64,000 nucleotides of DNA from Candidatus Omnitrophota bacterium (GTDB taxonomy: Bacteria > Omnitrophota > Gorgyraeia > Gygaellales > Profunditerraquicolaceae), in the NCBI GenBank assembly GCA_028716705.1, contig JAQUPI010000004.1:656-64655 (forward strand). Direction: 5' to 3'. The notes under the pieces are model-generated. The model saw only the letters and a list, made by a program, of their open reading frames with translations. It did no database searches and had not been told where the DNA came from. The first letter of the stretch is position 1. The number at the start of each line of letters is the position of its first letter. The position numbers and the translations under genes are program-made. Positions 1 through 64,000 of this stretch are shown here, piece after piece.

Positions 1-80
1 AATATTTTCTTTGGGCAAAGCGTTACGCAAGCACCGCATCCAACGCAAAGTTCCTCATCGATCATCACTATCTTTTCCAT
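1..80 (-). CDS. 4Fe-4S ferredoxin-like protein, N-terminal fragment (gene continues left of window)
   Basis: Reverse complement of 1..80 reads ATG GAA AAG ... = MEKIVMIDEELCVGCGACVTLCPKKI, a CxxCxxCxxxCP 4Fe-4S motif. An AGAAAGAGAGG RBS-like sequence lies just upstream (right) of the ATG at 80. Confidence 0.55.
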   Translation of the reverse strand, partial: MEKIVMIDEELCVGCGACVTLCPKKI

Positions 81-229
81 ATTTCTCTGGCCTCTCTTTC
101 TCTGGTGTTTATAATTTTACCACAGATTATGGGTAACCAAAAGAATAAACCGGGAGGGACTAACCGTAGGAAATATTAGACATTACAACAAGGATAAGCT
201 TTGCCCCAAAGAAAAATTCTCTGCTCATC

Positions 230-550
230 CTAAAAAGTAACGATCTTATCACTTTCTTTAACGATTTCGTACATATCCCTCATAGTCGAAATCGGACACA
301 TATCAGAACCTTCCTGGCCCCTGCCCTTGATACACATCCCACAGGCATAGATCTTGCCTCCGGATTTCAGGAAATTATCCGCCTGTTCAATAGTATTAAA
401 TTTACCTGTGCTTAGTTGCTGATACTCAACGCCCTTTCCCATAAAGAAAACTTTCACCTCATCCTTATGGCCAAGGGCAAAATTAGCGTAACGTAAAGCA
501 TTCCAGCAAGTTTCAACATCATTGCTTGAGATTATAATTCCTATTTTCAC
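230..550 (-). CDS. DsrE/DsrF-like sulfur-relay family protein
   Basis: 106 aa. Pattern MKIGIIISS...KVFFMGKGV...IYACGMC matches the DsrE/DsrF/DsrH-like small alpha/beta proteins. Confidence 0.55.
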   Translation of the reverse strand: MKIGIIISSNDVETCWNALRYANFALGHKDEVKVFFMGKGVEYQQLSTGKFNTIEQADNFLKSGGKIYACGMCIKGRGQEGSDMCPISTMRDMYEIVKESDKIVTF

Positions 551-638
551 TTCTAACCTCCCAGGTTAAAAGATCTTCATAGCGATACACAGGCCCCGCA
601 GCCAACACAAAGCTCTGCGTCAATGATCACTATTTTAC

Positions 639-1349
639 TCATATTTCTATAACCTCTCCCTCTTGGGCCTTTATAAAATTCTGTCCAAACGCTAGTTGCA
701 TTGCCTCTGTTGCGCGCCTTCCTGTGCAATGCATAGGCGCGATCCTGCGCACACTCAACTCCTGCAGTTTCTTTATTGTATGCTCATTCATTTCACTTGT
801 ATTATTCTTAAGGTGAAAACCCCCGATAAGGGTATGTGCATTCATTTGAAAACGTTCTTTAACATACCTGACAATATTCACTATTCCGGGATGAGCACAC
901 CCGCATATTATCGCCGACCCATTGGCAGATTTTATAATTGCCGACTGCTCATATATTTTGCGGCCGTCAGACTCCCCATAAAGCTCTCCCGTTGAATAAA
1001 TATCATCATTTATCCGGGTGCCCTCTCTGACATCAATAACCTTTACTCCAAATGAAACGACCCTTTCTTTTATGTCCCGCCTGAAGCCAGGACAGATATA
1101 AACTGTAACGTCTTTCCGGATATTCAGCAAATACCATAACCCGGAGATATGATCCCAGTCATCGTGAGATAAAACAATTTTCTTTATTTTCTCCGTTTCA
1201 ACGTTAAACTTCCGTAGATTGTTCAAGATCACGCCCGGATCGCCAAAGGTATCAAATAGGGCCTCTTCTCCGATTAAAAGGGATAACCCCCACCTGCGGA
1301 AGAGCCGTTCCCACTTGCTTGACCCTGCAGCTATAATCCTTATTTGCAT
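639..1349 (-). CDS. MBL-fold metallo-hydrolase
   Basis: 236 aa with SHDDWDHISG and GCAHPG motifs typical of the metallo-beta-lactamase fold. A GAGGGAGAGG RBS sits upstream. Confidence 0.6.
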   Translation of the reverse strand: MQIRIIAAGSSKWERLFRRWGLSLLIGEEALFDTFGDPGVILNNLRKFNVETEKIKKIVLSHDDWDHISGLWYLLNIRKDVTVYICPGFRRDIKERVVSFGVKVIDVREGTRINDDIYSTGELYGESDGRKIYEQSAIIKSANGSAIICGCAHPGIVNIVRYVKERFQMNAHTLIGGFHLKNNTSEMNEHTIKKLQELSVRRIAPMHCTGRRATEAMQLAFGQNFIKAQEGEVIEI

Positions 1350-1350
1350 G

Positions 1351-2088
1351 TTAATGGTTTATTGCCGCCGCCAAATACATAAAGGCCACGCCTAATATAA
1401 AAATGGCCATTGAAAACGTGGCTTTCTTAATATCCTGCTGTTTATGTAATTCCGGTATAAGGTCGCAGCTTGCGACATAAATAAAACCTCCCGCGGCAAC
1501 AGGCATAAGCAATTTCAAGAAAATGTCGCAAGTATTAGCGAGGGCATAGCCGATAGCTGTCCCCAAAATGGCTGTGATGGCTGATAGAAAATTATATAAC
1601 AGCGCCTTATTCCTGCTCAAACCTCTGTAAACCAATACCCCGAAGTCGCCTATCTCCTGAGGGATCTCATGCAAAATAATCGCGATCGATGTAGCCATAC
1701 CGAAATTAATATTAACGAAAAAAGAGGATCCGATTATAAGGCCGTCTATAAAATTATGCACCCCGTCCCCTACGAGGTTTAAGTATGTAAACGTATGTAT
1801 ATCGCATTTTTCCTTATGGCAGTGGCGCCAGTGCAGATATTTCTCCAATATAAAGAATAAGATAAAACCGATGATAACAAACGAATAGACCTCGCCGTGA
1901 ACGCTCTTCTCCGCCGCTTCCGGTATTAGATGTAAAAACGCGCCTCCTATCAAGGCCCCGGCGGAAAAACTGATCAGTAAAAGAAGGACTCTGTCCAGGA
2001 AATCCTCTTTAAAGAGCAGGCTGATAATCCCGACGAAGGAGATTAAACTTACGATAATACTGGCGGCTAAAGCCGCGGCTAGATTCAT
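1351..2088 (-). CDS. ZIP family metal (zinc) transporter
   Basis: Multi-TM protein carrying the ZIP signature HEIPQEIGDFGVL and His-rich loop HWRHCHKEKCDIH. Confidence 0.85.
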   Translation of the reverse strand: MNLAAALAASIIVSLISFVGIISLLFKEDFLDRVLLLLISFSAGALIGGAFLHLIPEAAEKSVHGEVYSFVIIGFILFFILEKYLHWRHCHKEKCDIHTFTYLNLVGDGVHNFIDGLIIGSSFFVNINFGMATSIAIILHEIPQEIGDFGVLVYRGLSRNKALLYNFLSAITAILGTAIGYALANTCDIFLKLLMPVAAGGFIYVASCDLIPELHKQQDIKKATFSMAIFILGVAFMYLAAAINH

Positions 2089-2116
2089 TTATCGCTCTAT
2101 AATCCCTTCGCGATGA

Positions 2117-2533
2117 TCATTTCCTTAGTATATAATCCGCTATCGCCCTGTACAGCGTGCTCACTGATAGTATCGAACAATGCAGATGGTCTTCCGGCAA
2201 ACCTTTAAGCCCGGCAATAACATCTCCCGCGGAAATTGAAAGCGCCTCTTTGATGGTTCTGCCGTCCGCCAGTTTTGCCGCCATAGCCGCGCAGGCGCGC
2301 GTAGCTCCGCAGCCGTCGGTGAAATATTTTATCCGGGTGATTTTACTATTTTCGATCACCAGGTAGAACTCCATAGAATCTCCACAGGGCCCCCTTAAGT
2401 AAGAAGAGCTTACCGGGTCATTCATCCTGCCGAAATATTCTTTTGCGTTGATCAACTTTATTACCTCTTTTGGATAAACAGAGAGGTCTTCGGGGCTATC
2501 ATTATGTATTTCTTTCATTTTATTGTCTCCCAA
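2117..2533 (-). CDS. IscU/NifU N-terminal-domain-like Fe-S cluster scaffold protein
   Basis: Three conserved Cys in IscU-like spacing (GPCGDSMEF, DGCGATRAC, HCSIL). Confidence 0.7.
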   Translation of the reverse strand: MGDNKMKEIHNDSPEDLSVYPKEVIKLINAKEYFGRMNDPVSSSYLRGPCGDSMEFYLVIENSKITRIKYFTDGCGATRACAAMAAKLADGRTIKEALSISAGDVIAGLKGLPEDHLHCSILSVSTLYRAIADYILRK

Positions 2534-3363
2534 ACTTTCCTTACCTCATTTGCCGCAGCGCATTCCGCGTACTCAACAATGGTTTTACCTTCAACCAGCG
2601 CCTTAACAACTGCTTCGTCAAAAGGGATCCGTCCTGCAACCGGTATATTATTCTCCCCGCAAAACGTCTCTATAGTCTCTGCTATCGTAAGATTCAGGTC
2701 GTATTTATTTATTGCTAACTTAACGCCAATGTTAAAGTGTTCAGCTACTTCTATTACACGTTTGGCATCATGCAATCCGGAAAGAGTCGGCTCGGTTACG
2801 ATCAAAGCGCAGTCAACCCCCGATAAGGAAGCGATAACCGGGCATCCAATACCGGGAGGCCCGTCAATGATCACGTAATCAAGCGCCTGTTTTTCCGCTA
2901 ACTCTTTGCCGGCCTTGCGTATCTGTGCCACAAGCTTCCCTGAATTCTCTTCGGCAATCCCAAGTTTCGCGTGCACAAAAGGCCCGTATTCTGTATCGGA
3001 AACAAACCATTCACCCGCGATATTCTCTTCCATGCGGATAGCTCCATACGGGCATATATAACTGCAAAGGGCGCATCCCTCGCAGAAAAAACGTTCAATC
3101 GAGCAATCGGATCCTATTGCCCCGGATCTACATACTGAAATGCATTTCCCGCATTTCTCGCAGAGTTTATTATCAATAACCGCGGTTTGCCCGCTTCTAA
3201 ACTCATGGCGTTCTTTTAAAACTGGATGCAGTAAAAGATGAAGGTCCGCCGCGTCCACATCGCAATCAACCATGATCTTATTTTTGGCCAAAGCGGCAAA
3301 CGCTCCCGCGACAACCGTTTTACCTGTCCCGCCTTTTCCGCTAATAACGGCTATTTGCTTCAC
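2515..3363 (-). CDS. MinD/ParA-superfamily P-loop ATPase with inserted 4Fe-4S ferredoxin domains
   Basis: Walker A GKGGTGKT at the N-terminus. Two Cys clusters (CEKCGKCISVC, CEGCALCSYICP) and a C-terminal MinD-like region. Confidence 0.8.
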   Translation of the reverse strand: MKQIAVISGKGGTGKTVVAGAFAALAKNKIMVDCDVDAADLHLLLHPVLKERHEFRSGQTAVIDNKLCEKCGKCISVCRSGAIGSDCSIERFFCEGCALCSYICPYGAIRMEENIAGEWFVSDTEYGPFVHAKLGIAEENSGKLVAQIRKAGKELAEKQALDYVIIDGPPGIGCPVIASLSGVDCALIVTEPTLSGLHDAKRVIEVAEHFNIGVKLAINKYDLNLTIAETIETFCGENNIPVAGRIPFDEAVVKALVEGKTIVEYAECAAANEVRKVWETIK

Positions 3364-4210
3364 TCTTTATCGCGCGGATATTAAGATATAAGTTAATAAA
3401 TTTGTCCTGATACGAAGCGTCCTTTTTTATAATGGGCATTCCTTCCGAATAACTAACCGCTATCTCCCTGCTAAAAGGGATTTTCATCAAAATAGGCATA
3501 TTCTCCTGCTTACAATACTCTTCAACCTTACCATCGCCGATATCAGAGCGGTTAATGACTACGCCGAATGGTATCTTTAATTTTCTCAATACCTCAACCG
3601 CTAAAATCAAGTCGTTAAGGCCGAAAGGCGTCGGCTCGGTAACTAACAGGCAAAAATCACTCCCTTTAACTGCCGTGATGACCGGACAGGATGTTCCAGG
3701 AGGGGCATCGATAATCACCGTCCTTGTGGGATTGATATACTTCTTCAACTGCCGGACCAAAGGCGGCGACATGGCTTCACCAACATTCAGGCGTCCATGA
3801 ACAAACTGCATATTATTTCTTTCTCCTATCTCAATTACGCCGGTATCTCTATTGGCTTCCTTTATTGCTGTTTGAGGGCAAAGGAGACTGCAGGCGCCGC
3901 ATCCATGGCAAAGATGCGGAAAGACCAAAACGCTCCCCTTCTGGCCGTTATTTCCCGGTAATACAGCGATCGCGTGGTACGCGCAAACCTCCTGGCACCT
4001 GCCGCAATGAGCGCATTTTGCCTCATCAATCTCCGGTACCGGGATATACGCCTCGGTCTTTTCTTTTATAAGAGGTTTCAGAAAAATATGCGCATTCGGC
4101 TCCTCTACATCACAGTCAAGAAACTGGATATTCTTAAGCGACAAGGCCAAATTAACCGCGACCGTTGTCTTGCCTGTCCCGCCCTTACCGCTGGCAACTG
4201 AAATGATCAT
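3341..4210 (-). CDS. MinD/ParA-superfamily P-loop ATPase with inserted 4Fe-4S ferredoxin domains (paralog)
   Basis: Walker A SGKGGTGKTT plus CAHCGRCQEVC and CHGCGACSLLCP clusters. Paralogous to the upstream gene. Confidence 0.8.
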   Translation of the reverse strand: MIISVASGKGGTGKTTVAVNLALSLKNIQFLDCDVEEPNAHIFLKPLIKEKTEAYIPVPEIDEAKCAHCGRCQEVCAYHAIAVLPGNNGQKGSVLVFPHLCHGCGACSLLCPQTAIKEANRDTGVIEIGERNNMQFVHGRLNVGEAMSPPLVRQLKKYINPTRTVIIDAPPGTSCPVITAVKGSDFCLLVTEPTPFGLNDLILAVEVLRKLKIPFGVVINRSDIGDGKVEEYCKQENMPILMKIPFSREIAVSYSEGMPIIKKDASYQDKFINLYLNIRAIKSEANSRY

Positions 4211-4818
4211 ATCAATTGATGGTAAGCTATTAAGACTTCCTGATATTTGCTGCTTGCTTTGCCGGTATTAAAACCCTTCTTTATTAGATACCTTTCTATA
4301 TCGGCTAAAGTAGTTGAGCTGACATCATGTTTTCTGCCTTCGCTGGCATGGATCTTGTCCATCAATGCCATTCCTTCTCCGGTAAAGTCGCTTAAAACAA
4401 TCTTGCCTTCAAAACAAAGCAGGCGAATGAGTTCATCGAGGACTTTATAGGGGCTTGTCAGATGATGGAAGGTGTTTATAGAAAAAATAATGTCAAAACT
4501 TTTATCTTTAAAGCTTAAATATTCGCCGTTTTCAACGCGAAAATCCACAAGATGGTCAAGCCCGAAATATTTAAGATTTAACTTCGCGAACCTTTGTTCT
4601 TCTTTGGAAATATCAAAAGTGGTAAACCTATAGCCCTCCCTGGCCAAGGCGAGCGCAAAATGGCCTTTACCGGTCCCGGCTTCCAATATATCCCCATAAA
4701 TCGGCTGGGCCTTTTCAACGATAAAAGACCTTTCCTTATCTATGTCGCAGCCAAAACTTTTATACAACGCCTTGCGTTCCAGATAGAGTTTGTGGTTTTC
4801 TAAGGCCTCTTTATCCAA
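4207..4818 (-). CDS. class I SAM-dependent methyltransferase
   Basis: SAM-binding motif I (ILEAGTGKGHFALALA) and the overall Rossmann-fold pattern. Confidence 0.7.
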   Translation of the reverse strand: MDKEALENHKLYLERKALYKSFGCDIDKERSFIVEKAQPIYGDILEAGTGKGHFALALAREGYRFTTFDISKEEQRFAKLNLKYFGLDHLVDFRVENGEYLSFKDKSFDIIFSINTFHHLTSPYKVLDELIRLLCFEGKIVLSDFTGEGMALMDKIHASEGRKHDVSSTTLADIERYLIKKGFNTGKASSKYQEVLIAYHQLI

Positions 4819-4819
4819 C

Positions 4820-5029
4820 TCAACCTTCCCGCACCATTCTTATGCCGCATTTAGGGCAGTTCATGGAAGAACAAGGAATGCCTGCCTGATGCGGGACTTT
4901 TGTGCCGCAACCAGGACAAACACAGTTTCCTCCCGGCCCGGCGTTACCAAGATTCCGGCCGCTCCTGCCTATACCTCTGCCCCTTCCAAAGCCCCGGCCT
5001 GAAGGGCCCGCTCCATCGCCTCTGGGCAT
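4820..5029 (-). CDS. small RG-rich zinc-ribbon protein, DUF5320-like
   Basis: MPRGDGAGPSGRGFGRGRGIGRSGR N-terminal low-complexity region followed by CxxC...CxxC (CPGCGTK ... CPKCGIRM). This family is typically found next to NifX-like and MinD-ferredoxin genes. The start is taken at the internal MPRGDG. Confidence 0.5.
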   Translation of the reverse strand: MPRGDGAGPSGRGFGRGRGIGRSGRNLGNAGPGGNCVCPGCGTKVPHQAGIPCSSMNCPKCGIRMVREG

Positions 5030-5075
5030 ATAAATCACCTCCTTGATATTGATAAGCTGCCATAGCTGCTCTTTG

Positions 5076-5453
5076 TTATTTCTTCATTTCCTGTTTTCCG
5101 GAGTGCGATACGACGCTTGGCCCGGAAACCGCGGTAAATCCTCCTTTTTTATATTTTTCAATCGCTTCTTTGACCGAACCTGCTGCTCCGGTAAAAACTA
5201 CTATCCCTGCCGCCTGTAATGTCTGAAAGGCATTCGGCCCGACATCACCTGTAAGTACTGCTTTTACCTGATTAGAGGCGACTAACTGCGCCGATTGAAT
5301 ACCCGCCCCGCCCTGAAACTGGGCGTTAGTATTCTCCTGCGCTTCAAAATCGCCCGTCTTTGTGTCAAAAAAGATGAAATTCCGGCACCGTCCGAAACGC
5401 GGATCTACCCTGGAATCCAAAGTTTTACCTTCCGAGGTTACGCATATTTTCAT
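5076..5453 (-). CDS. NifX/NifB-family dinitrogenase FeMo-cofactor biosynthesis domain protein
   Basis: MKICVTSEGK...PRFGRCRNFIFFD...GAGIQSAQLV...VKAVLTGDVGPNAF is typical of PF02579-type proteins. The start is set at the internal MKICV to avoid the upstream gene. Confidence 0.75.
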   Translation of the reverse strand: MKICVTSEGKTLDSRVDPRFGRCRNFIFFDTKTGDFEAQENTNAQFQGGAGIQSAQLVASNQVKAVLTGDVGPNAFQTLQAAGIVVFTGAAGSVKEAIEKYKKGGFTAVSGPSVVSHSGKQEMKK

Positions 5454-5467
5454 ATGTACCTTCTTTC

Positions 5468-5911
5468 TTAATGGCAGCTTCCGCCCTGGCTGCCGTGCTC
5501 CTTGCATGCATCAAGGCCGCCCAAGGCGTTATTTATGAAATCGTCCAGAGCTTTTTGCACATTACCTGAATAACCAAATACCTGAACGCCTGCCTGGGCG
5601 AACTTTTGCTGCGCGCCCATACCCATGCCTCCGGCTATAATATGCGTAATTCTGTACTTTAATATTTCATCCACCGCGATACACCCGCCTCCGCCGTGAA
5701 CAGCGGTATTCGGCACAATGCGGGTACTCACGATCTTCTTCATACCCTTGTCTATATCCGCCAAAAAGAAATACCTGCACTGCCCGAAATGCGCGCATAC
5801 GTTGCCATGGATACCATTTTCGTCTTCCAGCACGACCCCTACTCTCACCTTTGTGTCAAAACCCGGCATTCGAACACCTCCTTGCTTACTGTTATTGGAA
5901 ACCATTTTCAT
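5468..5911 (-). CDS. NifX/NifB-family dinitrogenase FeMo-cofactor biosynthesis domain protein (second copy)
   Basis: VGVVLEDENGIHGNVCAHFGQCRYFFLADID...HIIAGGMGMGAQQKF pattern. The true start may be the internal MPGFDTK. Confidence 0.7.
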   Translation of the reverse strand: MKMVSNNSKQGGVRMPGFDTKVRVGVVLEDENGIHGNVCAHFGQCRYFFLADIDKGMKKIVSTRIVPNTAVHGGGGCIAVDEILKYRITHIIAGGMGMGAQQKFAQAGVQVFGYSGNVQKALDDFINNALGGLDACKEHGSQGGSCH

Positions 5912-5932
5912 TATAAAAGAAAAAAAATTGGC

Positions 5933-6430
5933 TTACTTTTTACCCTTGCATTTTTCGCATAAGCCGTAAAATTGGATAATATGATTTGTGATGTTGAAAT
6001 CGTATTTCCTGGACAGCCCCCTTTCCGTTTCTTTAAGAAGCTCTACCTCTTCATCGATAAAATCGGTATAATCTATGATCTTGTTACAGCCCGTGCAGAC
6101 TAAATGGTGATGATGATGCGCGCCTTTCGGCCCCTGCGCCAGCTCATAACGGGCTCTCCCCTCCCCAAAATCAAGCTTATAAACCAGCCCCAGATTAGAC
6201 AATACATCCAGGGTTCTATAAATGGTGGTAAGGCCGACATTCGGATGGCCAGGATGGACTTTCATATAGATATCCTCGGCACTTAAGTGGCCTGCGTGCT
6301 TCGAAAGGACGCCAAGGATCGCCTCTCTGCCCATGGTCAATCTGTATCCGCATCCTTTAAATTTCCCGTGTAACCACGGACGGCCCCTGCAATTTCTATC
6401 CGGCATAACATTTACTCCCTGCTTCATCAT
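5933..6430 (-). CDS. Fur family transcriptional regulator (Fur/Zur/PerR-type)
   Basis: Winged-helix N-terminus (LTMGREAILGVL...HLSAEDIY) and the metal site HHHHLVCTGCNKIID...CEKC. Confidence 0.8.
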   Translation of the reverse strand: MMKQGVNVMPDRNCRGRPWLHGKFKGCGYRLTMGREAILGVLSKHAGHLSAEDIYMKVHPGHPNVGLTTIYRTLDVLSNLGLVYKLDFGEGRARYELAQGPKGAHHHHHLVCTGCNKIIDYTDFIDEEVELLKETERGLSRKYDFNITNHIIQFYGLCEKCKGKK

Positions 6431-6443
6431 AAACAGAAGTCAT

Positions 6444-6458
6444 TGGAAATGATTTCCA
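6444..6458. promoter_or_regulatory. perfect 7-1-7 palindrome TGGAAAT-g-ATTTCCA immediately upstream of the Fur-family gene start; candidate autoregulatory operator
   Basis: Inverted repeat read directly from the sequence, 14 nt from the ATG at 6430. Confidence 0.35.
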
Positions 6459-6505
6459 TTAACAAATTAAGTATACTCTAGGAGCCCCTGCCTGTCAAGA
6501 CAAAT

Positions 6506-7417
6506 TTAAAAATCAACGTGGGCCCTTACGCCTCTCTTATTTAAAAGCTTTCCCGCTAAAAAAGAGATTCCAAAAACAATTCCTATCCCGGTCAAGGCGG
6601 CGGCTATTGTTGCCAAGCCCGCATTTGGGATAAATGCTGCCTGATAATCGGCAAAAACAGCCGGCATCTCAAGATTTTTGAATTGCGCAAATGAGAATTT
6701 TCCGGCAACCCATTCAAGCCCGTCAGGAAAACTGCTGGTAAATGGGCTTAGGCCTGCCGCCAGAACGGCCAAAGCGGCTGACCCCAAAGCAACGGATGTC
6801 TCGTTTTCTCTCCAGAACCGCCCGAATGACTTAAGCGCATAGGCTATCGTAACTGTTAATACCGCCTCTCCTATGCCTATTAACGCATGCACGGATAACA
6901 TCGCCGGCATAATTTTATTAAAAGCGGCTGCTCCTGACCACGAGACTTCAATCGCGCAAGCAGCAGCTGCGGTGATTACAGAGGACACCGAAACTAAAAC
7001 CAGCGCCATTTTTTCATTAAACCCCTTCTCAGTCAACCGCCTCAGAGACCATCCCGCTAAACCCGCTCCTATAAGAGCCATATTTATAATATTAGCTCCT
7101 ATGGCGTTGATCCCTCCGTCGCCAAAAAATAGGGCCTGGACCGCCAAAATGACCGACATTGACAAAATCGCGAACGGGATCCCCAACAAGCTCACTGCCA
7201 ATACAGCCCCTACCAAATGTCCGGACGTCCCGTTTTGCACCGGGTAATTAAGCATTTGCAAAGCAAATATAAGCGCTGTGACTGCCGCGAATCTTGAGGA
7301 AGAAGGTTTTTCCTTACTTTTGCAGGCCCGTAAGGCAGTAAGCGCCACTCCCGCCCCTCCGACCGCGATTGTGACTGGACAAACCGCACCGTTTAACATT
7401 GAAGCTGGTATATGCAT
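6506..7417 (-). CDS. CbiM/NikM-family ECF-type Ni/Co transporter substrate component with C-terminal PDGLE domain
   Basis: N-terminal MHIPASML (the Met-His metal-binding N-terminus of CbiM/NikM). Multi-TM body and a C-terminal ...SFPDGLEWVAGK segment (PDGLE motif). Confidence 0.7.
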   Translation of the reverse strand: MHIPASMLNGAVCPVTIAVGGAGVALTALRACKSKEKPSSSRFAAVTALIFALQMLNYPVQNGTSGHLVGAVLAVSLLGIPFAILSMSVILAVQALFFGDGGINAIGANIINMALIGAGLAGWSLRRLTEKGFNEKMALVLVSVSSVITAAAACAIEVSWSGAAAFNKIMPAMLSVHALIGIGEAVLTVTIAYALKSFGRFWRENETSVALGSAALAVLAAGLSPFTSSFPDGLEWVAGKFSFAQFKNLEMPAVFADYQAAFIPNAGLATIAAALTGIGIVFGISFLAGKLLNKRGVRAHVDF

Positions 7418-7429
7418 TTCATTACCTCC

Positions 7430-7461
7430 TTTCGCTAAATACGATTATTAATTTCGTGCTA
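7430..7461. promoter_or_regulatory. direct repeat TACGATTA(T/G)TAA x2 with 20-bp period between nikR and the nikM-like gene; candidate operator
   Basis: Copies at 7430..7441 and 7450..7461 in the 69-bp intergenic region upstream of the nikM-like start. Confidence 0.3.
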
Positions 7462-7486
7462 CGATTAGTAAAAAAAATAATACATC

Positions 7487-7903
7487 CTACTTGATATCTT
7501 TACCCGTGGTTGACATATTTAAAGCTCCGTGTTTTACGCCTTTTATAGATGTTAAGGTATCCGCTAATAACTGCACTTCTTTAGGGTTCCCCTTTATGGC
7601 GACTATTTCCAGGCAATTATCGTGGTCTAAATGGATGTGCTGCGTGGAAATGATGAGCTTTTGGAAATCGTGCTGTATGTCCGTGATCTTATTTAAAAGT
7701 TCTCTTTTATGGTGGTCGTATATAAGGTTGATCGCTCCCGCCACTTCACGGTCTTCCCGCCATTCCTTTTTCACCAACTCTTGCCTGATCAAATCCCTGA
7801 AAGCTTCGGAGCGATTCGAATAATTTTTATTTTTAATAAGCAGGTCAAACTTCTCCAAAAGGTCTTTATCTAAAGAGATACCAAATCTGAAAACCTTAGG
7901 CAT
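7487..7903 (-). CDS. nikR: nickel-responsive transcriptional regulator NikR
   Basis: Ribbon-helix-helix N-terminus (FGISLDKDLLEKFDLLIKNKNYSNRSEAFRDLIR) and a C-terminal ACT-like domain with His/Cys nickel ligands (HHKRE...HIHLDHDNCLE). Confidence 0.8.
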   Translation of the reverse strand: MPKVFRFGISLDKDLLEKFDLLIKNKNYSNRSEAFRDLIRQELVKKEWREDREVAGAINLIYDHHKRELLNKITDIQHDFQKLIISTQHIHLDHDNCLEIVAIKGNPKEVQLLADTLTSIKGVKHGALNMSTTGKDIK

Positions 7904-7959
7904 TTAATCCCCCATATTACTTTTGTGATGATCGTAGCACTAAAAATACTGCTGTCAAG

Positions 7960-8631
7960 TTATTTCTTTAGCTCTTCAGGATGGTGTTTTATTACTTTCC
8001 CCTCGACCATATAAATAATATCTTCCGCGATATTGGTTGCGTGGTCACAGATCCGTTCAAGATGACGGGCAATTAATAATAACGGCACGGCACGCGGCGC
8101 GGTTGACGGTTCTTTTGCCATATAATCATTGATTAATTCGTCTTGAACTAAGTTTCTTAACTTATCCGCGTCTGAGTCGGATAACACGACCTTATTGGCA
8201 AGCGCTACATCTTTTTTCACGAATGCATCGATAGCGTCTCGCACCATATCTTGGGCGATCACCGATAACTTAGGTATGTCTATGAGGGGCTTCAGGATTG
8301 GTTTATCTACTAACTCTAAGATACGTTGTGATATATCTACCGCTAAATCGGCAATTCGCTCAAGCTCCGCGTTTATCTTCATTCCGGTTGTAATGAACCT
8401 TAAATCTCCCGCCATCGGCTGATGCCTGGCAATAAGATCAATGCATTTTTCGTCTATTACCAGTTCCAGCCGGTCTATTTTGTCATCGCTATCTATTACT
8501 TCTTTGGCGCCCATTTTATCCCGGTTTTTAAGCGCCTCTATAGACTTATATATAGCTTCTTGAGCCATAACTCCCATTTTCAGGATATCTTCGTACAAAG
8601 TCTTTAATTCTTCGTCAAAATGCCTTTCCAT
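7960..8631 (-). CDS. phoU: phosphate signalling complex protein PhoU
   Basis: 223-aa protein with two PhoU repeats, adjacent to pstB. Confidence 0.9.
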   Translation of the reverse strand: MERHFDEELKTLYEDILKMGVMAQEAIYKSIEALKNRDKMGAKEVIDSDDKIDRLELVIDEKCIDLIARHQPMAGDLRFITTGMKINAELERIADLAVDISQRILELVDKPILKPLIDIPKLSVIAQDMVRDAIDAFVKKDVALANKVVLSDSDADKLRNLVQDELINDYMAKEPSTAPRAVPLLLIARHLERICDHATNIAEDIIYMVEGKVIKHHPEELKK

Positions 8632-9046
8632 CTTCCGCCCCTCTTTCTTTTTTCATTTTAGGTAATTCTTTTATTAGATCCAGTGTGTTATTTTTAATTT
8701 GGTCTCTTATTTTCCTAAAAAATTCCATATCTTTATCTTTTGGGTCCTCTATATTCCATTCTATATGTTTATGCGCAGGAACAAAAGGGCATATATCCTT
8801 ACAGCCTAAAGTTATCGCATAATCAAACTCTTTTATAGAAAGTTCGTTAAATCCCTTTGATTTCTGCTGCGAAATATCTATGCCTATCTCCCGCATGACT
8901 TCAACAGCATTTAGATTAATTTTCCCGGATGGTTTTGAACCCGCGCTATATGCTTCTAATATATCTTTCCCAAAATGATTAGCAAGGCCTTCTGCTATTT
9001 GGCTGCGGCAAGAGTTTTCTATGCACACGAACAATATTCTCTTCAT
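8615..9046 (-). CDS. arsenate reductase (thioredoxin-coupled ArsC) / low-molecular-weight protein-tyrosine phosphatase family
   Basis: ILFVCIENSCRSQIAEG CX5R P-loop. The start is set at the internal MKRILFVC. Confidence 0.7.
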   Translation of the reverse strand: MKRILFVCIENSCRSQIAEGLANHFGKDILEAYSAGSKPSGKINLNAVEVMREIGIDISQQKSKGFNELSIKEFDYAITLGCKDICPFVPAHKHIEWNIEDPKDKDMEFFRKIRDQIKNNTLDLIKELPKMKKERGAEDGKAF

Positions 9047-9050
9047 AAGA

Positions 9051-9806
9051 TTAACCGTATCTGCCGGTAATATAATCTTCTGTACGTTTATCTTCTGGCG
9101 CGGTGAAAATGATATCGGTCTTCCCAAATTCAATTAGTTCGCCTAAAAGCATAAAGCCGGTATCATCTGAAACTCTGGCCGCCTGCTGCATATTATGAGT
9201 GACTATTATTATAGTATATTTATTCTTCAGTTCACGCATTAATTCTTCTACTCTTGCGGTTGCCTGCGGATCTAAGGCCGAACAAGGCTCATCCATTAAC
9301 AATACATCGGGCCTAACAGCGATAAGCCTGGCGATACAAAGCCTCTGCCTCTGTTCCAATGATAACATCAAAGCCGGATGATTAAGCCTGTCTTTTAATT
9401 CATCCCACAGGAGAACATCCTTCAGGCTTTTCTCAACAATTTCATCTAACTTATCTCCGGATGAGCCTCTTCCATGGATCTTTTCCCCAAAGACAATATT
9501 TTCATAAACTGACAACGGAAATGGATTCGGACGCTGGAATACCATCCCCACTTTTTTACGCAATGCTACTAAATCCGCTCGGGAATCCAGGATATTCGCG
9601 TCGTCGATCAATACTTCCCCGCTCATGCGTACGCCTTCGATTAAATCATTCATGCGGTTAAAAACCCGCAACAAAGTAGACTTACCGCACCCCGAAGGGC
9701 CGATGATGGCGGTAATCTTATTTACCTCAAAGTCAGAGTTTACGCCTTTAAGGGCATGAAAACCGCCGTACCAAAGATTGAGGTTTTTAGTAGTTATTTT
9801 GGGCAT
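9051..9806 (-). CDS. pstB: phosphate ABC transporter ATP-binding protein PstB
   Basis: Walker [13 protein letters not shown] signature LSLEQRQRL, and the PstB-specific N-terminus. Confidence 0.9.
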
Positions 9807-10552
9807 TATCCGAATCTTCCCCTAATATAGCCGTCCGTCCGTTTATCTTGCGGGGCGGTAAAGATTTTATCGGTCGCGTCTATCTCAATAAGTTCCCCGC
9901 TTAAAAAAAACGCGGTCCTATCCCCCACTCTGGCCGCCTGCTTCACATTATTCGTGACTAAAACTATGGTATATTTTTCTTTCAGTTTTACCATCGCGTC
10001 TTCTACTTTCGCGGTAGAAATCGGGTCAAGCCCGGAACACGGCTCATCAAATAAGATCACTTCCGGGTCCACAGCCAATGTCCTGGCAATACAAAGGCGC
10101 TGTTGTTGCCCTCCCGACAATTTGAAAGCAGATTCATCCATCCGGCCCTTCACCTCTTCCCACAAATACGCCTGCCTTAGCGCCTGCTCAGTTTTCTCTT
10201 CCAACTTCTTTCTATTTCTTTCGCCTTGCATCCTGACGCCATAAACCACATTTTCAAATATGGATAACGGCAGCGGCAATGGCAGCGCGAAAACCATCCC
10301 TATCTTACGGCGTAATTCCTCTATGTCGATCCCCCTGATATCTTTTCTTTCCAGCTCTACCGCTCCCGTCATCTTAAAGGCCGCGTTAAGGTCGTTTAAA
10401 CGGTTAAGCGTGCGTAAAAAGGTTGTCTTTCCGCTGTTTGCCGGTCCGATCACGCTTAAAATCTCATTCGACCGTATCTCCAGATTCACTTGTTTTAACG
10501 CATGGATAGAACTGAACCAGATATTTAAGTCGTGTACCTCAAATTTTACCAT
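9806..10552 (-). CDS. pstB: phosphate ABC transporter ATP-binding protein PstB (second tandem copy)
   Basis: Walker [10 protein letters not shown] and ABC signature LSGGQQQRL. Highly similar to the downstream pstB. Confidence 0.85.
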
Positions 10553-11394
10553 TTCTTCTTCTTCCTGAATTTATAACGGATGATTATCGCCACTAAGTTC
10601 ATAAATAAAACCAGCGTCAGCAATACGAATGCCGTCCCGTAACGTATTTTTTCATCAACGTTAGGCACTTGTGTAGAAATTACATAAAGATGGTACGGCA
10701 GAGCCATTGCCTGGTCAAAGACAGACTTGGGAAGTCGCGGCAGATAAAAAGCCGCGACAGTAAATAAAATAGGCGCAGTCTCTCCGGCTGCCCTGCCTAA
10801 ACCCAGAATAGTCCCGGTTAATATGCCCGGTATGGCATTGGGAAGGACGATGTGCCTTATAGTTTGCCATTTACTCGCGCCTAAAGATAAGCTTACCTCC
10901 CGAAATGACTGCGGAACGCTCTCCAGCGCCTCGCGGGAAGTAGTAATAATGACAGGCAGTATCATGATCCCGAGAGTCAATGATCCTGAAAGGATCGACA
11001 CTCCAAATTTAAAGAATACAACAAAAAGAGCCAAACCGAAAAGCCCATAAACCACAGAGGGCACACCCGCTAAATTGACGATGGCTAATTTTATAAGCCG
11101 TGTAAGCAGGTCATCTTTTGAATATTCGCTTAAATATATCGCTGAAAGCAGGCCTATAGGTAAAGCGAACATGATGGCGCCTACAACTAAATATACCGTC
11201 CCTATAATTGCGGGGAATATACCGCCCGCGCGCATCCCTTGCCGCGGCATATCCGAGAGAAATTGCCAGTTTATCGCGGGCAGCCCCTTTTGGATAATAA
11301 CCAGGACAATCAAGCCCACAGGCACTACTATTAAAAGCGTAGACAGGAATAAAAGAAAGAAAGCAATATTTTGGTTTTTGTAAGAATTCTTCAT
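10546..11394 (-). CDS. pstA: phosphate ABC transporter permease PstA
   Basis: Multi-TM permease with the EAA-type loop (GASKWQTIRHIVLPNAIPGI). Confidence 0.9.
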   Translation of the reverse strand: MKNSYKNQNIAFFLLFLSTLLIVVPVGLIVLVIIQKGLPAINWQFLSDMPRQGMRAGGIFPAIIGTVYLVVGAIMFALPIGLLSAIYLSEYSKDDLLTRLIKLAIVNLAGVPSVVYGLFGLALFVVFFKFGVSILSGSLTLGIMILPVIITTSREALESVPQSFREVSLSLGASKWQTIRHIVLPNAIPGILTGTILGLGRAAGETAPILFTVAAFYLPRLPKSVFDQAMALPYHLYVISTQVPNVDEKIRYGTAFVLLTLVLFMNLVAIIIRYKFRKKKKW

Positions 11395-12257
11395 TGCTGT
11401 CTTTTCTGCAAGAATAAATCAGCGGTTACGTTAATTGCGAAACTAATGATAAAAAGGATTATGCCGATAGCAAATAGAGCAAAATAATGTTCACTCCCGA
11501 CTACCGCCTCCCCCATTTCAGCGGCTATGGTAGCGGTTAAAGTCCTGACCGGCACTAAGATGCTGTTCGGCATGACCGCGGCATTACCTGTGATCATCAT
11601 TACCGCCATTGTTTCGCCGATCACGCGGCCTATTCCCAGCATGACTGCCGCGAGTATGCCGCTGGATGCTGCCGGAAGCATCACCCGCCAAATTGCCTGC
11701 CAATGCGTCGCTCCTAACGCCAGGGCCCCTTCTTTATACGTTTTCGGGACCGAATATAAAGCATCCTCGGCAATAGAAACTATTGTCGGCATAGCCATAA
11801 ACGCCAGCATTATTGAACCCGATAAGGCGGTTAAACCGGTAGGCAAATGGAATATATTCTTCACTAACGGCACCAGGGTTATCATTCCGATAAATCCCAA
11901 GACAACGCTGGGAATAGCCGCCAATAATTCTATTCCCGCCTTAAGGATCTCTTTGATCTTTAAAGGGGCAATCTCAGCGATATAAACAGCGCAGCCTACT
12001 CCGATAGGAATTGAAATGACCGCCGCTCCCAGCGTAACTAACAAGGAGCCGGAAATTAAAGGCAGTATCCCTAATTGCGCAGGCTCTGAAATAGGGTACC
12101 AATTTTTGCCGAACGAAAAATCAAAAGGGCTCACGGTTTTAAATACCGAAAGCCCTTCTTTTAACAGAAATAAAAAAATTAACGCCACAAAGAATATCGA
12201 GGCCAGCCCGCACACCTGTATAAGCTTTACGATTACGAATTCTTTGATTTTACGCAT
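11391..12257 (-). CDS. pstC: phosphate ABC transporter permease PstC
   Basis: Multi-TM permease with GATHWQAIWRVMLPAA, in the order pstS-pstC-pstA. Confidence 0.9.
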   Translation of the reverse strand: MRKIKEFVIVKLIQVCGLASIFFVALIFLFLLKEGLSVFKTVSPFDFSFGKNWYPISEPAQLGILPLISGSLLVTLGAAVISIPIGVGCAVYIAEIAPLKIKEILKAGIELLAAIPSVVLGFIGMITLVPLVKNIFHLPTGLTALSGSIMLAFMAMPTIVSIAEDALYSVPKTYKEGALALGATHWQAIWRVMLPAASSGILAAVMLGIGRVIGETMAVMMITGNAAVMPNSILVPVRTLTATIAAEMGEAVVGSEHYFALFAIGIILFIISFAINVTADLFLQKRQQ

Positions 12258-12270
12258 AGATAATCATATC

Positions 12271-13125
12271 TTATTTTTTTACAGGGACAAAATCAGTCGC
12301 CAAAACAATATCCTGCCCTTCTCTAGAAAGCGCGAAATCTATAAAATCTTTTACCGGGCCCTCAGGTATGCCGTCTGTATATAGGAACAGCGGCCTTGAG
12401 ATCGGATATTTTCCGTTTATAACGTTTTCAATTGTAGGCGCTTCATATTCTGAATTTTCATCTTTCGCGATAGACAATGGTTTTTGATTCTTTGAAATAT
12501 AGCCCATCCCGTAATATCCTATAGCCGCGGGATTTCCGGATACTTCATCGGCAATCGCCTGGGAAGATGAGAGCATTAACGCGCTTGGAGCGAATTCTTC
12601 TTTGCTGTTAGGGTCGTTCTTCCTCAAAATATGCTCTTTAAAGTAAACATGGGTCCCCGAATTGACCTCGCGCGACAATATCACGATCTTCTCGTCTTTG
12701 CCGCCAAATTCTTTCCAATTTGTAGCCCTCCCCGTGAAAATAGCCGCCAGCTGATCAGCAGTAACCGCGCTTACAGGGTTTTTCGGATTTACCACAACCG
12801 CAAGCCCGTCTAATGCAGCTTTTATTTCATTGGGGTTAATGCCTTTTTGCTTAGCAAAGGCTATTTCTTTCTCCTTAATGTTCCTTGAGCTCATGGCGAT
12901 GTCACAGGTCCCGCTGATCAGGCTTGATAAACCCGTACCCGAACCGCCGCCTGTAACCGCAATAAATTTAGCGGGATTTTTCTCCATGTATTTCTCAGCC
13001 CAGGCCTGGCCAAGATTAACCATTGTGTCAGAACCTTTTACCTGGATGGAGCCGCTGTCTTTAGAAGCGAAAGCGGGAATAGTTAAAGATGTAACAGACA
13101 GAATAAAGAGCAATTTTTTTAGCAT
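12271..13125 (-). CDS. pstS: phosphate ABC transporter substrate-binding protein PstS
   Basis: Signal peptide plus the PBP fold with TGGGSGTG. Confidence 0.9.
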   Translation of the reverse strand: MLKKLLFILSVTSLTIPAFASKDSGSIQVKGSDTMVNLGQAWAEKYMEKNPAKFIAVTGGGSGTGLSSLISGTCDIAMSSRNIKEKEIAFAKQKGINPNEIKAALDGLAVVVNPKNPVSAVTADQLAAIFTGRATNWKEFGGKDEKIVILSREVNSGTHVYFKEHILRKNDPNSKEEFAPSALMLSSSQAIADEVSGNPAAIGYYGMGYISKNQKPLSIAKDENSEYEAPTIENVINGKYPISRPLFLYTDGIPEGPVKDFIDFALSREGQDIVLATDFVPVKK

Positions 13126-13170
13126 TTTTTCCTCCTCTTTAACATATTATACTAATCCATATAATTTCTA

Positions 13171-13199
13171 TATGAAAATCATGTAAAATCTATGTAAAA
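13171..13199 (-). promoter_or_regulatory. Pho-box-like direct repeats (TTTTACAT / TTTTCATA, 10-11 bp period, three copies) upstream of pstS
   Basis: Minus-strand reading TTTTACATagaTTTTACATgaTTTTCATata, 45-75 bp upstream of the pstS ATG. An 11-bp period is typical for PhoB/PhoP binding. Confidence 0.5.
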
Positions 13200-13219
13200 T
13201 TAAAGAGCCAAGCAAAGGA

Positions 13220-13873
13220 CTAAAATAGTATCTTTAACTTTGTACCCAGAACGTTAGAATCTACCCAGATCTTCCCGCTCCTTGAACTCTGCAGTAAATA
13301 AAATACCTCTCCTTTTATGTTTTTAGTAACGTTCACGCCAACGCCCGAATAAAATCTATTCCGGCTGAATGCTTTATTTTGAAGATCCAGGAATATTTCA
13401 TCGGCTAGATACGGCTGGATCTGTAATTTCGTGAACTTCCAGGGAAACTTTATTGTAAACTTATTCCGGTAACGCCAGGCGTCCGCCTGATATTCAAAAT
13501 GCCTGTATTCGATACGGTTCCGGTCATCGATCTTGAATCCGTAAACGTCATATTTTAAGGCAGCGTTCAGGTGCGGGCGGTTCTCTTCTCTAAAATCCCC
13601 TTTCTTCTTCTCGTAGACCTGCCGGTAGTTTGCCCCGAGATCAAGATGTTTATTTATGCTATAGACAAATCCCGCGTCATAATGATGGTAGAAAAATTCC
13701 CCGGCGTCATCCGCCCACCGGAACTCTTCTTCCAAAGTTATCTTTGATCCTTTATTAATTTTGAATTCCTGATTTTCCGTATGCCATATCTGGAAATCCC
13801 CGTCATCGTAAGCATAAACTTTCGTTGTTAAAAATAAAACTAATCCAACTATTACAAAGATCCTTCTCTTCAT
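13220..13873 (-). CDS. secreted outer-membrane beta-barrel-like protein (DUF2490-like), probable Pho regulon member
   Basis: Signal peptide MKRRIFVIVGLVLFLTTKVYA, alternating amphipathic strands and a C-terminal aromatic (…KLKILF). Pho-box-like repeats upstream. Confidence 0.45.
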   Translation of the reverse strand: MKRRIFVIVGLVLFLTTKVYAYDDGDFQIWHTENQEFKINKGSKITLEEEFRWADDAGEFFYHHYDAGFVYSINKHLDLGANYRQVYEKKKGDFREENRPHLNAALKYDVYGFKIDDRNRIEYRHFEYQADAWRYRNKFTIKFPWKFTKLQIQPYLADEIFLDLQNKAFSRNRFYSGVGVNVTKNIKGEVFYLLQSSRSGKIWVDSNVLGTKLKILF

Positions 13874-14007
13874 CTTTTCTCCTTTTAATTATGGACGCCA
13901 GCCCAGCTATTACCCGGAACATATTGTAAAACTAACTCAAGCAATTTACCTCCTTTCTTTAATTATCAAAAGGAGTATATAATCAAAGTATTAAATGCGC
14001 TTCAAAG

Positions 14008-14030
14008 GTAAGTAAAATCCAGGTAAAATT
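14008..14030 (-). promoter_or_regulatory. Pho-box-like direct repeat (TTTTAC-N5-TTTTAC) upstream of the 13220..13873 gene
   Basis: Plus-strand GTAAAAtccagGTAAAA at 14012..14028. Same hexamer and period as the pstS upstream repeats. Confidence 0.4.
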
Positions 14031-14052
14031 TCTGAGGTGTTTTTGTGTCTGC

Positions 14053-15828
14053 TTACTGCGGTAGGGTAAACCAGAATTTTGAGCCAAAGCCTTCGGCGCT
14101 TTCTACGCCGGTACTCCCGTTATGGAGTTCAATGATGTGCTTTACAATAGAAAGCCCCAGGCCTGTTCCGCCGAGTTCGCGGGAACGCGCCTTATCCACG
14201 CGGTAGAAACGCTCAAAGATGCGGGGAATATCTTTCACGGGGATACCAATCCCTGAATCTTCTACAGTGACCTTAATTCTTCCTTTTATCTCTTCACTAT
14301 AAATCCTGACAAGGCCTTTCTCTTTATTGAACTTTATGGCATTATCCACCAAATTTGTGATCACCTGCTCTATCCGGTCTCTGTCGGCGGTAACCTGGAG
14401 GCTCGAAGGTAATTCATTCTTAATGTCTATCGCTTTCTTTTTCGATTGAGCCCTAAAGCCGGAGATGATCTCATCAAACTGCTCTTTCAGGTTAAAATCA
14501 CTCCTCTTAAGTGTTATTTCTTTTGACTCTAAATGCGATAAAGAAAGCAGGTCATTAACCAGCTTATCCAGGCGCTCGGCATGGTCATGGATTATCATTA
14601 AGAATTTCCGGTTATTCTCTCTATCGTCTAAAGCCCCTTCGAGCAGGGTTTCCACAAACCCTTTTATCGATGTAAGCGGGGTTTTCAATTCATGAGAAAC
14701 ATTGGCCACGAAATCGCTGCGCACGGTCTCCAATCTTCTTATTTCGGTTATATCATGTATAACTACGAGGCACCCCGCAGCTGACTTATTGTCCAATATC
14801 GGCGTGGCATTAACTTCAAAAACTCTACGCTCTACGGCGATAAGGCTGATTTCTCCGGACTTCGCTTTACCTTCATTTAAAACGCTGCTTAGGATCTCAA
14901 AGATATCATTATTGCGTATCACCTCCAAAAAGATCTTCCCCTCGGATTCTCTTTTAAGAATGTTAAATAATTTTTCTATTTCAGGATTAATGGAAACGAT
15001 GCGCAAATCCTTATCAACAACGATAATGCCTTCGATCATACTGTTAAAGACAGCCGAGAGCTTCTGATTCTGCGCCTTTATCTGTTTGATCTTATCTTCT
15101 AAGTCGGATGCCATTTTATTCAAAGTAGATGCCAGCTCCCCTATTTCATCTGCGGGTAGATCGATCATTTTATGGCTAAAATCACCTTCAGAAAATCTCC
15201 GCGAAACCCGTATCATCCTTTTTATCGTCTGTACAGTGCGCCCGGTGATTAAAGAAGCTAAGATAAAAGCAAGCGCAAGCGCAAAGAATAACCCTGTAAA
15301 GACCGTTCTTCTAAGGGCAAACAAAGTTTTCCGCACGCTTTCAAGCGGAAGAGCCAACCTTAATATTCCCGTAATTTCATTTTTATCCTTAAGCGGCAGG
15401 GCTATATAAAGCATATTTATTTTCAATGTAGATGAATAACGCTTATCTACGCCAACGGCTCCGGTTAAAGCGGTTTTTACTTCCGGACGATAAAGATGGT
15501 TCTCCATTCGCTGGATTTGGGATTCGGGTGTTTCGGAATCAGCCAGGACCCTGCCTGTAGTTTTTATAATTGTGATACGGCAACTCGTTTTACCGCTGAA
15601 CTCCTTGGCTAGAGCCTCTAAATATGGGATATCTTCCTGCTTCAGACGCTCAAGAGGGATCCGGTTTTCGATCAATCCGGCCTGGGTAATTAAAGAGGAT
15701 TGGATATTTTGGAGGGAATTCGCTTCTAAATTCCTGCTTAAAAAGAAGGCGATAAAACTAAAGGAGGCGAGGATTACAAAAACATATGAAAAAATGAGCT
15801 TCTGCGCGAAACTAATCCTCATGTTCAA
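14053..15828 (-). CDS. phoR: phosphate-regulon sensor histidine kinase PhoR-like (TM-HAMP-PAS-HisKA-HATPase)
   Basis: H-box SHELKTPLTSIKGF plus N, G1 and G2 boxes (GGTGLGLSIVKHI), directly downstream of the phoB-like response regulator. Confidence 0.85.
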   Translation of the reverse strand: MNMRISFAQKLIFSYVFVILASFSFIAFFLSRNLEANSLQNIQSSLITQAGLIENRIPLERLKQEDIPYLEALAKEFSGKTSCRITIIKTTGRVLADSETPESQIQRMENHLYRPEVKTALTGAVGVDKRYSSTLKINMLYIALPLKDKNEITGILRLALPLESVRKTLFALRRTVFTGLFFALALAFILASLITGRTVQTIKRMIRVSRRFSEGDFSHKMIDLPADEIGELASTLNKMASDLEDKIKQIKAQNQKLSAVFNSMIEGIIVVDKDLRIVSINPEIEKLFNILKRESEGKIFLEVIRNNDIFEILSSVLNEGKAKSGEISLIAVERRVFEVNATPILDNKSAAGCLVVIHDITEIRRLETVRSDFVANVSHELKTPLTSIKGFVETLLEGALDDRENNRKFLMIIHDHAERLDKLVNDLLSLSHLESKEITLKRSDFNLKEQFDEIISGFRAQSKKKAIDIKNELPSSLQVTADRDRIEQVITNLVDNAIKFNKEKGLVRIYSEEIKGRIKVTVEDSGIGIPVKDIPRIFERFYRVDKARSRELGGTGLGLSIVKHIIELHNGSTGVESAEGFGSKFWFTLPQ

Positions 15829-16504
15829 GTTTATAGCCGTAATTTTTTACCGTAACTATACGCCTGGATTCGCCCTTTAATTTCTTACGCAATGTCCTGA
15901 TATGGACGTCAACAGTCCGGGTTTGGATATCGATGGCATGGTCAAAACCCCAAATAGTGTCCAAAAGATAATCCCGGGACAGCACTCTTCCTCTGGCTTT
16001 TATCAGGGTCTTTAAAAGTTCAAACTCTTTTGCGGTCAATTCTACCGGTTTATCTTTAACACTCACGGTAATTCTCGACAGATCGACGATCAAATCGCCC
16101 AGCTTTAGAATTTCGGCTGTCTTATCCTTCTCTTTAGCCCGTCTTAGTACCGCTTTTATTCGAGCGGTCAATTCTCTTACGCTAAAAGGCTTGGTTACAT
16201 AATCATCGGCGCCCAATTCAAGCCCAACAACTTTGTCCGATTCCTGAGTTTTGGCGGTGAGCATAATGATCGGGGTCGATGCCGTCCTGGTTTCTTTTTT
16301 AAGCGCCTTGCAGACTTCCAAGCCGTCCATCCCGGGAAGCATTAAATCCAAAATGATCAAATCAGGATGCTCTCTTGACGCGTAATCTAAAGCGTCTTCC
16401 CCGTCTTGAGCGGACAACGTCCTGAACCCTTCTTTTTTAAGGTTATATTCCAGCATCTTGACTATATCTTTTTCGTCCTCGACAATTAATATTTTTTCCT
16501 TCAT
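15812..16504 (-). CDS. phoB: OmpR/PhoB-family response regulator
   Basis: Receiver domain (ILIVEDE...DLIILDLMLPGMDG) and a winged-helix DNA-binding domain (LTAKEFELLKTL...TVDVHIRTLRKKL). Confidence 0.9.
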   Translation of the reverse strand: MKEKILIVEDEKDIVKMLEYNLKKEGFRTLSAQDGEDALDYASREHPDLIILDLMLPGMDGLEVCKALKKETRTASTPIIMLTAKTQESDKVVGLELGADDYVTKPFSVRELTARIKAVLRRAKEKDKTAEILKLGDLIVDLSRITVSVKDKPVELTAKEFELLKTLIKARGRVLSRDYLLDTIWGFDHAIDIQTRTVDVHIRTLRKKLKGESRRIVTVKNYGYKLEHED

Positions 16505-16561
16505 GCGAATCCCTTGCTTATTCAGAACCGACTTAAACGGGACAAGCCGCCCGTTTCCTAA

Positions 16562-16652
16562 CTGGCGGTGGGGCTGGGATTCGAACCCAGGGTGGACTTA
16601 CGCCCACAACAGTTTTCAAGACTGCCGCTTTCAACCGCTCAGCCACCCCACC
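16562..16652 (-). tRNA. tRNA-Ser (anticodon TGA)
   Basis: 91-nt cloverleaf on the minus strand. GGTGGGG acceptor, long variable arm, anticodon loop CTTGAAA, T-arm GGTTCGAATCC, CCA encoded. Confidence 0.85.
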
Positions 16653-16683
16653 AGGATCAACGCCTTCTACGAAAGGATTTCGT

Positions 16684-17391
16684 TTAGCAAGAAAAGAGCT
16701 GCCGGAATGCAGCCCGGATAATCCCGCTGCCTGTTTGGAAGAAATTATTAAAAAAGTTTACGTAGGAAAAATTCTTGAACATTATATTCAGGCAAAAAGC
16801 AAACAGCATCACATTGAGTATATACACAAAAGAGAAGCCGAATATATAGTTCGCTTTCAAAAAATCGCCTTTCTTCGAACGCAGGGTTTTGGCGCTGTAG
16901 ACCAGATGCAGCACCAGGCTGAAGCTCAAAAGAAAAGTGAAATACCCTGTCCCTTCCTCGCTGAGCGCGAAAGACGCAAGCAAATATATGATAAAGAGCA
17001 GGATAGTATAGATTGGCAGAAGATACGGGGCCACCTTCACCAGTGGCTTTAAGAATTGAAAGACCATCTCCAAAAGCCTGTGGCCTTTTGAGTAAACGAT
17101 AGCCGGTTCATAAATGAAAAGATATATCACAATAAAACTGGAAACCCCGGCCCACAGGTAACTCTGAAATACCGCTTCTATGCCGCTCAACTCATTAAGA
17201 AAAGCCGCGGTCACCGAAAAGACAAAAGGCAGCAAACATACCCCCATCAAAAGCTTGAGTATGCCGAAAGCGTTTTGATATAAAAAAGCCGGTTTCGGTG
17301 AAGAAACCTCTCCGGAGTCAGCGGGAGCTTCCAGGTTCAGTTTGTTAAAGATCGCGTTGTCCTCTTTACCGGGAAATTCTTTCTTTGCCAT
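16684..17391 (-). CDS. hypothetical polytopic membrane protein
   Basis: 235 aa with at least 5 hydrophobic helices and no recognisable motif. Confidence 0.5.
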
Positions 17392-18649
17392 CTAAATACG
17401 GCCTTAAGACCTCCGGGATCATTATCGAGCCGTCCTTCTGTTGGTAATTTTCCAATATGGCTGCTACCGTCCTTGCCAAAGCTATACCTGAGCCGTTTAA
17501 GGTATGCACATATTCGGTTGCCGGTTTGCCGGTTTGCCGGTTAACCTGTTTATATTTTATATTCGCGCGCCGCGCCTGGAAACTCTCAAAGTTACTGCAG
17601 CTTGAAACTTCAAGCCACTGGCCTATTCCAGCGGAATATGCCTCCAGGTCGTAGCACTTACTGGCTGAAAAGCTTAAGTCTCCGGTCGGCAGCATTACCA
17701 CCCTGTAAGGCAATCCCAACAGTTGCAAGACGCTTTCCGCATCGCTGACTAATTTTTCCAGCTCGTCGTAAGAGGTTTCGGGCTTAACGAACTTGACCAT
17801 CTCTATCTTGTCGAATTGATGCACCCGCATAAGACCCTTCGTATCTTTGCCGTAAGAGCCTGCCTCCCTGCGAAAACAGGCGGTATAAGCGGTATAATAA
17901 ACAGGCAGATCTTTCTCTTCAAGTATCTCATCCCGCAACATGTTGGTTACCGGGACCTCAGCCGTAGGGATGAGGAAGAGGTCATCATCTTTTAAGCGGT
18001 ACATATCTTCTTCCATTTTCGGAAGCTGGCCCGTCCCCGTCATTGACGCGCGGTTAACCAGGAATGGCGGGAAAATCTCCGTATAGCCGTGCTTTTTAGT
18101 GTGCAGGTCAAGCATAAAATTTATCAATGCCCGCTCTAGTTTAGCTCCCCATCCTTTGAAGAGGATAAAGTTTGATCCGGTGATTTTTGCCGCCCTGCCC
18201 AAGTCGATAATATCCAGGTGCTGGCCTAATTCTACATGGGTCGCCGGTTTAAAATCGAATTTTGGCGGATCGCCCCAGGAACGTACGGTCTTTTTACATG
18301 AGGCGTCTCCTACGGGTATAGATGAATGAGGGATATTGGGGATAGTCAAGAGCAATTTATCCAGCCCAATGGAGGCTGCCTTTAATTCACTCTCTAATCC
18401 GGCTATCTTTTCGGAGGTCTCCTTCATGGAAGAAATTTTTTCTTTAACGTCTTTTTTTTGCTTTAATAAAGCGGTTATTTCATCATTCGCCTTATTCTTC
18501 TGCCTCCTCAGGTCTTCCAGTTCGGTAAGGATTTTACGCCGGGAATCTTCTAGTTTTAGAAAACCATCCAGATCCAGCTGTAAGTTACGGTCCTTAAGCG
18601 ACTTTTTGACTAGTTCGCTGTTCTCTCTGATAAATCTTAGGTCCAACAT
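17366..18649 (-). CDS. serS: seryl-tRNA synthetase
   Basis: N-terminal coiled-coil tRNA-binding arm and class II motifs (…[21 protein letters not shown]…GSG…). Confidence 0.95.
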
Positions 18650-18661
18650 GTGTTTTTCCTT

Positions 18662-20131
18662 TTATCCTTTAATAACCGCTAACGGTCGCATACGGCAGAC
18701 GCGCTTGGCTATGCCGGCGTTATGTACCACATTTACGACTTCATTTACGTCTTTATACGCCTCCGGAGCCTCTTCCACTACTGTCCCCCTGCCGGATGCC
18801 CTTATCATTATACCTTTGGATTCCAATTCTTTCAATAACACATTGAAATTAACCGATCTTAGCGCGGCAGAGCGGGATTTCAGCCTACCCGCGCCATGGC
18901 AGGTCGAACCAAAGGTCTCTTCCATCGCCTTTTGGGTACCCGCGAGCAAATAAGAATTCCTCCCCATGTCTCCGGGTATGATCACCGGCTGGCCGATCTT
19001 CTTATACCTTTCGGGCAAAGCCGGATGGCCCGGACCGAAGGCGCGCGTCGCTCCCTTCCGGTGAACGCATAGGACCCTTTCCTTACCATCAATAATATGT
19101 TTTTCTATCTTAGCGATGTTATGCGCGACATCATAGATCAAAAACATACCTAAGTCCTGCCAGGATTTAAAGAAGACCTTCTCGAAAGCCTTACGCGCGA
19201 GATGCATCAGGCATTGGCGGTTGTTCCATGCGTAGTTCGCCGCGCATCTCATTGCTCCCAGATATTGTTTAGCCTCTGGAGAATTCACCGGCGCGCAGGC
19301 CAGCTGCCGGTCCGGGACGCTGATATTGTATTTTTGGAGGCAATGGATCATGTTCTTAACGTAATCATCGCATATCTGGTAGCCGAAACCGCGGGAACCG
19401 GAATGGATCATTAAAACCACCTGGCCCAGGTCCAGGCCCAACTCATCGCAGTCCTGGCGGCCATAAAGCTGGTCGATAACCTGTATCTCAAGGAAATGGT
19501 TCCCTGAGCCCAGCGTGCCGGACTGCGCTTTCCCCCTTTCATACGCCCGCTCGGAAACGGCTTCGGGATCAGCGCCTTTTATCGCCCCGTTTTCTTCCGT
19601 GCATTCAAGGTCCTCTTCGGTTCCGTAGCCTTTGCTTACCGCCCATCCGGAACCTTTTATAAGGATGCCCCTTTCTTCTTTCGATGTTACTCTTATCTCT
19701 CCTTTTGAGCCGACGCCTGATGGCACATCGGAAAATAACCTGTTCGCCAGCTCCTCTATTTTTTTACCCTTGATCTCTTCGTATTGAAGATTGGTCCTTA
19801 CAAGCCTGACACCGCAATTTATATCGAAGCCCACGCCGCCTGGAGATACAACGCCTCCATTTTCTATATCCGTGGCTGCCACGCCCCCGATAGGGAAGCC
19901 ATAACCCCAGTGTATGTCAGGCATCGCCAGAGAAGCGTTTACTATCCCCGGCAGGAACGCTACGTTTGCCACCTGCTCCGCTGCCTTATCATGGCGGATA
20001 TCCTTAAGTAATTTTTCATCCGCGTAGATTATACCCGGAACACGCATCCCGGGCTTATATGATTTAGGGATCCGCCAGCGGTAATCGTCAATTTTCTCTA
20101 ATGAGCCTTCCCAGAGTTCTGCCATGGTCAC
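18662..20131 (-). CDS. rtcB: RNA-splicing ligase RtcB
   Basis: 489 aa with conserved RtcB blocks (GVVSPGGVGFDINCGVR, HSGSRGFG, ...). Confidence 0.9.
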   Translation of the reverse strand: MTMAELWEGSLEKIDDYRWRIPKSYKPGMRVPGIIYADEKLLKDIRHDKAAEQVANVAFLPGIVNASLAMPDIHWGYGFPIGGVAATDIENGGVVSPGGVGFDINCGVRLVRTNLQYEEIKGKKIEELANRLFSDVPSGVGSKGEIRVTSKEERGILIKGSGWAVSKGYGTEEDLECTEENGAIKGADPEAVSERAYERGKAQSGTLGSGNHFLEIQVIDQLYGRQDCDELGLDLGQVVLMIHSGSRGFGYQICDDYVKNMIHCLQKYNISVPDRQLACAPVNSPEAKQYLGAMRCAANYAWNNRQCLMHLARKAFEKVFFKSWQDLGMFLIYDVAHNIAKIEKHIIDGKERVLCVHRKGATRAFGPGHPALPERYKKIGQPVIIPGDMGRNSYLLAGTQKAMEETFGSTCHGAGRLKSRSAALRSVNFNVLLKELESKGIMIRASGRGTVVEEAPEAYKDVNEVVNVVHNAGIAKRVCRMRPLAVIKG

Positions 20132-20143
20132 AGTAAGAAAAGT

Positions 20144-20563
20144 TTATACGTCAAAAATTATTTGCGCCTGCCAGCCTGACCCGGTTTTTTCAATCTTTAA
20201 TTCGTGGTATGTTACCGCTTTAATTTCGGTTTTTATCTCGCAATCTTCGGTATTTATACCCGATGCCTCGGCTTGCAGGCTATTCTTATCCATCTGTTTT
20301 ATTTCGAACCCGTAAAAGATCAATTCTTTAGCGTAAGAGAAAGAAAGCAGTTCGCTTAGCCATGCGACAAGAAGTTCTTCCGAATTATCCGCTTTTAAAT
20401 CAACGTTTGTTTTTGTAATTTGCTTGCCCTGAACGGAAACGGGGGGTTCAGCGATAATGTCGAACATCGCCTCCGCAGCATTCAGAAAAAGCCCCTTTAA
20501 ATCTCGCCCTTTCACCCGGATGCCTATATCTGCGGTGTGATCGATGAATTCGTAGTTTTTCAA
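20144..20563 (-). CDS. archease (RtcB activator)
   Basis: 139 aa beginning MKNYEFIDHTADIGIRVKG, the canonical archease N-terminus. Directly upstream of rtcB. Confidence 0.85.
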   Translation of the reverse strand: MKNYEFIDHTADIGIRVKGRDLKGLFLNAAEAMFDIIAEPPVSVQGKQITKTNVDLKADNSEELLVAWLSELLSFSYAKELIFYGFEIKQMDKNSLQAEASGINTEDCEIKTEIKAVTYHELKIEKTGSGWQAQIIFDV

Positions 20564-20574
20564 GGAAGGATTAG

Positions 20575-20647
20575 TGGGCCATGATGGAGTCGAACCATCG
20601 ACCTTGACATTAAGAGTGTCCTGCTCTACCGATTGAGCTAATGGCCC
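20575..20647 (-). tRNA. tRNA-Lys (anticodon CTT)
   Basis: 73-nt cloverleaf. GGGCCAT/ATGGCCC acceptor, anticodon loop CTCTTAA, T-arm GGTTCGACTCC, CCA not encoded. Confidence 0.8.
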
Positions 20648-20718
20648 TTCTAGTTTAGGTAATAATTATACCATAAAAATATATTTTTCAATTTCGAATT
20701 TATTGCGGCTCTGTAATA

Positions 20719-20792
20719 TGCGCCCAGCAGGAGTTGAACCTGCAACGTCCAGCTCCGAAGGCTAGCGCTCTATCCAGTTGAGCTATGGGCGC
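20719..20792 (-). tRNA. tRNA-Arg (anticodon TCG)
   Basis: 74-nt cloverleaf. GCGCCCA/TGGGCGC acceptor, D-arm AGCTCAACTGGATAGAGC, anticodon loop CTTCGGA, T-arm GGTTCAACTCC. Confidence 0.8.
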
Positions 20793-20981
20793 GATAATTA
20801 TCAAATCTATCCTCCCGTCATCTATGCGCTCACGTATCTCTACGTGAATCCGTTCGCAGCTGATGGGATTAATTCGCACAATAACTTACTCACACTATCG
20901 TGTTCGTAAGTTATGTGCTCATTAAAGTTGAGCTATGGGCGCGATAATTATTTCTACGTGAATCCGTTCGCAGCTGATGGG
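20776..20981. repeat. local duplication: a 26-nt segment spanning the tRNA-Arg 5-prime end plus flank, and a 29-nt segment, each present twice
   Basis: AGTTGAGCTATGGGCGCGATAATTAT at 20776..20801 and 20926..20951. TCTACGTGAATCCGTTCGCAGCTGATGGG at 20839..20867 and 20953..20981. Confidence 0.7.
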
Positions 20982-20996
20982 CGCGATGAAAGCGGT

Positions 20997-21716
20997 TCAT
21001 ATTGTCTCGCAATTTTCTCCAAGGAGTTTCCTGAATTTCTCCAGTTTCTTTTTATCTACAGCCAGGACGCCTATTTCGGCGGTTGTCCGCACCGGAGAAT
21101 TCAGTTGTATCTTGTCCGGGCCTATCTTGCCGGCGATATCTTTTAACTTCTTCATGTGCGGCAGGTCGTCATTTATCCCCTTTACCAGCATCACTTCCAG
21201 CCAGATCCTGCCCTTAAATTCTTTCCTTAACTCTATCAAGCCGTTTATAATGTTTTCGATTTTTATTCCCGGCGCAGGGCGGTCGATCCGCTCGAATTTT
21301 CCGGAAACCACCGCGTCGAGAGAAGGAACGATCAAATCGGCGTTCAGCAAGTCCCTGCGCACGGAAGGCTCCGCCAGCAAAGAAGCGTTAGTAATGACCG
21401 CTATAGGGGCGGAAGTGATCTTTTTTATTTCTTCGATCAGGCCGCCTAATTTAATATTCAATGTAGGTTCTCCGCAGCCAGAGAAAGTGATGTAATCCAA
21501 ATCTTTCGCTTCTTTCGGGTTATTCTGCAGCCAGAGTTTTAATTCCTCCGCTATCTCTTCCGTACGGATATATTCTCTCCTCTGTGAAGTTGTGCCGGAG
21601 CCGGCGCCCAATTGGCAATAAACACAGTTGAAGCTGCATACCTTATAAGGTGTCAGCGTTATCCCCAAAGATAGCCCCAGCCTCCTCGATTTAACCGGAC
21701 CGTATATATATTTCAT
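20997..21716 (-). CDS. radical SAM domain protein
   Basis: CSFNCVYC (CxxxCxxC) near the N-terminus after YGPVKSRRLGLSLGI. Glycine-rich SAM-binding segment FSGCGEPTL. Confidence 0.7.
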   Translation of the reverse strand: MKYIYGPVKSRRLGLSLGITLTPYKVCSFNCVYCQLGAGSGTTSQRREYIRTEEIAEELKLWLQNNPKEAKDLDYITFSGCGEPTLNIKLGGLIEEIKKITSAPIAVITNASLLAEPSVRRDLLNADLIVPSLDAVVSGKFERIDRPAPGIKIENIINGLIELRKEFKGRIWLEVMLVKGINDDLPHMKKLKDIAGKIGPDKIQLNSPVRTTAEIGVLAVDKKKLEKFRKLLGENCETI

Positions 21717-21810
21717 GGTTTGGTGTGTCGTCTTCTACGACAAAAAAACCCACCTTCTATTTAGCGCGCCATTTTCGCGCCGTTAAATAAGGGTGGGAGT
21801 TTTGCTTTAA

Positions 21811-22086
21811 TTACTTTATTACTATAGTGCAGTTCTGGGTACCGAAGGAATTGGAGACGCAACTGCCGCAATGGGGATCGTTGATCCAGGAGCCATCGAC
21901 CAGGAATTTGTATTCGTATTTTCCGGGTTTCAGGTTGACTTTTACTTTCCAATTGCCCTTGGTATCCTTTTTCGCGGACAACATTTTTGTATCCCAATTG
22001 TTAAAGCTGCCTGCTAGATGGACCCTTTTTGCCTGCGGCGCATAAAATTTGAATTCTGTAGGCTTTGATTTTATCAATACCGCCAT
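21811..22086 (-). CDS. CBM48 / AMPK-beta glycogen-binding-domain-like small protein
   Basis: KFYAPQAKRVHLAGSFNNWD...GKYEYKFLVDGSWINDP matches the glycogen-binding / isoamylase N-terminal module. Confidence 0.55.
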   Translation of the reverse strand: MAVLIKSKPTEFKFYAPQAKRVHLAGSFNNWDTKMLSAKKDTKGNWKVKVNLKPGKYEYKFLVDGSWINDPHCGSCVSNSFGTQNCTIVIK

Positions 22087-22152
22087 GATACCCTCCTTTT
22101 TACTATAACCATTTTATACGCAACGATATAGCGCTGTCAAGAATTTTTTCAC

Positions 22153-22956
22153 TTATACCGCTACTATAGAAATCCCTTTTTTATCGGCAAGCTCAACGCT
22201 TTCCTGTTTATCTATAAAGATGGTCTTCGCCGCTTCTATAGCCAGGCATGAGCCTTTAGCCTTTATGAGGGTTTTAACCGTGTTTAAGCCCACTACAGGG
22301 ATGTCAAATCGTAAATCCTGCTTTGGCTTGCTTACCTTGACCACAGCAAAACCGCCTCTTGCCAGCTTTCCCGCGCGGCGGATAAGGTTATCCGTCCCTT
22401 CGAAAGCCTCTACAGCTACTATCGCCTTATGCTTAACCGCTACGGCCTGGCCTATGTCTAAAAAGGCGACCGCTTTCGCCAATTGCAGGCCAAAATACAC
22501 ATTTTCCCATTGGCGGAAATCCGGGTTATTTTTGGTAAGAACGCCTTTTTCGGGCAAAAGCTCCTTGATAAAAGTCGTGGAATCGATCAATTCGAAACCT
22601 CTGGAATTCAATTTTTCAGCCATTGCCCCGAATAAGGTATCAGCCCTCTTGTCTTTAACGCTTTTAAGCAGCTCTTTTAATTCAGGGTCCTTGTTTATTT
22701 CATTGCTGAACAGCCTCCGCGGGCTTATCTGTCCGGCCATGGCTATCCTGGCGACCCCTTCGCTTTTGAATATTTCGAATAATCTTTGGAAATCGCCGAG
22801 GCTTAACCAATATATTTTATCAACATATTTTCTCAGGCGGGATGAGGTGTCGCCTTTGAGCGCAACCGCTATAACGCAGCAACCTTGTTTCTTCGCCGCA
22901 TCCGCGAATAAAATAGGGAATTTTCTGTTGCCGGCGATCAGGCCGATCTTTTCCAT
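22153..22956 (-). CDS. lpxI: UDP-2,3-diacylglucosamine hydrolase LpxI (DUF1009 family)
   Basis: N-terminus MEKIGLIAGNRKFPILFA is typical of LpxI. It sits in an lpx cluster that lacks lpxH. Confidence 0.7.
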   Translation of the reverse strand: MEKIGLIAGNRKFPILFADAAKKQGCCVIAVALKGDTSSRLRKYVDKIYWLSLGDFQRLFEIFKSEGVARIAMAGQISPRRLFSNEINKDPELKELLKSVKDKRADTLFGAMAEKLNSRGFELIDSTTFIKELLPEKGVLTKNNPDFRQWENVYFGLQLAKAVAFLDIGQAVAVKHKAIVAVEAFEGTDNLIRRAGKLARGGFAVVKVSKPKQDLRFDIPVVGLNTVKTLIKAKGSCLAIEAAKTIFIDKQESVELADKKGISIVAV

Positions 22957-22975
22957 ATTATTTTCAGGGACGCCC

Positions 22976-23755
22976 TTATCTGCAGGAGCGGACCATCCCT
23001 CTTTGAGAATTATTTATAAAACCGATGAGGTAAGAGATTTCTTTCCCTGGCGGAATTTCCGACTGTAATTTTTTCAGGGCGTGTTTGGGGGTGAGGCCGG
23101 AGTTGAAAAATATCTTGAACGCGCGGTCAAGGTGCTCTATCGAATCCTTATCTACGCCGTGGCGGCGCAGGCCGACGAGGTTCAAGCCGTAAACCCGCGC
23201 CGGATGGCCGTCGCAGGTAGAAAAAGGCGGGATATCCTGCACGACTTTTGAACATCCGCCGATGATCGAAAGCGTACCGACCCTGACAAACTGGTGTATA
23301 GCGACGAGCCCGCCTACGACCGCCTTGTCTTCTATGGTTACGTGCCCGGCAAGCGTACCATTATTGGCGATAATACAATTACTGCCCACATTGCAATCAT
23401 GGGCGATATGAGAATAAGCCATGAAAAGATTATTGCTGCCGACAACCGTCTTCGCCCCTTCTCCGGTTCCCGGATTAAAAGTGCAATATTCGCGGATGAT
23501 ATTATTATCGCCGATCTCGAGATAGCTCTGTTCCCCCTTGAATTTCAAGTCTTGCGGCCTGCTTCCGATCACGGCGCCCGTGAAAATTTCGCTGCCCGCC
23601 CCTATGCTGGTATTGCCCGTAACTACACAGTGGGAATGGATCTTAACGGATTTCCCCACGATCACTCCGTCCCCGATAATAGAATAAGGGCCGACTTGTA
23701 CTTCATCGGCCAGGCTTGCCTTCTGCGAGATTATCGCTGTCTCATGAATTCGCAT
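22976..23755 (-). CDS. lpxA: acyl-ACP--UDP-N-acetylglucosamine O-acyltransferase LpxA
   Basis: Left-handed beta-helix hexapeptide repeats and an LpxA C-terminal domain. Confidence 0.9.
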   Translation of the reverse strand: MRIHETAIISQKASLADEVQVGPYSIIGDGVIVGKSVKIHSHCVVTGNTSIGAGSEIFTGAVIGSRPQDLKFKGEQSYLEIGDNNIIREYCTFNPGTGEGAKTVVGSNNLFMAYSHIAHDCNVGSNCIIANNGTLAGHVTIEDKAVVGGLVAIHQFVRVGTLSIIGGCSKVVQDIPPFSTCDGHPARVYGLNLVGLRRHGVDKDSIEHLDRAFKIFFNSGLTPKHALKKLQSEIPPGKEISYLIGFINNSQRGMVRSCR

Positions 23756-23757
23756 AT

Positions 23758-25074
23758 CTATGATTCCACCAGGGCGAACATCAGATCGGCCTCAGTTACC
23801 AATTTCCCCTCAACGAACGCCTTACCGTGCACCTGCCCTGTTCTTGCCTTGATCTTTCCCGCCTCTACCTCAAGTACAAGCTGGTCCCCCGGGACAACTG
23901 TTTTCCTGAATTTAATATTATCGGCGGATAAGAAATAAGCCAGCTTGCCGCGGTTGGCCTCAGGGGAAAGCATCATCACGCCCGCTACCTGCGCCATGGC
24001 CTCGACGATCAGAACGCCCGGCATGACAGGCTTTCCCGGGAAATGACCCTTGAAAAAATAATCGTTTATAGTCACGTTCTTTATGCCGGTGGCGCGCTTT
24101 CCGGTTTCAAGATGGAGTATCCTGTCCACGAAAAGGAACGGCTGGCGGTGCGGAAGTATCTTCATGATCGTTTCAATGTTTAATTGCCCGTCCTGGGCGG
24201 TAAGATGTCCGGCGCCGATCCCGCCTAAGGCGTATCTTTGCTTCTGCTGGTTAATTTTTCCCGCGAGCTTTAAATTAAGGGAGTGCCCGCTCTTTATGGC
24301 GATGATATGGCCTTTTACCGGCTCGCCCAACACATACAGGTCCCCGAACAAATCCAGCATTTTATGCCTGACAAATTCGTCTTGATAGCGTAATTTATTT
24401 TTTATGACACCTTTTTCTCCGACAACGAGGGTATTTTCGTAATTGGCTCCCTGGCCCATCCCCTGATACTGTAACCCCTGCGCTTCGCTCTCAAGGCAAA
24501 AGGTCCTGGATGACGCGAGCTCATCCTTGAATACTCCGTCGACGAACTTTAATTCCAGGTACTGGGCCCTAAGCAGCGGGTGGTTATAATTAAGCGTATA
24601 TGATATCTTGAATTCCTGAGAGGGTAAGGCGACGATGGCCGAGCCTTCCTCTTCCACGAATATCGCCTCTTTGATAAGATAGCTCCGCCGGTCTTTTTCC
24701 TGTTCCCTTGTGCCCGCCTTTGATAATATTTCGAGGAAATTCAGGCTGCTGCCGTCTAAACCGGGGACTTCATCGTTATCCATCTCGATAAAAATATTAT
24801 CGATGCACAGGCCGGCAAGGGCCGCCATCAGGTGTTCGATCGTATGTATCTCAACTCCGTCCCGGCCCAGAGATGTCCTACGGGGAGAATTCGACGCGGA
24901 CAGCAAGGAATCAACCGACACTTTGATTACCGGCCTTCCGGGCAGGTCTGTGCGGATAAAATTGATACCGCTTCCCTCTTCAGCCGGCTTAAAGGTGATG
25001 TTCACCTTATTTGCGGTGTGCAAACCTATGCCTTTTAAGCTGATCTCCTTCGCGATCGTCTTCTGTTTTTCCAT
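23758..25074 (-). CDS. lpxC-fabZ: bifunctional UDP-3-O-acyl-GlcNAc deacetylase LpxC / 3-hydroxyacyl-ACP dehydratase FabZ (fused)
   Basis: N-terminal LpxC domain (TIAKEISLKGIGLHTAN..., HTIEHLMAAL) fused to a C-terminal hot-dog FabZ domain (ILPHRQPFLFVDRIL...GHFPGKPVMPGVL). Confidence 0.9.
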   Translation of the reverse strand: MEKQKTIAKEISLKGIGLHTANKVNITFKPAEEGSGINFIRTDLPGRPVIKVSVDSLLSASNSPRRTSLGRDGVEIHTIEHLMAALAGLCIDNIFIEMDNDEVPGLDGSSLNFLEILSKAGTREQEKDRRSYLIKEAIFVEEEGSAIVALPSQEFKISYTLNYNHPLLRAQYLELKFVDGVFKDELASSRTFCLESEAQGLQYQGMGQGANYENTLVVGEKGVIKNKLRYQDEFVRHKMLDLFGDLYVLGEPVKGHIIAIKSGHSLNLKLAGKINQQKQRYALGGIGAGHLTAQDGQLNIETIMKILPHRQPFLFVDRILHLETGKRATGIKNVTINDYFFKGHFPGKPVMPGVLIVEAMAQVAGVMMLSPEANRGKLAYFLSADNIKFRKTVVPGDQLVLEVEAGKIKARTGQVHGKAFVEGKLVTEADLMFALVES

Positions 25075-26105
25075 TATTTGAGTTTAGCCTCCAACTCTTC
25101 TATCTTTTTCTTCAGCTCCGAAACAGTTTCATAAAGCCTCGGCAGGTTCTGCACGCACGCGTTTGCGCGCTTTGCCTGCTTCGCGGGTTTTGCCGGATAA
25201 CCCCAGACCATAGTATCGGGGGGGATCGATTTACTGACCCCCGACTGTGCCATAACTATGGAGTTGTCTCCTACGCTGATGTGGCCGACTAACCCGGCCT
25301 GGCCGGCAAGTATTACGTTGTTGCCCACGGTAGTGCTGCCCGAGATGCCGACTTGCGCCACGATTATGGAATTATTGCCGATGGACACATTATGCGCGAT
25401 CTGAACCAGGTTATCTATTTTCGTTCCGCTTCCTATCACGGTTTTATCGAAGCGCGCCCGGTCGATAGTTACATTGGCGCCTATTTCCACATCATCTCCG
25501 ATCTCCACAGTCCCTACCTGAGGGATCTTATGATGCAGGCCTTCTATGGTGGCGAAACCGAAACCGTCCGAACCTATCACCGTGCCGCTGTGGATGATAA
25601 CGCGGCTGCCGATGGTAACCTGTTCCCGTATTGAAACATTAGGGTATATTACGCAATCGCCGCCTATTTTAGAATGGTGTCCGACGAAACAACCGGAATA
25701 TATTACGCAGCCATCCCCGATAGATACGCTATCCTCAATTACCGCGTACGGGCCGATGGCCACGGAACGGCCCAGAGAAACATCCTTGCCTAATATGGCC
25801 GAGGGGTGGATACCCTGGGGGCGCCTTGACTCGGCCGGAGAAATGAAAGAAATCAGCTTGGCAAACGCGAAAGAAGGATTGTCCGTGCGGATTATGGGTT
25901 TTGGGGCCTCTTTGACTTCCCTGGAAGTTATTACGGCTGAGGCTCCCGTTTTCTCCAGAAGGGGCAAATATTTGGGGTTTGCCAAAAATGTGATATCCCC
26001 TTCACGCGCTTCCCTGATGCCGGATATTCCCGTAATGATGATATCCGGGTTACCGGATATTTCACCGTCGATAATCCCGGCTATTTCTTTCAAAGTCTTT
26101 TGCAT
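25074..26105 (-). CDS. lpxD: UDP-3-O-(3-hydroxyacyl)glucosamine N-acyltransferase LpxD
   Basis: LpxD N-terminal domain plus hexapeptide repeats, with a coiled-coil C-terminus. Confidence 0.9.
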   Translation of the reverse strand: MQKTLKEIAGIIDGEISGNPDIIITGISGIREAREGDITFLANPKYLPLLEKTGASAVITSREVKEAPKPIIRTDNPSFAFAKLISFISPAESRRPQGIHPSAILGKDVSLGRSVAIGPYAVIEDSVSIGDGCVIYSGCFVGHHSKIGGDCVIYPNVSIREQVTIGSRVIIHSGTVIGSDGFGFATIEGLHHKIPQVGTVEIGDDVEIGANVTIDRARFDKTVIGSGTKIDNLVQIAHNVSIGNNSIIVAQVGISGSTTVGNNVILAGQAGLVGHISVGDNSIVMAQSGVSKSIPPDTMVWGYPAKPAKQAKRANACVQNLPRLYETVSELKKKIEELEAKLK

Positions 26106-26155
26106 ATTATGAACGCGCTTTACCCATTGGCGCGTATTAAGAAATCGGACCCAGC

Positions 26156-26653
26156 TTACTTCTTATACTTCGCGTTCAGGATAGCGATAACCTTATCGGT
26201 TATGTCCATATTCTTGGTCTGGTAGACGAAAACCCTGTCGTTGAACACCAGGGTGTAACCTTCCTTTTCCGCGTGCTGTTTTACCGCGTCCTCGATATCC
26301 TTGAATATCTCCTTCATTTTCTCGTCCTGCTCTTTGCGCAAGTCCGTCAATTTCTGGCGCTCAAAATCCTGCAGGCCTTTTACCTTGCTTTCAAATTCCG
26401 ATTTCTTGGCGTCTTTTTCCTTTTCGCTCAATATGTTCATCTTGTCCTGCAATTGCTTCACTTCGTTGGTTTTCTTATCTATTTCCGAGCGATAGGAATT
26501 TTGCTTCTCGGTTAAGTTCTTGTCGTATTCCTTGGTTTTTCCGTATTCGCTGAAAACGCGGCTCAAATCCACATAAGCGAATTTATCGGCCGCGTAAGCG
26601 CCCATCGGGCATAAAAGAAACGCCGCTAAAAGTATTATGGCTACTTTTCTCAT
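26156..26653 (-). CDS. skp: OmpH/Skp periplasmic chaperone
   Basis: Signal peptide plus a Lys/Glu-rich coiled-coil, in the conserved position between bamA and lpxD. Confidence 0.75.
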   Translation of the reverse strand: MRKVAIILLAAFLLCPMGAYAADKFAYVDLSRVFSEYGKTKEYDKNLTEKQNSYRSEIDKKTNEVKQLQDKMNILSEKEKDAKKSEFESKVKGLQDFERQKLTDLRKEQDEKMKEIFKDIEDAVKQHAEKEGYTLVFNDRVFVYQTKNMDITDKVIAILNAKYKK

Positions 26654-26715
26654 TTTCTACTCCTCCTTTTTGAACAGACTGTAAGAAACGCGTCTGACAT
26701 GTTTAGGCTGATTCC

Positions 26716-29034
26716 TTAGAATCCGTGGCTCATGCTGAAATGAAGCCTTCCGTTCCCTCTTTTTTCGTTCCCCGGCTCTTTATTCAAAGGGAGTCCGAAA
26801 TCGAGCATTATCGGGCCTATGGGGGTCTTTACTCTTAGGCCCACACCTACTCCCGATTTGATCCCTCCTGTGCCTATATCCCCCGCCTTCTCCCAGACGT
26901 TGCCCGCGTCATAAAAGGCGGCAAGTTTTATGAAGCTCAATACCGGGTAAAGATATTCCACGTTACCCACTAAAAACGCTTCACCGCCCAGGGGATCTTT
27001 TGATACCGGGTCTATGGGGCCCACTTTTCTCTCATGGTAACCCCTGATAGTGTACGCGCCGCCCGCGAAAAACCTCTCATATATCGGAACGATGTCCGAA
27101 TCCCCGTAAGGCTTGGCCAAACCGACGCGCCCCCTTAATTCCAAGACAGAACCCCCGACCAAAGGCAAATAATGGGAGGCCCTGCTGAAGATTTTCCAAA
27201 AGTCCTTGTTGCCTCCGAAAATACCTCCGGCATCCTCGAGGGAACCAGTTAATATATTGCCCCTGGACGGGTCAAAAATATTATCCCTTGAATCATAAGT
27301 AAGCCCCAGTTGCATGCTGCTTATCGTATTTGTGCCGTACTCGCGCATTAAGTCGTTAGAAGCGTTCTCGGTTATGTCCGTGATCTTTATAGTGTCATTG
27401 CGGTACATTAAGTCCGCCCTAAGATATTCGGATATCTCTTTGCCCAGCCTTACATCGCCTCCGGTTACATCCTCGTCGTAACCGTAACCTATATCTTCGG
27501 CCCGGTTGTGAGTGCGTTTGTAGGCGTCAAAACCGAACGAAACCGGATAATCAAAAAGCCAGGGCTCGGTGAAACTCAGGTCGAAGCTGTTGGTGATGGT
27601 TCCGAAAGAACCGCGGACCTTTAGGTCCTGTCCGGCGCCGGTAAAGTACGGGAAATTCTTCCAGTCGAAATTCTTTTGTTCGACTTCGACGAAGCCGACG
27701 AACTCTTCCACGCTCGAGTAACCTCCGCCAAAGCTAAAGGCGCCTGTCTTGGATTCCTTCACCTCAACTACCAGGTCTTTCTTATCGGGCACAGCGGTAT
27801 CTTCGGTATCGTACTTTACCTCTTCGAAAAAGCCCAAATTCTGCAGCCTTTCCTTGCTGCGTTTTAGTTTTTCCCCGTCAAATCTATCCCCCGGCCTTAT
27901 CCTGAGCTCCCGGCGGACCACTATATCTTTTGTCTTTACATTGCCGCGGACCTTGATCTTATCCACGTAGGCGACATTGCTCTCCATAATATTATAGACT
28001 ATGTCGATACGCCCGGTATATGAATTCAGCGCGGTGGCTTCCTGGACCTGCGCGGAAATGTAACCCCTGTCAAAATAAAGCCCCTGGATGTTTACCACAT
28101 CGCCCGAAAGCGCCTCTTCGCTAAAGACCTTTCCCGGCACGCATTCCTTCAATCTGGCCAGTATATCCTTTTGGGGGATATCCTTGTTACCCTGGACGGT
28201 AACGCTGCCTACCAGGTACCTTTTACCCTCCTCTATACTGACGGTAATGTACAAAAGCGGTTTTCTGGGATGGGACTTCACCTCATATGTGACAACCGCG
28301 TCCGCGAATCCCTCCCGATGGTAAAAGGATTTTACGCGCTCGATATCTTCATTAAGTACTTCGTCTTTCAGCACGCCCGGGTTAAAAAACCAGGCGCGCT
28401 TGGTCTTCATCAGTTTCAGGATGCGTTTGGCGGGAAAGCTTTTATTCCCCTCCACGAATATGTTCTTTATCCTTATCCTCTTTCCTTCTACGGCGGAAAA
28501 TTCCACCCTTGCCTTGCCCGTCTGTTTATCTATTCCCACGCTGTAATTGACCTGCGCCTGGCTGAAACCCGCTTTTTCGTAAAGTTTGCGTATGGTATTC
28601 GCGTCTTCCGCCAGGTTGGGATAATCCAGGTACTGCGTTTCCTTGGATTTCAGGGTCTCCTTAAGCTTCTCCTCGCGCATCGTCAGCCGGGTCATCTCCG
28701 AGAAGGTGATCTTGTCGATAACCGGCCTTTCGCTGACGGTGATGATGACCTTTAAGCCCTTATTGTATTCTTCCGTGTCTATCTTTATATCGCTGAAGTA
28801 TCCTAAAAGATAAAGGCGCTTCAGATCGTCGCTTATTACGGCTTCCTGATAGGGGCTGCCCGTCTTGGTTTTTATCTTGGATACGATGGTATTGCTGCTT
28901 ATGCTTTTGTTTCCTTTTATCTCTATGGCGGTAACTAATTTTCCCGAAGTGCCCTCAGGCTGGGCTTTGGCAGGCGAAAATGTGATGCCCGCTGTTATCA
29001 GAACGGAGAAAATGAATAGGCTGGCTTTTCGCAT
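26716..29034 (-). CDS. bamA: outer membrane protein assembly factor BamA
   Basis: 772 aa with a signal peptide, POTRA repeats and a C-terminal Omp85 barrel ending ...RLHFSMSHGF. Confidence 0.9.
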   Translation of the reverse strand: MRKASLFIFSVLITAGITFSPAKAQPEGTSGKLVTAIEIKGNKSISSNTIVSKIKTKTGSPYQEAVISDDLKRLYLLGYFSDIKIDTEEYNKGLKVIITVSERPVIDKITFSEMTRLTMREEKLKETLKSKETQYLDYPNLAEDANTIRKLYEKAGFSQAQVNYSVGIDKQTGKARVEFSAVEGKRIRIKNIFVEGNKSFPAKRILKLMKTKRAWFFNPGVLKDEVLNEDIERVKSFYHREGFADAVVTYEVKSHPRKPLLYITVSIEEGKRYLVGSVTVQGNKDIPQKDILARLKECVPGKVFSEEALSGDVVNIQGLYFDRGYISAQVQEATALNSYTGRIDIVYNIMESNVAYVDKIKVRGNVKTKDIVVRRELRIRPGDRFDGEKLKRSKERLQNLGFFEEVKYDTEDTAVPDKKDLVVEVKESKTGAFSFGGGYSSVEEFVGFVEVEQKNFDWKNFPYFTGAGQDLKVRGSFGTITNSFDLSFTEPWLFDYPVSFGFDAYKRTHNRAEDIGYGYDEDVTGGDVRLGKEISEYLRADLMYRNDTIKITDITENASNDLMREYGTNTISSMQLGLTYDSRDNIFDPSRGNILTGSLEDAGGIFGGNKDFWKIFSRASHYLPLVGGSVLELRGRVGLAKPYGDSDIVPIYERFFAGGAYTIRGYHERKVGPIDPVSKDPLGGEAFLVGNVEYLYPVLSFIKLAAFYDAGNVWEKAGDIGTGGIKSGVGVGLRVKTPIGPIMLDFGLPLNKEPGNEKRGNGRLHFSMSHGF

Positions 29035-29070
29035 TAAACTATTATATTAAAAATCTCTTCTTTAATCAAG

Positions 29071-29136
29071 AAAAAACGGGGTCAGAATTATTTTTCCTTT
29101 ATCTGAGGCCAGAAAAATAATTCTGACCCCGTTTTT
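29071..29136 (-). terminator. intrinsic terminator after dnaB (24-bp perfect stem, followed by a U-run on the minus-strand transcript)
   Basis: AAAACGGGGTCAGAATTATTTTTC - 15-nt loop - GAAAAATAATTCTGACCCCGTTTT. It is flanked by A/T runs on both sides, so it is potentially bidirectional. Confidence 0.75.
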
Positions 29137-30483
29137 CTACGCTTCTTCTATCCGGGCAAGGTTCTCGAACCTGGTGTATTCTTTGATAAAACTTAATTTC
29201 ATGGAACCTACCGGGCCGTTACGCTGTTTGGCGATGATAACCTCGGCGATGCCTTCATTATCCGGGGTCGGCTTGTAATATTCTTCCCGGAGTATCAATA
29301 CGACAAGGTCGGCGTCCTGCTCGATCGCGCCGGACTCCCTTAAATCGGAAAGCTGCGGCCTGTGGTCCGTCCTTGACTCAACCGCTCGGGACAACTGGCT
29401 TATGGCGATGATAGGCACGTTCAATTCGCGCGCCAAAGACTTTAACGAACGGGAAATATCAGAAATCTCCTGCTGCCTGTTCTCTTCCTTTCCGCCTGAT
29501 CCGCGCATCAGCTGCAGATAATCAAGTACGATCAGTTTTATGTCATGATGGGCCTTAAGCCTGCGGGCCTTGGCGCGCAGCTCCATAACGGAGATCGCCG
29601 CCGTATCATCAATGTATATCGGCGCCTCCGAAAGCTTTCCCGCCGCGGCGGTAAGGCGCGGCCAGTCGGAAGGGGCCAGGTAACCTGTCCTTACTTTATG
29701 CGCGTCTACTTTTGCGTGGGCGCAGAGCATCCTTTGGACCAGCTGCTCCTTGGACATCTCCAGGCTGAAAAAAGCCAGAGGTATCTTTTCGATCACGCCG
29801 GCGTATTCGGCGATCCCCAGGGCAAAGGCACTCTTGCCCATGGAAGGCCTCCCGGCGATGATGATCAAATCCGATTCCTGCAGTCCGGAAGTCTTATTAT
29901 CGAAATCTATATAACCCGACGGAACACCTGTAACGTGCGATTTATTCTGGTAAAGCCGGTCTATGGCCTCAATACTGTCCTTGATGACTTCCTTCAGGTG
30001 CAAATAGCTTCCCTTGGTTTTGGTGTCGCTTACCTCGAAGATGAATTTCTCGGCGTTGTCCACTATCTCATCGACATTCCCGTCGCTTTCATAACAGAGG
30101 GAAGCGATCTTTGTGGCGCTGTTTATAAGGGTCCTTAATATATATTTTTCTTTTACGATCTTTACGTAATGGTTTATGTTGGCGGCGGTGGGGACAGAAT
30201 TGACTACGGCGGTCAGGAAACTCGGGCCGCCGATCTCTTCGAGGGCTTCGATCCTTTTAAGCTCGTTTGTAACGGTGATGATGTCTACGGCCTTGTTGGC
30301 GCCGTAAAGGCTGCGGATGGAATCGAATACTTTCTTATGGGCGTCTTTATAAAAATGCTCCTTATCCAGCTTCTCAACGGCTTCTGAAAGGGCGTTTTCA
30401 TCCAGAAGCATGGAACCCAATACCGCCATTTCGGCTTCAAGGTTCTGCGGAGGTACTTTATCTATCGGTATTTCCGGAGTCAT
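29137..30483 (-). CDS. dnaB: replicative DNA helicase DnaB
   Basis: N-terminal domain (PPQNLEAEMAVLGSMLLD), Walker A GRPSMGKSAFAL and RecA-like C-terminal motifs. Confidence 0.95.
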   Translation of the reverse strand: MTPEIPIDKVPPQNLEAEMAVLGSMLLDENALSEAVEKLDKEHFYKDAHKKVFDSIRSLYGANKAVDIITVTNELKRIEALEEIGGPSFLTAVVNSVPTAANINHYVKIVKEKYILRTLINSATKIASLCYESDGNVDEIVDNAEKFIFEVSDTKTKGSYLHLKEVIKDSIEAIDRLYQNKSHVTGVPSGYIDFDNKTSGLQESDLIIIAGRPSMGKSAFALGIAEYAGVIEKIPLAFFSLEMSKEQLVQRMLCAHAKVDAHKVRTGYLAPSDWPRLTAAAGKLSEAPIYIDDTAAISVMELRAKARRLKAHHDIKLIVLDYLQLMRGSGGKEENRQQEISDISRSLKSLARELNVPIIAISQLSRAVESRTDHRPQLSDLRESGAIEQDADLVVLILREEYYKPTPDNEGIAEVIIAKQRNGPVGSMKLSFIKEYTRFENLARIEEA

Positions 30484-30923
30484 TTCTTGACAATCCAGAC
30501 TTTTATTTTCGCCAGAACGTCGGGATGCAGTTTTACGGGAACTTCATAAATCCCCAGGGCCTTTATCGGCTCATCGAGCACGAACGAATCCTTGTCGATC
30601 TCAAAACCCTCATCTTTCAAACCCGCGGACAGGTCCTGCGCGGTTATGCTCGCGTAAAGTTTCTCCTGCTCATGGGTCAAAACCGGTATGGTCAGGGAGA
30701 TCCGTGAAAGCTTATCGCTTATCTCCTGGGCTTGCTTTTTTTCTTTCTCCGACTGCAAGGCCTTTTTCTGCCTCTCCAGTTCCAGCTTTTTAAGGCTTTC
30801 AGAATTCGCCGTCACGGCCAAGCCGTTAGGAAAAAGGAAATTGCGGGCATAGCCATCTTTTACTTTTACTATTTGCCCGGCCTTTCCGATCCTGTCTACA
30901 TCTTTGCTCAATATTACTTCCAT
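30480..30923 (-). CDS. rplI: 50S ribosomal protein L9
   Basis: MEVILSKDVDRIGKAGQIVKVKDGYARNFLFPNGLA is the canonical L9 N-terminus. Confidence 0.9.
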   Translation of the reverse strand: MEVILSKDVDRIGKAGQIVKVKDGYARNFLFPNGLAVTANSESLKKLELERQKKALQSEKEKKQAQEISDKLSRISLTIPVLTHEQEKLYASITAQDLSAGLKDEGFEIDKDSFVLDEPIKALGIYEVPVKLHPDVLAKIKVWIVKK

Positions 30924-30940
30924 ATTTTCCTCAAAGGGTT

Positions 30941-31207
30941 TTATACCCGTACATAAGGCAATAACGAAATGTATCTCGCCTTTTTTATCGCCTCGGCCAC
31001 CATCCTTTGGTGCTTGGCGCAGTTACTGGAAATGCGCGGGGAAAGGATCTTGCCGCGTTCTTTGATAAACGCCTCAAGCCTTCTGGTATCTTTGTAATCA
31101 AGGCTCTTTACCTTATCCACGCACAATCTGCAAAACCTTTTTCTCACGGTAGAAAGGACGTCTCTTTTTTTGACTATCCTTTTTATTTTTTTCATTCTAA
31201 CTGGCAT
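30941..31207 (-). CDS. rpsR: 30S ribosomal protein S18
   Basis: RFCRLCVDKVKSLDYKDTRRLEAFIKERGKILSPRISSNCAKHQR matches S18. Confidence 0.9.
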   Translation of the reverse strand: MPVRMKKIKRIVKKRDVLSTVRKRFCRLCVDKVKSLDYKDTRRLEAFIKERGKILSPRISSNCAKHQRMVAEAIKKARYISLLPYVRV

Positions 31208-31643
31208 CGGATTTATCCTCCTCTGTTTGATCGAGCCATGCTGTCTCGGTGGTTTCCAGCGGCGGCTCCACGGCAGTTTCCTCCGAGGGCCCGCTTGCTG
31301 CCACGCGGCTTTGCGCCTGTCCGAGGAATTGGACGCGTTCCGCCCTTACCTCCAAGACGCTGCGTTTCTGTCCGGAATTGTCCTCCCAGGAACGGGATTG
31401 AAGCCTGCCCTCGATAAAAACCGGGCTCCCCTTGTGCAGATACTGGTTGCAGGTTTCGGCCTGCTTATTCCAAACCACCGCCGTGAGGAAACAGACTTCC
31501 TCTTTTATTTCCTGATTCCTGTCTTTATAGCGCCTGTTAACCGCAAGCCGCAGATTGACCACGGCCGTCCCTTGCGGGGTATAACGCAGCTCCGGGTCCT
31601 TAGTGAGGTTTCCCATCAGCATTACCTTATTAAAACTAGCCAT
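31197..31643 (-). CDS. ssb: single-stranded DNA-binding protein
   Basis: OB-fold NKVMLMGNLTKDPELRYTPQG...VVWNKQAE and an acidic C-terminal tail (EEDKSDAS-type). Confidence 0.9.
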   Translation of the reverse strand: MASFNKVMLMGNLTKDPELRYTPQGTAVVNLRLAVNRRYKDRNQEIKEEVCFLTAVVWNKQAETCNQYLHKGSPVFIEGRLQSRSWEDNSGQKRSVLEVRAERVQFLGQAQSRVAASGPSEETAVEPPLETTETAWLDQTEEDKSDAS

Positions 31644-31678
31644 TATTTCTCCCTTTTAAAGATCCCAATGCATCAATA

Positions 31679-31966
31679 TTACTCTTGTTTCGTAATCAGC
31701 ACCCTCAATATATTCTCATTCAATTTATAAGCGTGAGTTATGTCCTTGACGCTCTCTCCCGGCGCGTTAAACTGCAGCAGGTAAAATATCCCCTCGCGGT
31801 GCCTCTTAAGCGGAAAGAACAATTTTCTTTTCTCGGACCACACTGCTCCGGACAAAACACTGCCGTTATTCTTGGAAACAACCTCCCCGATCTGGGAGAA
31901 TAATGTTTTCTTATCATCATCCGTCAATTCCGGCTTAACTATGAACATCGCTTCATATTTATTCAT
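31679..31966 (-). CDS. rpsF: 30S ribosomal protein S6
   Basis: MNKYEAMFIVKPELTDDD..., in the rpsF-ssb-rpsR-rplI order. Confidence 0.85.
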   Translation of the reverse strand: MNKYEAMFIVKPELTDDDKKTLFSQIGEVVSKNNGSVLSGAVWSEKRKLFFPLKRHREGIFYLLQFNAPGESVKDITHAYKLNENILRVLITKQE

Positions 31967-32546
31967 CCTCGGAAAACCTCCTTCTATTAAAAAGGTTCAT
32001 GCTTTGCGTTATACCCTGCGCCGCCCAGACACGGCAGCATTCGCAGGCGTTTTCTATTATGGCCTTTATCTCCGTTTTTTCTTTTTTTGTAAAAGAAGAA
32101 AGGACATAGTCAGCGGCGTCCGCGTTCCCGCGCGAAGGCCTGCCTATGCCTAAACGCAGCCTCGCGAATTCCGGGCTGCCCACTGAATCGATTATTGAAC
32201 GCAAGCCCCGGTGCCCTCCCGATGAGCCCCGCGAGCGTATCCTGAGTTTGCCAAACTCAAGGTCCAGGTCGTCGCAAACTATCAGGATATCATTCAAACT
32301 TAACTTATATTTTTTTATTAAGGCGCTTACCGCCCGGCCGGACAAATTCATATAGGTAAGGGGCACTGCCAATACCAGGCTTTCGCCGTCGATCTTGCCT
32401 TTTCCGGCCAGCGCTAAGACGAGCGCGTCTCTTTTAAGCGGAATCTTGTAAATCCGGCTCAAGGCCTTGATCACGGAAAATCCTATATTATGCCTTGAAC
32501 CCGAGTAAATCGTGCCGGGATTGCCCAAGCCTACGATCAGTTTCAT
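31959..32546 (-). CDS. pth: peptidyl-tRNA hydrolase
   Basis: MKLIVGLGNPGTIYSGSRHNIGF and GGHRGLRSI motifs. Confidence 0.9.
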   Translation of the reverse strand: MKLIVGLGNPGTIYSGSRHNIGFSVIKALSRIYKIPLKRDALVLALAGKGKIDGESLVLAVPLTYMNLSGRAVSALIKKYKLSLNDILIVCDDLDLEFGKLRIRSRGSSGGHRGLRSIIDSVGSPEFARLRLGIGRPSRGNADAADYVLSSFTKKEKTEIKAIIENACECCRVWAAQGITQSMNLFNRRRFSEDE

Positions 32547-32568
32547 TTCGACTCGCCGCGCCGGGCCA

Positions 32569-33258
32569 TCACTTCTTTTCTTTGCCGGGCTTTTCTTCTT
32601 CCGCGCCTTCAGCTGGCACTTCCTTCTTTTCCTTTATAACTTCAGGCTCCTGCTTCTCCTCGCCTTCCACGGCAGGCGCCGCTACCTCTTCTTTTATGGG
32701 GGCCGCGACTGAAAGGACGATCGCGTCCGGGTTTGTCAGTACCTTGATATTCGAAGGGAAAGCGATGTCTTTGACATGTATAGAATCGCCTATCTTCATC
32801 TGGCTGACATCCACTTCGACATCCTGCGGTATTTCAGTCGGTAAACATTCGACTTCAATTTCCCAGAGATTATGTTCCAAGGAACCGCCTTCTTGTTTTA
32901 CTCCTGCCGGCTCGCCTTTCGCGCTTACCGGAACGTTTACTTTGATCAATTCGGTAAGCGATATTTCGTTAAAATCCACATGGATAATATCGCCTTTCAC
33001 GGGATCATACTGGATCTCTTTGATGAGGCATGGTTTGTCTTTTTGCTTTTTATCCGCGGTTTTCAGGTTTATCACCATGCTTTCTACCCTGTGATGGTGT
33101 ATCAACTGCCAAAGCTCCTTATGGGATACTTTTATGGGCAGGGAGTTCTTCCCTTCCGAGTAGACAACGGCCGGTATGAAGCCTTTACCCCTCAGGTCCT
33201 TGACCTTGCTTTTTCCTATTTCCTCTCTGGTTTGGATCTCTAAAATAATGTTTTCCAT
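32569..33258 (-). CDS. ctc: 50S ribosomal protein L25 / general stress protein Ctc
   Basis: L25 N-terminal domain (REEIGKSKVKDLRGKGFIPAVVY) with a C-terminal Glu/Lys/Pro-rich extension. Confidence 0.85.
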   Translation of the reverse strand: MENIILEIQTREEIGKSKVKDLRGKGFIPAVVYSEGKNSLPIKVSHKELWQLIHHHRVESMVINLKTADKKQKDKPCLIKEIQYDPVKGDIIHVDFNEISLTELIKVNVPVSAKGEPAGVKQEGGSLEHNLWEIEVECLPTEIPQDVEVDVSQMKIGDSIHVKDIAFPSNIKVLTNPDAIVLSVAAPIKEEVAAPAVEGEEKQEPEVIKEKKEVPAEGAEEEKPGKEKK

Positions 33259-33279
33259 TTACATTGCTCCGCTTTTTAA

Positions 33280-34218
33280 TTAATCAAACAGTGAACTGAC
33301 CGATTCCTCGTGATGGATCCTTTTTATCGCCTCGCCCAATAGCTCGGCTACAGATAATACCTTGATCCTGGAGTGTTTTTTACCGTTGGATAACGGTATG
33401 GTATCCGTGATCAACAGCTCCTCCAGGCTTTTGCATCTATCAATCCGCTCCAAAGCCGGCCCGGATAAAACTCCATGGGTAATTGCCGCGCGCACGCTTT
33501 TGGCTTTAGCTTTTTTCAAGGCTTCCACCGCCTCTATCAAGGAGCTGCCCGTCGCGATCAGATCGTCGACGATTATGGCGTTCTTGCCTTCAACATTACC
33601 CAATATATACATAACTTCCGTTTTTTCCGGCGAATCGCGCCTTTTATCTATAATGGCCAGCTCCGCGGAGAGCCGCTTGGCGTAGCCCCTGGCCATTTTT
33701 ATCCCGCCGACATCGGGGGAAACTATGACCAGGTCTTCGAGTTTGAGTTTCGCCAGGTACTCTTTAAACACGGTGACGGCAAAAAGATGGTCCATTGGTA
33801 TATCGAAAAATCCCTGTATCTGCCCGGCATGCAAGTCTACCGTCAAGATCCGGTCCGCTCCCGCAACGGTCAAAAGATTGGCCACCAGTTTAGCGGTAAT
33901 GGGCACGCGGGGCTGGTCCTTCCTGTCCTGGCGGGCATAACCAAAATAGGGGATGACCGCGGTGATACGTTGAGCGGAAGACCGCTTAAGCGCGTCGATC
34001 ATCACTAAAAGTTCCATAAGATTATCGTTTGACGGGGGACAGGTAGGCTGCACTATGAATACGTCTTTTCCGCGCACATTTTCGTTTATTTTTACGCGTA
34101 TCTCCCCCTCGCTGAATTTGCCGACCAGCGCGTCGGATAATTTGATCTTTAGGTATTTGCAGATGTCGCCTGCCAGATCGGGATTCGCGTTTCCGCTGAA
34201 TACCGCTAACTTATCCAT
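33280..34218 (-). CDS. prs: ribose-phosphate pyrophosphokinase
   Basis: PRPP-binding loop DDLIATGSSL and Prs N-terminal motifs. Confidence 0.95.
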   Translation of the reverse strand: MDKLAVFSGNANPDLAGDICKYLKIKLSDALVGKFSEGEIRVKINENVRGKDVFIVQPTCPPSNDNLMELLVMIDALKRSSAQRITAVIPYFGYARQDRKDQPRVPITAKLVANLLTVAGADRILTVDLHAGQIQGFFDIPMDHLFAVTVFKEYLAKLKLEDLVIVSPDVGGIKMARGYAKRLSAELAIIDKRRDSPEKTEVMYILGNVEGKNAIIVDDLIATGSSLIEAVEALKKAKAKSVRAAITHGVLSGPALERIDRCKSLEELLITDTIPLSNGKKHSRIKVLSVAELLGEAIKRIHHEESVSSLFD

Positions 34219-34244
34219 TTCTTCTTACCCCTCGCTCTCTGATT

Positions 34245-35504
34245 TTATTGTGATTTTTTGATCGGCCTTGCCGGCACGCCCACGACTGTTACCCCTCCGG
34301 GCACGTCTCTGTTCCTTGTAACCACGCTGCCCGCCCCGGTCTTGGCGCGCTTGCCTATTTTCACCGGCGCCACCAAAACGGTATCTGAACCGATAAACGC
34401 CTTTTCGCCTATACGCGTAATATTCTTGTTTTTTCCGTCGTAATTCGCGGTTACCGTGCCGGCTCCGATATTCACTGACGGGCCCACCCTGGCGTCTCCG
34501 ATAAAACCGAAGTGTTTCGCGCGCGAACGCGCGGAAAAACGCGAGCGCGAAACTTCGATAAAATTCCCTACGGTGACGTTATTATCAAGAAAGGTGCCCG
34601 GCCTTACATGGGCAAAGGGGCCGACTGAACACTGGCCACCGATTTTAACATCCTTCTCGATCACTGTAAAGGGATAAATCGTGGTATCCCTGCCGATCTT
34701 TACCCCGTAGCTTATAAACGTGGAGTCGGGGTCTATTATGGTAACTCCCTCTCTCATCCAGGACTCCTGAAGCCTTTTCTGCATGATCTTATTCGCCTGA
34801 GCCAGTTCAGCGCGGGAATTGATACCCAGGGATTCATTGATATCCCCTATATCCACGCCGCCCACAAGGCCGCCGCTCCCGTAAAGCAAGCTTATTACGT
34901 CGGTAAGGTAGAATTCCTTTTTGGCGTTCTTTGCCCTCACGGACTTGAGGCTGCCGGCCAGCTTTTCCTTATTGAAACAAACGATGCCCGTGTTGATCTC
35001 TTTAATGCTTTTCTGGAAATCGCTGGCGTCTTTTTCCTCAACTATCCCGCTGATGGAAGCGTATTTATCGCGCAGGATCCGGCCGTAACCTTCCGGCTTA
35101 TTCACCTTGGCGGTAAGCAACGTCGCGTCAGCGTTATTATTTATGTGGCGTTCGAGGAGCTTTTTGATGGTCTCTTTTTTCAAAAGGGGGTTATCCGCGT
35201 AGAGGACAAGTATGGTACCTTTAAAGTTTTTTAATAAAGGCATGGCGGTCTTTACCGCGTCGGCTGTTCCCCGGAGCTTTTTCTGTATCGCGACTTTTAT
35301 GCCCGGCCTAAGGATCTTCCTGACTTCTTGGTGCTTATACCCCAAAACCGCTATCACTTCTTTCGCCTTCAGGGTATCGACCAGGTCCAATACATACTCC
35401 AGCACCGGCCTGCCGCAGATAGGATGCAAGACTTTCGGGATATCGGATTTCATCCGCGTGCTCTTTCCCGCCGCTAAAATTATGACCGCTGTGTTTTTAT
35501 TCAT
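34245..35504 (-). CDS. glmU: bifunctional N-acetylglucosamine-1-phosphate uridyltransferase / glucosamine-1-phosphate acetyltransferase GlmU
   Basis: N-terminal NTP-transferase motif (VIILAAGKSTRMKS) and C-terminal hexapeptide beta-helix. The start is set at the internal MNKNTAVIIL to avoid the tRNA-Gln overlap. Confidence 0.9.
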   Translation of the reverse strand: MNKNTAVIILAAGKSTRMKSDIPKVLHPICGRPVLEYVLDLVDTLKAKEVIAVLGYKHQEVRKILRPGIKVAIQKKLRGTADAVKTAMPLLKNFKGTILVLYADNPLLKKETIKKLLERHINNNADATLLTAKVNKPEGYGRILRDKYASISGIVEEKDASDFQKSIKEINTGIVCFNKEKLAGSLKSVRAKNAKKEFYLTDVISLLYGSGGLVGGVDIGDINESLGINSRAELAQANKIMQKRLQESWMREGVTIIDPDSTFISYGVKIGRDTTIYPFTVIEKDVKIGGQCSVGPFAHVRPGTFLDNNVTVGNFIEVSRSRFSARSRAKHFGFIGDARVGPSVNIGAGTVTANYDGKNKNITRIGEKAFIGSDTVLVAPVKIGKRAKTGAGSVVTRNRDVPGGVTVVGVPARPIKKSQ

Positions 35505-35523
35505 TTTTAAATTGCCCCTGCGA

Positions 35524-35597
35524 TGGTTGGGACGTGTGGATTCGAACCACAATAGCGAGACCCAAATTCTCGTGTCCTACCATTGGACGACATCCCA
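35524..35597 (-). tRNA. tRNA-Gln (anticodon TTG)
   Basis: 74-nt cloverleaf. U1-A72 TGGGATG/CGTCCCA acceptor, anticodon loop ATTTGGG, T-arm GGTTCGAATCC, CCA encoded. Confidence 0.8.
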
Positions 35598-35668
35598 ATG
35601 TCGTCAGACCTCCCACTCCGCATACTGATAACCCCGTGGGATTTCGCCTGTATATAAAGGAGCTTGGC

Positions 35669-36067
35669 TCAAAATTCTGATGTGCTGCCCGGGCCTCTGG
35701 TCTTTTCCTGCTCGAACGCTTCCAATATCCTCTTTTGCAGATACTCCCTGAAAGATTGCGTTATAGGATGAGCGATATCTTTGTGTTCAAGCTGCGCTCC
35801 GCTCTCCGGCCCCGCGGATGGCGCTACGGGCGCAAGGGCCCCAGCGCACTGGTTGCAATACTTTGAGCGAAGCTCATTCTTGAAACCGCACTTCGGACAA
35901 GGCTGTTTTATCTTCCTTGAAGGCATGGCGATAAAAAACCCGCTTGTCCCTTCTATTACCTTTATATTCCTGACTACGAAAGCGTTATCAAAAGTGACGG
36001 TAACATACGCCTTTAATTTTTTATCCGGCGAATCCTTAAGAAAAACTCTAACCTCAGTTATTTCCAT
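35669..36067 (-). CDS. spoVG: SpoVG family protein with C-terminal zinc-ribbon extension
   Basis: N-terminus [52 protein letters not shown] is canonical SpoVG. An extra C-terminal CPKCG...CNQCAG follows. Confidence 0.7.
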
Positions 36068-36091
36068 AAGTTACCTCCCTGCCGCACGAAA

Positions 36092-36967
36092 TTACTTCGT
36101 CCTTACAACAAAAGGCCGAAAACGGCGATCCTCTTTAGCCTGGCTGTATAAAGTTAAGGCCCGCTTTCGGCAAGCAACTACGCCAAAGACTGCCGGCCCG
36201 CTGCCTGACATCAAAACCGCTTCCATGCCAAACCGGACAAGCTTCTTTTTGGCGTATCCTATGCTTGGCTGGAGCGCGAAAGAAACAGGCTCTAAGCTGT
36301 TGAATAAGGATTTGCCTGTCAGCAAAAGGTCAGTTTTTCTTAAGGCTGAAGTTAGTATATTAACATTATATTCAGGCCTTGTCAATGCCGCTTTAGTATT
36401 TTTTTTGTCCCATTCTTTATATATCCGGGGCGTCAAAACCTTTATTTTAGGCACCAGTAAGACATGCCAGAGGCGCGTCCTTTTCAAGGAACTGATCGGT
36501 TCTATCCTCTCTCCTCTCCCCCGGCCTAACCCGAAAGGGATATCATAAACGAAAAAAGGGCAGTCGCTGCCTATCCTGGCGGCTAAACGGCTTAATTGTT
36601 CTCGTTTGAGGCCTAATCTCCAAAGCCTGTTTAAGCCTGAAAGAGTGGCGGCGGCGTTGCTTGAGCCTCCCCCTAACCCGGCCCCCACGGGAATCCGCTT
36701 TATGATCTTGATATCCACGCCTTTATTAATATTAAATTCGTCCTGCAATAACTTAGCGCTCTTGTAGGCAAGATTAGTTTCACCGGTAGGGACATCTTTT
36801 TCGTCGCAGTAAATTCTTATTTTCTTATCGGGGCGGGGTTTGAGGATTATCTTATCGGAGAGGTTGATACGCTCAAAAACCGTTTTTATGTCGTGGTAGC
36901 CGTCTTCCCGCCTTTTGAGGACTTCCAGATAAAGGTTAACTTTAGCGTAAGAATTAAGCGTAAGCAT
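36092..36967 (-). CDS. ispE: 4-diphosphocytidyl-2-C-methyl-D-erythritol kinase
   Basis: GHMP kinase motif PVGAGLGGGSSNAAA and the IspE N-terminus. Confidence 0.85.
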   Translation of the reverse strand: MLTLNSYAKVNLYLEVLKRREDGYHDIKTVFERINLSDKIILKPRPDKKIRIYCDEKDVPTGETNLAYKSAKLLQDEFNINKGVDIKIIKRIPVGAGLGGGSSNAAATLSGLNRLWRLGLKREQLSRLAARIGSDCPFFVYDIPFGLGRGRGERIEPISSLKRTRLWHVLLVPKIKVLTPRIYKEWDKKNTKAALTRPEYNVNILTSALRKTDLLLTGKSLFNSLEPVSFALQPSIGYAKKKLVRFGMEAVLMSGSGPAVFGVVACRKRALTLYSQAKEDRRFRPFVVRTK

Positions 36968-36973
36968 AAAAAG

Positions 36974-37037
36974 AAAAATGGGGTCAGAATTATTTTTCTA
37001 GCGGTTTATCTTAGAGAAAATAATTCTGACCCCATTT
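36974..37037 (-). terminator. intrinsic terminator after the transketolase genes; stem nearly identical to the dnaB terminator
   Basis: AAAAATGGGGTCAGAATTATTTTTC - loop - GAGAAAATAATTCTGACCCCATTT. It shares the GGGGTCAGAATTATTTTTC core with 29071..29136. Confidence 0.7.
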
Positions 37038-37038
37038 C

Positions 37039-37980
37039 TTATCTACACTCTTTATTAATACAGAGCGTGGCCGCTTTTTCTATGTCCAAACTGGTCAATT
37101 TATATTCTCTGAGCAGGTCGGCGGGGTCTCCTGACTGGCCGTATCTGTTCCTTATGCCGACGCGGACTATTTTGGCGGGATAATTTTCCGCGACTATCTC
37201 GTCGATGGTTGAGGCGAGGCCGCCTATCACGGTATGCTCTTCGCAAACCACAAAACCCGCGGTTTCTTTGGCCGCTTTTAATATCGTTTCCGGATCCATA
37301 GGCCTGATCGTATGCGCGTTAATTACGCGTGCCTTTATTCCCCTGGAAAGAAGATTCTTCGCGGCATTAAGCGCCTCTTGCACCATAATGCCGCAGGCGA
37401 CTATCGTCAGATCCTTGCCATCAAGCAGGACCTGTGCCTTTCCGAATTTGAATTCGGGCTTACCTTCTATCGTCGGGACTTTAGGCCTTCCCAAACGCAC
37501 ATAAACCGGGCCCTTTAAGGCTGCCGCTGCCTTGATCACGTCGCGCGTCTGCGGCCCGTCACAAGGGACCATTATGTTCATGTTCGGGATAACACGCATC
37601 AACGCGATATCCTCGAGCGCCTGATGGCTCGCGCCGTCCGGGCCGACGGTAATGCCGGCGTGGGTAGCGACTATTTTAATGTCGAAATTATTGTAACAGA
37701 CTGTGTTCCTTACCTGGTCCCAGGCCCTGCCCGTAGCGAATATGGCGAAAGTGGACACAAATACCGTTTTCCCGCAGGACGCGAGCCCGGCGGCCGCGCC
37801 CATCATATTCTGTTCAGCCACGCCGAAATTGAAAAACCTTTCCGGGAACTCTTTCGCGAATAGGCTTGTGCGGGTAGAACCGGACAGGTCCGCGTCTAAA
37901 ACTACGATATCTTTATTCTGGCGGCCCAATTCGGCCAGGGTCTGCCCGTATACGTCTCTTTGATATAATGCTTCCGCCAT
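37039..37980 (-). CDS. transketolase, C-terminal (pyrimidine-binding) subunit
   Basis: 313 aa with the Pyr and C-terminal domains of split transketolase. Confidence 0.9.
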   Translation of the reverse strand: MAEALYQRDVYGQTLAELGRQNKDIVVLDADLSGSTRTSLFAKEFPERFFNFGVAEQNMMGAAAGLASCGKTVFVSTFAIFATGRAWDQVRNTVCYNNFDIKIVATHAGITVGPDGASHQALEDIALMRVIPNMNIMVPCDGPQTRDVIKAAAALKGPVYVRLGRPKVPTIEGKPEFKFGKAQVLLDGKDLTIVACGIMVQEALNAAKNLLSRGIKARVINAHTIRPMDPETILKAAKETAGFVVCEEHTVIGGLASTIDEIVAENYPAKIVRVGIRNRYGQSGDPADLLREYKLTSLDIEKAATLCINKECR

Positions 37981-38004
37981 TTTCGTTTACTTATTACTGG
38001 ATTT

Positions 38005-38826
38005 TTATTCTAATTCCTTAAGGGCCTGTTCGGCTTCTTCCTTCGTAGGCGCCCGTCCGTGGAAATCCAGCGAATTTTCCATGAAGGAAACACCTTTTCC
38101 CTTTACGGTGCAAGCGATAATTATCGCCGGCTTTTCCCTGGGTTCTCCGGCTTCGTTAAAAGCCGACAGGATCTGCCCCATATCATGGCCGTCTATGCTG
38201 ATGGTATGCCAGCCGAACGCACGCCATTTATCCGCTATCGGCTCCAATCCCATAATTTCACTGACTTTTCCGTCGATCTGCAGGCCGTTGTAATCCAGGA
38301 TAGCGCATAAATTCCCGCGCTTAAAGTGGCCGGCCGCCATAGCCGCTTCCCAAATATTACCTTCCTGCGTTTCTCCGTCGCCAATGAGGCAATAGACGCG
38401 GTAATCTTTCTTATCTAATTTTGCCGCCAGGCTCATTCCCAGCGCCACTGACAGGCCCTGCCCCAAAGAACCGGAGGCCACTGTCACTCCCGGCGTCCGC
38501 CGGTCGGGATGGCCTTGCAATATAGAACCCAGCTGCCTTAGACTCCAAAGTTTTTCGACGGGGAAATATCCTGATTCCGCCAAGGCGGCGTACCACAGCG
38601 GGCAGCAGTGGCCTTTAGACATGTGGAATCTGTCGCGGTCAGGCCAATCTGGCTCCTTGGGATTATGCCGCATTACTTTAAAAAATAAAGCGGTGACCAG
38701 GTCAGCTGAAGAAAGGCTTCCTCCGGGGTGCCCTGAGCCTGCCTTGGCGAGCATCTGAATAATGAGCCTGCGGATCCGTTTTGCCTTTTCTTCTAATTCC
38801 CTAATTTCCGCGTCTGTGTATTGCAT
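38005..38826 (-). CDS. transketolase, N-terminal (TPP-binding) subunit
   Basis: GHPGGSLS and GDGE...EG TPP-binding motifs. 273 aa. Confidence 0.9.
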   Translation of the reverse strand: MQYTDAEIRELEEKAKRIRRLIIQMLAKAGSGHPGGSLSSADLVTALFFKVMRHNPKEPDWPDRDRFHMSKGHCCPLWYAALAESGYFPVEKLWSLRQLGSILQGHPDRRTPGVTVASGSLGQGLSVALGMSLAAKLDKKDYRVYCLIGDGETQEGNIWEAAMAAGHFKRGNLCAILDYNGLQIDGKVSEIMGLEPIADKWRAFGWHTISIDGHDMGQILSAFNEAGEPREKPAIIIACTVKGKGVSFMENSLDFHGRAPTKEEAEQALKELE

Positions 38827-38832
38827 TACTGA

Positions 38833-39816
38833 TTAGTCGGTTGCCGGGTCGCTGGTTAATTTATTTATCTTTTCTTTAATTTTATCCTGGTTTGGGTCCA
38901 ATTGCAAGGATTTCTCCCAGTTCGTTCTCGCGCCCCCCAGATTCCCGCTCTTCAAATAAGCGTCGCCCATATGGTCGTATATTACCGGGTCCTCCATCAG
39001 GGAAACCGCCCTCTCCAACTCCTTTACCGCTTCCTGTATTTTTCCTTGCTTAAAATAAAGCCAACCCAAGCTGTCCACAAAAGCCCCGTTTTCCGGCTGT
39101 CTTGCCAGGGCCTTTTTGATCATCCGCTCGGCTTCGGCTAAATTTGCCCCCTCCTCGACGTAGATGTACCCCAAATAATTCAACGCTTCTTCGTAATCCG
39201 GATTTATCTCAAGGCTCTTCTTTAGCTCAATTACCGCCCGGGGCCTGTCCTTTAATTCTTCATAAATATTGGCAAGGTAAAAACGCGCCTCGGCGTCATC
39301 CGGGGATAGATCCAGTATCAACTGGTAGGTGCCCTGCGCCTCTTTAAATTTCTTCTGCTGCAGGTATATCAGGCCTAAGGTCTTATAGATATCGACATTC
39401 TTGGGCTCCAGCCTGGAAGCGTTCTGCAGCGCGATTTCATATTCACGCGAAGCCAATTCCTTTTTATCCTGGGAAAAATAAAGGAGCGCCAATATGGCGT
39501 GGGGTTCCACCGCTTCCGGATCCAAGCCTATGGTGATCTTTAATTCTTCTGCCGCCTTCGGGATATCGTTTTTTTTGATATAGAGAGAGGCGAGGTTAAT
39601 GTGTATAACGGAGCTTTTATTGTCGGTTCTCAGCGCTTTCCGGTATTCCCTGATCGCCGTATCTATATCCCCCAGCTGCTCGTGCATCGCCGCGATGATA
39701 TAGTGGCTCAAGGTAGCGGATGTTTTCCTGTCAAAGGCGGACGCCCTTGTATGGAGGGTAAGGGTTACCAGGAAGCAAATGAAAATAACTTTGCTCCCGA
39801 TCTTAACTGAAGGCAT
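38833..39816 (-). CDS. secreted TPR-repeat protein
   Basis: Signal peptide plus multiple 34-aa TPR units (…AIREYRKALRTDNK…). Confidence 0.7.
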   Translation of the reverse strand: MPSVKIGSKVIFICFLVTLTLHTRASAFDRKTSATLSHYIIAAMHEQLGDIDTAIREYRKALRTDNKSSVIHINLASLYIKKNDIPKAAEELKITIGLDPEAVEPHAILALLYFSQDKKELASREYEIALQNASRLEPKNVDIYKTLGLIYLQQKKFKEAQGTYQLILDLSPDDAEARFYLANIYEELKDRPRAVIELKKSLEINPDYEEALNYLGYIYVEEGANLAEAERMIKKALARQPENGAFVDSLGWLYFKQGKIQEAVKELERAVSLMEDPVIYDHMGDAYLKSGNLGGARTNWEKSLQLDPNQDKIKEKINKLTSDPATD

Positions 39817-39936
39817 TAATTACGCCCAGGCTCTCTTCTTCAGATGGCGCAAGCGTCTGCGCATCTTTTTCCTCTTGTGGGTCCTGATCTTTCGTTTTTT
39901 TCTTTTTCTGCCGCAAGGCATACCTTGGCTCCTTAG

Positions 39937-40089
39937 AAGCAGGGACGTTCCCCCGCTTCTTTATTACTTCATTTTAAAACACTTACAACTATTAACTTTC
40001 CAATTTGCATTAGATTCAATTCCTGGAAACCATATTGTCCTAACATTCTGAATATCAATAGATTGCGTAACGAGGGAACGTCCCTGCTT
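39937..40089. mobile_element. MITE-like 153-bp element bounded by perfect 16-bp terminal inverted repeats (AAGCAGGGACGTTCCC ... GGGAACGTCCCTGCTT)
   Basis: The IRs were read directly at 39937..39952 and 40074..40089. The internal sequence is AT-rich and non-coding. It lies between the hisG stop and the TPR gene start. Confidence 0.45.
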
Positions 40090-40986
40090 TTAATATATTA
40101 CTTTATTTAGCGGATATTCTATAATTCCCTGCGCTCCTCGTTTCCTAAGCTCGGGGATCAATGTGCGCACCACTTTTTCGTCGATAACCGTCTCTATCGC
40201 CAGCCAGCCCTCCTGGCTAAGGCCGGAAATAGTGGGCCTTTTTAAAGCTGGTAAGACGCTGATCACTTTTTCGAGGTCGGCCTTTTTCACATTCATTTTT
40301 AAGCCCACCTTCTCTTCCGCCGCGATCGCCCCCCTTAAAAGCAGGCAGATCTCCTCCATCTTGTTTTTCTTCCAGGTTTGTTTATATGAAGACCTGTTCG
40401 CGATAAATTGAGTGGTCGATTCGCATATTGTCGCGATTTCTATTAATTTATTCGCCTTCAGGCTCCTGCCGGTTTCCGTTAATTCCACGATACCGTCCAC
40501 AAGGCCGGTACTTACCTTGGCCTCAGTCGCTCCCCAGCTGAATTCAACCTCTACCTTCACCTTATTCTTTTGAAAATACTCCTTGGTGACATTTATAAGC
40601 TCGGTGGCGACGCGCTTTCCCTCAAGACCTTTGACCGATTTGATCCCGGAAGTTTCGGGCACCGCCAGGACCCATCTTACCTTATTCAAGCTTTGTTTGG
40701 CGTAAATGAGGTCAGTGACCCTTACTGCATCGGATCTATTTTCCAGGATCCAGTCATTACCGGTAATGCCGCAATCCAGCGCCCCGTCAGCTACATAGCG
40801 GGACATCTCCTGCGCCCGCAGTAATACCGGCTCGATTTCGGCGTCATCTATGGACGGAAAATATGACCGCTCGCTGGAAAGGGAAATATTGAACCCCGCC
40901 TTCTTGAACATCTTAAAAGTGGATTCCTGAAGGCTGCCCTTTGGCAACCCTAGTTTCAGTATTTTCTTACCTGCTGTCTTTGCCAT
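40090..40986 (-). CDS. hisG: ATP phosphoribosyltransferase (long form with C-terminal regulatory domain)
   Basis: [14 protein letters not shown]-terminus and the PRPP-binding region. The start may be 41004 instead. Confidence 0.9.
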
Positions 40987-41007
40987 ACTCGAATGGGTCT
41001 TCAAGCC

Positions 41008-42513
41008 TTAATTGACTTTTATCCCCTCCATTTTAACTCCTTCGAAATTCATCGAGGAAGGAACCGTATAGGTAACCACGAGCTTTGGCTGGTAACTGCC
41101 GCCCGCCTCATTGGTATTGACATATACACTTTCGCTATAATTTCCGCCCGTACCATCAATATCCCTGCTGCTGCGTATCGCTAATTTTGTAGTCCCTGTC
41201 TTGTTTATCCATCCAAGCTGGTTCAGAGTTATATCGTGATACCCTGCCGGAGAAAGGGCGCTGGCAAGCATACTGCTTCCGCCGTCGCCGCTGTAATAAG
41301 TATAACTGTAGTCGCTTGATTGCAGCGGGTCATTGGGATAAGTCGGCTGTCCGTTTTGTATCCGCACATAAAAGTCGGTGAACGGATTTATGCTTTGCCC
41401 GGCCCCGTAAAGAGAAAGTGTGGCGGCAGTTACAGTTGCGCCTGCTCCAAGGGAAGAAGTATCAAAGAAGACAAAGGAGCGCTCTATACCGCAGGTAAGG
41501 CAGTCCCCCCAATAGCTGCAACAAGAACCTATATAAAGTATCCCCTGAGTGGTTCTGTTATACGTGGCTGAAGCCGCGGTGCGGGCTGTAGCATAAGCGC
41601 CACAACCCCACAAAGTTCCGTCGCTGGCGCTGGTATAAAAAGTCGCTATATCGCCTATCTCAAGGGGATACACGGCGCTGTTAAATACTGAAAGCGGCAC
41701 CCTTTCCTCATCCGGGCCGGCCGCATACTTGCCCAGAGTCAACCTGTAATTGCCTTTCTGGTTGTAAATAATCCTGACCTCTGCCCCCGGGTTCCCGTCG
41801 AAGATCCAGGAGCCTTGCATCTGGCCCTCGATCAGCCTGAGCCGGCGCCTGGCAATGCCGTAATCCCATTCCAGGACATTCTCTTTGTAGTTTGCGTTCA
41901 CCGCGTCTACAGGCAGCAGTTTTGCGCCGCCAGAAACCGGTACTTCTTTGCCATCCAATAAGAGCTGCGGACTGAAAATGAGCCGATCACCGGGTTTAGC
42001 CAGGTCTGTCCGGTCAAGAACGGTCAAATCCACGCGGTTTGCGTCTACTAACGCCAGAAAAACGTTTGCTTTCGAGCGGAATCTTCCTGGTGAAACCTCT
42101 TTCCAGCCGGCTTCTATCTTATTCCCGCGGTCGTCGACCCTAGGCAAGCCGTCGGTAACCATAAAATGCTTGCCTGATCTTAAATCCCGGTAAAAACGCG
42201 CAAATTTGCTGCGCTGGCCTGGGCCGCCAGGCGCATAGTCCTGAAAAAGCTCCACGTAATCCTTATCAATGCCCTGCCTTTCCAGCTCGCGCAAGAGCTC
42301 GGGATCAGTTACCTTTTTCTTGTGATCTATTACCGGCAGAACCATGCCCTGAGGAGGCAAAACGGGATTATCTTTGAAGGGCCGGACTAGCGGATGAAAA
42401 GGCTCCAGAGCCTCTTTTATCCCAGTGGCTGCAGCTGCCGCAGCGATAGTTAATAACACGGCAAAAAGAGTTACTGCGCAGTACAAAGCCATACTTACCC
42501 TCTTATTGCGCAT
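41008..42513 (-). CDS. hypothetical secreted protein
   Basis: 501 aa with an N-terminal signal anchor or peptide (ALYCAVTLFAVLLTIAAAAAATG) and no recognisable domain. Confidence 0.5.
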   Translation of the reverse strand: MRNKRVSMALYCAVTLFAVLLTIAAAAAATGIKEALEPFHPLVRPFKDNPVLPPQGMVLPVIDHKKKVTDPELLRELERQGIDKDYVELFQDYAPGGPGQRSKFARFYRDLRSGKHFMVTDGLPRVDDRGNKIEAGWKEVSPGRFRSKANVFLALVDANRVDLTVLDRTDLAKPGDRLIFSPQLLLDGKEVPVSGGAKLLPVDAVNANYKENVLEWDYGIARRRLRLIEGQMQGSWIFDGNPGAEVRIIYNQKGNYRLTLGKYAAGPDEERVPLSVFNSAVYPLEIGDIATFYTSASDGTLWGCGAYATARTAASATYNRTTQGILYIGSCCSYWGDCLTCGIERSFVFFDTSSLGAGATVTAATLSLYGAGQSINPFTDFYVRIQNGQPTYPNDPLQSSDYSYTYYSGDGGSSMLASALSPAGYHDITLNQLGWINKTGTTKLAIRSSRDIDGTGGNYSESVYVNTNEAGGSYQPKLVVTYTVPSSMNFEGVKMEGIKVN

Positions 42514-42533
42514 TACCTTCCTCCCAATATTAA

Positions 42534-42929
42534 CTACTTATTATCCGCCGCCGGTTTATTTTCCATAAGAACAAATTTACCCTGCACTTCATCGTAACGG
42601 TAAAGGCCCCGGCGGAATTTATCGACGTCCAGCTTATAAGTGTCGCAGAAAGCCGCCTGCACATTGCGCAATTTGATGACCTCCTCGTTAAGCAGCTGCT
42701 GAATGACCGCGACGCGCATCTCCTGGTTGCGCAGGCCGTTAATATTCGCGATCAAAGTTTCTTTCTCCTGCCTGGCGGCTTCTACCGGCGTCTGGGCGGA
42801 CGCCTTGCTTTCTTCAGCCCGCAAAGGAACGCAGGAAAATAAAACAAAAAATGCTAAGCCAAAAATAACCCTTCGCATCATTTCTCCTATTTGGAACAAG
42901 CTAAGAAAGATTTTCGCATACCTTACCAT
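42534..42929 (-). CDS. hypothetical small secreted coiled-coil protein
   Basis: Signal peptide (MMRRVIFGLAFFVLFSCVPLRA) followed by a charged helical region. Confidence 0.45.
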   Translation of the reverse strand: MVRYAKIFLSLFQIGEMMRRVIFGLAFFVLFSCVPLRAEESKASAQTPVEAARQEKETLIANINGLRNQEMRVAVIQQLLNEEVIKLRNVQAAFCDTYKLDVDKFRRGLYRYDEVQGKFVLMENKPAADNK

Positions 42930-42955
42930 AAAATTCGAGTTTGGGCAAGGAAAAT

Positions 42956-44539
42956 CTAGGGCTTCAATTTCTGGCGGAGGGCGCCGATAAGCACTTTGAC
43001 ATCCTCATTATCGGGTTGCAGGCGGGCCGCTTCCTCATATTCGTTCAGGGCCTTCTGCAGTAACCCCTGTTCTTCAAACAATAAGCCCAACGAAAGACGC
43101 ACTTTTGCATCTTTTGGGTTTACCGTAATCAGTTTCTCATATTCTGTTTGAGCCTCATGGAACCTGCCTGTTTCCCGGCAAAGCCCGGCTAAGGCAAGGC
43201 GTGCCGTAAGATATACAGGATCCATCTCGACCGTTTTACGGTAAAACTCGAGGGCCTGCTTTTTATCTCCCGACTGAGCGTGTAAATTCGCCAGGGAGTA
43301 ATAAAGGAACGGATTTGCGGGAGAGACGTCGAGCGCCTTTTGATATTCCTGCGCCGCTTTTTTCTTCAGTCCCTGTTTATGATATATTACCGCCAGTTCC
43401 ACGTGCGCCTGTGTCCTTTCCAACCTGCGTAACACATCAAGCTTAATCTTATCCTGGGGATACGCCTTAAGCATCCTTTTGTATTCCGCGATAGCTTCTT
43501 TATACCTACCCTCTTCTTCATAAAGAGAAGCCAGCTCCAGCCGCTCTTCGACGGCTGACGAGGCTCTAACCAGCTTTTCGTATTCTCCGATAGCCTTATC
43601 CTTCAATCCTTTTTTCCGGAAGGCTGAAGCAACCTCCTTAAGCAACGCCTGCCTCTCATCCGCAAGCTCATCGATCTTAGCATATTCCTCGATCACCTGC
43701 TTATGTATGCCAAGGTCGCTGTAAAAAGAAATACGGTCGTAAATTTTGTTCATGGCCTCGGGTATTACGTCAAGGGCCAGTTCATATTGGGCAATAGCCG
43801 CGTCAAGTTCATTTTTATTTTTATATAAAGAGGCCAGGGATAAGTGCGGCTCAACATAATCCGGCCGTAGATCTGCCGCCTTTTCATACATCTTTACCGC
43901 CTCATCGGATTTGCCCTGTTTCTCAAGGATCATACCCAGTTTGTAGTGCGCTTCTGAGTTATCCGGGTTGAGCCTTATGGCCCTGTAGTATTCGATATAA
44001 CCCTCTTCGTAAACGCCCCTCTCCATATACATATTGCCTAAAAAGGCTGGATCAAGTTTTGCTATCTCCTCTAACTGCCGCTCGGCGGACGCCTTTTCGC
44101 CTTTTTTCTCAAGCGCGACGGCGAGATTGTAGCGGGCGCCCGTAAAACTTTTATCTATTTCAACCGCCTTTTTCAGGCTGGCGATAGCGCCGTCGAGGTC
44201 TTCCGCCAAAATATAGGCGGTTCCCAGGTTATTCCAGACAATGCCGGAAAAAGGGTACAACGAAAGCGCCTCTTTATACGCCAGGATGGCTTTTGAGTAA
44301 TCTGCCATTGCCTGGTAGATCTTTCCCTTTAAGAAGAGCGCGTCCAGATTATAAGGATTAAGATGCAAGGATCTCTCCACTTGAGAGAGCGCTTCTTTCG
44401 TTTCTCGCCTGGAATGGAAAAGCTGAGACCGCTGCAGGAAATAATCAGCTTGCAAAGACCTGACGATCGGAAAAGCAAATACAACGGCTGTCAGAATAAT
44501 TATCCAGCGTTTTATGATCATCACATTCGGCGTTTTCAT
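42956..44539 (-). CDS. TPR-repeat protein (N-terminal membrane anchor)
   Basis: 527 aa made of tandem TPR units (repeated YxxAIxxYxKAL patterns). Confidence 0.7.
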   Translation of the reverse strand: MKTPNVMIIKRWIIILTAVVFAFPIVRSLQADYFLQRSQLFHSRRETKEALSQVERSLHLNPYNLDALFLKGKIYQAMADYSKAILAYKEALSLYPFSGIVWNNLGTAYILAEDLDGAIASLKKAVEIDKSFTGARYNLAVALEKKGEKASAERQLEEIAKLDPAFLGNMYMERGVYEEGYIEYYRAIRLNPDNSEAHYKLGMILEKQGKSDEAVKMYEKAADLRPDYVEPHLSLASLYKNKNELDAAIAQYELALDVIPEAMNKIYDRISFYSDLGIHKQVIEEYAKIDELADERQALLKEVASAFRKKGLKDKAIGEYEKLVRASSAVEERLELASLYEEEGRYKEAIAEYKRMLKAYPQDKIKLDVLRRLERTQAHVELAVIYHKQGLKKKAAQEYQKALDVSPANPFLYYSLANLHAQSGDKKQALEFYRKTVEMDPVYLTARLALAGLCRETGRFHEAQTEYEKLITVNPKDAKVRLSLGLLFEEQGLLQKALNEYEEAARLQPDNEDVKVLIGALRQKLKP

Positions 44540-45729
44540 ACAGCAAGGCGCAGAGTGCTTAGCGCAAGCAACAACCAGAAGCCCATGCTAGAGGCGGGAA
44601 CGTAAAGTAAAGGATTAAAGAACGCTTGTACCAGCAAGGCTATCATAGCAGCCGACAATCCCACGGAAAGATACGCCGCTGTCCCTTGCTGAAGCGGCCT
44701 TCTGCGATAGACTGAAAATAAAATCCATAAAAAACAGATCAAGCCCAGCGTGCCTGTCTCTGACCAGATCTGCAGGAAATCGTTGTGCGCCTTGGTATAC
44801 GTTACCAGCTTGGGAGTGACGCGGCGCTCTTCGGCACTGCGATATAAAGGATAAACAACTTTAAAATTCCCCGTACCCACCCCCAGGACGGGATTATCCT
44901 TGATCATGCCGAATGTCCCCTCCCAAACATAAAGCCGCATCAGGTTTCTGAACCTGACGCGCTCTCCTCTTGAACTCATGACGGCTATGGCGGATCCGGA
45001 CAAGAATACCACAAGGGCCATTGTCAGGGCCAGTTTCGCTTTTTTTGGAAATTTATTATAAACGCTTATGAAGGCGAATATGAACGCGGCTGATAAACCG
45101 AGGTACACTCCCCGCGAACGGGCCAAGATGACGAAAACCAACAAAAATAAAGCAGCTATCGCGAAGAAGATCCTTAAATAAGGTTTTACCCGTTCTTTTT
45201 CTAAGGCCATGAAAACGCTTAACGGTATCGCCAGGCTGATATACTGGGCGAAAAAGATCGGATTGCCGAAACTAGAGGTATAGGCGAGCCTTGAGGCGCC
45301 CAATTTTATACCATGGACCTGATAGATACTGAGCATACAAGCGGCGACACCCGATAAAACCATCGCCAGGATTATTTCGTCTGCTTGCCTGCGTTCTTTT
45401 ATACTATTCGCCGCCACAAAGAAAAGCCCTACCCCTGCGCCTAACTGATACAAAGACATTACACCTTCATATTTATTAACCGCCTTTAAAAGCGAAATCA
45501 ACGATACCGCGCAGAAGGCGGCAATAGCCCAATTAAAAGACCATGAGAATCCTTTTCTCAATATCGCATTGCCTGCCGCTTCCAACAGCAATAGAACCAG
45601 CAGGACTAAAACGCCAAATTCCAACAGCGTCCATTTGATCAACCCAAAAACCTCTGTGGTAGAGTGCGAAAATACCAGGGGCACCGCGAATACAAGTAAA
45701 ACCAGCCCTCTTTGAACTATCTTGGTCAT
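44536..45729 (-). CDS. O-antigen ligase / polymerase family membrane protein
   Basis: About 10 TM helices with a central periplasmic loop, a Wzy_C-like arrangement. Confidence 0.5.
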   Translation of the reverse strand: MTKIVQRGLVLLVFAVPLVFSHSTTEVFGLIKWTLLEFGVLVLLVLLLLEAAGNAILRKGFSWSFNWAIAAFCAVSLISLLKAVNKYEGVMSLYQLGAGVGLFFVAANSIKERRQADEIILAMVLSGVAACMLSIYQVHGIKLGASRLAYTSSFGNPIFFAQYISLAIPLSVFMALEKERVKPYLRIFFAIAALFLLVFVILARSRGVYLGLSAAFIFAFISVYNKFPKKAKLALTMALVVFLSGSAIAVMSSRGERVRFRNLMRLYVWEGTFGMIKDNPVLGVGTGNFKVVYPLYRSAEERRVTPKLVTYTKAHNDFLQIWSETGTLGLICFLWILFSVYRRRPLQQGTAAYLSVGLSAAMIALLVQAFFNPLLYVPASSMGFWLLLALSTLRLAV

Positions 45730-46547
45730 GGGGAAGGGAAAAAAACGTCTACCGCTGATCCTGATTGCGGATCTTTATTGGTATCGCCTCTTAATTCTTC
45801 TTCGATTATCCTTTTGAATTCTTCGAACGGATATACTCCGATGACGAGACGGCCGTTTATGAAAAAAGAAGGCGTGCCTTCTATGCCAAATTTACCCGCA
45901 TCCTTTATATCGGCGTCTACCGCCTCTTTAATAAGCGGATCAGCCTGGCATTCCTCGAATGCCTTTAGGTCCAAACCCAGCTCCGAGGCGTATGTTTTTA
46001 TAGCGTCTTTTTGCAGAGAATCATTCAGGATAAGCTTGTCGGCCATCTGCCAGTATTTATCCTGCTTACCCGCGCACCTTGCGGCTATTGCCGCGGGTTT
46101 AGCTAAGTCATGGAAACCCAGGGGAAAATCGCGATAAGCGAATTTTACCTTCCCCGTGGAAATATATTCCCTTTCTATATCAGGAAATATATCATTATAG
46201 AACCTCTTGGAAAAAGGGCATTGGAAGTCGCTGAATTCTACCATCAATACAGGCGCGCCGGCATTCCCCTTTATGGGATTCGCGCCCGCCAAAACTCCTT
46301 CCACCCGCTTACTGCCGGCCGGTGGAGGCGCGTTTACCGCCTGGCCGGTCCCCGCCGGAGCGGTCGCGTCATTAATGGTTTTTTTTAACAACGCCAACTC
46401 CGAAAGAATTTTGTCTGAAGCGGCATCCTGGCTTGCCTTGATACTTTCACCGATTATCCTGGCAGACAGCACCATGCTTAACCCTAAAATAGCCGAGATA
46501 AAGATCATCGCGGAAATTAACAACGAGATTCGCAAAGAATCCTTCAT
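45726..46547 (-). CDS. DsbA-family thiol-disulfide oxidoreductase
   Basis: N-terminal TM anchor, CPFS active-site motif (FSDFQCPFSKRF) and thioredoxin fold. Confidence 0.7.
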   Translation of the reverse strand: MKDSLRISLLISAMIFISAILGLSMVLSARIIGESIKASQDAASDKILSELALLKKTINDATAPAGTGQAVNAPPPAGSKRVEGVLAGANPIKGNAGAPVLMVEFSDFQCPFSKRFYNDIFPDIEREYISTGKVKFAYRDFPLGFHDLAKPAAIAARCAGKQDKYWQMADKLILNDSLQKDAIKTYASELGLDLKAFEECQADPLIKEAVDADIKDAGKFGIEGTPSFFINGRLVIGVYPFEEFKRIIEEELRGDTNKDPQSGSAVDVFFPSP

Positions 46548-46632
46548 GAGCCCTCCTATAAAAATAAATTATAACATATTTTTTTGAAAAGGAAATTTTT
46601 AATACAAGGGGCTCCGGAGGGGTATATCGCTT

Positions 46633-48390
46633 TTAACCCGGAGAAGACTGATTGTGCGCGCAGCAAATAACTTTCGAATTGTCGTAAGTTCCGGCGGTGC
46701 AGCCATTGAAACCCCAGCGGGCGTTACCATAAGCGGCTGCGTGGCAGTTAGATGAATGGCAGCCGTTCGGGATCTGATTGCACCCGGGGTAAGATATAGT
46801 ATCGCAATTGCCGCAGTATACTCCCGGCAATGTATTACCCCCAAGCTGGTTCTTTACTTGCGCGCAGTTATGGCCGGCTATGCTCGGCACCTCCGCGTAA
46901 TAACCGCAGGTATGCCAACGGGTGTAATCGCTGCTGGCATCGCATGACTGGACAAGCCTGCAATCTTCTCCGCTTGCCGAAGTATGGGGCTTTACACACC
47001 AGCACAAGCATGTACCTAGATCGTAACTAGCTACGTAAGTGGCATCATAAGAAGTAGTGATGGTCATACCGACCACTGTCCCGCAGCTTGACGGCTTGCT
47101 CTTTCCGTCGCAATAGGCCTGGCACGCGGAGTAAGTGTATCTGCGCGAATATCCTGCCGGCTGGTCATCTTGCGCGAGCTGATTATCAAGATTGGTTTGA
47201 TACCATAAATTTGTCTGTTTCACTTGCGCGCCGCTGTTTACCGTGATAGAACCCGTGCCGACGGTGATGCTTTTGCCCGTATTCCAGGCGAAAGTGGAGC
47301 CGCTCGAAAGGTTCAGGTTGTAGCCGGAAAGATTAACATCACCGTTGTCTACGCCGTCTACGCCTGAGGGGCAGGACGTGGCGCTGCTCAAAGTCACATC
47401 TCCGCCGTAAGCGATGGTCGGTGAACAACGGACATTCATGGTTATTATGACCTGACCATTTCCGGTTTGCACTCCGGATGAGTTACTTTGGCTGCTTCCA
47501 TTATTATAGGAACCGCCGCCGCCGCCGTAACTGGAGTGGCTTGACCAGTAACCCGCGCTGCCTCCTCCGGAATATCCTCCGCCTGCTCCTGGGCCGCTCA
47601 ATTGCCCTCCTCCACCACCGCCGAAGCCGCCGAAATTTAAAGCGGTGTAACAGGAATTACCAGTTCCTCCGGTGCCTCCGTTTGTAAAACTTAATCCTCC
47701 GTATGCCAATACGCAATGCGTGCCGCCGTTAGCTCCATTGCCTGTCAAACCGCCTCCCGCGCCTCCCTGGTAAGCTCCACCCGTGCTTCCTCCTGCTCCT
47801 CCCGTTCCGCCGGCTGCGGTAGTATAACAGGTAGAACCTATTCCAGAAGTACCGGTTTGCCCGTCAGCATTGGAGGCGGTACGGGTACAGCTAGTGCCAT
47901 AAGTGGTTGACGGCCCTCCTCCGCCTCCTCCGGCGACAATTAAAGGAGTATTATTAGTATAAGTAACAAAAGTGCCGCCGCCGCCGCCGTTCTCATTGCC
48001 ATGGGCGCCGCCGTTACTGCCGCCGGCTTGCCCGACAAGGATCTTAAGTTGCGTTCCGGATGACAATGAAAAATCTCCGCGCATCCTGGCGCCTTTACCT
48101 CCGGCTAAAGAAGCGCCGCTTCCGCTTCCTCCCTGAGCGCCCCAGGCTTCAATTGTGTAAAGCCCGGTAGTAGGCACCGTCCAATATTGAATTCCGCTGG
48201 TCACGGTTACCGAAGGGCTGCCCCCATAAGCAGTGTTACATTGCGCCTGCGAAGGGCCGGAAACACCCGTCGCTCCACAAGGCGTAAAGGTATATTGCGC
48301 TGCCCAAGCGTGAGACGTTCCGGTTAAAAAGAAGAACAAACCGCTTAATACAGTCAAGAATGATCGAACGTAGATCCTTTTTTCTCTCAT
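46633..48390 (-). CDS. secreted glycine-rich-domain protein (ALK-like Gly-rich family) with Cys-rich C-terminal region
   Basis: Signal peptide, then YTFTPCGATGVSGPSQAQC...GIQYWTVPTTGLYTIEAWGAQGG and long poly-Gly tracts. The C-terminal third has more than 25 Cys. The start is set at MREKRIY; the ORF extends to 48456. Confidence 0.6.
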   Translation of the reverse strand: MREKRIYVRSFLTVLSGLFFFLTGTSHAWAAQYTFTPCGATGVSGPSQAQCNTAYGGSPSVTVTSGIQYWTVPTTGLYTIEAWGAQGGSGSGASLAGGKGARMRGDFSLSSGTQLKILVGQAGGSNGGAHGNENGGGGGTFVTYTNNTPLIVAGGGGGGPSTTYGTSCTRTASNADGQTGTSGIGSTCYTTAAGGTGGAGGSTGGAYQGGAGGGLTGNGANGGTHCVLAYGGLSFTNGGTGGTGNSCYTALNFGGFGGGGGGQLSGPGAGGGYSGGGSAGYWSSHSSYGGGGGSYNNGSSQSNSSGVQTGNGQVIITMNVRCSPTIAYGGDVTLSSATSCPSGVDGVDNGDVNLSGYNLNLSSGSTFAWNTGKSITVGTGSITVNSGAQVKQTNLWYQTNLDNQLAQDDQPAGYSRRYTYSACQAYCDGKSKPSSCGTVVGMTITTSYDATYVASYDLGTCLCWCVKPHTSASGEDCRLVQSCDASSDYTRWHTCGYYAEVPSIAGHNCAQVKNQLGGNTLPGVYCGNCDTISYPGCNQIPNGCHSSNCHAAAYGNARWGFNGCTAGTYDNSKVICCAHNQSSPG

Positions 48391-48407
48391 CTTTTTATTC
48401 GAAGCTG

Positions 48408-51400
48408 TTATCTTACTTTTAGCCCCCCTTGCGTGCCTCCGTAAGTATTCGGCCACGCGGCGTGATCAAATCTCGGCGCTGTAAACCTGAAAGAAACCTC
48501 TCCTTCTTTGTCACTGTGGATAATAAGCTTTTTGTTGGCGATATCTTTTTCATACCAGATATTACCGTTAAAGCTGGGCGTCAATATTATAACCAGATTC
48601 TCCCAGTCATTACCGAACTCGGTTATATTACCGAACAGCCACAGGTCGCTGCCTTTGGCGGACCCGTCAAAATCGATCACCGCTTTTATAGATCCGGCCG
48701 CATTTTCCAGCCTGATTATTCCGGTGGCCTCTTCCTTTATCCCGATCATGCCCGCCATATATGTGGCGAACTTCTCGCCCGCGATGTCATATATCGGGTC
48801 GACCGTGCCGACGTCCAGTTTCCCGGTTCCGCCGCCGATACTGGCGTTACCAGCCGTTATTAGCGGGCCGTCAAAGTAGGCGGTCGCGTCAACTTCCAAG
48901 TTACCCTGTACGAACAGGTCAGGAGAACCGCTGGCATGGCCGGGACTTATCGCGCCTATCCTTACGTCATCAACCACATCTAGTTTGTATCCTGGATTCG
49001 TTGTGCTGATGCCGACGTTGCCGTTTGTATCGATGACCAAACGAGGGGTTGCAATTCCCACATTTTGGATTCCAAAGTATCCAGCTGAAAAATCTGTTCC
49101 GACACTCCTGACAAGCTGGTAGTCGTTCGAGCCGAAGTTCCCGATACGAATCGCGACGTTCCCAGAAGTCTGCGCTACATGCAATTCCTCCTGAGGGTTC
49201 GTCGTGCCGATGCCGACGTTGCCGGAAGCGACGGTCATCACGCCCGTCCCGCCCGTCGCAAAGCCGATCTTGTCTTCGGCAATCCTGTACATGCCCGTGT
49301 TACCATCGCTGGTATATGAATATGTCGGGGAGGAAGCAGAACTATCCGAAGCCCGGATATAACCATCTACCAGCAAAGTAGAAGCGAATCTGCCGTTACC
49401 ATTAACTTCCAGTTTATAAACCGGATCAGACTTCCCTATGCCGACGTTACCGCTATTCATAGCCAGATTCACGCCTTGATAGAATTCTGAATAATAACGG
49501 CCGATAATGCTCCCTCCTGAATCCAGACCTCCGGTTTTAATACCGCCGTTCACGTGCAGCTTGGCTTCCGGACTGGCTGTACCTATACCGACGTTGCTCG
49601 AAGGTAAAAGGTTTATGTGACCGGCGCCGGAGGTTATTTCCAACCCCTGGCTGAAACCGCTTGAAGAACCGATCCTTCCTTTTTCGGAGTTAACCAGATG
49701 CGAGGTATTCGCCGCAGAGATAAACACATTGTCTCCGGCGTTATTTTCCGCCCAGACACTCGCCGTATTATTATCGCCTATGCTTGTAACTTTTGCCCTG
49801 ATATATGCTGTCTGCGTATCTTGCACATCAAGTTTGTAAGAGGCAAGGGTTGTCCCAATACCGACGCTGCCAGTGTTCATAGATATATCGCCTGTGCCCG
49901 TCCAGGAGTCGTTCGTTGAATCGTATGCTCCGGATGTTTCCGTACCCAGGGTCACGCAGGTAGTGCACTGCACATTTTCCACAACCGCACTTCCGGTCGT
50001 ATAATTCACATCTCCGTGATCAACGTTTGCCAAGGCGGCAAGAGAGACCTCGTCGGTGTCCGGGACGTCATCATCGATGCCATCCGCATCAAAGTAGCCG
50101 GTGTCGCAGTTTCCGTCGCCGTCTAAGTAGGTGGATGAGCCGTTGCAAATGGTTGAGGCGTTGGTGTCGGTATCTACGGGCCAGGTAGTACGGGTCGTGC
50201 CGCCCAAACGGATACCTGTACCGCCCACATCCAGGCTGGCCAGCGGAGCTGTCGTACCGACGCCAAGGTTGCCAGAACTTATTATAAGATTGCTAGCAGG
50301 AGTAATGGTAATGTTCCCAGAATTATTAGAAATGGTTGAGGTTGTTCCGCCGATATCGAGTTTTGCTGTAGGGTTGGTTGTCCCGATTCCGACGGTACCA
50401 TCATTTCTTAAGAAAAGCACCGATGAAAGTGTGCCGCCGGTATTTGAGGTAAAGAAGTTAAAGTTACCTGTTTTATTATTCGCGCCCGTGACTTCCATCT
50501 TTGCTATGGTATTAAGCGCGGAGGCTCCTCTATCATAGAAACCAAACGTAGACTTTCCTGCTCCCTGGCTGTCCAAGGTTGACTCTAAAACTGAATTATA
50601 CCCTCCGCCGGCATTCCCGTGGTATAAAGTCAATACTCTTGCTGTGTAACCACCCTGATTAATAATATTATTCCCTATGCCGACGTTACCTGAAGTAGTA
50701 TAAATATCGCCTGTGCCTGTCCAGGCGTCATCCGTTGAATCATAGGCTCCGGTGGTTTCGGTTCCCAGGGTTACGCAGCTTGTGCATTGTACGTTCTCTA
50801 CCACAGCGCTTCCGGTCGTGTAATTCACATCTCCGTGGTCAACGTTCGCCAGCGCGGCGAGAGATACCTCATCGGTATCGGGAACGTCGTCATCAACGCC
50901 TCCTATATTATGGAAATCATTTGTGGCTGCGGACTGGATATTGGCCAAGGTTGTGGGCCAGTTGGAGTTGTAGCTCTGGCCGTCGACAGTATCAGCGTTT
51001 AGGTTGGTAACTACGGTGGTGGATGATACAGCCAGAGGGGCGGTCCCTGTGCCGAGAGTCGAGATGAGCTGATTATTGGTGCGGATGGCACCTCCAACCA
51101 CATCAAACGTAACTCCGGGGGACGTAGTTCCGATCCCAACGTTACCGCCTTTCGGATTCAGCGCCAGCGGGAAAACAGCGTCATCGGATGGCCTGAAAGC
51201 TTGCATCCAAACCGCGTATGATCCACTTGACTTTGACCCGCCGAATAAATAAACATCACTTCCGCCCAATCTATAGGCAGCTTCAGTAGATGATATAGTA
51301 TCGCTTCTGGCTTTTTCTACATACAGCGTATTTCCTGGAGTTCCACCGACTCCCAGGTATCCGCTGACAATCGTCCTTCCCGAACCGTTCGGATCTATGG

Positions 51401-54400
51401 AAAGATCCTCGTTAGTATCATAAGTTGTAATCGCGGCCGCTCCGCCATAACCGAAGAGCGCTCTTTTAAAATACAAATCTCCGCCGTTGTAAATCAATAA
51501 ATCCCAGTTGCCGGTATTAAGTGCGTCGACGCCCCAACCCGAAGTATTAACATTGCCGAATTTATCGGTTGCCGATCCGGTGCTATAGTACATCCCGCTG
51601 GTTCTCGTATCGCCGCTCACATCCAGCTTATATCCCGGATTCGTTATGCCGATGCCGACGTTACCTGAGCCCGATATAGAATACAGGTTGCCATTGTTGA
51701 TGGAAATATTATCCGGGACTTCTCCGTCGGAATCAGGCGCATCATCGTCGCTGCCGTCCGCGTCAAGGTAGCCGGTATCGCAGTTACCGTCTCCGTCCAG
51801 GTAAGTAGTGCTGCCGTTACAGATCGTTGAGGCGTTGGTATCAGTGTCTGTCGGCCAGGTTGTGCGAGTCACCCCTCCTAAACGGATACCCGTGCCTCCT
51901 ACTTCCAGGCTGGCCAGCGGAGCTGTCGTACCGATACCGACGTTGCCGATCTCGGTTATGCGCATTCTTTCCTGATGTGAATTTCCCGATAAATGTGTTT
52001 CAAAACCAATATATTCGCTGTCGCCGTTAACGCCAAGTAGCAGCGCTCCACCTCCTGATACTCCCAGCTGATAAATATTATTTAAAGGCGTACCCCAGGA
52101 GAGCCTGCTTGTTGTTTGAGGCATTGAAAGTTGCGTTGCAGGAGCCGTTGTCCCGATGCCGACATTGCCAGCCCCGATGGAAAAATAAGCATTGCCAGTA
52201 CCAAGTTCAAGATCATGCCGGGTTGTTCCGCCGCCCCTGAATTCATAACTATTCTGATAGGTACCGGAATCCGCCGTATTCCAGTAAATCCCCCAGTTAC
52301 CCTGGCTTAACACGTAATTGCTTGGGCTGTCCGGATAAAGGACTGAATTGACATTGCAGCTCGCGTCTCCGCTGCACGCGTTGGCATTTGCCGCGGTTCC
52401 ACCCGTAGTAAGATAATTTGAGGCGGTAATAGTATCAGGTATATCGTTATCAACCAGCGCCCTGAATGCCGGGGCGGCCGCGGCGCCTGAAGACGGGCCG
52501 GCGTAAACAAGGTTGGCGTTTTGATTTGCTTTGGAAAAAGTCAATGTGCCGCTTGTAGTAACAGGCGAACCGCTGACTGTGAATTCCGCGGGGGCAGATA
52601 AGCCTACGCTGGTTACTGTCCCAAGGCCGGTTTCTCCGTTAAATGCGACAGAATTTAACGCCCTTGTGCTCAAGTTCCCGCTTCCGTCGGTCATTACCGC
52701 TGTAGTTTGGCTGCCTGAACTTAAACCGACAATAGACAGCTTCGATAAAGGATTGGTAGTGCCGATGCCGACGTTGCCTGTGATGGCGGCCAAATAGGTA
52801 TGGCCTCTTGTCTGGAAAGACGGATGCGTACCGACGGTCTGTCCATCATCGAATCTGGCGGACTCATACCAGGTAGAGGTATTTTGCGACTCAACGATTA
52901 GAGGGATCCCGCCTCCGGTATCGCTTTTATACATCCTGGTCCCCCACTGCTGGCTAAGATCATACGTAGGAGTGAAAAATGCCAAACCGGTGACGTTGGA
53001 ACTTGAGGCGATCTGTAACCTGTGTTTGGGCGCGGTCGTCGCTATACCCACGTTGCTGCCCTCTAAAACTATCGCGTTACCGTCATATAAACTCAAATAA
53101 CCCGCATCCATTTCCCGGATATACGTATTTCCTCCTGTCCAGGTTATCCCTTCGTTGGTATCAGCAAAGGCAATGGAATCAGGGCCGGTGATCGCCCGGT
53201 TGTTCATCTGTAAACCTGTGCCGCAGCAGGTTTCCGCGATCAATAAAGTCGCGCCTCCAACCCTTAAGTTTCCGTTTACGTCTAACTTATAGCCTGCTGT
53301 GGGGCTGTTTGTGCCGACGCCGACGTTACCGCCATTTAGCGCAAAATGAGCGCTGCCGTCATCTAACGCGATCCTTGATGTCACCGCGCTGGCATTGTTA
53401 AATTCTATATAATCGGGAGAGCCTTCATTGTAATTTATCCCCCAAGTAGTTGAAGCAAGGTAATCACCGGAAGGCGAGAAGACCTTGCCGTCCGGAGCGC
53501 CTGTTGCCGCCGGGACTATTCCTGTGGGAAATATTCCGTAACCTGTTGATTTGATATTACCGCTGACATCCAGTTTTTGTGCCGGATTGGTAGTGCCGAT
53601 GCCGATATTGCCATTTGCGTCGGAAAGCCGCATGACATTAGAATCATTTACCTGAATATCTATGCCGGCGGTCGCCGGTTGAATATCCAGAAAGTCCCCG
53701 CCGCCTGCGTCATTTTTGACGCGGAAAGCGGCATTTTCCACACCATGAACAAGTAAGCCCGTGTACCCTGTGTTAACTATATCCAGATTAGCAATGGGGC
53801 TGGATGTACCGACGCCGACGTTGCCGTCGCTCTTGACCCAAACCCCTTCATTTCCGCCGTCATTGGATAACCAGTACCCGCTCATCCTGAGATTTTGAGT
53901 GGCGATATGGTTGCCTAAATTATCCGCTCCTGTCGGCCAGCTGGAAAGTGTCGTGCCTCCCAGGCGTATGCTCCCTGAACCCATATCCAGCGACGCGATA
54001 GGATTAGTCGTGCCGATACCGACATTGCCGTTGATTGCTAATTTAGCGACCCCGGCATTACCGTATCCTATACCGACGTTACCTGAAGGATTTACAACAA
54101 TTAGTTGCGAAGACCCGGTAAGAGCATCATTTACACTGTTAAACTCTAATAATCCATCGATGACGTCAATCGCAAAATTCTTCTTATCCACAGCAGCATT
54201 GCTGTCAGTTAATTGAAGCCTAGCTCGCGTTCCGGCTTCAACCACCATAATTCCATAATTATCCTTTTTAACGTGCGTTCCCAGCCAATCTGAATAGCTG
54301 CCTCCGCCTCCGATGCTTTGTAACGGAGTTGTTGTCCCGATGCCGACGTTGCCGGAGGTCGTATAAACATTTCCCGTTCCTGTCCACGCGTCGTCCGAAG

Positions 54401-55040
54401 TATCCTTGGCAGCCGTCTCGCCTGTACCCCAAGTAAATCCCAAAGTGCCCGAGCTTGTCAGATGATTCTTTGGAACAGATGTATCGTCGGTGATAAACCC
54501 GGAGTTATTGTTTAAAAGCGAGATATTTTCACCTTCGAGCATAACTGTGGAAGGCAGATCTCCCGTTCCCAGGCTTGACACGGAAATTGTCCCATCGCCG
54601 CCTGAAGTTTTAACAAAACCATCGGAGGTAAGGCCGGAGAACCTTATTGTTCCGGTTGCCTGCAAGTTATCGTCGACATAGACCTTTCCCGTGCCCCGGC
54701 CCTGCAGCGTAAGATCCAGGTTTTGGCCTACCGCGCCGCTTATAATTGTCAGGGCTTTATTCGAATAGATCTGGCTGGACACGGAATTTGACAAATATAG
54801 GTCATGGCCGATATTTGCGTCACCGGCCCCCGAAACCTCGAGCGACGTTGAACGGATATCGCCGGCCACATCCAGGGTTTTCGCGGGCGCAGTGGTGCCG
54901 ATACCTACATTATCCGTAAATACGCTGTCTAAGGCAAACGCCGGAGGCGGCGCTCCGATATCCGGAAAGAAGATGAATGAATACAGCAAGGCAAAAATAG
55001 CGGTTACTTTAACGGTCATTCCAGCTTTGGTTTTACGCAT
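48408..55040 (-). CDS. giant secreted beta-strand repeat protein (about 2210 aa) with about 20 GNVGIGTTxP(x)KLDV repeats
   Basis: GGAGG RBS 7 nt upstream of the ATG at 55040, with signal peptide MRKTKAGMTVKVTAIFALLYSFIFF. The periodic motif GNVGIGTTNP...LDV recurs throughout, and there are Asp-rich segments (DGDGNCDTGY, DDDVPDTDE). Confidence 0.8.
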   Translation of the reverse strand: MRKTKAGMTVKVTAIFALLYSFIFFPDIGAPPPAFALDSVFTDNVGIGTTAPAKTLDVAGDIRSTSLEVSGAGDANIGHDLYLSNSVSSQIYSNKALTIISGAVGQNLDLTLQGRGTGKVYVDDNLQATGTIRFSGLTSDGFVKTSGGDGTISVSSLGTGDLPSTVMLEGENISLLNNNSGFITDDTSVPKNHLTSSGTLGFTWGTGETAAKDTSDDAWTGTGNVYTTSGNVGIGTTTPLQSIGGGGSYSDWLGTHVKKDNYGIMVVEAGTRARLQLTDSNAAVDKKNFAIDVIDGLLEFNSVNDALTGSSQLIVVNPSGNVGIGYGNAGVAKLAINGNVGIGTTNPIASLDMGSGSIRLGGTTLSSWPTGADNLGNHIATQNLRMSGYWLSNDGGNEGVWVKSDGNVGVGTSSPIANLDIVNTGYTGLLVHGVENAAFRVKNDAGGGDFLDIQPATAGIDIQVNDSNVMRLSDANGNIGIGTTNPAQKLDVSGNIKSTGYGIFPTGIVPAATGAPDGKVFSPSGDYLASTTWGINYNEGSPDYIEFNNASAVTSRIALDDGSAHFALNGGNVGVGTNSPTAGYKLDVNGNLRVGGATLLIAETCCGTGLQMNNRAITGPDSIAFADTNEGITWTGGNTYIREMDAGYLSLYDGNAIVLEGSNVGIATTAPKHRLQIASSSNVTGLAFFTPTYDLSQQWGTRMYKSDTGGGIPLIVESQNTSTWYESARFDDGQTVGTHPSFQTRGHTYLAAITGNVGIGTTNPLSKLSIVGLSSGSQTTAVMTDGSGNLSTRALNSVAFNGETGLGTVTSVGLSAPAEFTVSGSPVTTSGTLTFSKANQNANLVYAGPSSGAAAAPAFRALVDNDIPDTITASNYLTTGGTAANANACSGDASCNVNSVLYPDSPSNYVLSQGNWGIYWNTADSGTYQNSYEFRGGGTTRHDLELGTGNAYFSIGAGNVGIGTTAPATQLSMPQTTSRLSWGTPLNNIYQLGVSGGGALLLGVNGDSEYIGFETHLSGNSHQERMRITEIGNVGIGTTAPLASLEVGGTGIRLGGVTRTTWPTDTDTNASTICNGSTTYLDGDGNCDTGYLDADGSDDDAPDSDGEVPDNISINNGNLYSISGSGNVGIGITNPGYKLDVSGDTRTSGMYYSTGSATDKFGNVNTSGWGVDALNTGNWDLLIYNGGDLYFKRALFGYGGAAAITTYDTNEDLSIDPNGSGRTIVSGYLGVGGTPGNTLYVEKARSDTISSTEAAYRLGGSDVYLFGGSKSSGSYAVWMQAFRPSDDAVFPLALNPKGGNVGIGTTSPGVTFDVVGGAIRTNNQLISTLGTGTAPLAVSSTTVVTNLNADTVDGQSYNSNWPTTLANIQSAATNDFHNIGGVDDDVPDTDEVSLAALANVDHGDVNYTTGSAVVENVQCTSCVTLGTETTGAYDSTDDAWTGTGDIYTTSGNVGIGNNIINQGGYTARVLTLYHGNAGGGYNSVLESTLDSQGAGKSTFGFYDRGASALNTIAKMEVTGANNKTGNFNFFTSNTGGTLSSVLFLRNDGTVGIGTTNPTAKLDIGGTTSTISNNSGNITITPASNLIISSGNLGVGTTAPLASLDVGGTGIRLGGTTRTTWPVDTDTNASTICNGSSTYLDGDGNCDTGYFDADGIDDDVPDTDEVSLAALANVDHGDVNYTTGSAVVENVQCTTCVTLGTETSGAYDSTNDSWTGTGDISMNTGSVGIGTTLASYKLDVQDTQTAYIRAKVTSIGDNNTASVWAENNAGDNVFISAANTSHLVNSEKGRIGSSSGFSQGLEITSGAGHINLLPSSNVGIGTASPEAKLHVNGGIKTGGLDSGGSIIGRYYSEFYQGVNLAMNSGNVGIGKSDPVYKLEVNGNGRFASTLLVDGYIRASDSSASSPTYSYTSDGNTGMYRIAEDKIGFATGGTGVMTVASGNVGIGTTNPQEELHVAQTSGNVAIRIGNFGSNDYQLVRSVGTDFSAGYFGIQNVGIATPRLVIDTNGNVGISTTNPGYKLDVVDDVRIGAISPGHASGSPDLFVQGNLEVDATAYFDGPLITAGNASIGGGTGKLDVGTVDPIYDIAGEKFATYMAGMIGIKEEATGIIRLENAAGSIKAVIDFDGSAKGSDLWLFGNITEFGNDWENLVIILTPSFNGNIWYEKDIANKKLIIHSDKEGEVSFRFTAPRFDHAAWPNTYGGTQGGLKVR

Positions 55041-55129
55041 TTCATTCCTCCTTATTTTGATGATGCCCAAAAAAGTTTTATTTATATTTTTGATAATATC
55101 AGAAAATAAAGACGTGATAAGATTTTGCA

Positions 55130-57409
55130 TTAGTTCCCCAAACGCACTGACGCGCCTTCGTTATAATCTTCTTTTATCTGGTCTGCTGTGCGGGCATAGT
55201 TATAGGCACGCGCGTCGTCGATATTACCATTAAAATACCAACTACCCCCCGTATGACGCCCAATATTAAATGCGGAGCCGGTATCTACAGAGTTTGTGTT
55301 TCCCGAGGCATACCCGGAACTCTGGACTTGTTTTCCATCCAGATAAACAGCGATATTATTGTCTCTATCAAAAACGCAGGCGCCGTGATGCCAACTTCCC
55401 GTAGTTGGAATAGAGCCGGCTACATGCTGATTAGTGCCGCCTGCTGCTTGGATCGAACAAGTAAAATAATTACTGCTATTTATCTCCATGCCATATCCCG
55501 TAGATCCTGCAGACCCCTTATTAATAATACTTTTCCATTCCGCCGGAAGAGAAGATAAATAAAACCAGGCAGAAAGGGAAAAATCTCCTACACCAAAATC
55601 GAGCGCGCCGGTTCCGGGATCACCGACATTCACATAATCACTGGTCCCGTTAAAGCTCAAGGCTCCGCCGTATTTTCCTGTAGTCCAAGCGATATTTGAG
55701 CCTGCCCCTGAACCGTTATTGCCCTGGCCGGAGCTGTCCTTAATATTGCCAGACCCCACCGCCGAGCCGCTGGTCGCCTCGTCCATATTCCAGTGCCCTA
55801 CCGGCTTGCCTTTATTATAATCCCACGCAATTTGGGCCGGTGTGCGGACGTAATCGTAAATACGGACGTCATCAATTAAGCCTTTAAAGGCATTGTTCGC
55901 CAAGCTAAAGCTTATGGATGTTATCGGATCTATATCGTGCAGGCTGGACTGTTGTGTTACGTTATACGGCACTCCATTGACATAAAGCTTTGCGGTGTTT
56001 GTATTAGCCGGGTCAGTATAAGTCAAAGCCAGGTGATACCAGGTATTGATTGAAGGGAGCCAATTTATTAGATCGGCCGTTCCCTCAAAATAAAAATAAT
56101 TATTAGCATAATGTTGGTAAAAATTACTGAATAAATAATTTCTATCCCCTTTAACGCTTGCCTGTTCTGTGATATAAACCCAGGCTTCCTGTGTTCTTGC
56201 GGTACTGATAGAGGAAACACTGACGTAATCTCCGTCTCCATCAAAACTTAAGGCGTTTCCGTGTTTGCCGTGTGCCCAGGCGGCGTTAGAGACCGTCCCG
56301 TTATTGCTGTTTCCCGAGCGGTCATAGGCAATTGTTCCGCTGTTTTCATCAAAGCTCCACCAGGCGATCGGAGGATTGCCTCCCCAGGGATCATACGTTC
56401 CCGAAGATGAACTGCCCAAATGGACAGATGATCCGGAATCATATTCCATATTAATTTCATCAACAGTGAGCGCCCTGTTGTAAATCTTTAATTCGTCGAT
56501 CAGGCCCTTAAAATAATCTGTCGGATTACCGTTGGCACCGCCGTTGTTATTCCTGCCGATCTGGGTCCACCCATCTCCGCCCAGGTTTCCGCTCTGGGCC
56601 ATGGAGTTATCGAATACTCCGTTGACGTATAGGCGAGTATAAGATCCGTCGTAAACAACTGCGACATGCGTCCATTGGTTCAGCGGGATGTTGATATTCC
56701 CGGTTACGTTTTGCCAGCCGGGAGCAAGAATTGCCGCATAAAGCCTATTTCCGGTTAAACGAATGTGTAATGGCCCGTTCTTGGTAATGATCGTGCCGGT
56801 TCCGCTTTCAGGATAGACCCAGGCGGTGATAGTTAATTTGTTTCCGGAAATCTCGGAAAGAGCCGGAGCGGCGGAACCTAAATTAACGTAATCATCATAT
56901 CCGTCGAATTTCATGGCCGAGCCGTATTTTCCGGAAGCCGACAAAGTCGCCATGCCGGTATTTTTATAAATATGGTAATTATGGCCAGCGGCAAACCCGG
57001 TTAGAGCGGCAGAAAGATAAATACTTTTATCGTTCTGCCCGCTTGCAACCACAAAGTCGGTAACAGTAGCGGTCTGGCCCTGGGCAGGGCCGCTGGTTGC
57101 TTCAAAGGTCCATCCATTATAATAATCATTGGAATAACTTAATTGCCAGTCAGGGGCGGTTTCTTTGACTATGGTTGTAGTGGTACCCGTATCCGCAGTT
57201 CCATAATCTCCCCAGCTGCGGCTGCCGTGATTGTTACCGCTTTTATCATAAACCGTGGTTCCGCTTGTCTCTTCAAAATCCCAATAAGCTACAGGCGCGG
57301 CTCCTTTCGCGCCTGAGCCGAGAATAAACTCAGCAAAAACGGATCCGGTAGATAAAAAACAGAGCATAAAAACTACGGTTATAGATGTCGCTAATTTTGT
57401 TTTGTTCAT
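55130..57409 (-). CDS. secreted protein with three LamG-like (concanavalin-A-like lectin, Laminin_G_3-type) domains
   Basis: Signal peptide plus three occurrences of the YWxFDE-SGT-YDxSGNxNNG signature (VAYWDFEETSGTTVYDKSGNNHG, IAWWSFDENSGTIAYDRSGNSNNG, VGHWNMDEATSGSAVGSG...GQGNNG). Confidence 0.7.
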   Translation of the reverse strand: MNKTKLATSITVVFMLCFLSTGSVFAEFILGSGAKGAAPVAYWDFEETSGTTVYDKSGNNHGSRSWGDYGTADTGTTTTIVKETAPDWQLSYSNDYYNGWTFEATSGPAQGQTATVTDFVVASGQNDKSIYLSAALTGFAAGHNYHIYKNTGMATLSASGKYGSAMKFDGYDDYVNLGSAAPALSEISGNKLTITAWVYPESGTGTIITKNGPLHIRLTGNRLYAAILAPGWQNVTGNINIPLNQWTHVAVVYDGSYTRLYVNGVFDNSMAQSGNLGGDGWTQIGRNNNGGANGNPTDYFKGLIDELKIYNRALTVDEINMEYDSGSSVHLGSSSSGTYDPWGGNPPIAWWSFDENSGTIAYDRSGNSNNGTVSNAAWAHGKHGNALSFDGDGDYVSVSSISTARTQEAWVYITEQASVKGDRNYLFSNFYQHYANNYFYFEGTADLINWLPSINTWYHLALTYTDPANTNTAKLYVNGVPYNVTQQSSLHDIDPITSISFSLANNAFKGLIDDVRIYDYVRTPAQIAWDYNKGKPVGHWNMDEATSGSAVGSGNIKDSSGQGNNGSGAGSNIAWTTGKYGGALSFNGTSDYVNVGDPGTGALDFGVGDFSLSAWFYLSSLPAEWKSIINKGSAGSTGYGMEINSSNYFTCSIQAAGGTNQHVAGSIPTTGSWHHGACVFDRDNNIAVYLDGKQVQSSGYASGNTNSVDTGSAFNIGRHTGGSWYFNGNIDDARAYNYARTADQIKEDYNEGASVRLGN

Positions 57410-57440
57410 ATCAGCAGGTGCCCTACTTCCGCTTGCAACT

Positions 57441-60400
57441 TTATTGCATCATTACGATCACTTCCACCACGCCCACGTCTTTTTCAAGCTTTGTAAGCGC
57501 TTTTCCGATGACTGTGCCTTGAGGCGGATTTTTTCCTGCCTTCATGGCATGGCCCGGAGTGGAAGAAGACACCAAGAGGTCTCCGGGCTTGATCGCACCA
57601 TTTTCCGAAGTTACTTTACAAGGGACTATGCCGCTTAAAACTACAGGGGCGGCGTTTTCCAGGTCGTCGCGTAATATTTGCGCCGGGTTAGTGGAAATTA
57701 TCCCCACGACGCTGGTAGCAAAAGCCGAATTTGAACGCTTTATGCCTCCCTGCTCATCGATCACTACTACATCTCCGGGTTCCGGTATAGCAAATAACAT
57801 TTGCGCGTTGGCCACGATAGCCGGATTCAATACGCAGGAAGCAAGGGGCACCATTTCCGCTAAGTCCCCGAGCGAACCCTGCCTGATGCGCCCGGTCAAT
57901 TTAATGTGCCCCTCAATATCCAATTTTTCCGAGGGATTGGTCCTGCCTATTCCTATATTACCGTTTTGCACCAATAAATGGCCGCCGTTTATCTCTAATT
58001 TCGCTCCAGGAGTCGACGTGCCGATGCCTACATTACCTGACATGACATAAACAGGGCTTGATCCCACCCAGGCGTCATCGGTAGTGTCTTTCGCGGCAGT
58101 ATAGCCGGTGGCGATGGAATTTGCCTGCCAGGTGCCGGTGCCGATCGTTCCTAAGGTTGTGATACTGGTTGATCCGGCCCAGGTGGAAAGAGCGGTATTT
58201 TCAACATTGCTTAAGCCAACGTCCGATTTGGTCACGGCTGACCAGCTCGGGGTTGCCGCTCCGGTGGATTTCAAGAAACCGCTTGCGCCGCCGAGACGCG
58301 TAGGCGCGCCGGCAGTACCGCCGTAAATAATATCTCCCGCGGTTGTCATGGGGTTGCTCATATAAGAACTGGTATCAACGGAAAGGGTCCCGTCGCCGCC
58401 AGAGGTCTTGACAAAACCATTGGAGGTCAAATTCGAGAGTTTAGGAGTATTAAGAGATGTGGCAATTCTCGCGGTCCCATTAACATCAAGTTTATAGATG
58501 GGGCTTGTCGTGCCTATGCCGACGTTGCCGGAATCTCTCCCGATCGCTATTCCCAACAATTCAGCGCTGTCGCTTATCGTTACAATTTTGAACAGGCTCG
58601 GCGTATCATCAAAATACACCCTTGCGCCCCAATTACTAGCCGTGGGATCCTCGAAACGGATACCGACCTGATTACCCGCCCCCACCTTGCTGATCTCTAT
58701 TTTGTCTCTGGGTGCGGTAGTTCCGATACCGACGTTGCCGTTATTATTAATCCTCACTTTAGCCGGACCGGTATCGGCAACCTCAAAATCTATTGCATTT
58801 ACACCTCCGCCGCTGCGAATTACGAAATGATTACTGTCTCCGGTTAATTCTCCGGTATTAGCAATGATGTTTCCATTGACATGTAATTTTCCCGAGGTGC
58901 TTGATGTGCCGATGCCCACGTTGCCGGTACCGGATAGAGAATAGAGGTTACCGTTATTTATGGAAATATTATCCGGGACCTCTGCGTCTGAGTCCGGCTG
59001 GTCGTCATCGGTTGAAGTAAAGGCCATCGTGCCTAAGGCGCGGGTGCTCAAATTCCCGCTGCCATCGGTCATTATGGCGGTAGTCTGGCTGCCAGAGCCT
59101 AGGCCTACGATCGAAAGCCTTGAAAGCGGATTGGTAGCGCCGATGCCGACGTTGCCGTTCGATGAAATAGCAATACCCGCTGTATCAGTAGTCCCTCTTT
59201 GCATCAACCACGTATCGCCCGAAGTTATCCAGGAACGGCCCGTAGCTCCTGCCCCTCTATATAGCGTTAATCCGCCTACGTTAGTAGCATCTGTCTTAAT
59301 TTCTAGTTTTCCGTATTGTGGATTTGTCGTGCCGATGCCGACGTTGCCGTTAGCATCAATTCTCATTCTTTCGATCGCGGAATTTACATAAAACGATAAT
59401 CTGTTGCCGCCGCTGCTATCTCCCTCAATTCTAGCGTTTGTGGCAGTACCGATCCCCCAACCATTGATAGCGGTAAATGGCGCATACTGAGCACGGTTAG
59501 TTAAATCCAAAGTAGCAAGAGGCTGAATGGAACCAATTGTATTTACCGCTTCCAATGACTGATCGTTGTTCATCCTTATATTACCATCCGCTACATGTAA
59601 CTTCGCCCCCGGACCAGTTATCCCGATGCCGACATTGCCTGAAGTGGTGTAGACATTGCCCGTGCCTGTCCAGCTATCATCAGTGGTGTCTTTGGCGGCG
59701 GTGTAGCCGGTGGCGATGGAATTTGCCTGCCAGGTGCCCGTCCCAATAGTCCCTAAAGTGGTGATGCTGGCCGATCCTGTCCAGGTTGAAAGAGCGGTGT
59801 TCTCAACATTGCTTAAGCCGACATCGGATTTGGTTACCGCCGACCAGGTCGGAGCCGCTGCTCCGGTGGATTTCAGGAAACCGCTTGCGCCGCCGAGACG
59901 CGTAGCTGCTCCGCCGGATCCTCCGTAAATTATATCTCCAAGATTGGTCATCGGATTAGCAAAACCGGAAACAGGCCAACTGGTCTGGGTAACCCCTCCT
60001 AAGCGTATGCCGCCTGAACCCACATCCAAAGCTGCCAGAGGGTTAGTGGTGCCGATGCCGACGTTACCGGCTGATGTAATGGCCATTCGAATAAGATTGT
60101 TTCCGGTCATAGGAACGGAGCTGCTGGAAGCGCCGGTATAAAAGATTACGCCTCCTGTACTGGAGTGGGCGCCCATTGCAAGATCGTTACTTGCGCCGCC
60201 ATTCAGAATATTTGAATGTTGCATAAAAGGAAGGTTAGTTTCAGAAGTTGTGGCGGTCTTTCCCAGCAGGATCCGGGCTGATGAGTTTGCTATTGAATCG
60301 CCGATCTGCAGCAATGCGCCCGTGATATTTCCCGGGTTGGTTGTCCCGATGCCGACGTTGCCGGTGCCGGATAGAGAATAAAGGTTGCCGTTATTAATGG

Positions 60401-63400
60401 AAATATTATCCGGAACTTCAGCATCTGAATCCGGCTGGTCGTCATCGGTTGAAGTAAATGCCATCGTGCCTAATGCGCGGGTGCTTAAATTTCCGCTGCC
60501 ATCGGTCATTATGGCGGTAGTCTCTGAAGCGCCGGAAAGCCCGGCAAGACGGACACTTCCAGTAGTATGTAACTGCGCCGCGGGGCTCGCCGTACCGATA
60601 CCTGCGTTGCCGTTGCCCAGAATAGTCATAGCTTCTACGCGGCCTGCCCAGTTATTTTGCAACGATGTAAGGAATCTTATCGCCTGCGAAGTACCCGTAG
60701 GATCGGCAGCCAGGTACAGCTCTTCGCTGCCCGCAGAAACATTGGTATCAATTGCGCCGGCGCTTTCGCCGCCGCCCATGATCACCGGACCTCCGCCATC
60801 TATCAACAAGCGCAGGCCGTTTACGTCAGAACTGGTTGCGCGCAGGACCGTCCTGGTTACAGGACCGGTCGAGTTCTTGATCACGATGCCGCCATTATCC
60901 AAATACAGGTTGCCTACTACATGAAGTTTTTCCGAAGGAGTCGTAGTGCCGATCCCGACACTGCCCGAAACCGATAATCCGTTTGCAGAGGCGGCGCTTC
61001 CGGTTGAATAACCGATAGAAGCGTTTCCGTTGACTTGGAATTTCGTCCCCGGCAGAGTTGTGAGATTGACGCCTACATTGCCGTTGGAGAAAATATCCAG
61101 GTTTTCGTTCGCGGCGTATCCCAGGAACATCCTGTTCTCTCCGGACCCGCTCCAACCGATACTTCCAAGCGCAGCAGTCCCTCCTTGACCAAGCGAGATA
61201 TACGGCCCATTGGCCGCGAAGATATTCAATTTTGCCTGGGGATTTGTGGTCCCTAAACCGACATTTCCCGAAAGCATATTGATCCTTACTCTTTCGCTTA
61301 CTCCGTCCATAAATCTCCACGACCTGTTCCCGGTACCGGACCCTACAAATTCAATATCTTCCGCGGTTGTATGCCCTATCCACCATGCGTTGTCCGTATT
61401 CTTTAAATAAAGCACGCCGCCGTTGTTGGCATTGCCGTTGCCTGTCACGCCTCCATCTACTCCTACGCCGCCTCCGGCAAGATGCAATTTCCTTCCGGTA
61501 GCCGGACTGGTCGTGCCGATGCCGACACTGCCTTCCCGGGTAAACGCGGCAATTTCTGAACTGTCATCGTTATCCCTGATTAAAAGCGCGCCTAATCCCG
61601 AGGCGCCCACAGTCCCGTCGTAGTGAAGGCGGATACCTGCCGTAGCATTTTCAAGGAATCTTATGTTGCCGCTGTTTGACTGGTTTTCTGTAGCTGCCCG
61701 GATATTGATGCCTTTGCCGTTCCCGTATACTTCCAATAGATCACCCGGAGCCGTTGTCCCTATACCAACATTGCCTCCGAATATGCCTGCGCCCGATATC
61801 CTGATGTTCCCGGTCTGCTGCGTCCCGGGGGTAGAACCCTGGAGCTGCACATAGTTTGCGCTTCCGGAGATAGGGGCAAATCTTGTATCCAAATCTGTCG
61901 TACCTATGCCGGTAAGATGGCCCATGGTATCCAAGGTAATATCCTGGACGACCGTGCCGTTGGAGTTATCGGAGTTTGCCTGGCTTGAGGTGTCGGTATG
62001 GGCTACGGCATCCGCAGTGACGGTGATGCCTGTGCCGGCGCCTACGGATATGGTGTTTCCGGTTGAGGTAAGGCCGTCTCCCCAGGTATAGGCAGCAGCT
62101 CCGGTAAACTGGGTAAAGGCCAGGCCGGTGGAGTTCAATATGATGGGGGCGTTAGTGCTCATCACCCATGCGGTGTCCGCGTTGGCTGTACCTTCCTCGA
62201 TGAAGACAGCGGCCTGCAGGACCTCGGCGGAATTATCAGCATCCGTTGCCCTTGTGGGCGCTCCGGTGGCATTGACGGTATAAATACCGTTCTCGGCCTG
62301 GCTGGCCTGGTTCTTGACGAGGATGCGGTCGCCTGTGGCTAAGGTTACTCCGTCTATGGCGTCGCCGTTCTCAAAGCTTGAGGCTAAGGTTCCGGAGCCG
62401 GTGGTTGAGGCCCTGACGGATTGTTTCCATTTAAGGCCGGCTATAGAGTTATCTATGTAGCTCTTGGCAGCGGCCTGGGACGGGATACGGGTGTTGGAGT
62501 TTGCGGCCAAAGTTGTATCCGTGTCCACGACGTTGGCGGCAAAGTCAGCGGTCTCAAGGTTTGAGATGGAGTTACCCGTGCCGTTGGCGTCAATGGTCTT
62601 GTTGGTGAAGGTATTGGTGGAACCGGCGGTCACATAGTCGGTGCCGGCGACAGCGTTAGAAAATCCTCCCGCTCCGTTACCTTTTAATATAGCGCTGCCG
62701 CTGGTGGCGGGTGCGTAGTCAGTGCCGGAAACCGCGCTGGAGAACCCTCCTGCCGCGTTACCTTTGAGTATTGCGCTTCCGCTTGTGGCAGGGGCGTAGT
62801 CAGTACCCGAGACGGCGCCGGAAAGCGCTCCGGAGGCGGCTTTAAGTATACCGTTAAGCGTTGTTCCTATGCTGGTAAGGCTGGATAGGCTTGAGACTGA
62901 CGGGACAACGTAGTCAGTGCCGGAGACGGCGGTAGAGAATCCTCCCGCTCCGTTACCTTTTAATATAGCGCTGCCGCTTGTGGCGGGTGCGTAGTCAGTG
63001 CCGGAGACGGCGCTGGAGAATCCTCCTGCCCCGTTACCTTTTAATATAGCGCTGCCGCTTGTGGCGGGTGCAAAATCAGTGCCCGCGGAAGCTATCGTCA
63101 AAACCCCTGTGCCATTCGTATTCTTAAGCAATCCGGTTGCTAATCCGGACAAAGCTTGTTCAGCCGTCAGCGTCGGGTCAGTTGTCTGAGTAATATAGGT
63201 AGCGTCAATGACCCCGGAAGGCCAGCTGGTGCGGGTAGTCCCGCCTAAACGTATGCCGCCTGAACCCATATCCAGGGCAGCCAAAGGATTGGTAGTACCG
63301 ATGCCGACGTTGCCGGCACTTTCTATGGTCATTCTCGGGCTGGATAAAGCTATATTGTCTCCGGTCCAGAAACTGATCTTATCGTAAGAACTCATCCTCA

Positions 63401-64000
63401 GGTCCCATCTCGTAGCTGAATCATAGCCGAACCTGAAACCCTGTCTTGAAGGGGAGATAGCGTCTCCAACCGTAAAATTATAAAATGTGTTTGTGGCGTG
63501 GTTAATACCGTCGATCGTTATGACGTCTTCGTTATTTGTATTTGGTTTGATATGTAATTTGCTTAATGGATTTGTCCTGCCGATGCCGATATTACCCACA
63601 TTCGCCATAACGTTAGCATTGCCATCCAGAGAACCTGTCAACTTGCCCTTTGATATTTCAAAAGCGGGGCTCGCAGTAGCGCTGCCCTGCAATCTGGCTA
63701 CTTCAACCTGGTTTCCGCCGCTGTCTCCGGCTTTAAGAACCAGGGCATTGGCTTCTCCCGGATTGGATGTCCGCGCCCTGGCGGTGATCACGCCCGTCCC
63801 AGCGTACCAAAAATCGAGCGTCCCCGCATATAACAGGCTGGATCCGGTATTCAACCCCGCAAAAGCGCTATCCGCGGCATTCCTTAACTGCATTTCAGAG
63901 GAAGCGCCTTCTTTAAACATCATGTTGGCGGTCCGGAATTTTATGCCCCTGACATCGCCGTTCACATCCAGGGCAAATCCCGGAAGTGTCGTTCCGATGC
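57441..64000 (-). CDS. second giant beta-strand repeat protein, paralog of 48408..55040 (C-terminal more than 2170 aa; N-terminus beyond window end)
   Basis: The same GNVGIGTTNP...LDV repeat occurs about 17 times and it shares long modules with the first giant gene. There is a distinct non-repeat C-terminal domain of about 150 aa. The ORF is open to the window edge. Confidence 0.8.
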   Translation of the reverse strand, partial: IGTTLPGFALDVNGDVRGIKFRTANMMFKEGASSEMQLRNAADSAFAGLNTGSSLLYAGTLDFWYAGTGVITARARTSNPGEANALVLKAGDSGGNQVEVARLQGSATASPAFEISKGKLTGSLDGNANVMANVGNIGIGRTNPLSKLHIKPNTNNEDVITIDGINHATNTFYNFTVGDAISPSRQGFRFGYDSATRWDLRMSSYDKISFWTGDNIALSSPRMTIESAGNVGIGTTNPLAALDMGSGGIRLGGTTRTSWPSGVIDATYITQTTDPTLTAEQALSGLATGLLKNTNGTGVLTIASAGTDFAPATSGSAILKGNGAGGFSSAVSGTDYAPATSGSAILKGNGAGGFSTAVSGTDYVVPSVSSLSSLTSIGTTLNGILKAASGALSGAVSGTDYAPATSGSAILKGNAAGGFSSAVSGTDYAPATSGSAILKGNGAGGFSNAVAGTDYVTAGSTNTFTNKTIDANGTGNSISNLETADFAANVVDTDTTLAANSNTRIPSQAAAKSYIDNSIAGLKWKQSVRASTTGSGTLASSFENGDAIDGVTLATGDRILVKNQASQAENGIYTVNATGAPTRATDADNSAEVLQAAVFIEEGTANADTAWVMSTNAPIILNSTGLAFTQFTGAAAYTWGDGLTSTGNTISVGAGTGITVTADAVAHTDTSSQANSDNSNGTVVQDITLDTMGHLTGIGTTDLDTRFAPISGSANYVQLQGSTPGTQQTGNIRISGAGIFGGNVGIGTTAPGDLLEVYGNGKGINIRAATENQSNSGNIRFLENATAGIRLHYDGTVGASGLGALLIRDNDDSSEIAAFTREGSVGIGTTSPATGRKLHLAGGGVGVDGGVTGNGNANNGGVLYLKNTDNAWWIGHTTAEDIEFVGSGTGNRSWRFMDGVSERVRINMLSGNVGLGTTNPQAKLNIFAANGPYISLGQGGTAALGSIGWSGSGENRMFLGYAANENLDIFSNGNVGVNLTTLPGTKFQVNGNASIGYSTGSAASANGLSVSGSVGIGTTTPSEKLHVVGNLYLDNGGIVIKNSTGPVTRTVLRATSSDVNGLRLLIDGGGPVIMGGGESAGAIDTNVSAGSEELYLAADPTGTSQAIRFLTSLQNNWAGRVEAMTILGNGNAGIGTASPAAQLHTTGSVRLAGLSGASETTAIMTDGSGNLSTRALGTMAFTSTDDDQPDSDAEVPDNISINNGNLYSLSGTGNVGIGTTNPGNITGALLQIGDSIANSSARILLGKTATTSETNLPFMQHSNILNGGASNDLAMGAHSSTGGVIFYTGASSSSVPMTGNNLIRMAITSAGNVGIGTTNPLAALDVGSGGIRLGGVTQTSWPVSGFANPMTNLGDIIYGGSGGAATRLGGASGFLKSTGAAAPTWSAVTKSDVGLSNVENTALSTWTGSASITTLGTIGTGTWQANSIATGYTAAKDTTDDSWTGTGNVYTTSGNVGIGITGPGAKLHVADGNIRMNNDQSLEAVNTIGSIQPLATLDLTNRAQYAPFTAINGWGIGTATNARIEGDSSGGNRLSFYVNSAIERMRIDANGNVGIGTTNPQYGKLEIKTDATNVGGLTLYRGAGATGRSWITSGDTWLMQRGTTDTAGIAISSNGNVGIGATNPLSRLSIVGLGSGSQTTAIMTDGSGNLSTRALGTMAFTSTDDDQPDSDAEVPDNISINNGNLYSLSGTGNVGIGTSSTSGKLHVNGNIIANTGELTGDSNHFVIRSGGGVNAIDFEVADTGPAKVRINNNGNVGIGTTAPRDKIEISKVGAGNQVGIRFEDPTASNWGARVYFDDTPSLFKIVTISDSAELLGIAIGRDSGNVGIGTTSPIYKLDVNGTARIATSLNTPKLSNLTSNGFVKTSGGDGTLSVDTSSYMSNPMTTAGDIIYGGTAGAPTRLGGASGFLKSTGAATPSWSAVTKSDVGLSNVENTALSTWAGSTSITTLGTIGTGTWQANSIATGYTAAKDTTDDAWVGSSPVYVMSGNVGIGTSTPGAKLEINGGHLLVQNGNIGIGRTNPSEKLDIEGHIKLTGRIRQGSLGDLAEMVPLASCVLNPAIVANAQMLFAIPEPGDVVVIDEQGGIKRSNSAFATSVVGIISTNPAQILRDDLENAAPVVLSGIVPCKVTSENGAIKPGDLLVSSSTPGHAMKAGKNPPQGTVIGKALTKLEKDVGVVEVIVMMQ

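Follow-up and report, generated by a model that had tools for sequence, protein, structure and literature searches.

Extent and composition of the cluster

At one end of a 64,000-nucleotide stretch of DNA from an uncultured anaerobe, Candidatus Omnitrophota (the window), genes for NifX-like proteins and MinD-type ATPases lie beside those for an Fe-S scaffold, metal transporters, and metalloregulators, which raises the question of whether they form one unit and which metal or cofactor it serves. The evidence for Omnitrophota used here is the sequence of a metagenome-assembled genome. An earlier, sequence-only reading, which our analysis partly supported, had described an anonymous block of 13 co-oriented genes. 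All genes that it listed were present on the minus strand in the expected place, and the domain assignments were verified (Table 1); the complete list comprises 14 genes in addition to a 21-codon ferredoxin remnant. The shared orientation was confirmed but carries no weight, since essentially every real gene of the 64-kb window is encoded on the minus strand and the GC skew is negative throughout. What sets the cluster apart from a random arrangement is its tight packing and conserved synteny. Between the genes for the 69-aa small protein and the metallo-beta-lactamase-fold (MBL) protein, most junctions overlap or measure 1 nt (1, -4, -23, -4, 28, and 1 nt), and the methyltransferase gene is translationally coupled to that of the small protein. 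In the identical NCBI contig (L001), the ferredoxin gene is complete (62 aa; 14950-15138), and to the left of the window a small membrane ORF is followed by tRNA-Ser(CGA) and, up to the contig end, by a serine recombinase gene; the tRNA-Ser and the integrase form the cluster boundary. On balance, we favor the reading that the minus strand of positions ~1 to 6500 holds an operon for an ORP-type metal-sulfur cluster system controlled by a Fur-family regulator.

Table 1. Genes and predicted regulatory elements of the cluster and the neighboring nickel/cobalt unit
Feature	Position	Strand	Basis and remarks
Ferredoxin, 5' part, 2x[4Fe-4S] type	1..79	-	Fer4-type matches; last cluster gene; crosses left edge of window
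DsrE-like protein, 106 aa	230..550	-	PF02635, E=3.7e-11; conserved C70, C73, C85
Truncated duplicate of ferredoxin gene 5' end, 21 codons (MSKIVIIDAELCVGCGACVSL and stop)	577..641	-	Aligned side by side with ferredoxin start
MBL-fold protein, 236 aa, COG1237/TM1679-like	639..1349	-	Pfam
ZIP-family divalent metal importer, 245 aa	1351..2088	-	PF02535, E=1.8e-48; weak ZupT-like match
IscU/NifU_N-type Fe-S scaffold, 133 aa	2117..2518	-	PF01592, E=1e-19, 71 bits (threshold 22)
MinD/Mrp-class ATPase B, 2x[4Fe-4S] ferredoxin insert	2515..3363	-	Pfam
MinD/Mrp-class ATPase A, 2x[4Fe-4S] ferredoxin insert	3341..4210	-	Pfam
Class I SAM-dependent methyltransferase, 203 aa	4207..4818	-	Pfam Methyltransf_11, E=2.5e-20
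69-aa RG-rich Cys protein	4820..5029	-	MPRGDGxGP N-terminal motif; Gly/Arg-rich segment; C-terminal Cys5His zinc-ribbon-like domain
NifX-like 2 (NifX2), ORP/Orp8-type, IssA/MTH1175 clade	5076..5453	-	PF02579, E=2e-25
NifX-like 1 (NifX1), stand-alone "Di-Nase"-type domain	5468..5869	-	PF02579, E=6e-17
Fur-type operator 2, AATGAAAATgGTTTCCAAT	5894..5912	-	Motif match; same position in relatives
Fur-family metalloregulator, 157 aa	5933..6406	-	PF01475, E=2e-30
Fur-type operator 1, AATGGAAATcATTTCCAAT, perfect 7-1-7 palindrome	6442..6460	-	Motif match; kept in relatives
fur promoter, sigma-70-type, TTGACA-17-TATACT	6470..6498	-	Consensus match alone, 11/12
CbiM/NikM-type ECF S-component with PDGLE fusion, 303 aa	6506..7417	-	PF01891, E=3e-42; PF13190, E=5e-9
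Candidate operator repeats, TACGATTAnTAA x2	7440-7471; inverted copy 7921-7944		Putative
NikR nickel-responsive repressor	7487..7903	-	NCBIfam NF003381, 190.8 bits (cut-off 105)
nikR promoter, TTGACA-16-TACGAT, near-consensus	7931-7958	-	Consensus match

Relationship of the core to the Desulfovibrio ORP system

Judged by sequence, the core of the cluster is the ORP ("orange protein") system of Desulfovibrio, which the sequence-only reading had not recognized and which has already been named and partly characterized (PMC6345978, PMC8359166). New in the present analysis are the conserved Fur-type operators, a separate small-protein family, the loss of DUF5320, and the distinction between recurrent and sporadic partners. 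The proteins were compared by BLASTP with the ORP locus of Desulfovibrio sp. X2 (L010) and a related locus (L011). ATPase A shared 40-46% identity with the first ATPase in these loci and 28-32% with the second, whereas ATPase B shared 44-48% with the second and ~30% with the first. The pattern is one-to-one: A and B are the orthologues of the first and the second ATPase of Desulfovibrio ORP loci, respectively. Both carry a deviant Walker A motif, one invariant switch-II cysteine, and a D-x-PPG-T motif in common with the Mrp/NBP35 cluster carriers. In homologue alignments, all eight ferredoxin cysteines and C174 of ATPase B were invariant, as was C175 of ATPase A, in which C66/69/72/76 and C101/104/107/111 were conserved at a level of at least 0.98. 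The NifU_N ligand set is likewise complete (C45, D47, C70, H113, C114) and 100% conserved among 29 homologues. Thus, the 16 ferredoxin cysteines, the switch-II cysteines, and the IscU Cys/Asp/His set are all retained; an absence of conserved ligands had been named beforehand as evidence that would count against the sequence-only reading.

The best PDB match of NifX2 was the D. gigas ORP (2WFB; E=2.6e-20, whole-length alignment), with MTH1175 at E=5e-20, and its identity to the ORP of L010 and L011 was 43-44%. NifX2 is a single domain whose homologues share no Cys ligand set, and the cargo is therefore expected to be an anionic inorganic cluster that is held noncovalently. IssA and other NifX domains of the MTH1175 clade bind anionic thioferrate, aided by a cationic Gly/Arg-rich tail (PMC5524996). 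NifX1 was 34-35% identical to the second NifX protein of L010 and L011 and matched positions 273-364 of the NCBIfam MrpORP model (E=1e-12). Its conserved residues (H27-F-G-x-C31, H58, C122) include the HFGxC motif and the C-terminal cysteine of the MrpORP Di-Nase domain, for which the motif CXHFGHCE has been described (PMC6345978). The MBL protein matched PDB 7DCK (E=2.8e-29) and TM1679 (E=1e-22), and H62, D66, H67, C151, H153, H179, H207, and C208 are conserved among its homologues.

Recurrent and sporadic partners

We compiled 80 related loci from many phyla, of which 30 were fully flanked (Omnitrophota, Dehalococcoidia, Planctomycetota, WOR-3, and archaea). The sequence-only reading had described clusters of NifX-like and MinD-ferredoxin proteins as widespread in anaerobes and of unsettled function, which agrees with this synteny. 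The core was recovered in most fully flanked loci (ORP-type NifX in 97%, ATPase A in 93%, ATPase B in 87%, and the second NifX in 80%); DUF5320 was found in 60%, and NifU_N, MBL, the methyltransferase, and Fur were each found in 40%. An EncFtn-like gene was present in 23%, and the ferredoxin family occurred within the cluster in 16 of all 80 loci. The 13-gene block is thus not conserved as a single unit; DsrE (7%) and ZIP (3%) are too rarely conserved to be essential parts. The DsrE-like gene, 58% identical at the protein level to its counterpart in the related locus L009, is an accessory with a sporadic association, and ZIP is a lineage-specific accessory gene that recurs at the equivalent position in one Omnitrophota locus (L078).

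The small protein next to NifX2 had been labeled DUF5320-like. Its only resemblance to PF17253 spans the first 28 residues and is below threshold (E=0.49; 12 bits, threshold 27), the Pfam search gave no family, and the protein co-occurs with true DUF5320 in relatives. We therefore rejected this label and assign the protein, on its sequence, to a separate, uncharacterized family with 2,226 cluster representatives. The pattern CxCPxCG-x5-H-x5-C-x4-CPKCG contains six invariant residues (C36, C38, C41, H47, C58, C61), and AlphaFold2 modeled residues 33-69 at a pLDDT of 77-88 and residues 1-31 at <50, so the Gly/Arg-rich N terminus is predicted to be disordered. The ORP-type NifX adjoins this protein in 97% of the fully flanked loci, and elsewhere the small-protein domain is fused to NifX, PDZ, and rhodanese domains (PDZ-PDZ-NifX-(small-protein domain)x3-5-NifX; Rhodanese-(small-protein domain)x3-NifX). 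An in-frame deletion has removed the true DUF5320 gene here, of which the first five codons of nifX1 (MPGFD) are the remnant.

Predicted control by a dedicated Fur-family regulator

The Fur protein, previously regarded as a mere flank of the cluster, is predicted to be its dedicated regulator, acting on its own gene and on the operon. Two CxxC pairs and an HHHHH motif are present, and an N-terminal extension of the protein contains Cys; these features are conserved in homologues. The protein is 73% identical to the Fur protein at the same position in L009. It scored best with Bacillus-type Fur (131 bits; PerR, 86; Zur, 41) but remained under all NCBIfam equivalog cut-offs. Two Fur-type operator sites were seen in the 64 kb, compared to 0.05 expected. 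Operator 1 lies just 3' of the -10 element of the fur promoter; operator 2 is directly 5' of nifX1, the first operon gene, and overlaps a TATAAT -10-like element. Both positions carry the motif in L009. Among the related loci, 19 of the 27 that contain Fur had such an operator (12 with at least two sites), in contrast to none of the 52 without Fur. The methyltransferase, for which we obtained no NCBIfam equivalog match, was present in 22/27 Fur-type loci and 4/52 others. The operator consensus, ATAATGGAAATCATTTTCATTAA, differs from the classical Fur box by one base per half-site. Repression is the presumed mode of control, and the metal sensed is most likely Fe2+. The identical palindrome was also found 5' of genes for ZnuA/TroA-type proteins and TonB receptors on unrelated metagenome contigs; the ZnuA-family genes behind it may transport Zn, Mn, or Fe.

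In Desulfovibrio, by comparison, a redox-sensing activator of the sigma-54 type, and not Fur, controls the ORP system; the regulation, and possibly the role, therefore differs between lineages. The Omnitrophota locus represents a widely conserved variant in which a NifU_N scaffold and a Fur-type repressor are joined to the poorly understood ORP complex.

Proposed function

The link to an Fe-S scaffold and a Fur-type repressor points to a role in Fe-S cluster handling and not in nitrogen fixation or the maturation of nickel enzymes. According to our model, the metal-loaded Fur-type repressor would occupy both 7-1-7 operators, over the fur and nifX1 promoters, and a shortage of that metal (most likely Fe2+) would derepress the operon. 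Iron and sulfide could then be assembled on the NifU_N scaffold, or inorganic Fe-S anions could be captured by the NifX-like carriers, that is, NifX2 of the ORP/IssA clade and the MrpORP Di-Nase-type NifX1 with its conserved His/Cys ligands. Iron may enter via ZIP, and partners of the DsrE-like or rhodanese type may pass on the sulfide. The window itself encodes neither a cysteine desulfurase nor any other sulfur donor, which counts against the model. The Gly/Arg-rich N terminus of the small protein could serve as a cationic counter-ion, while its Cys5His knuckle domain might bind Zn or a small Fe-S center. ATP hydrolysis would drive a dimer switch of the A/B pair by which clusters are loaded, reduced, or released to client proteins, with electrons passing through the ATPase ferredoxin inserts and the 62-aa ferredoxin. 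In D. vulgaris, Orp3, Orp4, and Orp8 copurify, and MrpORP passes Fe-S clusters to them (PMC6345978); by analogy, the proteins encoded here may form a complex.

Another view, first put forward for the ORP complex of Desulfovibrio, is that the MinD-like ATPases sit at the membrane or pole via C-terminal amphipathic helices and help to place the septum, the clusters acting only as redox sensors. ATPases A and B are homologous to MinD, a hydrophobic periodic C terminus (F/I-x-x-L/I-W-x-x-I) is conserved in one of the ATPase alignments (A2), polar localization of MrpORP has been reported, and the only phenotype reported for D. vulgaris orp is a morphology/cell division defect, seen upon loss of expression. 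Nevertheless, we consider a division role unlikely for this locus: no min, fts, or par partners recurred in the 80 loci, and the recurrent partners were instead NifX-like carriers, NifU_N, EncFtn-like, rhodanese/DsrE, and MBL proteins and metal regulators. Fur-type operator control and the carrier-type motif and switch-II cysteine of the ATPases likewise argue against it.

The cargo is the second point at issue, because the only ORP cargo defined biochemically, that of D. gigas, is a Mo-Cu-S cluster. NifX2 might accordingly sequester [S2MoS2CuS2MoS2]3- type clusters that form in sulfidic cells, either to detoxify them or to store Mo/W. Its similarity to ORP along all of 2WFB would fit this, and its lack of conserved cysteines agrees with the noncovalent binding of the cluster in ORP. 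However, among the families queried, neither the window nor the 80 loci yielded a Mo/W or Cu marker (Mod, Tup, and Cop lay outside the specific search of the loci), and the recurring partners (NifU_N, EncFtn-like protein, the Fur-type regulator, and rhodanese fusions) are related to Fe or S. Thiometallate handling therefore appears as doubtful as a division role, and an Fe-S cargo, as opposed to Mo/Cu, would be the better fit.

A separate nickel/cobalt-uptake unit

The sequence-only reading had also offered the maturation of Ni-Fe enzymes encoded elsewhere as a possible function, in which nikR, cbiM, and the ATPases would together supply Ni. Directly upstream there are indeed genes for a genuine NikR and for an S-component of the NikM/CbiM type, the latter with an N-terminal Met-His and His67, and a few of the related loci (L051, L064, L067, L079) likewise have NikR or CbiM nearby. 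The MinD-type ATPases A and B share the SIMIBI class with the nickel-insertion ATPases of the CooC and HypB types. Neither the CxC motif of CooC nor the CH motif of HypB is present in A and B, however, which have ferredoxin inserts in their place, and no hydrogenase or CODH genes were found in the window. The nikR gene has its own predicted promoter and lies outside both Fur operators; NikR occurred in only 7% of the fully flanked loci, and CbiM was found in only 2 of the 80 (L067 and L079) and was not registered in the fully flanked set. In L009, SerRS/RtcB is followed directly by fur, and the pst/phoU/nikR/cbiM block is absent. NikR and CbiM-PDGLE are an independent nickel/cobalt-uptake unit 5' of the ORP-type operon and not part of it; since this unit is separate, rare in related loci, and missing in L009, the proposal of Ni-Fe maturation found no support, and we regard it as improbable. 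No CbiQ or CbiO was identified among the scanned window ORFs of at least 150 aa.

An ordinary nif accessory cluster or a chance juxtaposition, as might be read from the NifX/NifB/NafY domain (PF02579) or from a co-orientation that all window genes share whatever their function, is hardly credible given that nifHDKEN was found neither within the 64 kb of the window nor in the adjoining 2.4 kb on the left, where nifHDK had been named beforehand as evidence that would count against the sequence-only reading (in keeping with the original remark that nitrogenase structural genes are missing), that core synteny reaches 80-97% across phyla, and that domain fusions link the components. The truncated ferredoxin duplicate within the ORP-type operon includes a copy of the ribosome-binding region.

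The core of the cluster belongs to the ORP system

Gene calling yielded 14 genes in the cluster, one more than the 13 counted in the sequence-only reading. Their common orientation is uninformative, since every real gene in these 64 kb is encoded on the minus strand, with GC skew negative all along. The junctions from the gene of the 69-aa protein to that of the MBL-fold protein measure 1, −4, −23, −4, 28, and 1 nt, a pattern typical of translational coupling.

Genes of the cluster in order of transcription
Order	Product	Coordinates	Strand
1	NikR	7903-7487	-
2	CbiM+PDGLE	7417-6506	-
3	Fur family	6406-5933	-
4	NifX-like 1 (NifX1)	5869-5468	-
5	NifX-like 2 (NifX2)	5453-5076	-
6	69-aa RG-rich Cys protein (small protein)	5029-4820	-
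7	Class I SAM methyltransferase	4818-4207	-
8	MinD-ferredoxin ATPase A	4210-3341	-
9	MinD-ferredoxin ATPase B	3363-2515	-
10	NifU_N/IscU-like	2518-2117	-
11	ZIP	2088-1351	-
12	MBL-fold protein	1349-639	-
13	DsrE-like	550-230	-
14	Ferredoxin, 62 aa	starts at 79, leaves window at left edge	-

An ordinary nif accessory cluster was ruled out. No nif genes were identified among the window ORFs scanned or, on the near-identical contig L001, in the 2.4 kb beyond the left edge, where nifHDK in particular was looked for, and the association with nifHDK, nifEN, or nifB by which nitrogenase NifX/NafY/NifB proteins are recognized was not seen. The sequence-only reading had set the cluster apart from nitrogenase and relied on conserved Cys ligands; both points held, the latter in alignments of the ATPases, the IscU-like protein, and NifX1.

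In NCBIfam, the two NifX-like proteins and the two ATPases each matched MrpORP weakly, which led to the orange protein (ORP) system of Desulfovibrio. The Desulfovibrio complex contains two MinD-like ATPases with two [4Fe-4S] motifs each (Orp3 and Orp4), a small, Cys-rich [2Fe-2S] protein encoded behind the ATPases (Orp5), the NifX-family orange protein itself (Orp8), which binds a Mo-Cu-S cluster noncovalently, and MrpORP (Orp9), which combines Mrp/NBP35 with a "Di-Nase" domain; the regulator of the complex is the sigma-54 activator OrpR (PMC6345978, PMC8359166). NifX2 is a single-domain PF02579 homologue of the D. gigas and D. vulgaris ORP. Its best solved relative was D. gigas ORP (2WFB; E = 2.6e-20; residues 2 to 113), with a close second in MTH1175 (E = 5e-20), the model for IssA. 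Two Desulfovibrio-type loci reached via ORP homologues, L010 of Desulfovibrio sp. X2 and the related L011, were compared with the window by BLASTP. ATPase A was 40 to 46% identical to the first ATPase of these loci and ATPase B 44 to 48% to the second, and cross matches reached only about 30%, which indicates one-to-one orthology of the ATPases. Identity was 43 to 44% between NifX2 and ORP and 34 to 35% between NifX1 and the second NifX encoded downstream of the ATPases. As in Desulfovibrio, the ATPases are adjacent paralogues with two CX2CX2CX3C motifs each, and all 16 Cys are conserved. NifX1 is a stand-alone Di-Nase-type protein: it matches MrpORP positions 273 to 364 and bears the CxHFGxC motif and the C-terminal Cys described for the MrpORP Di-Nase domain, with the ligand set H27-F-G-x-C31/H58/C122 conserved among homologues. 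The cluster is genuine and conserved. By ORP homology, ATPase orthology, and the Di-Nase motif, its core belongs to the known ORP system, with which it also shares Gly/Arg-rich and Cys-rich small proteins, occurrence in anaerobes only, and an adjoining regulator of its own.

The window is a variant of that system. Unlike in Desulfovibrio, no Mrp/NBP35 P-loop domain is fused to the Di-Nase domain (the window holds no further P-loop paralogue at E < 1e-3); L010 likewise has the stand-alone Di-Nase form. There is no Zn_ribbon_8 homologue in the window, and a different Cys-rich small protein, the 69-aa RG/zinc-ribbon protein, precedes the ATPases instead. The 69-aa protein was rejected as an Orp5 homologue, as it resembles no ORF of the Desulfovibrio loci; Orp5/Dde_3197 more probably corresponds to the Zn_ribbon_8 protein found in L011 and in 43% of loci. 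The variant is predicted to be Fur controlled and is extended by a conserved NifU_N scaffold, a SAM methyltransferase, an MBL-fold protein, and a new small-protein family. No description of it was found in the searchable literature, which also yielded no paper on ORP function after 2021 and nothing relevant on DUF5320 or DUF134. Upstream of ORP, L010 encodes (7059-7900) a 168-aa NifX-like protein whose tail is rich in Cys, Arg, and Gly and a 112-aa protein with GQ/GR repeats; cationic Gly/Arg-rich proteins thus recur in ORP loci across phyla.

Synteny distinguishes conserved partners from neighbors

A synteny scan with one genome per species (at least 560 relatives) retained 80 loci from Omnitrophota, Dehalococcoidia/Chloroflexota, Planctomycetota, WOR-3, Stahlbacteria, Actinomycetota, and some archaea. 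Partners were counted around the small-protein gene in those 30 loci that extend for 6 kb or more to each side. The ORP-type NifX was present in 97% of these, ATPase A in 93%, ATPase B in 87%, and the second NifX in 80%, followed by true DUF5320 (60%), DUF134 and a CoA_binding protein (50% each), Zn_ribbon_8 (43%), Fur, methyltransferase, NifU_N, and MBL (40% each), and an EncFtn-like protein (23%). NikR and DsrE (7% each) and ZIP (3%) were rare. Of the block originally delimited as one metal-cofactor neighborhood, the core genes therefore stand as conserved, while DsrE, ZIP, CbiM, and NikR at its edges are lineage-specific additions or neighbors.

Two architectures were observed. The Fur type, found in Omnitrophota and Planctomycetota, reads Fur-DUF5320-NifX-NifX-[Fd]-[EncFtn]-small protein-methyltransferase-ATPase A-...-ATPase B-NifU_N-...-MBL. 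The methyltransferase accompanies Fur (22 of 27 Fur-type loci versus 4 of 52 others). In the DUF134 type (L007, L014, and other Dehalococcoidia), the place of Fur is taken by a DUF134 protein whose C terminus is rich in Cys, and no Fur-type operator is present. Fur, DUF134, and, in Desulfovibrio, OrpR thus make three different regulators for the same core. The window is typical of the Fur type except in two respects: ZIP comes after NifU_N, as in the related Omnitrophota locus L078, and true DUF5320 is missing. The scaffold scored 71.4 bits (versus 22) with PF01592 and has C45, D47, C70, H113, and C114, all 100% conserved; it stays below the NifU/IscU equivalog cutoffs (NifU_clost and IscU; 82 versus 188 bits), and no cysteine desulfurase adjoins it. 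A radical SAM gene lies within the ORP-type cluster in about one-quarter of the related loci; a homologue (239 aa; E = 1.7e-46) is encoded at 20997-21716 (minus strand), about 15 kb away from the cluster in the window.

A Fur-type regulator with a conserved operator

The regulator has the marks of the Fur family: it contains PF01475, two structural CxxC pairs, and a regulatory site rich in His, and its own promoter carries a palindromic 7-1-7 operator. It scored best against Bacillus-type Fur (131 bits; PerR, 86; Zur, 41), with all values under the equivalog cutoffs. A near-consensus promoter (TTGACA-17-TATACT) upstream of fur is followed by the perfect palindrome TGGAAATcATTTCCA (6444-6458), and a second copy, TGAAAATgGTTTCCA (5896-5910), overlaps a TATAAT element directly upstream of nifX1. 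These predicted Fur operators were the sole two matches in 64 kb (0.05 expected), and the motif recurs at both positions in the divergent Omnitrophota locus L009. Scanning the 80 loci for sites with at most two mismatches located operators less than 5 kb upstream of the small-protein gene in 19 of the 27 Fur-containing loci (12 with at least two sites) and in none of the 52 that lack Fur. Derived from 32 sites, the consensus ATAATGGAAATCATTTTCATTAA differs from the classical Fur box, TGATAATnATTATCA, by one base per half-site. Because the operators overlap promoters, metal-loaded Fur would repress the operon, and metal scarcity would derepress it. Control by sigma-54 and OrpR as in Desulfovibrio was ruled out, since positions 1 to 8000 contain no −24/−12 promoter (TGGCAC-N5-TTGC) and there is no gene for an enhancer-binding protein.

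A scan of metagenome contigs for the exact palindrome again returned sites upstream of fur and DUF5320 and also, in unrelated contigs, upstream of genes for ZnuA/TroA-type binding proteins and a TonB-receptor plug protein. The palindrome is therefore a generic Fur-family operator, which makes no choice between Fe, Zn, and Mn. The metal sensed is most likely Fe, with Zn or Mn possible. Residues 1 to 25 of the regulator form an N-terminal extension (MPDRNCRGRPWLHGKFKGCGYR) with two partly conserved Cys (C6, 0.59; C19, 0.79), which might form an additional metal or redox site.

The small protein founds a family distinct from DUF5320

The 69-aa protein had been described as DUF5320-like, a label that has to be withdrawn. 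DUF5320 proteins were defined by a match above the Pfam gathering score, an N-terminal MPxxDGTGP, and a C-terminal coiled coil. The small protein matched DUF5320 (PF17253) with residues 4 to 31 only (E = 0.49; 12 bits versus a gathering score of 27), its C terminus is a Cys5His knuckle domain, and true DUF5320 genes occur alongside the family in L007, L009, and 60% of loci; membership was rejected on these grounds. The 26 aligned homologues begin with MPRGDGTGP, continue with a variable linker rich in Gly and Arg, and share an invariant C36-x-C38-P-x-C41-G ... H47 ... C53 ... C58-P-K-C61-G module. AlphaFold2 predicted disorder for the N-terminal half (pLDDT < 50) and, with confidence, a beta-hairpin in the C-terminal half (pLDDT 77 to 88); a Foldseek search of the PDB with this model returned only nonsignificant zinc-ribbon/rubredoxin-like matches (E ≥ 0.85).

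A profile search of 1.84 billion cluster representatives recovered 2,226 members (724 at E ≤ 1e-10), correcting the annotation of thousands of "hypothetical" proteins of 65 to 75 aa. Some members are fusions with the architecture PDZ-PDZ-NifX (ORP type)-[small-protein domain]x3-5-NifX or Rhodanese-[small-protein domain]x3-NifX. These fusions are strong evidence that the small-protein domain works jointly with ORP-type NifX domains and sulfur transfer. The fusion proteins P0240-P0243, P0249, P0250, P0253, and P0258 are 600 to 1,516 aa long, with NifX domains alternating with three to five Cys5His copies. The missing DUF5320 gene of the window has left a trace at 5855-5912 (minus strand), where the ribosome-binding site and the five initial codons (MPGFD) of nifX1 are those of the DUF5320 gene in 10 related loci, which shows that an in-frame deletion removed DUF5320 here and kept the Fur operator.

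A candidate metal site in the ATPase pair

ATPases A and B combine the deviant Walker A motif GKGGTGKT with the D-x-PPG-T Walker B/switch II signature, both shared with the Mrp/NBP35/ApbC carriers and other SIMIBI ATPases (NifH, CooC, and HypB; GKGGxGKT). They differ from Mrp/NBP35 in carrying a full 2x[4Fe-4S] ferredoxin domain as an insert downstream of switch I, all eight ferredoxin Cys being 98 to 100% conserved among the homologues of each. An extra Cys lies right after switch II (PPGxxC-P; C175 in A and C174 in B) and is invariant in both paralogues and in Desulfovibrio. In SIMIBI ATPases (NifH, Nbp35, CooC, and HypB), cysteines at this place serve as ligands for a metal or cluster at the dimer interface. 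By analogy, a nucleotide-gated metal or cluster site at the predicted A/B heterodimer interface may reasonably be inferred as a candidate. Where Mrp/NBP35 proteins have a CxxC, the window ATPases have this single Cys, and they form an obligate paralogue pair. No solved structure with the MinD-ferredoxin architecture was found by sequence.

The recurring partners favor Fe-S handling

The locus type described here bears on what the ORP system and its ATPases do, a question standing since 2011, and on the building and trafficking of Fe-S clusters in strict anaerobes of sulfidic surroundings. It ties ORP genes to an IscU-type scaffold, a metal-responsive Fur-type switch with a defined operator, and a new small-protein family. 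Judged by gene content, the recurring partners speak for a role with Fe-S or similar metal-sulfide clusters rather than for one in cell division, Mo-Cu chemistry, or nickel insertion: they include the scaffold, two kinds of NifX-like carriers, Gly/Arg-rich small proteins, and the Fur-type switch, as well as EncFtn-like, rhodanese, DsrE, CoA_binding, and pyridine-nucleotide-disulfide-oxidoreductase genes. These links move the favored hypothesis for ORP away from cell division or Mo-Cu chemistry and towards Fe-S handling. Experiments in Desulfovibrio that showed Fe-S transfer from MrpORP to Orp3, Orp4, and Orp8 (PMC6345978) fit this view.

The Gly/Arg-rich small proteins are reminiscent of the cationic thioferrate-binding tail of IssA (PMC5524996). 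NifX2 matches the IssA/MTH1175 clade as strongly as it matches ORP, a cationic, unstructured Gly/Arg-rich segment accompanies the NifX domain in both systems, and EncFtn-like iron-handling genes occur in relatives. NifX2 is no IssA proper, which would unite IPR003731 and a long cationic Gly/aromatic-rich C-terminal tail in the same polypeptide. NifX2 ends 12 residues after its domain, and the segment resides on separate proteins (the 69-aa protein and, in relatives, DUF5320). IssA of Pyrococcus furiosus, an iron-sulfur storage protein, forms thioferrate nanoparticles. The window system has ATPases and a scaffold attached.

A second comparison is with the Fur-repressed Fe-S assembly operon suf of E. 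coli and with ISC/NIF systems. The IscU-type scaffold with its full ligand set and the Fur-box-like operator predicted to overlap the promoter are shared; in contrast, the window lacks cysteine desulfurase, SufBCD, and HscAB, and the partners are NifX-like carriers and MinD-ferredoxin ATPases. It is conceivable, if on the whole rather unlikely, that Fur- and DUF134-type clusters encode a widespread anaerobe route of Fe-S supply or storage independent of cysteine desulfurase. Free sulfide and Fe2+ would condense to anionic inorganic Fe-S species, ORP/IssA-type NifX domains would hold these noncovalently, and the Gly/Arg-rich small proteins (the 69-aa family and DUF5320) would neutralize them. 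The heterodimeric ATPase would then use ATP and electrons to mobilize Fe-S to the IscU-type scaffold and client proteins. If this were true, the Mo-Cu cluster of the Desulfovibrio orange protein and the cell-division phenotype would be side effects. For Fe-S handling in general, we infer what is carried, which way it is transferred, what ATP does, and what the methyltransferase acts on; this enzyme could, speculatively, methylate Arg of the RG-rich protein. The links made here lead to testable predictions on binding of the operators, dependence of expression on metal, a complex of NifX with the small protein, and the cargo of the ATPase pair.

Nickel-related neighbors and surroundings of the cluster

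In L009, fur directly follows RtcB-SerRS; in the window, they are separated by a two-component system, pstSCAB, an ArsC-like gene, phoU, nikR, and cbiM. NikR and CbiM are thus neighbors and not parts of the cluster. The CbiM+PDGLE protein contains PF01891 and PDGLE domains as well as M1-H2 and H67; the metal ligands in the published NikM2 structure are reportedly the N-terminal Met-His and His67. CbiM is the S-component of ECF-type NikM/CbiM transporters; their T and A components, CbiQ and CbiO, were not identified among the window ORFs scanned. Upstream of cbiM (7440-7471), TACGATTAnTAA forms a direct repeat with 20-nt spacing, and an inverted copy (7921-7944) overlaps the −10 element of the nikR promoter. 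These repeats are candidate NikR operators that lack statistical support, as the 10-mer is not overrepresented and was not confirmed by comparison.

The rest of the window holds housekeeping and envelope genes (pst/phoU, SerRS, RtcB, lpx genes, BamA, DnaB, PRPP synthase, transketolase, and TPR proteins). Two tandem PstB paralogues and, between pstB and phoU, a gene for an ArsC-like low-molecular-weight phosphatase were noted at 8615-9046 and 9051-10552 (minus strand). Two giant ORFs (48408-55130 and 57441-63965, minus strand; 2,240 and 2,174 aa) without a Pfam match at E ≤ 1e-5 flank a 759-aa Laminin_G_3 (ConA-like lectin) protein; ORFs 16684-17391, 41008-42513, and 46633-48456 are likewise without a Pfam match.

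The window differs at 1 position in 15,029 nt from JAQTUM010000014.1 of the Candidatus Omnitrophota MAG GCA_028710245.1. At the left end of the cluster, the 5′ end of the ferredoxin gene (79-1), ribosome-binding region included, is present a second time as a 21-codon ORF (577-641, minus strand; MSKIVIIDAELCVGCGACVSL*). This copy overlaps the stop codon of the MBL gene and resembles a scar left by rearrangement around the DsrE-like gene. Farther left, L001 contains the rest of the ferredoxin gene, a small membrane ORF, tRNA-Ser(CGA), and, on the opposite strand, a 509-aa large serine recombinase before the contig ends; the tRNA gene and the recombinase lie within L001 15598-17441, where a mobile element is probably integrated at tRNA-Ser(CGA). 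About 30 codons of the recombinase C terminus recur near the contig end.

Follow-up and report, generated by a model that had tools for sequence, protein, structure and literature searches.

Two very long genes for probable MAT-like trimeric surface fibres, interleaved with a LamG gene, in an Omnitrophota genome

The end of the window (the whole 64-kb stretch of DNA that was analysed) raises a question: what do its two giant repeat genes encode, and do they form an apparatus with their neighbours? The ORF scan of the window shows four closely packed ORFs in a row between 46.6 and 64 kb (g1 to g4). All are on the minus strand, and the earlier note was right to call them consecutive and co-oriented. 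This orientation is uninformative, because all the sizeable genes of the window sit on that strand. The proposed Omnitrophota source was also confirmed, as a Candidatus Omnitrophica MAG encodes a protein identical to g4. The four genes are:

46633..48390, minus strand (ORF 46633-48456): g1, secreted protein of 585 aa, likeliest start 48390
48408..55040, minus strand (ORF 48408-55130): g2, complete fibre gene of 2210 aa, defined by ORF, start site and motifs
55130..57409, minus strand (ORF of the same extent): g3, secreted, 759 aa, with a LamG / concanavalin-A-like lectin domain in three copies (PF13385)
57441..64000, minus strand (ORF 57441-63965 and beyond): g4, the 3' 6.6 kb of a fibre gene, 2185 codons and a stop, with the 5' end cut

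The setting of g1-g4 is chromosomal and not that of a phage. The 57 kb downstream hold housekeeping and envelope genes of a diderm (BamA, LpxA/C/D/I, DnaB, Pst, tRNAs). No capsid, portal, terminase, baseplate or integrase gene was found in these 57 kb.

The giants share the motif GNVGIGTTxPxxKLxV, with 19 copies in g2 (19-20 across tallies) and 18 in g4. It was counted as the pattern G[NSTD][VILA]G[IVL][GASN]. In the control, 2000 residue shuffles gave a mean of 0.4 and a maximum of 4. Outside g2 and g4, the motif is absent from the rest of the window. The expected 17-20 copies per gene were therefore recovered, but not their periodicity: neighbouring copies lie 7 to 513 residues apart. Likewise, modules are indeed shared within and across the genes, although at 75-89% nucleotide identity and not at about 90%. 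Three repeat pairs illustrate this:

58021-58337 and 59623-59939, minus strand: pair within g4, 80.8% identity
58888-59086 and 60328-60523, minus strand: pair within g4, 89.4% identity
52666-52778 and 59044-59156, minus strand: pair across genes, 80.5% identity

The shafts of g2 and g4 are mosaics of several distinct module types. Because these types differ and their spacing is irregular, the long, regular beta-solenoid deduced from a periodic motif is unsupported.

We searched a module profile of 48 positions (A1) against the PDB. It found 8OND (Bd2133, 1.3e-22), 8OML (7.5e-12), 8OL4 (3e-9), 8OJN (1e-7) and 8ON4 (1.4e-4). Nothing but these five crystal structures of Bdellovibrio MAT (mosaic adhesive trimer) fibres fell below E 0.01, and CdiB (E 0.06) was the only other entry below E 1. 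Whole-protein phmmer agrees, with g2 matching 8OND, 8OML and 8OJN, and g4 matching Bd2133 and Bd3182. The alignment with the MAT chains spans ERMRI...GNVGIGTTAP...L.V. At the sequence level, this comparison shows that the shaft is homologous to MAT modules. PHROG tail-fibre families are matched by both giants, the best values being 6.6e-37 (g2 with phrog_9942, tail fiber) and 1.3e-15.

We propose that g2 and g4 are MAT-like trimeric surface fibres with the terminal domains described below, and we give this reading a probability of about 0.7. They would be very long homotrimers of the MAT / phage-tail-fibre-like superfamily. Short beta-rich modules would make up the shaft as a mosaic, and a GNVGIGTTxPxxKLxV capping loop would close each of them. 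Trimerisation and surface display are expected by analogy with homologues. The capping-loop consensus and trimeric crystal structures from Bdellovibrio were published by Caulton et al. 2024 (PMC10769870), who also tabulated an Omnitrophica MAT. About 209,000 representative proteins contain the module, the longest reaching 7,900 aa. Homologues from Omnitrophota, Patescibacteria and Flavobacteriales frequently terminate in Peptidase_S74 (S74 below) and carry the name 'tail fiber domain-containing protein'. Since the fibres join a very large and already described family, the locus is no new kind of system. The idea of secreted, fibre-forming repeat proteins with a plausible part in adhesion or host contact holds. 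Nevertheless, the arrays are neither essentially uncharacterised nor the undescribed system that had been supposed.

The MATs of Bdellovibrio bacteriovorus (Bd2133, Bd1334, Bd2439, Bd3182) share with g2 and g4 the capping-loop module along a beta-rich shaft and a mosaic build with swappable C-terminal tips. They have a Sec signal peptide, as does g2. Their genes, like those here, are chromosomal, in a bacterium with a presumed dependence on other cells. However, g2 and g4 exceed the MATs in length by a factor of two to more than four: they have 2210 and >4258 aa, against about 600-1150 aa for the HD100 proteins and 1915 aa for the longest in the table of PMC10769870. Bdellovibrio MATs have a conserved 130-aa N-terminal domain. 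After its signal peptide, g2 looks like ordinary shaft modules, of a type also found inside g4. Unlike MATs, g2 and g4 lack S74; the phi29-gp12-type chaperone tip of g4 is unmentioned in PMC10769870. Finally, the fibre genes here are interleaved with a LamG gene.

The likeliest start of g2 is 55040, with an AAGGAGG ribosome-binding site at 55047-55053, 7 nt upstream. This start gives exactly the 2210 aa noted before. Two parts of the protein stand out:

54933-55040, minus strand: Sec-type signal peptide, residues 1-36, read from the sequence (AFA|LD)
48411..48836, minus strand: C-terminal tip domain of about 140 aa, a conserved beta-sandwich by predicted fold

Export of g2 would proceed via Sec, as its signal peptide indicates. 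No recognisable anchor domain was found in g2, and no component for passage across the outer membrane or for anchoring came to light. The tip carries the signature GGGTGKLxVGT[IV]DP[IV]Y...KYATY...GSDLWLF...WYEK...APRFD. Structure prediction was applied to the two terminal domains (g2 tip and g4 C-terminus) as monomers. The probable function of the tip is to bind a ligand on a different cell.

The frame of g4 is open to base 64000, where the edge reads IGTTLPGFALDV. Its sequence agrees at 100% with MDD5552629.1 (2707 aa) and forms part of MDD4984474.1 (4258 aa), a longer version from another assembly that still lacks an N-terminal signal. Signal peptides had been reported for all four genes. 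They are present in g1, g2 and g3, whereas the window does not reach the N-terminus of g4. Three segments of g4 stand out:

62635..63085, minus strand: tandem 27-aa repeats with an 81-nt period (TRF, 77-92% matches)
61971..62510, minus strand: phage virion-type globular domain, kin to DUF2793 / 'head decoration' (PHROG)
57444..57866, minus strand: C-terminal 141 aa, a phi29 gp12-like (MEROPS G2 type) chaperone domain (profile)

The repeat unit is GTDYAPATSGSAILKGNGAGGFSxAVS. A direct-repeat family (D2) covers the same stretch, and dozens of homologues have this type of repeat. The globular domain matches phrog_2647 (2e-28) and phrog_27782 (1.5e-29). By tblastn, 140 phage records contain proteins with 42-51% identity to it; their annotations read head decoration, capsid decoration or tail protein. 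In P0121, a diverged upstream copy of it matches PF10983 at 2e-14.

The C-terminal domain of g4 matches phi29 gp12 (PDB 3GQH, 3SUC, 6QZ9; MEROPS family G2) in a sequence-profile comparison (E 3.4e-5). The D-F-A-E boundary of gp12 corresponds to D-L-A-E in g4, aligned exactly at the gp12 cleavage point after residue 691. Cleavage of g4 is predicted at G2044|D2045 of the window translation (...RQGSLG|DLAEMV, codons 57864-57869). Fold and motif alignment together show that the domain is homologous to the self-cleaving chaperone of gp12. In both proteins, it is the last domain of the chain, and the fibre or spike that it ends is beta-rich and trimeric (predicted so for g4). By analogy, it would serve as a C-terminal nucleus for the folding of the trimer and then cut itself away at G|DLAE, so that a stable fibre remains. 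Release of the gp12 chaperone reportedly involves ATP (work ascribed to Xiang et al. 2009). ATP would be unavailable outside the cell, and this counts against a gp12-type release for g4. Other differences exist. The upstream part of gp12 is a right-handed beta-helix enzyme domain, whereas that of g4 is a MAT-type shaft. In addition, g4 is cell-encoded, its neighbour g2 is predicted to be secreted, and the Pfam family model is not significant on g4: neither Peptidase_G2 nor Peptidase_S74 matched g2 or g4. The g4-type chaperone domain occurs in archaea too.

The same logic, a C-terminal chaperone removed after trimerisation, is found in phage fibres and spikes with an S74 intramolecular chaperone (K1F endosialidase, the T5 L-shaped tail fibre pb1) and in 'tail fiber domain-containing proteins' from Patescibacteria and Bacteroidota. 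This group also shares shaft modules and capping loops with g2 and g4. Among the matches listed, about one sixth of the g4 homologues have a PF13884 end. In contrast to this S74 group, g4 has the unrelated gp12-type domain and g2 the beta-sandwich tip.

The phage-like parts could mean that g2 and g4 encode the tail fibres or tail spikes of a prophage, a tailocin or another phage-derived particle, and no cell-surface proteins. The PHROG matches, the virion-type module and the gp12-type chaperone favour this. In addition, a complete close relative of g4 (P0003) has no signal peptide, and the window ends inside g4, so that the gene context covers the downstream side. However, virion proteins do not carry Sec-type signal peptides as g1, g2 and g3 do, and the 57 kb of housekeeping and envelope genes contain no phage structural or integrase gene. 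Related loci (L002-L004) show no phage structural genes in the Pfam tables, and Bdellovibrio cells use the same architecture. A phage particle is highly improbable. The earlier note had named homologues of known function, such as a phage tail fibre, in a different context as a reason to drop its reading; the tail-fibre match exists, but the phage context does not. Monomeric beta-solenoid adhesins or S-layer-like coat subunits are very unlikely as well. The repetitive composition, rich in Gly, Ser, Thr and Asn, would suit them, and long beta-helix regions are reported for Omnitrophota giant proteins. Against them stand the uneven motif spacing with several module types, the intertwined trimers that are the sole solved relatives, and the known role of the g4 domain in chaperoning trimer assembly. 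S-layer and autotransporter domains were not found in the g1-g4 domain search.

That the repeats are collapsed or chimeric products of assembly is hardly credible. It is true that the part of g4 outside the window has a 1059-nt internal repeat of 99.3% identity, and that the 5' extent differs between two assemblies (2707 vs 4258 aa). Nevertheless, the modules inside the window are too diverged at their 75-89% identity to collapse. An independent contig matches the window at 99.976% over 12.5 kb, a third contig has an identical stretch of g1, and the frames are intact across 6.6 kb apiece. The three independent assemblies are concordant at 99.98%.

The Omnitrophota giant genes (archaeovorin-/dockerin-type; Kizina 2022, Seymour 2023, West-Roberts 2023) were considered as a class for the MAT-like fibre genes. 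They come from the same phylum, have a proposed adhesion to host or prey, and contain LamG and other carbohydrate-binding modules. However, their ORFs exceed 20-25 kb, against 6.6 kb and >12.8 kb here. In the proteins of this locus, neither multiple transmembrane helices nor dockerins nor enzymatic domains were found. In the parts of the giant-gene literature consulted, tail-fibre-like or trimeric fibres are unmentioned. This class, suggested before, is ruled out for g2 and g4 because the ORFs are too short and the protein family is different.

At the 0.4-0.7 A per residue of Bdellovibrio fibres, mature g2 would be ~85-155 nm long and g4 >160 nm. By this analogy, the span would be similar in scale to an Omnitrophota cell. 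Most likely, the fibres would make contact with host or prey cells and adhere to them, or attach to surfaces. Taken on its own, a role in host or prey contact has about even odds. A host-dependent lifestyle has been inferred for Omnitrophota (PMC10066038), whose genomes show many signs of it. The characterised MATs serve prey recognition, and the nearest relatives cluster in Omnitrophota and Patescibacteria, mostly episymbionts. These points weigh against trimeric surface fibres with another purpose (particle or biofilm attachment, cell-cell aggregation, phage shielding), which we consider unlikely but worth weighing. In a family with ~209,000 representatives, predation or host contact cannot be assumed for each one. 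The family is taxonomically broad, with free-living lineages, and Caulton et al. (PMC10769870) tabulated MATs of non-predators. LamG domains bind many polysaccharides, a CBM function is cited for laminin_G_3, and the window holds no predation-specific feature.

The triple-LamG protein between the giants was verified. Laminin_G_3 (PF13385) covers three stretches of g3 (E 3e-71), behind the N-terminal signal-like sequence MNKTKLATSITVVFMLCFLSTGSVFA. It would most likely supply carbohydrate binding, free or attached to the fibres. A LamG gene adjoins a related fibre gene in 7 of ~42 loci. Such adjacency is seen in Gorgyraea atricola, among others. This recurrence suggests an association, yet LamG genes are common in such genomes.

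The protein g1 had been described as ALK-like, Gly-rich and Cys-rich. Its composition agrees (20.7% Gly, 26 Cys), but its own match to PF12810 (ALK_LTK_GRD) reaches 17-22 bits, under the Pfam gathering score of 24.5. More than 2800 homologues exist, many with PF12810, and g1 matches phrog_22713 at 7e-40. It has two regions:

about 47437-48222, minus strand: ALK/LTK-type glycine-rich domain, following the signal peptide
about 46636-47427, minus strand: Cys-rich C-terminal half, with 20 of the 26 Cys

We found no g1-type gene near related fibres in 42 other loci. So, of the dedicated apparatus once envisaged, the LamG partner recurs and the Gly-rich partner does not; g1-g4 are not a conserved four-gene unit. 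Presumably g1 is secreted separately as a disulfide-rich protein, and adjacency is what ties it to the fibres.

Three envelope genes identified by Pfam lie beyond g1:

45726-46547, minus strand: DsbA-like thiol oxidoreductase
44536-45729, minus strand: Wzy_C / O-antigen-ligase-like membrane protein
42956-44539, minus strand: TPR protein

These genes (42956..46547) may form a functional group with the fibres. The DsbA-like/Wzy_C and Wzy_C/TPR gene junctions each show a 4-nt overlap.

ORF calling on the 64-kb window places four consecutive ORFs on the minus strand of the region. They are separated by gaps of 17, 89, and 31 nt.

Genes of the fibre locus, with positions in the window.
46633-48390, minus strand: g1, a Gly- and Cys-rich secreted protein, 585 aa from the most plausible start
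48408-55040, minus strand: g2, a long repeat fibre of 2210 aa, with AAGGAGG 7 nt upstream of its ATG
55130-57409, minus strand: g3, a triple-LamG protein of 759 aa
57441 to past base 64000, minus strand: g4, a long repeat fibre whose frame is open at the window edge

At the window edge, the translation of g4 is IGTTLPGFALDV. Promoter and terminator scans gave background levels (24 found for 22 expected, and 18 for 20, respectively), so the argument for an operon comes from the short intergenic gaps (17-90 nt). Rfam and tRNA scans have no match within the fibre region. The earlier note had attached importance to the shared orientation of the four genes and had read signal peptides on all of them. 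The orientation is uninformative because the minus strand carries every sizeable gene of the 64 kb. Signal peptides are readable on g1, g2, and g3, but not on g4, whose 5' end is missing. All the ORFs with a Pfam match and all four tRNAs are also on the minus strand (window 1-64000), and the GC skew is negative in every 2-kb bin except the last one. The whole window seems to lie on one replichore with an extreme gene-strand bias.

The pattern G[NSTD][VILA]G[IVL][GASN] is present in 19 copies in g2 and 18 copies in g4. This agrees with the 17-20 copies of GNVGIGTT per giant protein that had been estimated. In 2000 shuffles the same pattern appears 0.4 times on average (maximum 4), and it is absent elsewhere in the window in any frame. 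The motif had also been described as periodic. Its spacing is irregular, from 7 to 513 residues.

Pfam and NCBIfam show no match on the whole g2 and g4 proteins, and domain-only scans remain sub-threshold. The phmmer search against all PDB sequences finds only chains of Bdellovibrio bacteriovorus (Bd2133; "cell wall surface anchor family protein"), with the aligned core ...ERMRI..GNVGIGTTAP..L.V. We then have the profile A1, for which we took 40 segments of g2 and g4 centred on the motif. It matches the PDB entries 8OND (1.3e-22), 8OML (7.5e-12), 8OL4 (3e-9), 8OJN (1e-7), and 8ON4 (1.4e-4), and no other below E 0.01. These five entries are the mosaic adhesive trimer (MAT) fibres Bd2133, Bd1334, Bd2439, and Bd3182 (PMC10769870 mapping). 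The MAT chains in the PDB are C-terminal fragments.

The MAT fibres consist of an intertwined homotrimeric β-helix, with module edges closed by "capping loops" (Caulton et al. 2024, PMC10769870). The capping-loop consensus is V-G-G/N-pi-x-x-P-x-x-x-L. Strain HD100 has 21 MAT paralogues; in 13 the C-terminus is a Peptidase_S74 chaperone, and the remaining 8 have other tips, which are new β-sandwiches, TNF-like domains, and a C-type lectin. The fibres are displayed on the surface of the predator, and one member binds glycans (PMC10769870). The A1 matches and this consensus identify the GNVGIGTT motif as the MAT capping loop. Both g2 and g4 thus have repeated β-helix modules closed by this loop, and at the level of sequence their shaft modules are homologous to trimeric MAT fibres. 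The g4 homologues have 1200-3800 aa and come from Omnitrophota (for example Gorgyraea atricola, with 3139 aa), Patescibacteria, and Flavobacteriales. Among them, many terminate in PF13884 (the S74 chaperone) and are named "tail fiber domain-containing protein". Their lengths, ends, and names fit the capping-loop identity.

The family is large. The A1 module is present in 209,246 of 1.84 billion representative proteins at E <= 1e-3 (19,755 at E <= 1e-30), and the best matches are proteins of 4000-7900 aa with 40-86 module copies. An Omnitrophica MAT (A0A2H0LB00, 713 aa, S74-like) is already in Supplementary Table S3 of Caulton et al. (PMC10769870), where the longest MAT has 1915 aa. With 209,246 proteins and a MAT description from 2024, this is no longer the most likely undescribed system of the window, as had been proposed.

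The shafts of g2 and g4 are mosaics of recognisably different module types.

Module types of the shafts.
...ERMRIxxxGNVGIGT
DDDxPDxDxEVPDNISINNGNLYSxSGTGNVGIGT
AAKDTTDDxWTGTGNVYTTSGNVGIGT
GNVGIGTTNPLSKLSIVGLSSGSQTTAxMTDGSGNLSTRAL
GNVGIGTTNPLAALDxGSGGIRLGGTTRTSWP

In addition, g4 has tandem 27-aa repeats (81-nt period) and a globular module. In 140 phage records this module has counterparts with 42-51% identity, under the annotations head decoration, capsid decoration, or tail protein, and a diverged copy of it, located upstream, matches DUF2793. The mixed modules, the 27-aa repeats, and the phage-type module fit the term "mosaic" and argue against a uniform solenoid. Together with the irregular motif spacing, they speak against the long regular β-solenoid predicted before.

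The C-terminus of g4 resembles the chaperone of gp12, the tail spike of phage phi29. The AlphaFold2 monomer model of this domain (mean pLDDT 80.8, core above 90) has the fold of gp12 residues 692-854. Independently of the model, the profile A2, from nine sequences sharing the last ~150 residues of g4, matches gp12 (6QZ9, residues 675-768) at E 3.4e-5. The g4 segment DLAEMVPL aligns with DFAEYFES, with which 3GQH, the cleaved fragment, begins. At the same site 3SUC, a crystal form without cleavage, has DFAQ, with Q at the Glu position. The DLAE of g4 conserves both the Asp and the Glu of the D-x-x-E boundary motif (gp12 D692 and E695). Xiang et al. 2009 are said to have described the gp12 C-terminal domain as an auto-chaperone that drives the trimer assembly of the tail spike. 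Reportedly, this domain removes itself by cleavage before D692, and E695 is needed. The domain has no significant match to Peptidase_G2, the Pfam model for the phi29 gp12-type chaperone family (MEROPS G2); in the domain-only hmmscan, with E up to 1, XM1_gp53_minor_capsid is the single match (19.5 bits). In mature gp12*, residue 691 is the last one (PMC6542822).

Using a four-sequence alignment of the g4 domain (A4), we found 39 homologous loci in GTDB genomes. They include Patescibacteria, KSB1, Myxococcales, Verrucomicrobiota, Nitrospira, Gammaproteobacteria, Saprospiraceae, Woesearchaeota, and Thermoplasmatota. Most of them keep the boundary motif G[AS]-D-x-A-E, and in many the gp12-like domain is the extreme C-terminus. 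It caps a GNVGIGTT-motif fibre in at least four (L005, L010, L015, and L038); the fibre ORFs have 2000-2300 aa in the last three, and that of L005 is cut by the contig end. From the gp12 match and the conserved boundary motif, we predict that g4 cleaves itself between RQGSLG and DLAEMV (codons 57864-57869). In five loci from Woesearchaeota, Euryarchaeota, and Thermoplasmatota MAGs (L008, L025, L039-L041), the gp12-like domain ends large archaeal proteins, and these copies keep a D-x-(A/S)-E boundary.

The g2 protein has a signal peptide with its junction between AFA and LD. Over the next 190 aa it resembles shaft modules found inside g4 and other proteins. The last ~140 residues are a domain that Patescibacteria proteins share; across 15 sequences it is strongly conserved, with 28 invariant columns. 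In the AlphaFold2 monomer model, the core (pLDDT 80-96) is a β-sandwich. Its BFVD matches are weak and are, again, tail fibres and tailspikes. The same domain is present in short proteins of ~250-270 aa (P0250, P0254, P0256, and P0259 of the tip alignment A3), after an N-terminal TM helix and a Pro-rich linker. Because it occurs in these proteins without a fibre, it is an autonomous extracellular module, and we infer a functional tip rather than a chaperone. PF13884, with its S-D-x-x-x-K motif, has no match in g2 or g4, although many homologues have it. So, the variable tips are a β-sandwich in g2 and a gp12-type domain in g4, the latter a type absent from the tips in the MAT paper of Caulton et al. 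By their modules and tips, both proteins probably belong with the MAT fibres; they are not S74 fibres. The solved relatives and the trimer-chaperone-type domain of g4 suggest that both are homotrimeric.

Two other origins for the long genes were considered. The first is a tail-fibre module of a prophage or tailocin. PHROGs places g2 and g4 in tail-fibre families (phrog_9942, 6.6e-37; phrog_18345, ~1e-15), and the earlier note had recognized that close phage tail-fibre homologues would count against its reading. Such matches exist, but the context is chromosomal. There are no phage structural, lysis, or integration genes in the window, and the annotated neighbours at 0.6-46.5 kb have housekeeping or envelope functions. 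Judged from the 57 kb that are available, the locus is not in a prophage. The rest of the window is the ordinary chromosome of a diderm bacterium, with HisG, transketolase, GlmU, Prs, L25, Pth, DnaB, BamA, LpxD, LpxC-FabZ, LpxA, LpxI, RtcB, SerRS, PhoR/PhoB-like proteins, Pst, PhoU, Fur, and four tRNAs. The second origin, also mentioned in the earlier note, is the giant genes of Omnitrophota, with ORFs longer than 20-25 kb. The sizes of g2 (6.6 kb) and g4 (12.8 kb or more, by the longest assembly) stay below this, and Pfam and NCBIfam show none of the many-TM, enzymatic, or dockerin domains of those genes in g2 or g4. With regard to function, the locus is similar to the MAT fibres of Bdellovibrio and to the receptor-binding fibres of phages.

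The g4 fragment matches MDD5552629.1 (2707 aa) with 100% identity; this protein is encoded on a contig of 66,324 bp in a "Candidatus Omnitrophica bacterium" MAG. The fibre-LamG-fibre locus is also present, with 99.976% identity to the window over 12.5 kb, on the 18.7-kb contig JAQTTS010000012.1 (GCA_028710655.1; L001). This contig was deposited in a Dehalococcoidales MAG, and the 66-kb contig with housekeeping genes in the Omnitrophica MAG; the short one was probably binned wrongly. An identical piece of g1 is on a contig of a third MAG. On L001, g4 has 4258 aa. It lacks a signal peptide and starts ~20 nt from the contig end, which means that the full gene is still longer. A contig search with the N-terminal 936 aa of this version found no relative. 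L001 also reveals a 1059-nt internal repeat in g4 with 99.3% identity (833-1891 and 4472-5530), spanning the 27-aa repeats and the phage-decoration-like domain. The second copy corresponds to window 61880-62938, and the first is upstream of base 64000. The start of the 2707-aa protein is immediately 3' of the first copy, as expected if the assembly broke there. The segment order in the 4258-aa version is tentative. The repeats inside the window are too diverged to be collapse artefacts. Their nucleotide identity had been put at about 90%; we measured 75-89%, so the modules are similar, but not uniformly to that degree.

The triple-LamG nature of g3 is confirmed. It has three Laminin_G_3 domains (PF13385, 3e-71, 238.9 bits, three stretches, above the gathering score). 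Its match as the fimbrial protein TafC, with 87 bits for a cut-off of 410, was rejected. In Gorgyraea atricola (L002), three LamG genes of ~1300 aa are just downstream of the related giant fibre, and a locus from JGI 3300009538 (L004) also has one LamG protein. Another locus (L003) has the same fibre-LamG-fibre order. However, its g3 is 99.9% identical, so it represents the same population and not independent support. LamG genes are near 5 of the 39 loci found with the gp12-like domain. These cases are suggestive of a recurrent LamG-fibre neighbourhood. In L002, an AbiEii toxin gene and a 203-aa ORF (9754-11176) separate the giant fibre gene from the three LamG genes.

The g1 protein is 20.7% Gly and has 26 Cys, mostly in its C-terminal half. 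It scores 17.4 bits as a whole protein and 21.9 bits as a domain alone against PF12810 (ALK_LTK_GRD; gathering cut-off 24.5), and many of its more than 2800 homologues carry this domain. As a conserved fibre partner it was discarded: none of the 42 related loci has a GRD match nearby, so the link of g1 with the fibres is one of adjacency.

In the mechanism that we propose, g2 and g4 would trimerise. The assembly of g4 would nucleate at its C-terminus, and self-cleavage would follow. The fibres would be displayed on the cell surface; the g2 tip and the LamG domains would bind ligands, and the fibres would contact host or prey cells. Bd2133 measures ~145 Å for 370 residues, and Bd3182 ~550 Å at full length (PMC10769870). 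Scaling from these dimensions (0.4-0.7 Å per residue), mature g2 would reach a length of roughly 85-155 nm, and g4 would exceed 160 nm. This is comparable to an ultra-small Omnitrophota cell (Seymour et al. 2023). P0003, a complete relative of g4 in L004, has no signal peptide. We consider it possible, with a probability of about 0.3, that the two fibres, with about the length of the nanobacterium (roughly 0.1 to 0.3 micrometres), and the interleaved triple-LamG lectin make up an apparatus for host capture in an Omnitrophota episymbiont or predator. One of these fibres would mature outside the cytoplasm through a self-cleaving phi29-gp12-type chaperone. This chaperone, which is widespread in bacteria and archaea, would be a second, previously unremarked assembly route of cellular MAT-like fibres.

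To our knowledge, little has been learned about the ways in which ultra-small, host-dependent bacteria, Omnitrophota and Patescibacteria among them, locate their hosts and stay attached, and attention in Omnitrophota has so far been on ORFs longer than 20 kb. We know of no fibre class other than the MAT type with experimentally shown prey recognition (Bdellovibrio). An Omnitrophota genome also carries MAT-type, phage-like fibres. Our results add three points to the literature that we consulted. They indicate that cells of many bacterial and some archaeal lineages also encode MAT-like fibres capped by the gp12-type chaperone, as an alternative to S74. The g2 tip is a conserved domain common to Omnitrophota and Patescibacteria. 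Finally, the recurrent LamG neighbour is suggestive. The advance is incremental and introduces no new principle. It offers clonable targets (the g2 β-sandwich tip, the g3 triple-LamG lectin, and the g4 predicted self-cleaving chaperone with a defined motif). It is also useful for annotating the ~200,000 module-bearing representative proteins, most of them now labelled hypothetical.

Beside P0003 in L004, a 50-aa ORF (7602-7754) with bAvd and 23S_rRNA_IVP matches is between the fibre gene and the LamG gene. Because a bAvd-like ORF adjoins a related fibre, we considered a diversity-generating retroelement, of which bAvd is the accessory protein; the ORF hints that some fibres of this family could be targets of such elements. 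No reverse transcriptase was found in the window. Downstream of the locus, a DsbA-like oxidoreductase is followed by a Wzy_C membrane protein and a TPR protein (overlaps of 4 nt), and then by two secreted proteins. It is an attractive idea that the DsbA-like protein serves the 26-Cys g1, and another idea is that the Wzy_C protein glycosylates a surface protein; both roles are putative. The two secreted proteins (41008-42513 and 42534-42929, minus strand; 501 and 131 aa, without Pfam match) occupy the stretch from the TPR gene to hisG, with little space to the adjacent genes, and may extend the surface-protein cluster. Further along the window, the tRNA-Gln at 35524-35597 is overlapped by the automatic TTG start of a GlmU-like ORF (34245-35552), whose true start is probably further downstream. 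At 23758-25074 (minus strand), a 438-aa ORF fuses LpxC with a FabA/FabZ-like dehydratase domain, within an lpxD-lpxC/fabZ-lpxA-lpxI cluster.
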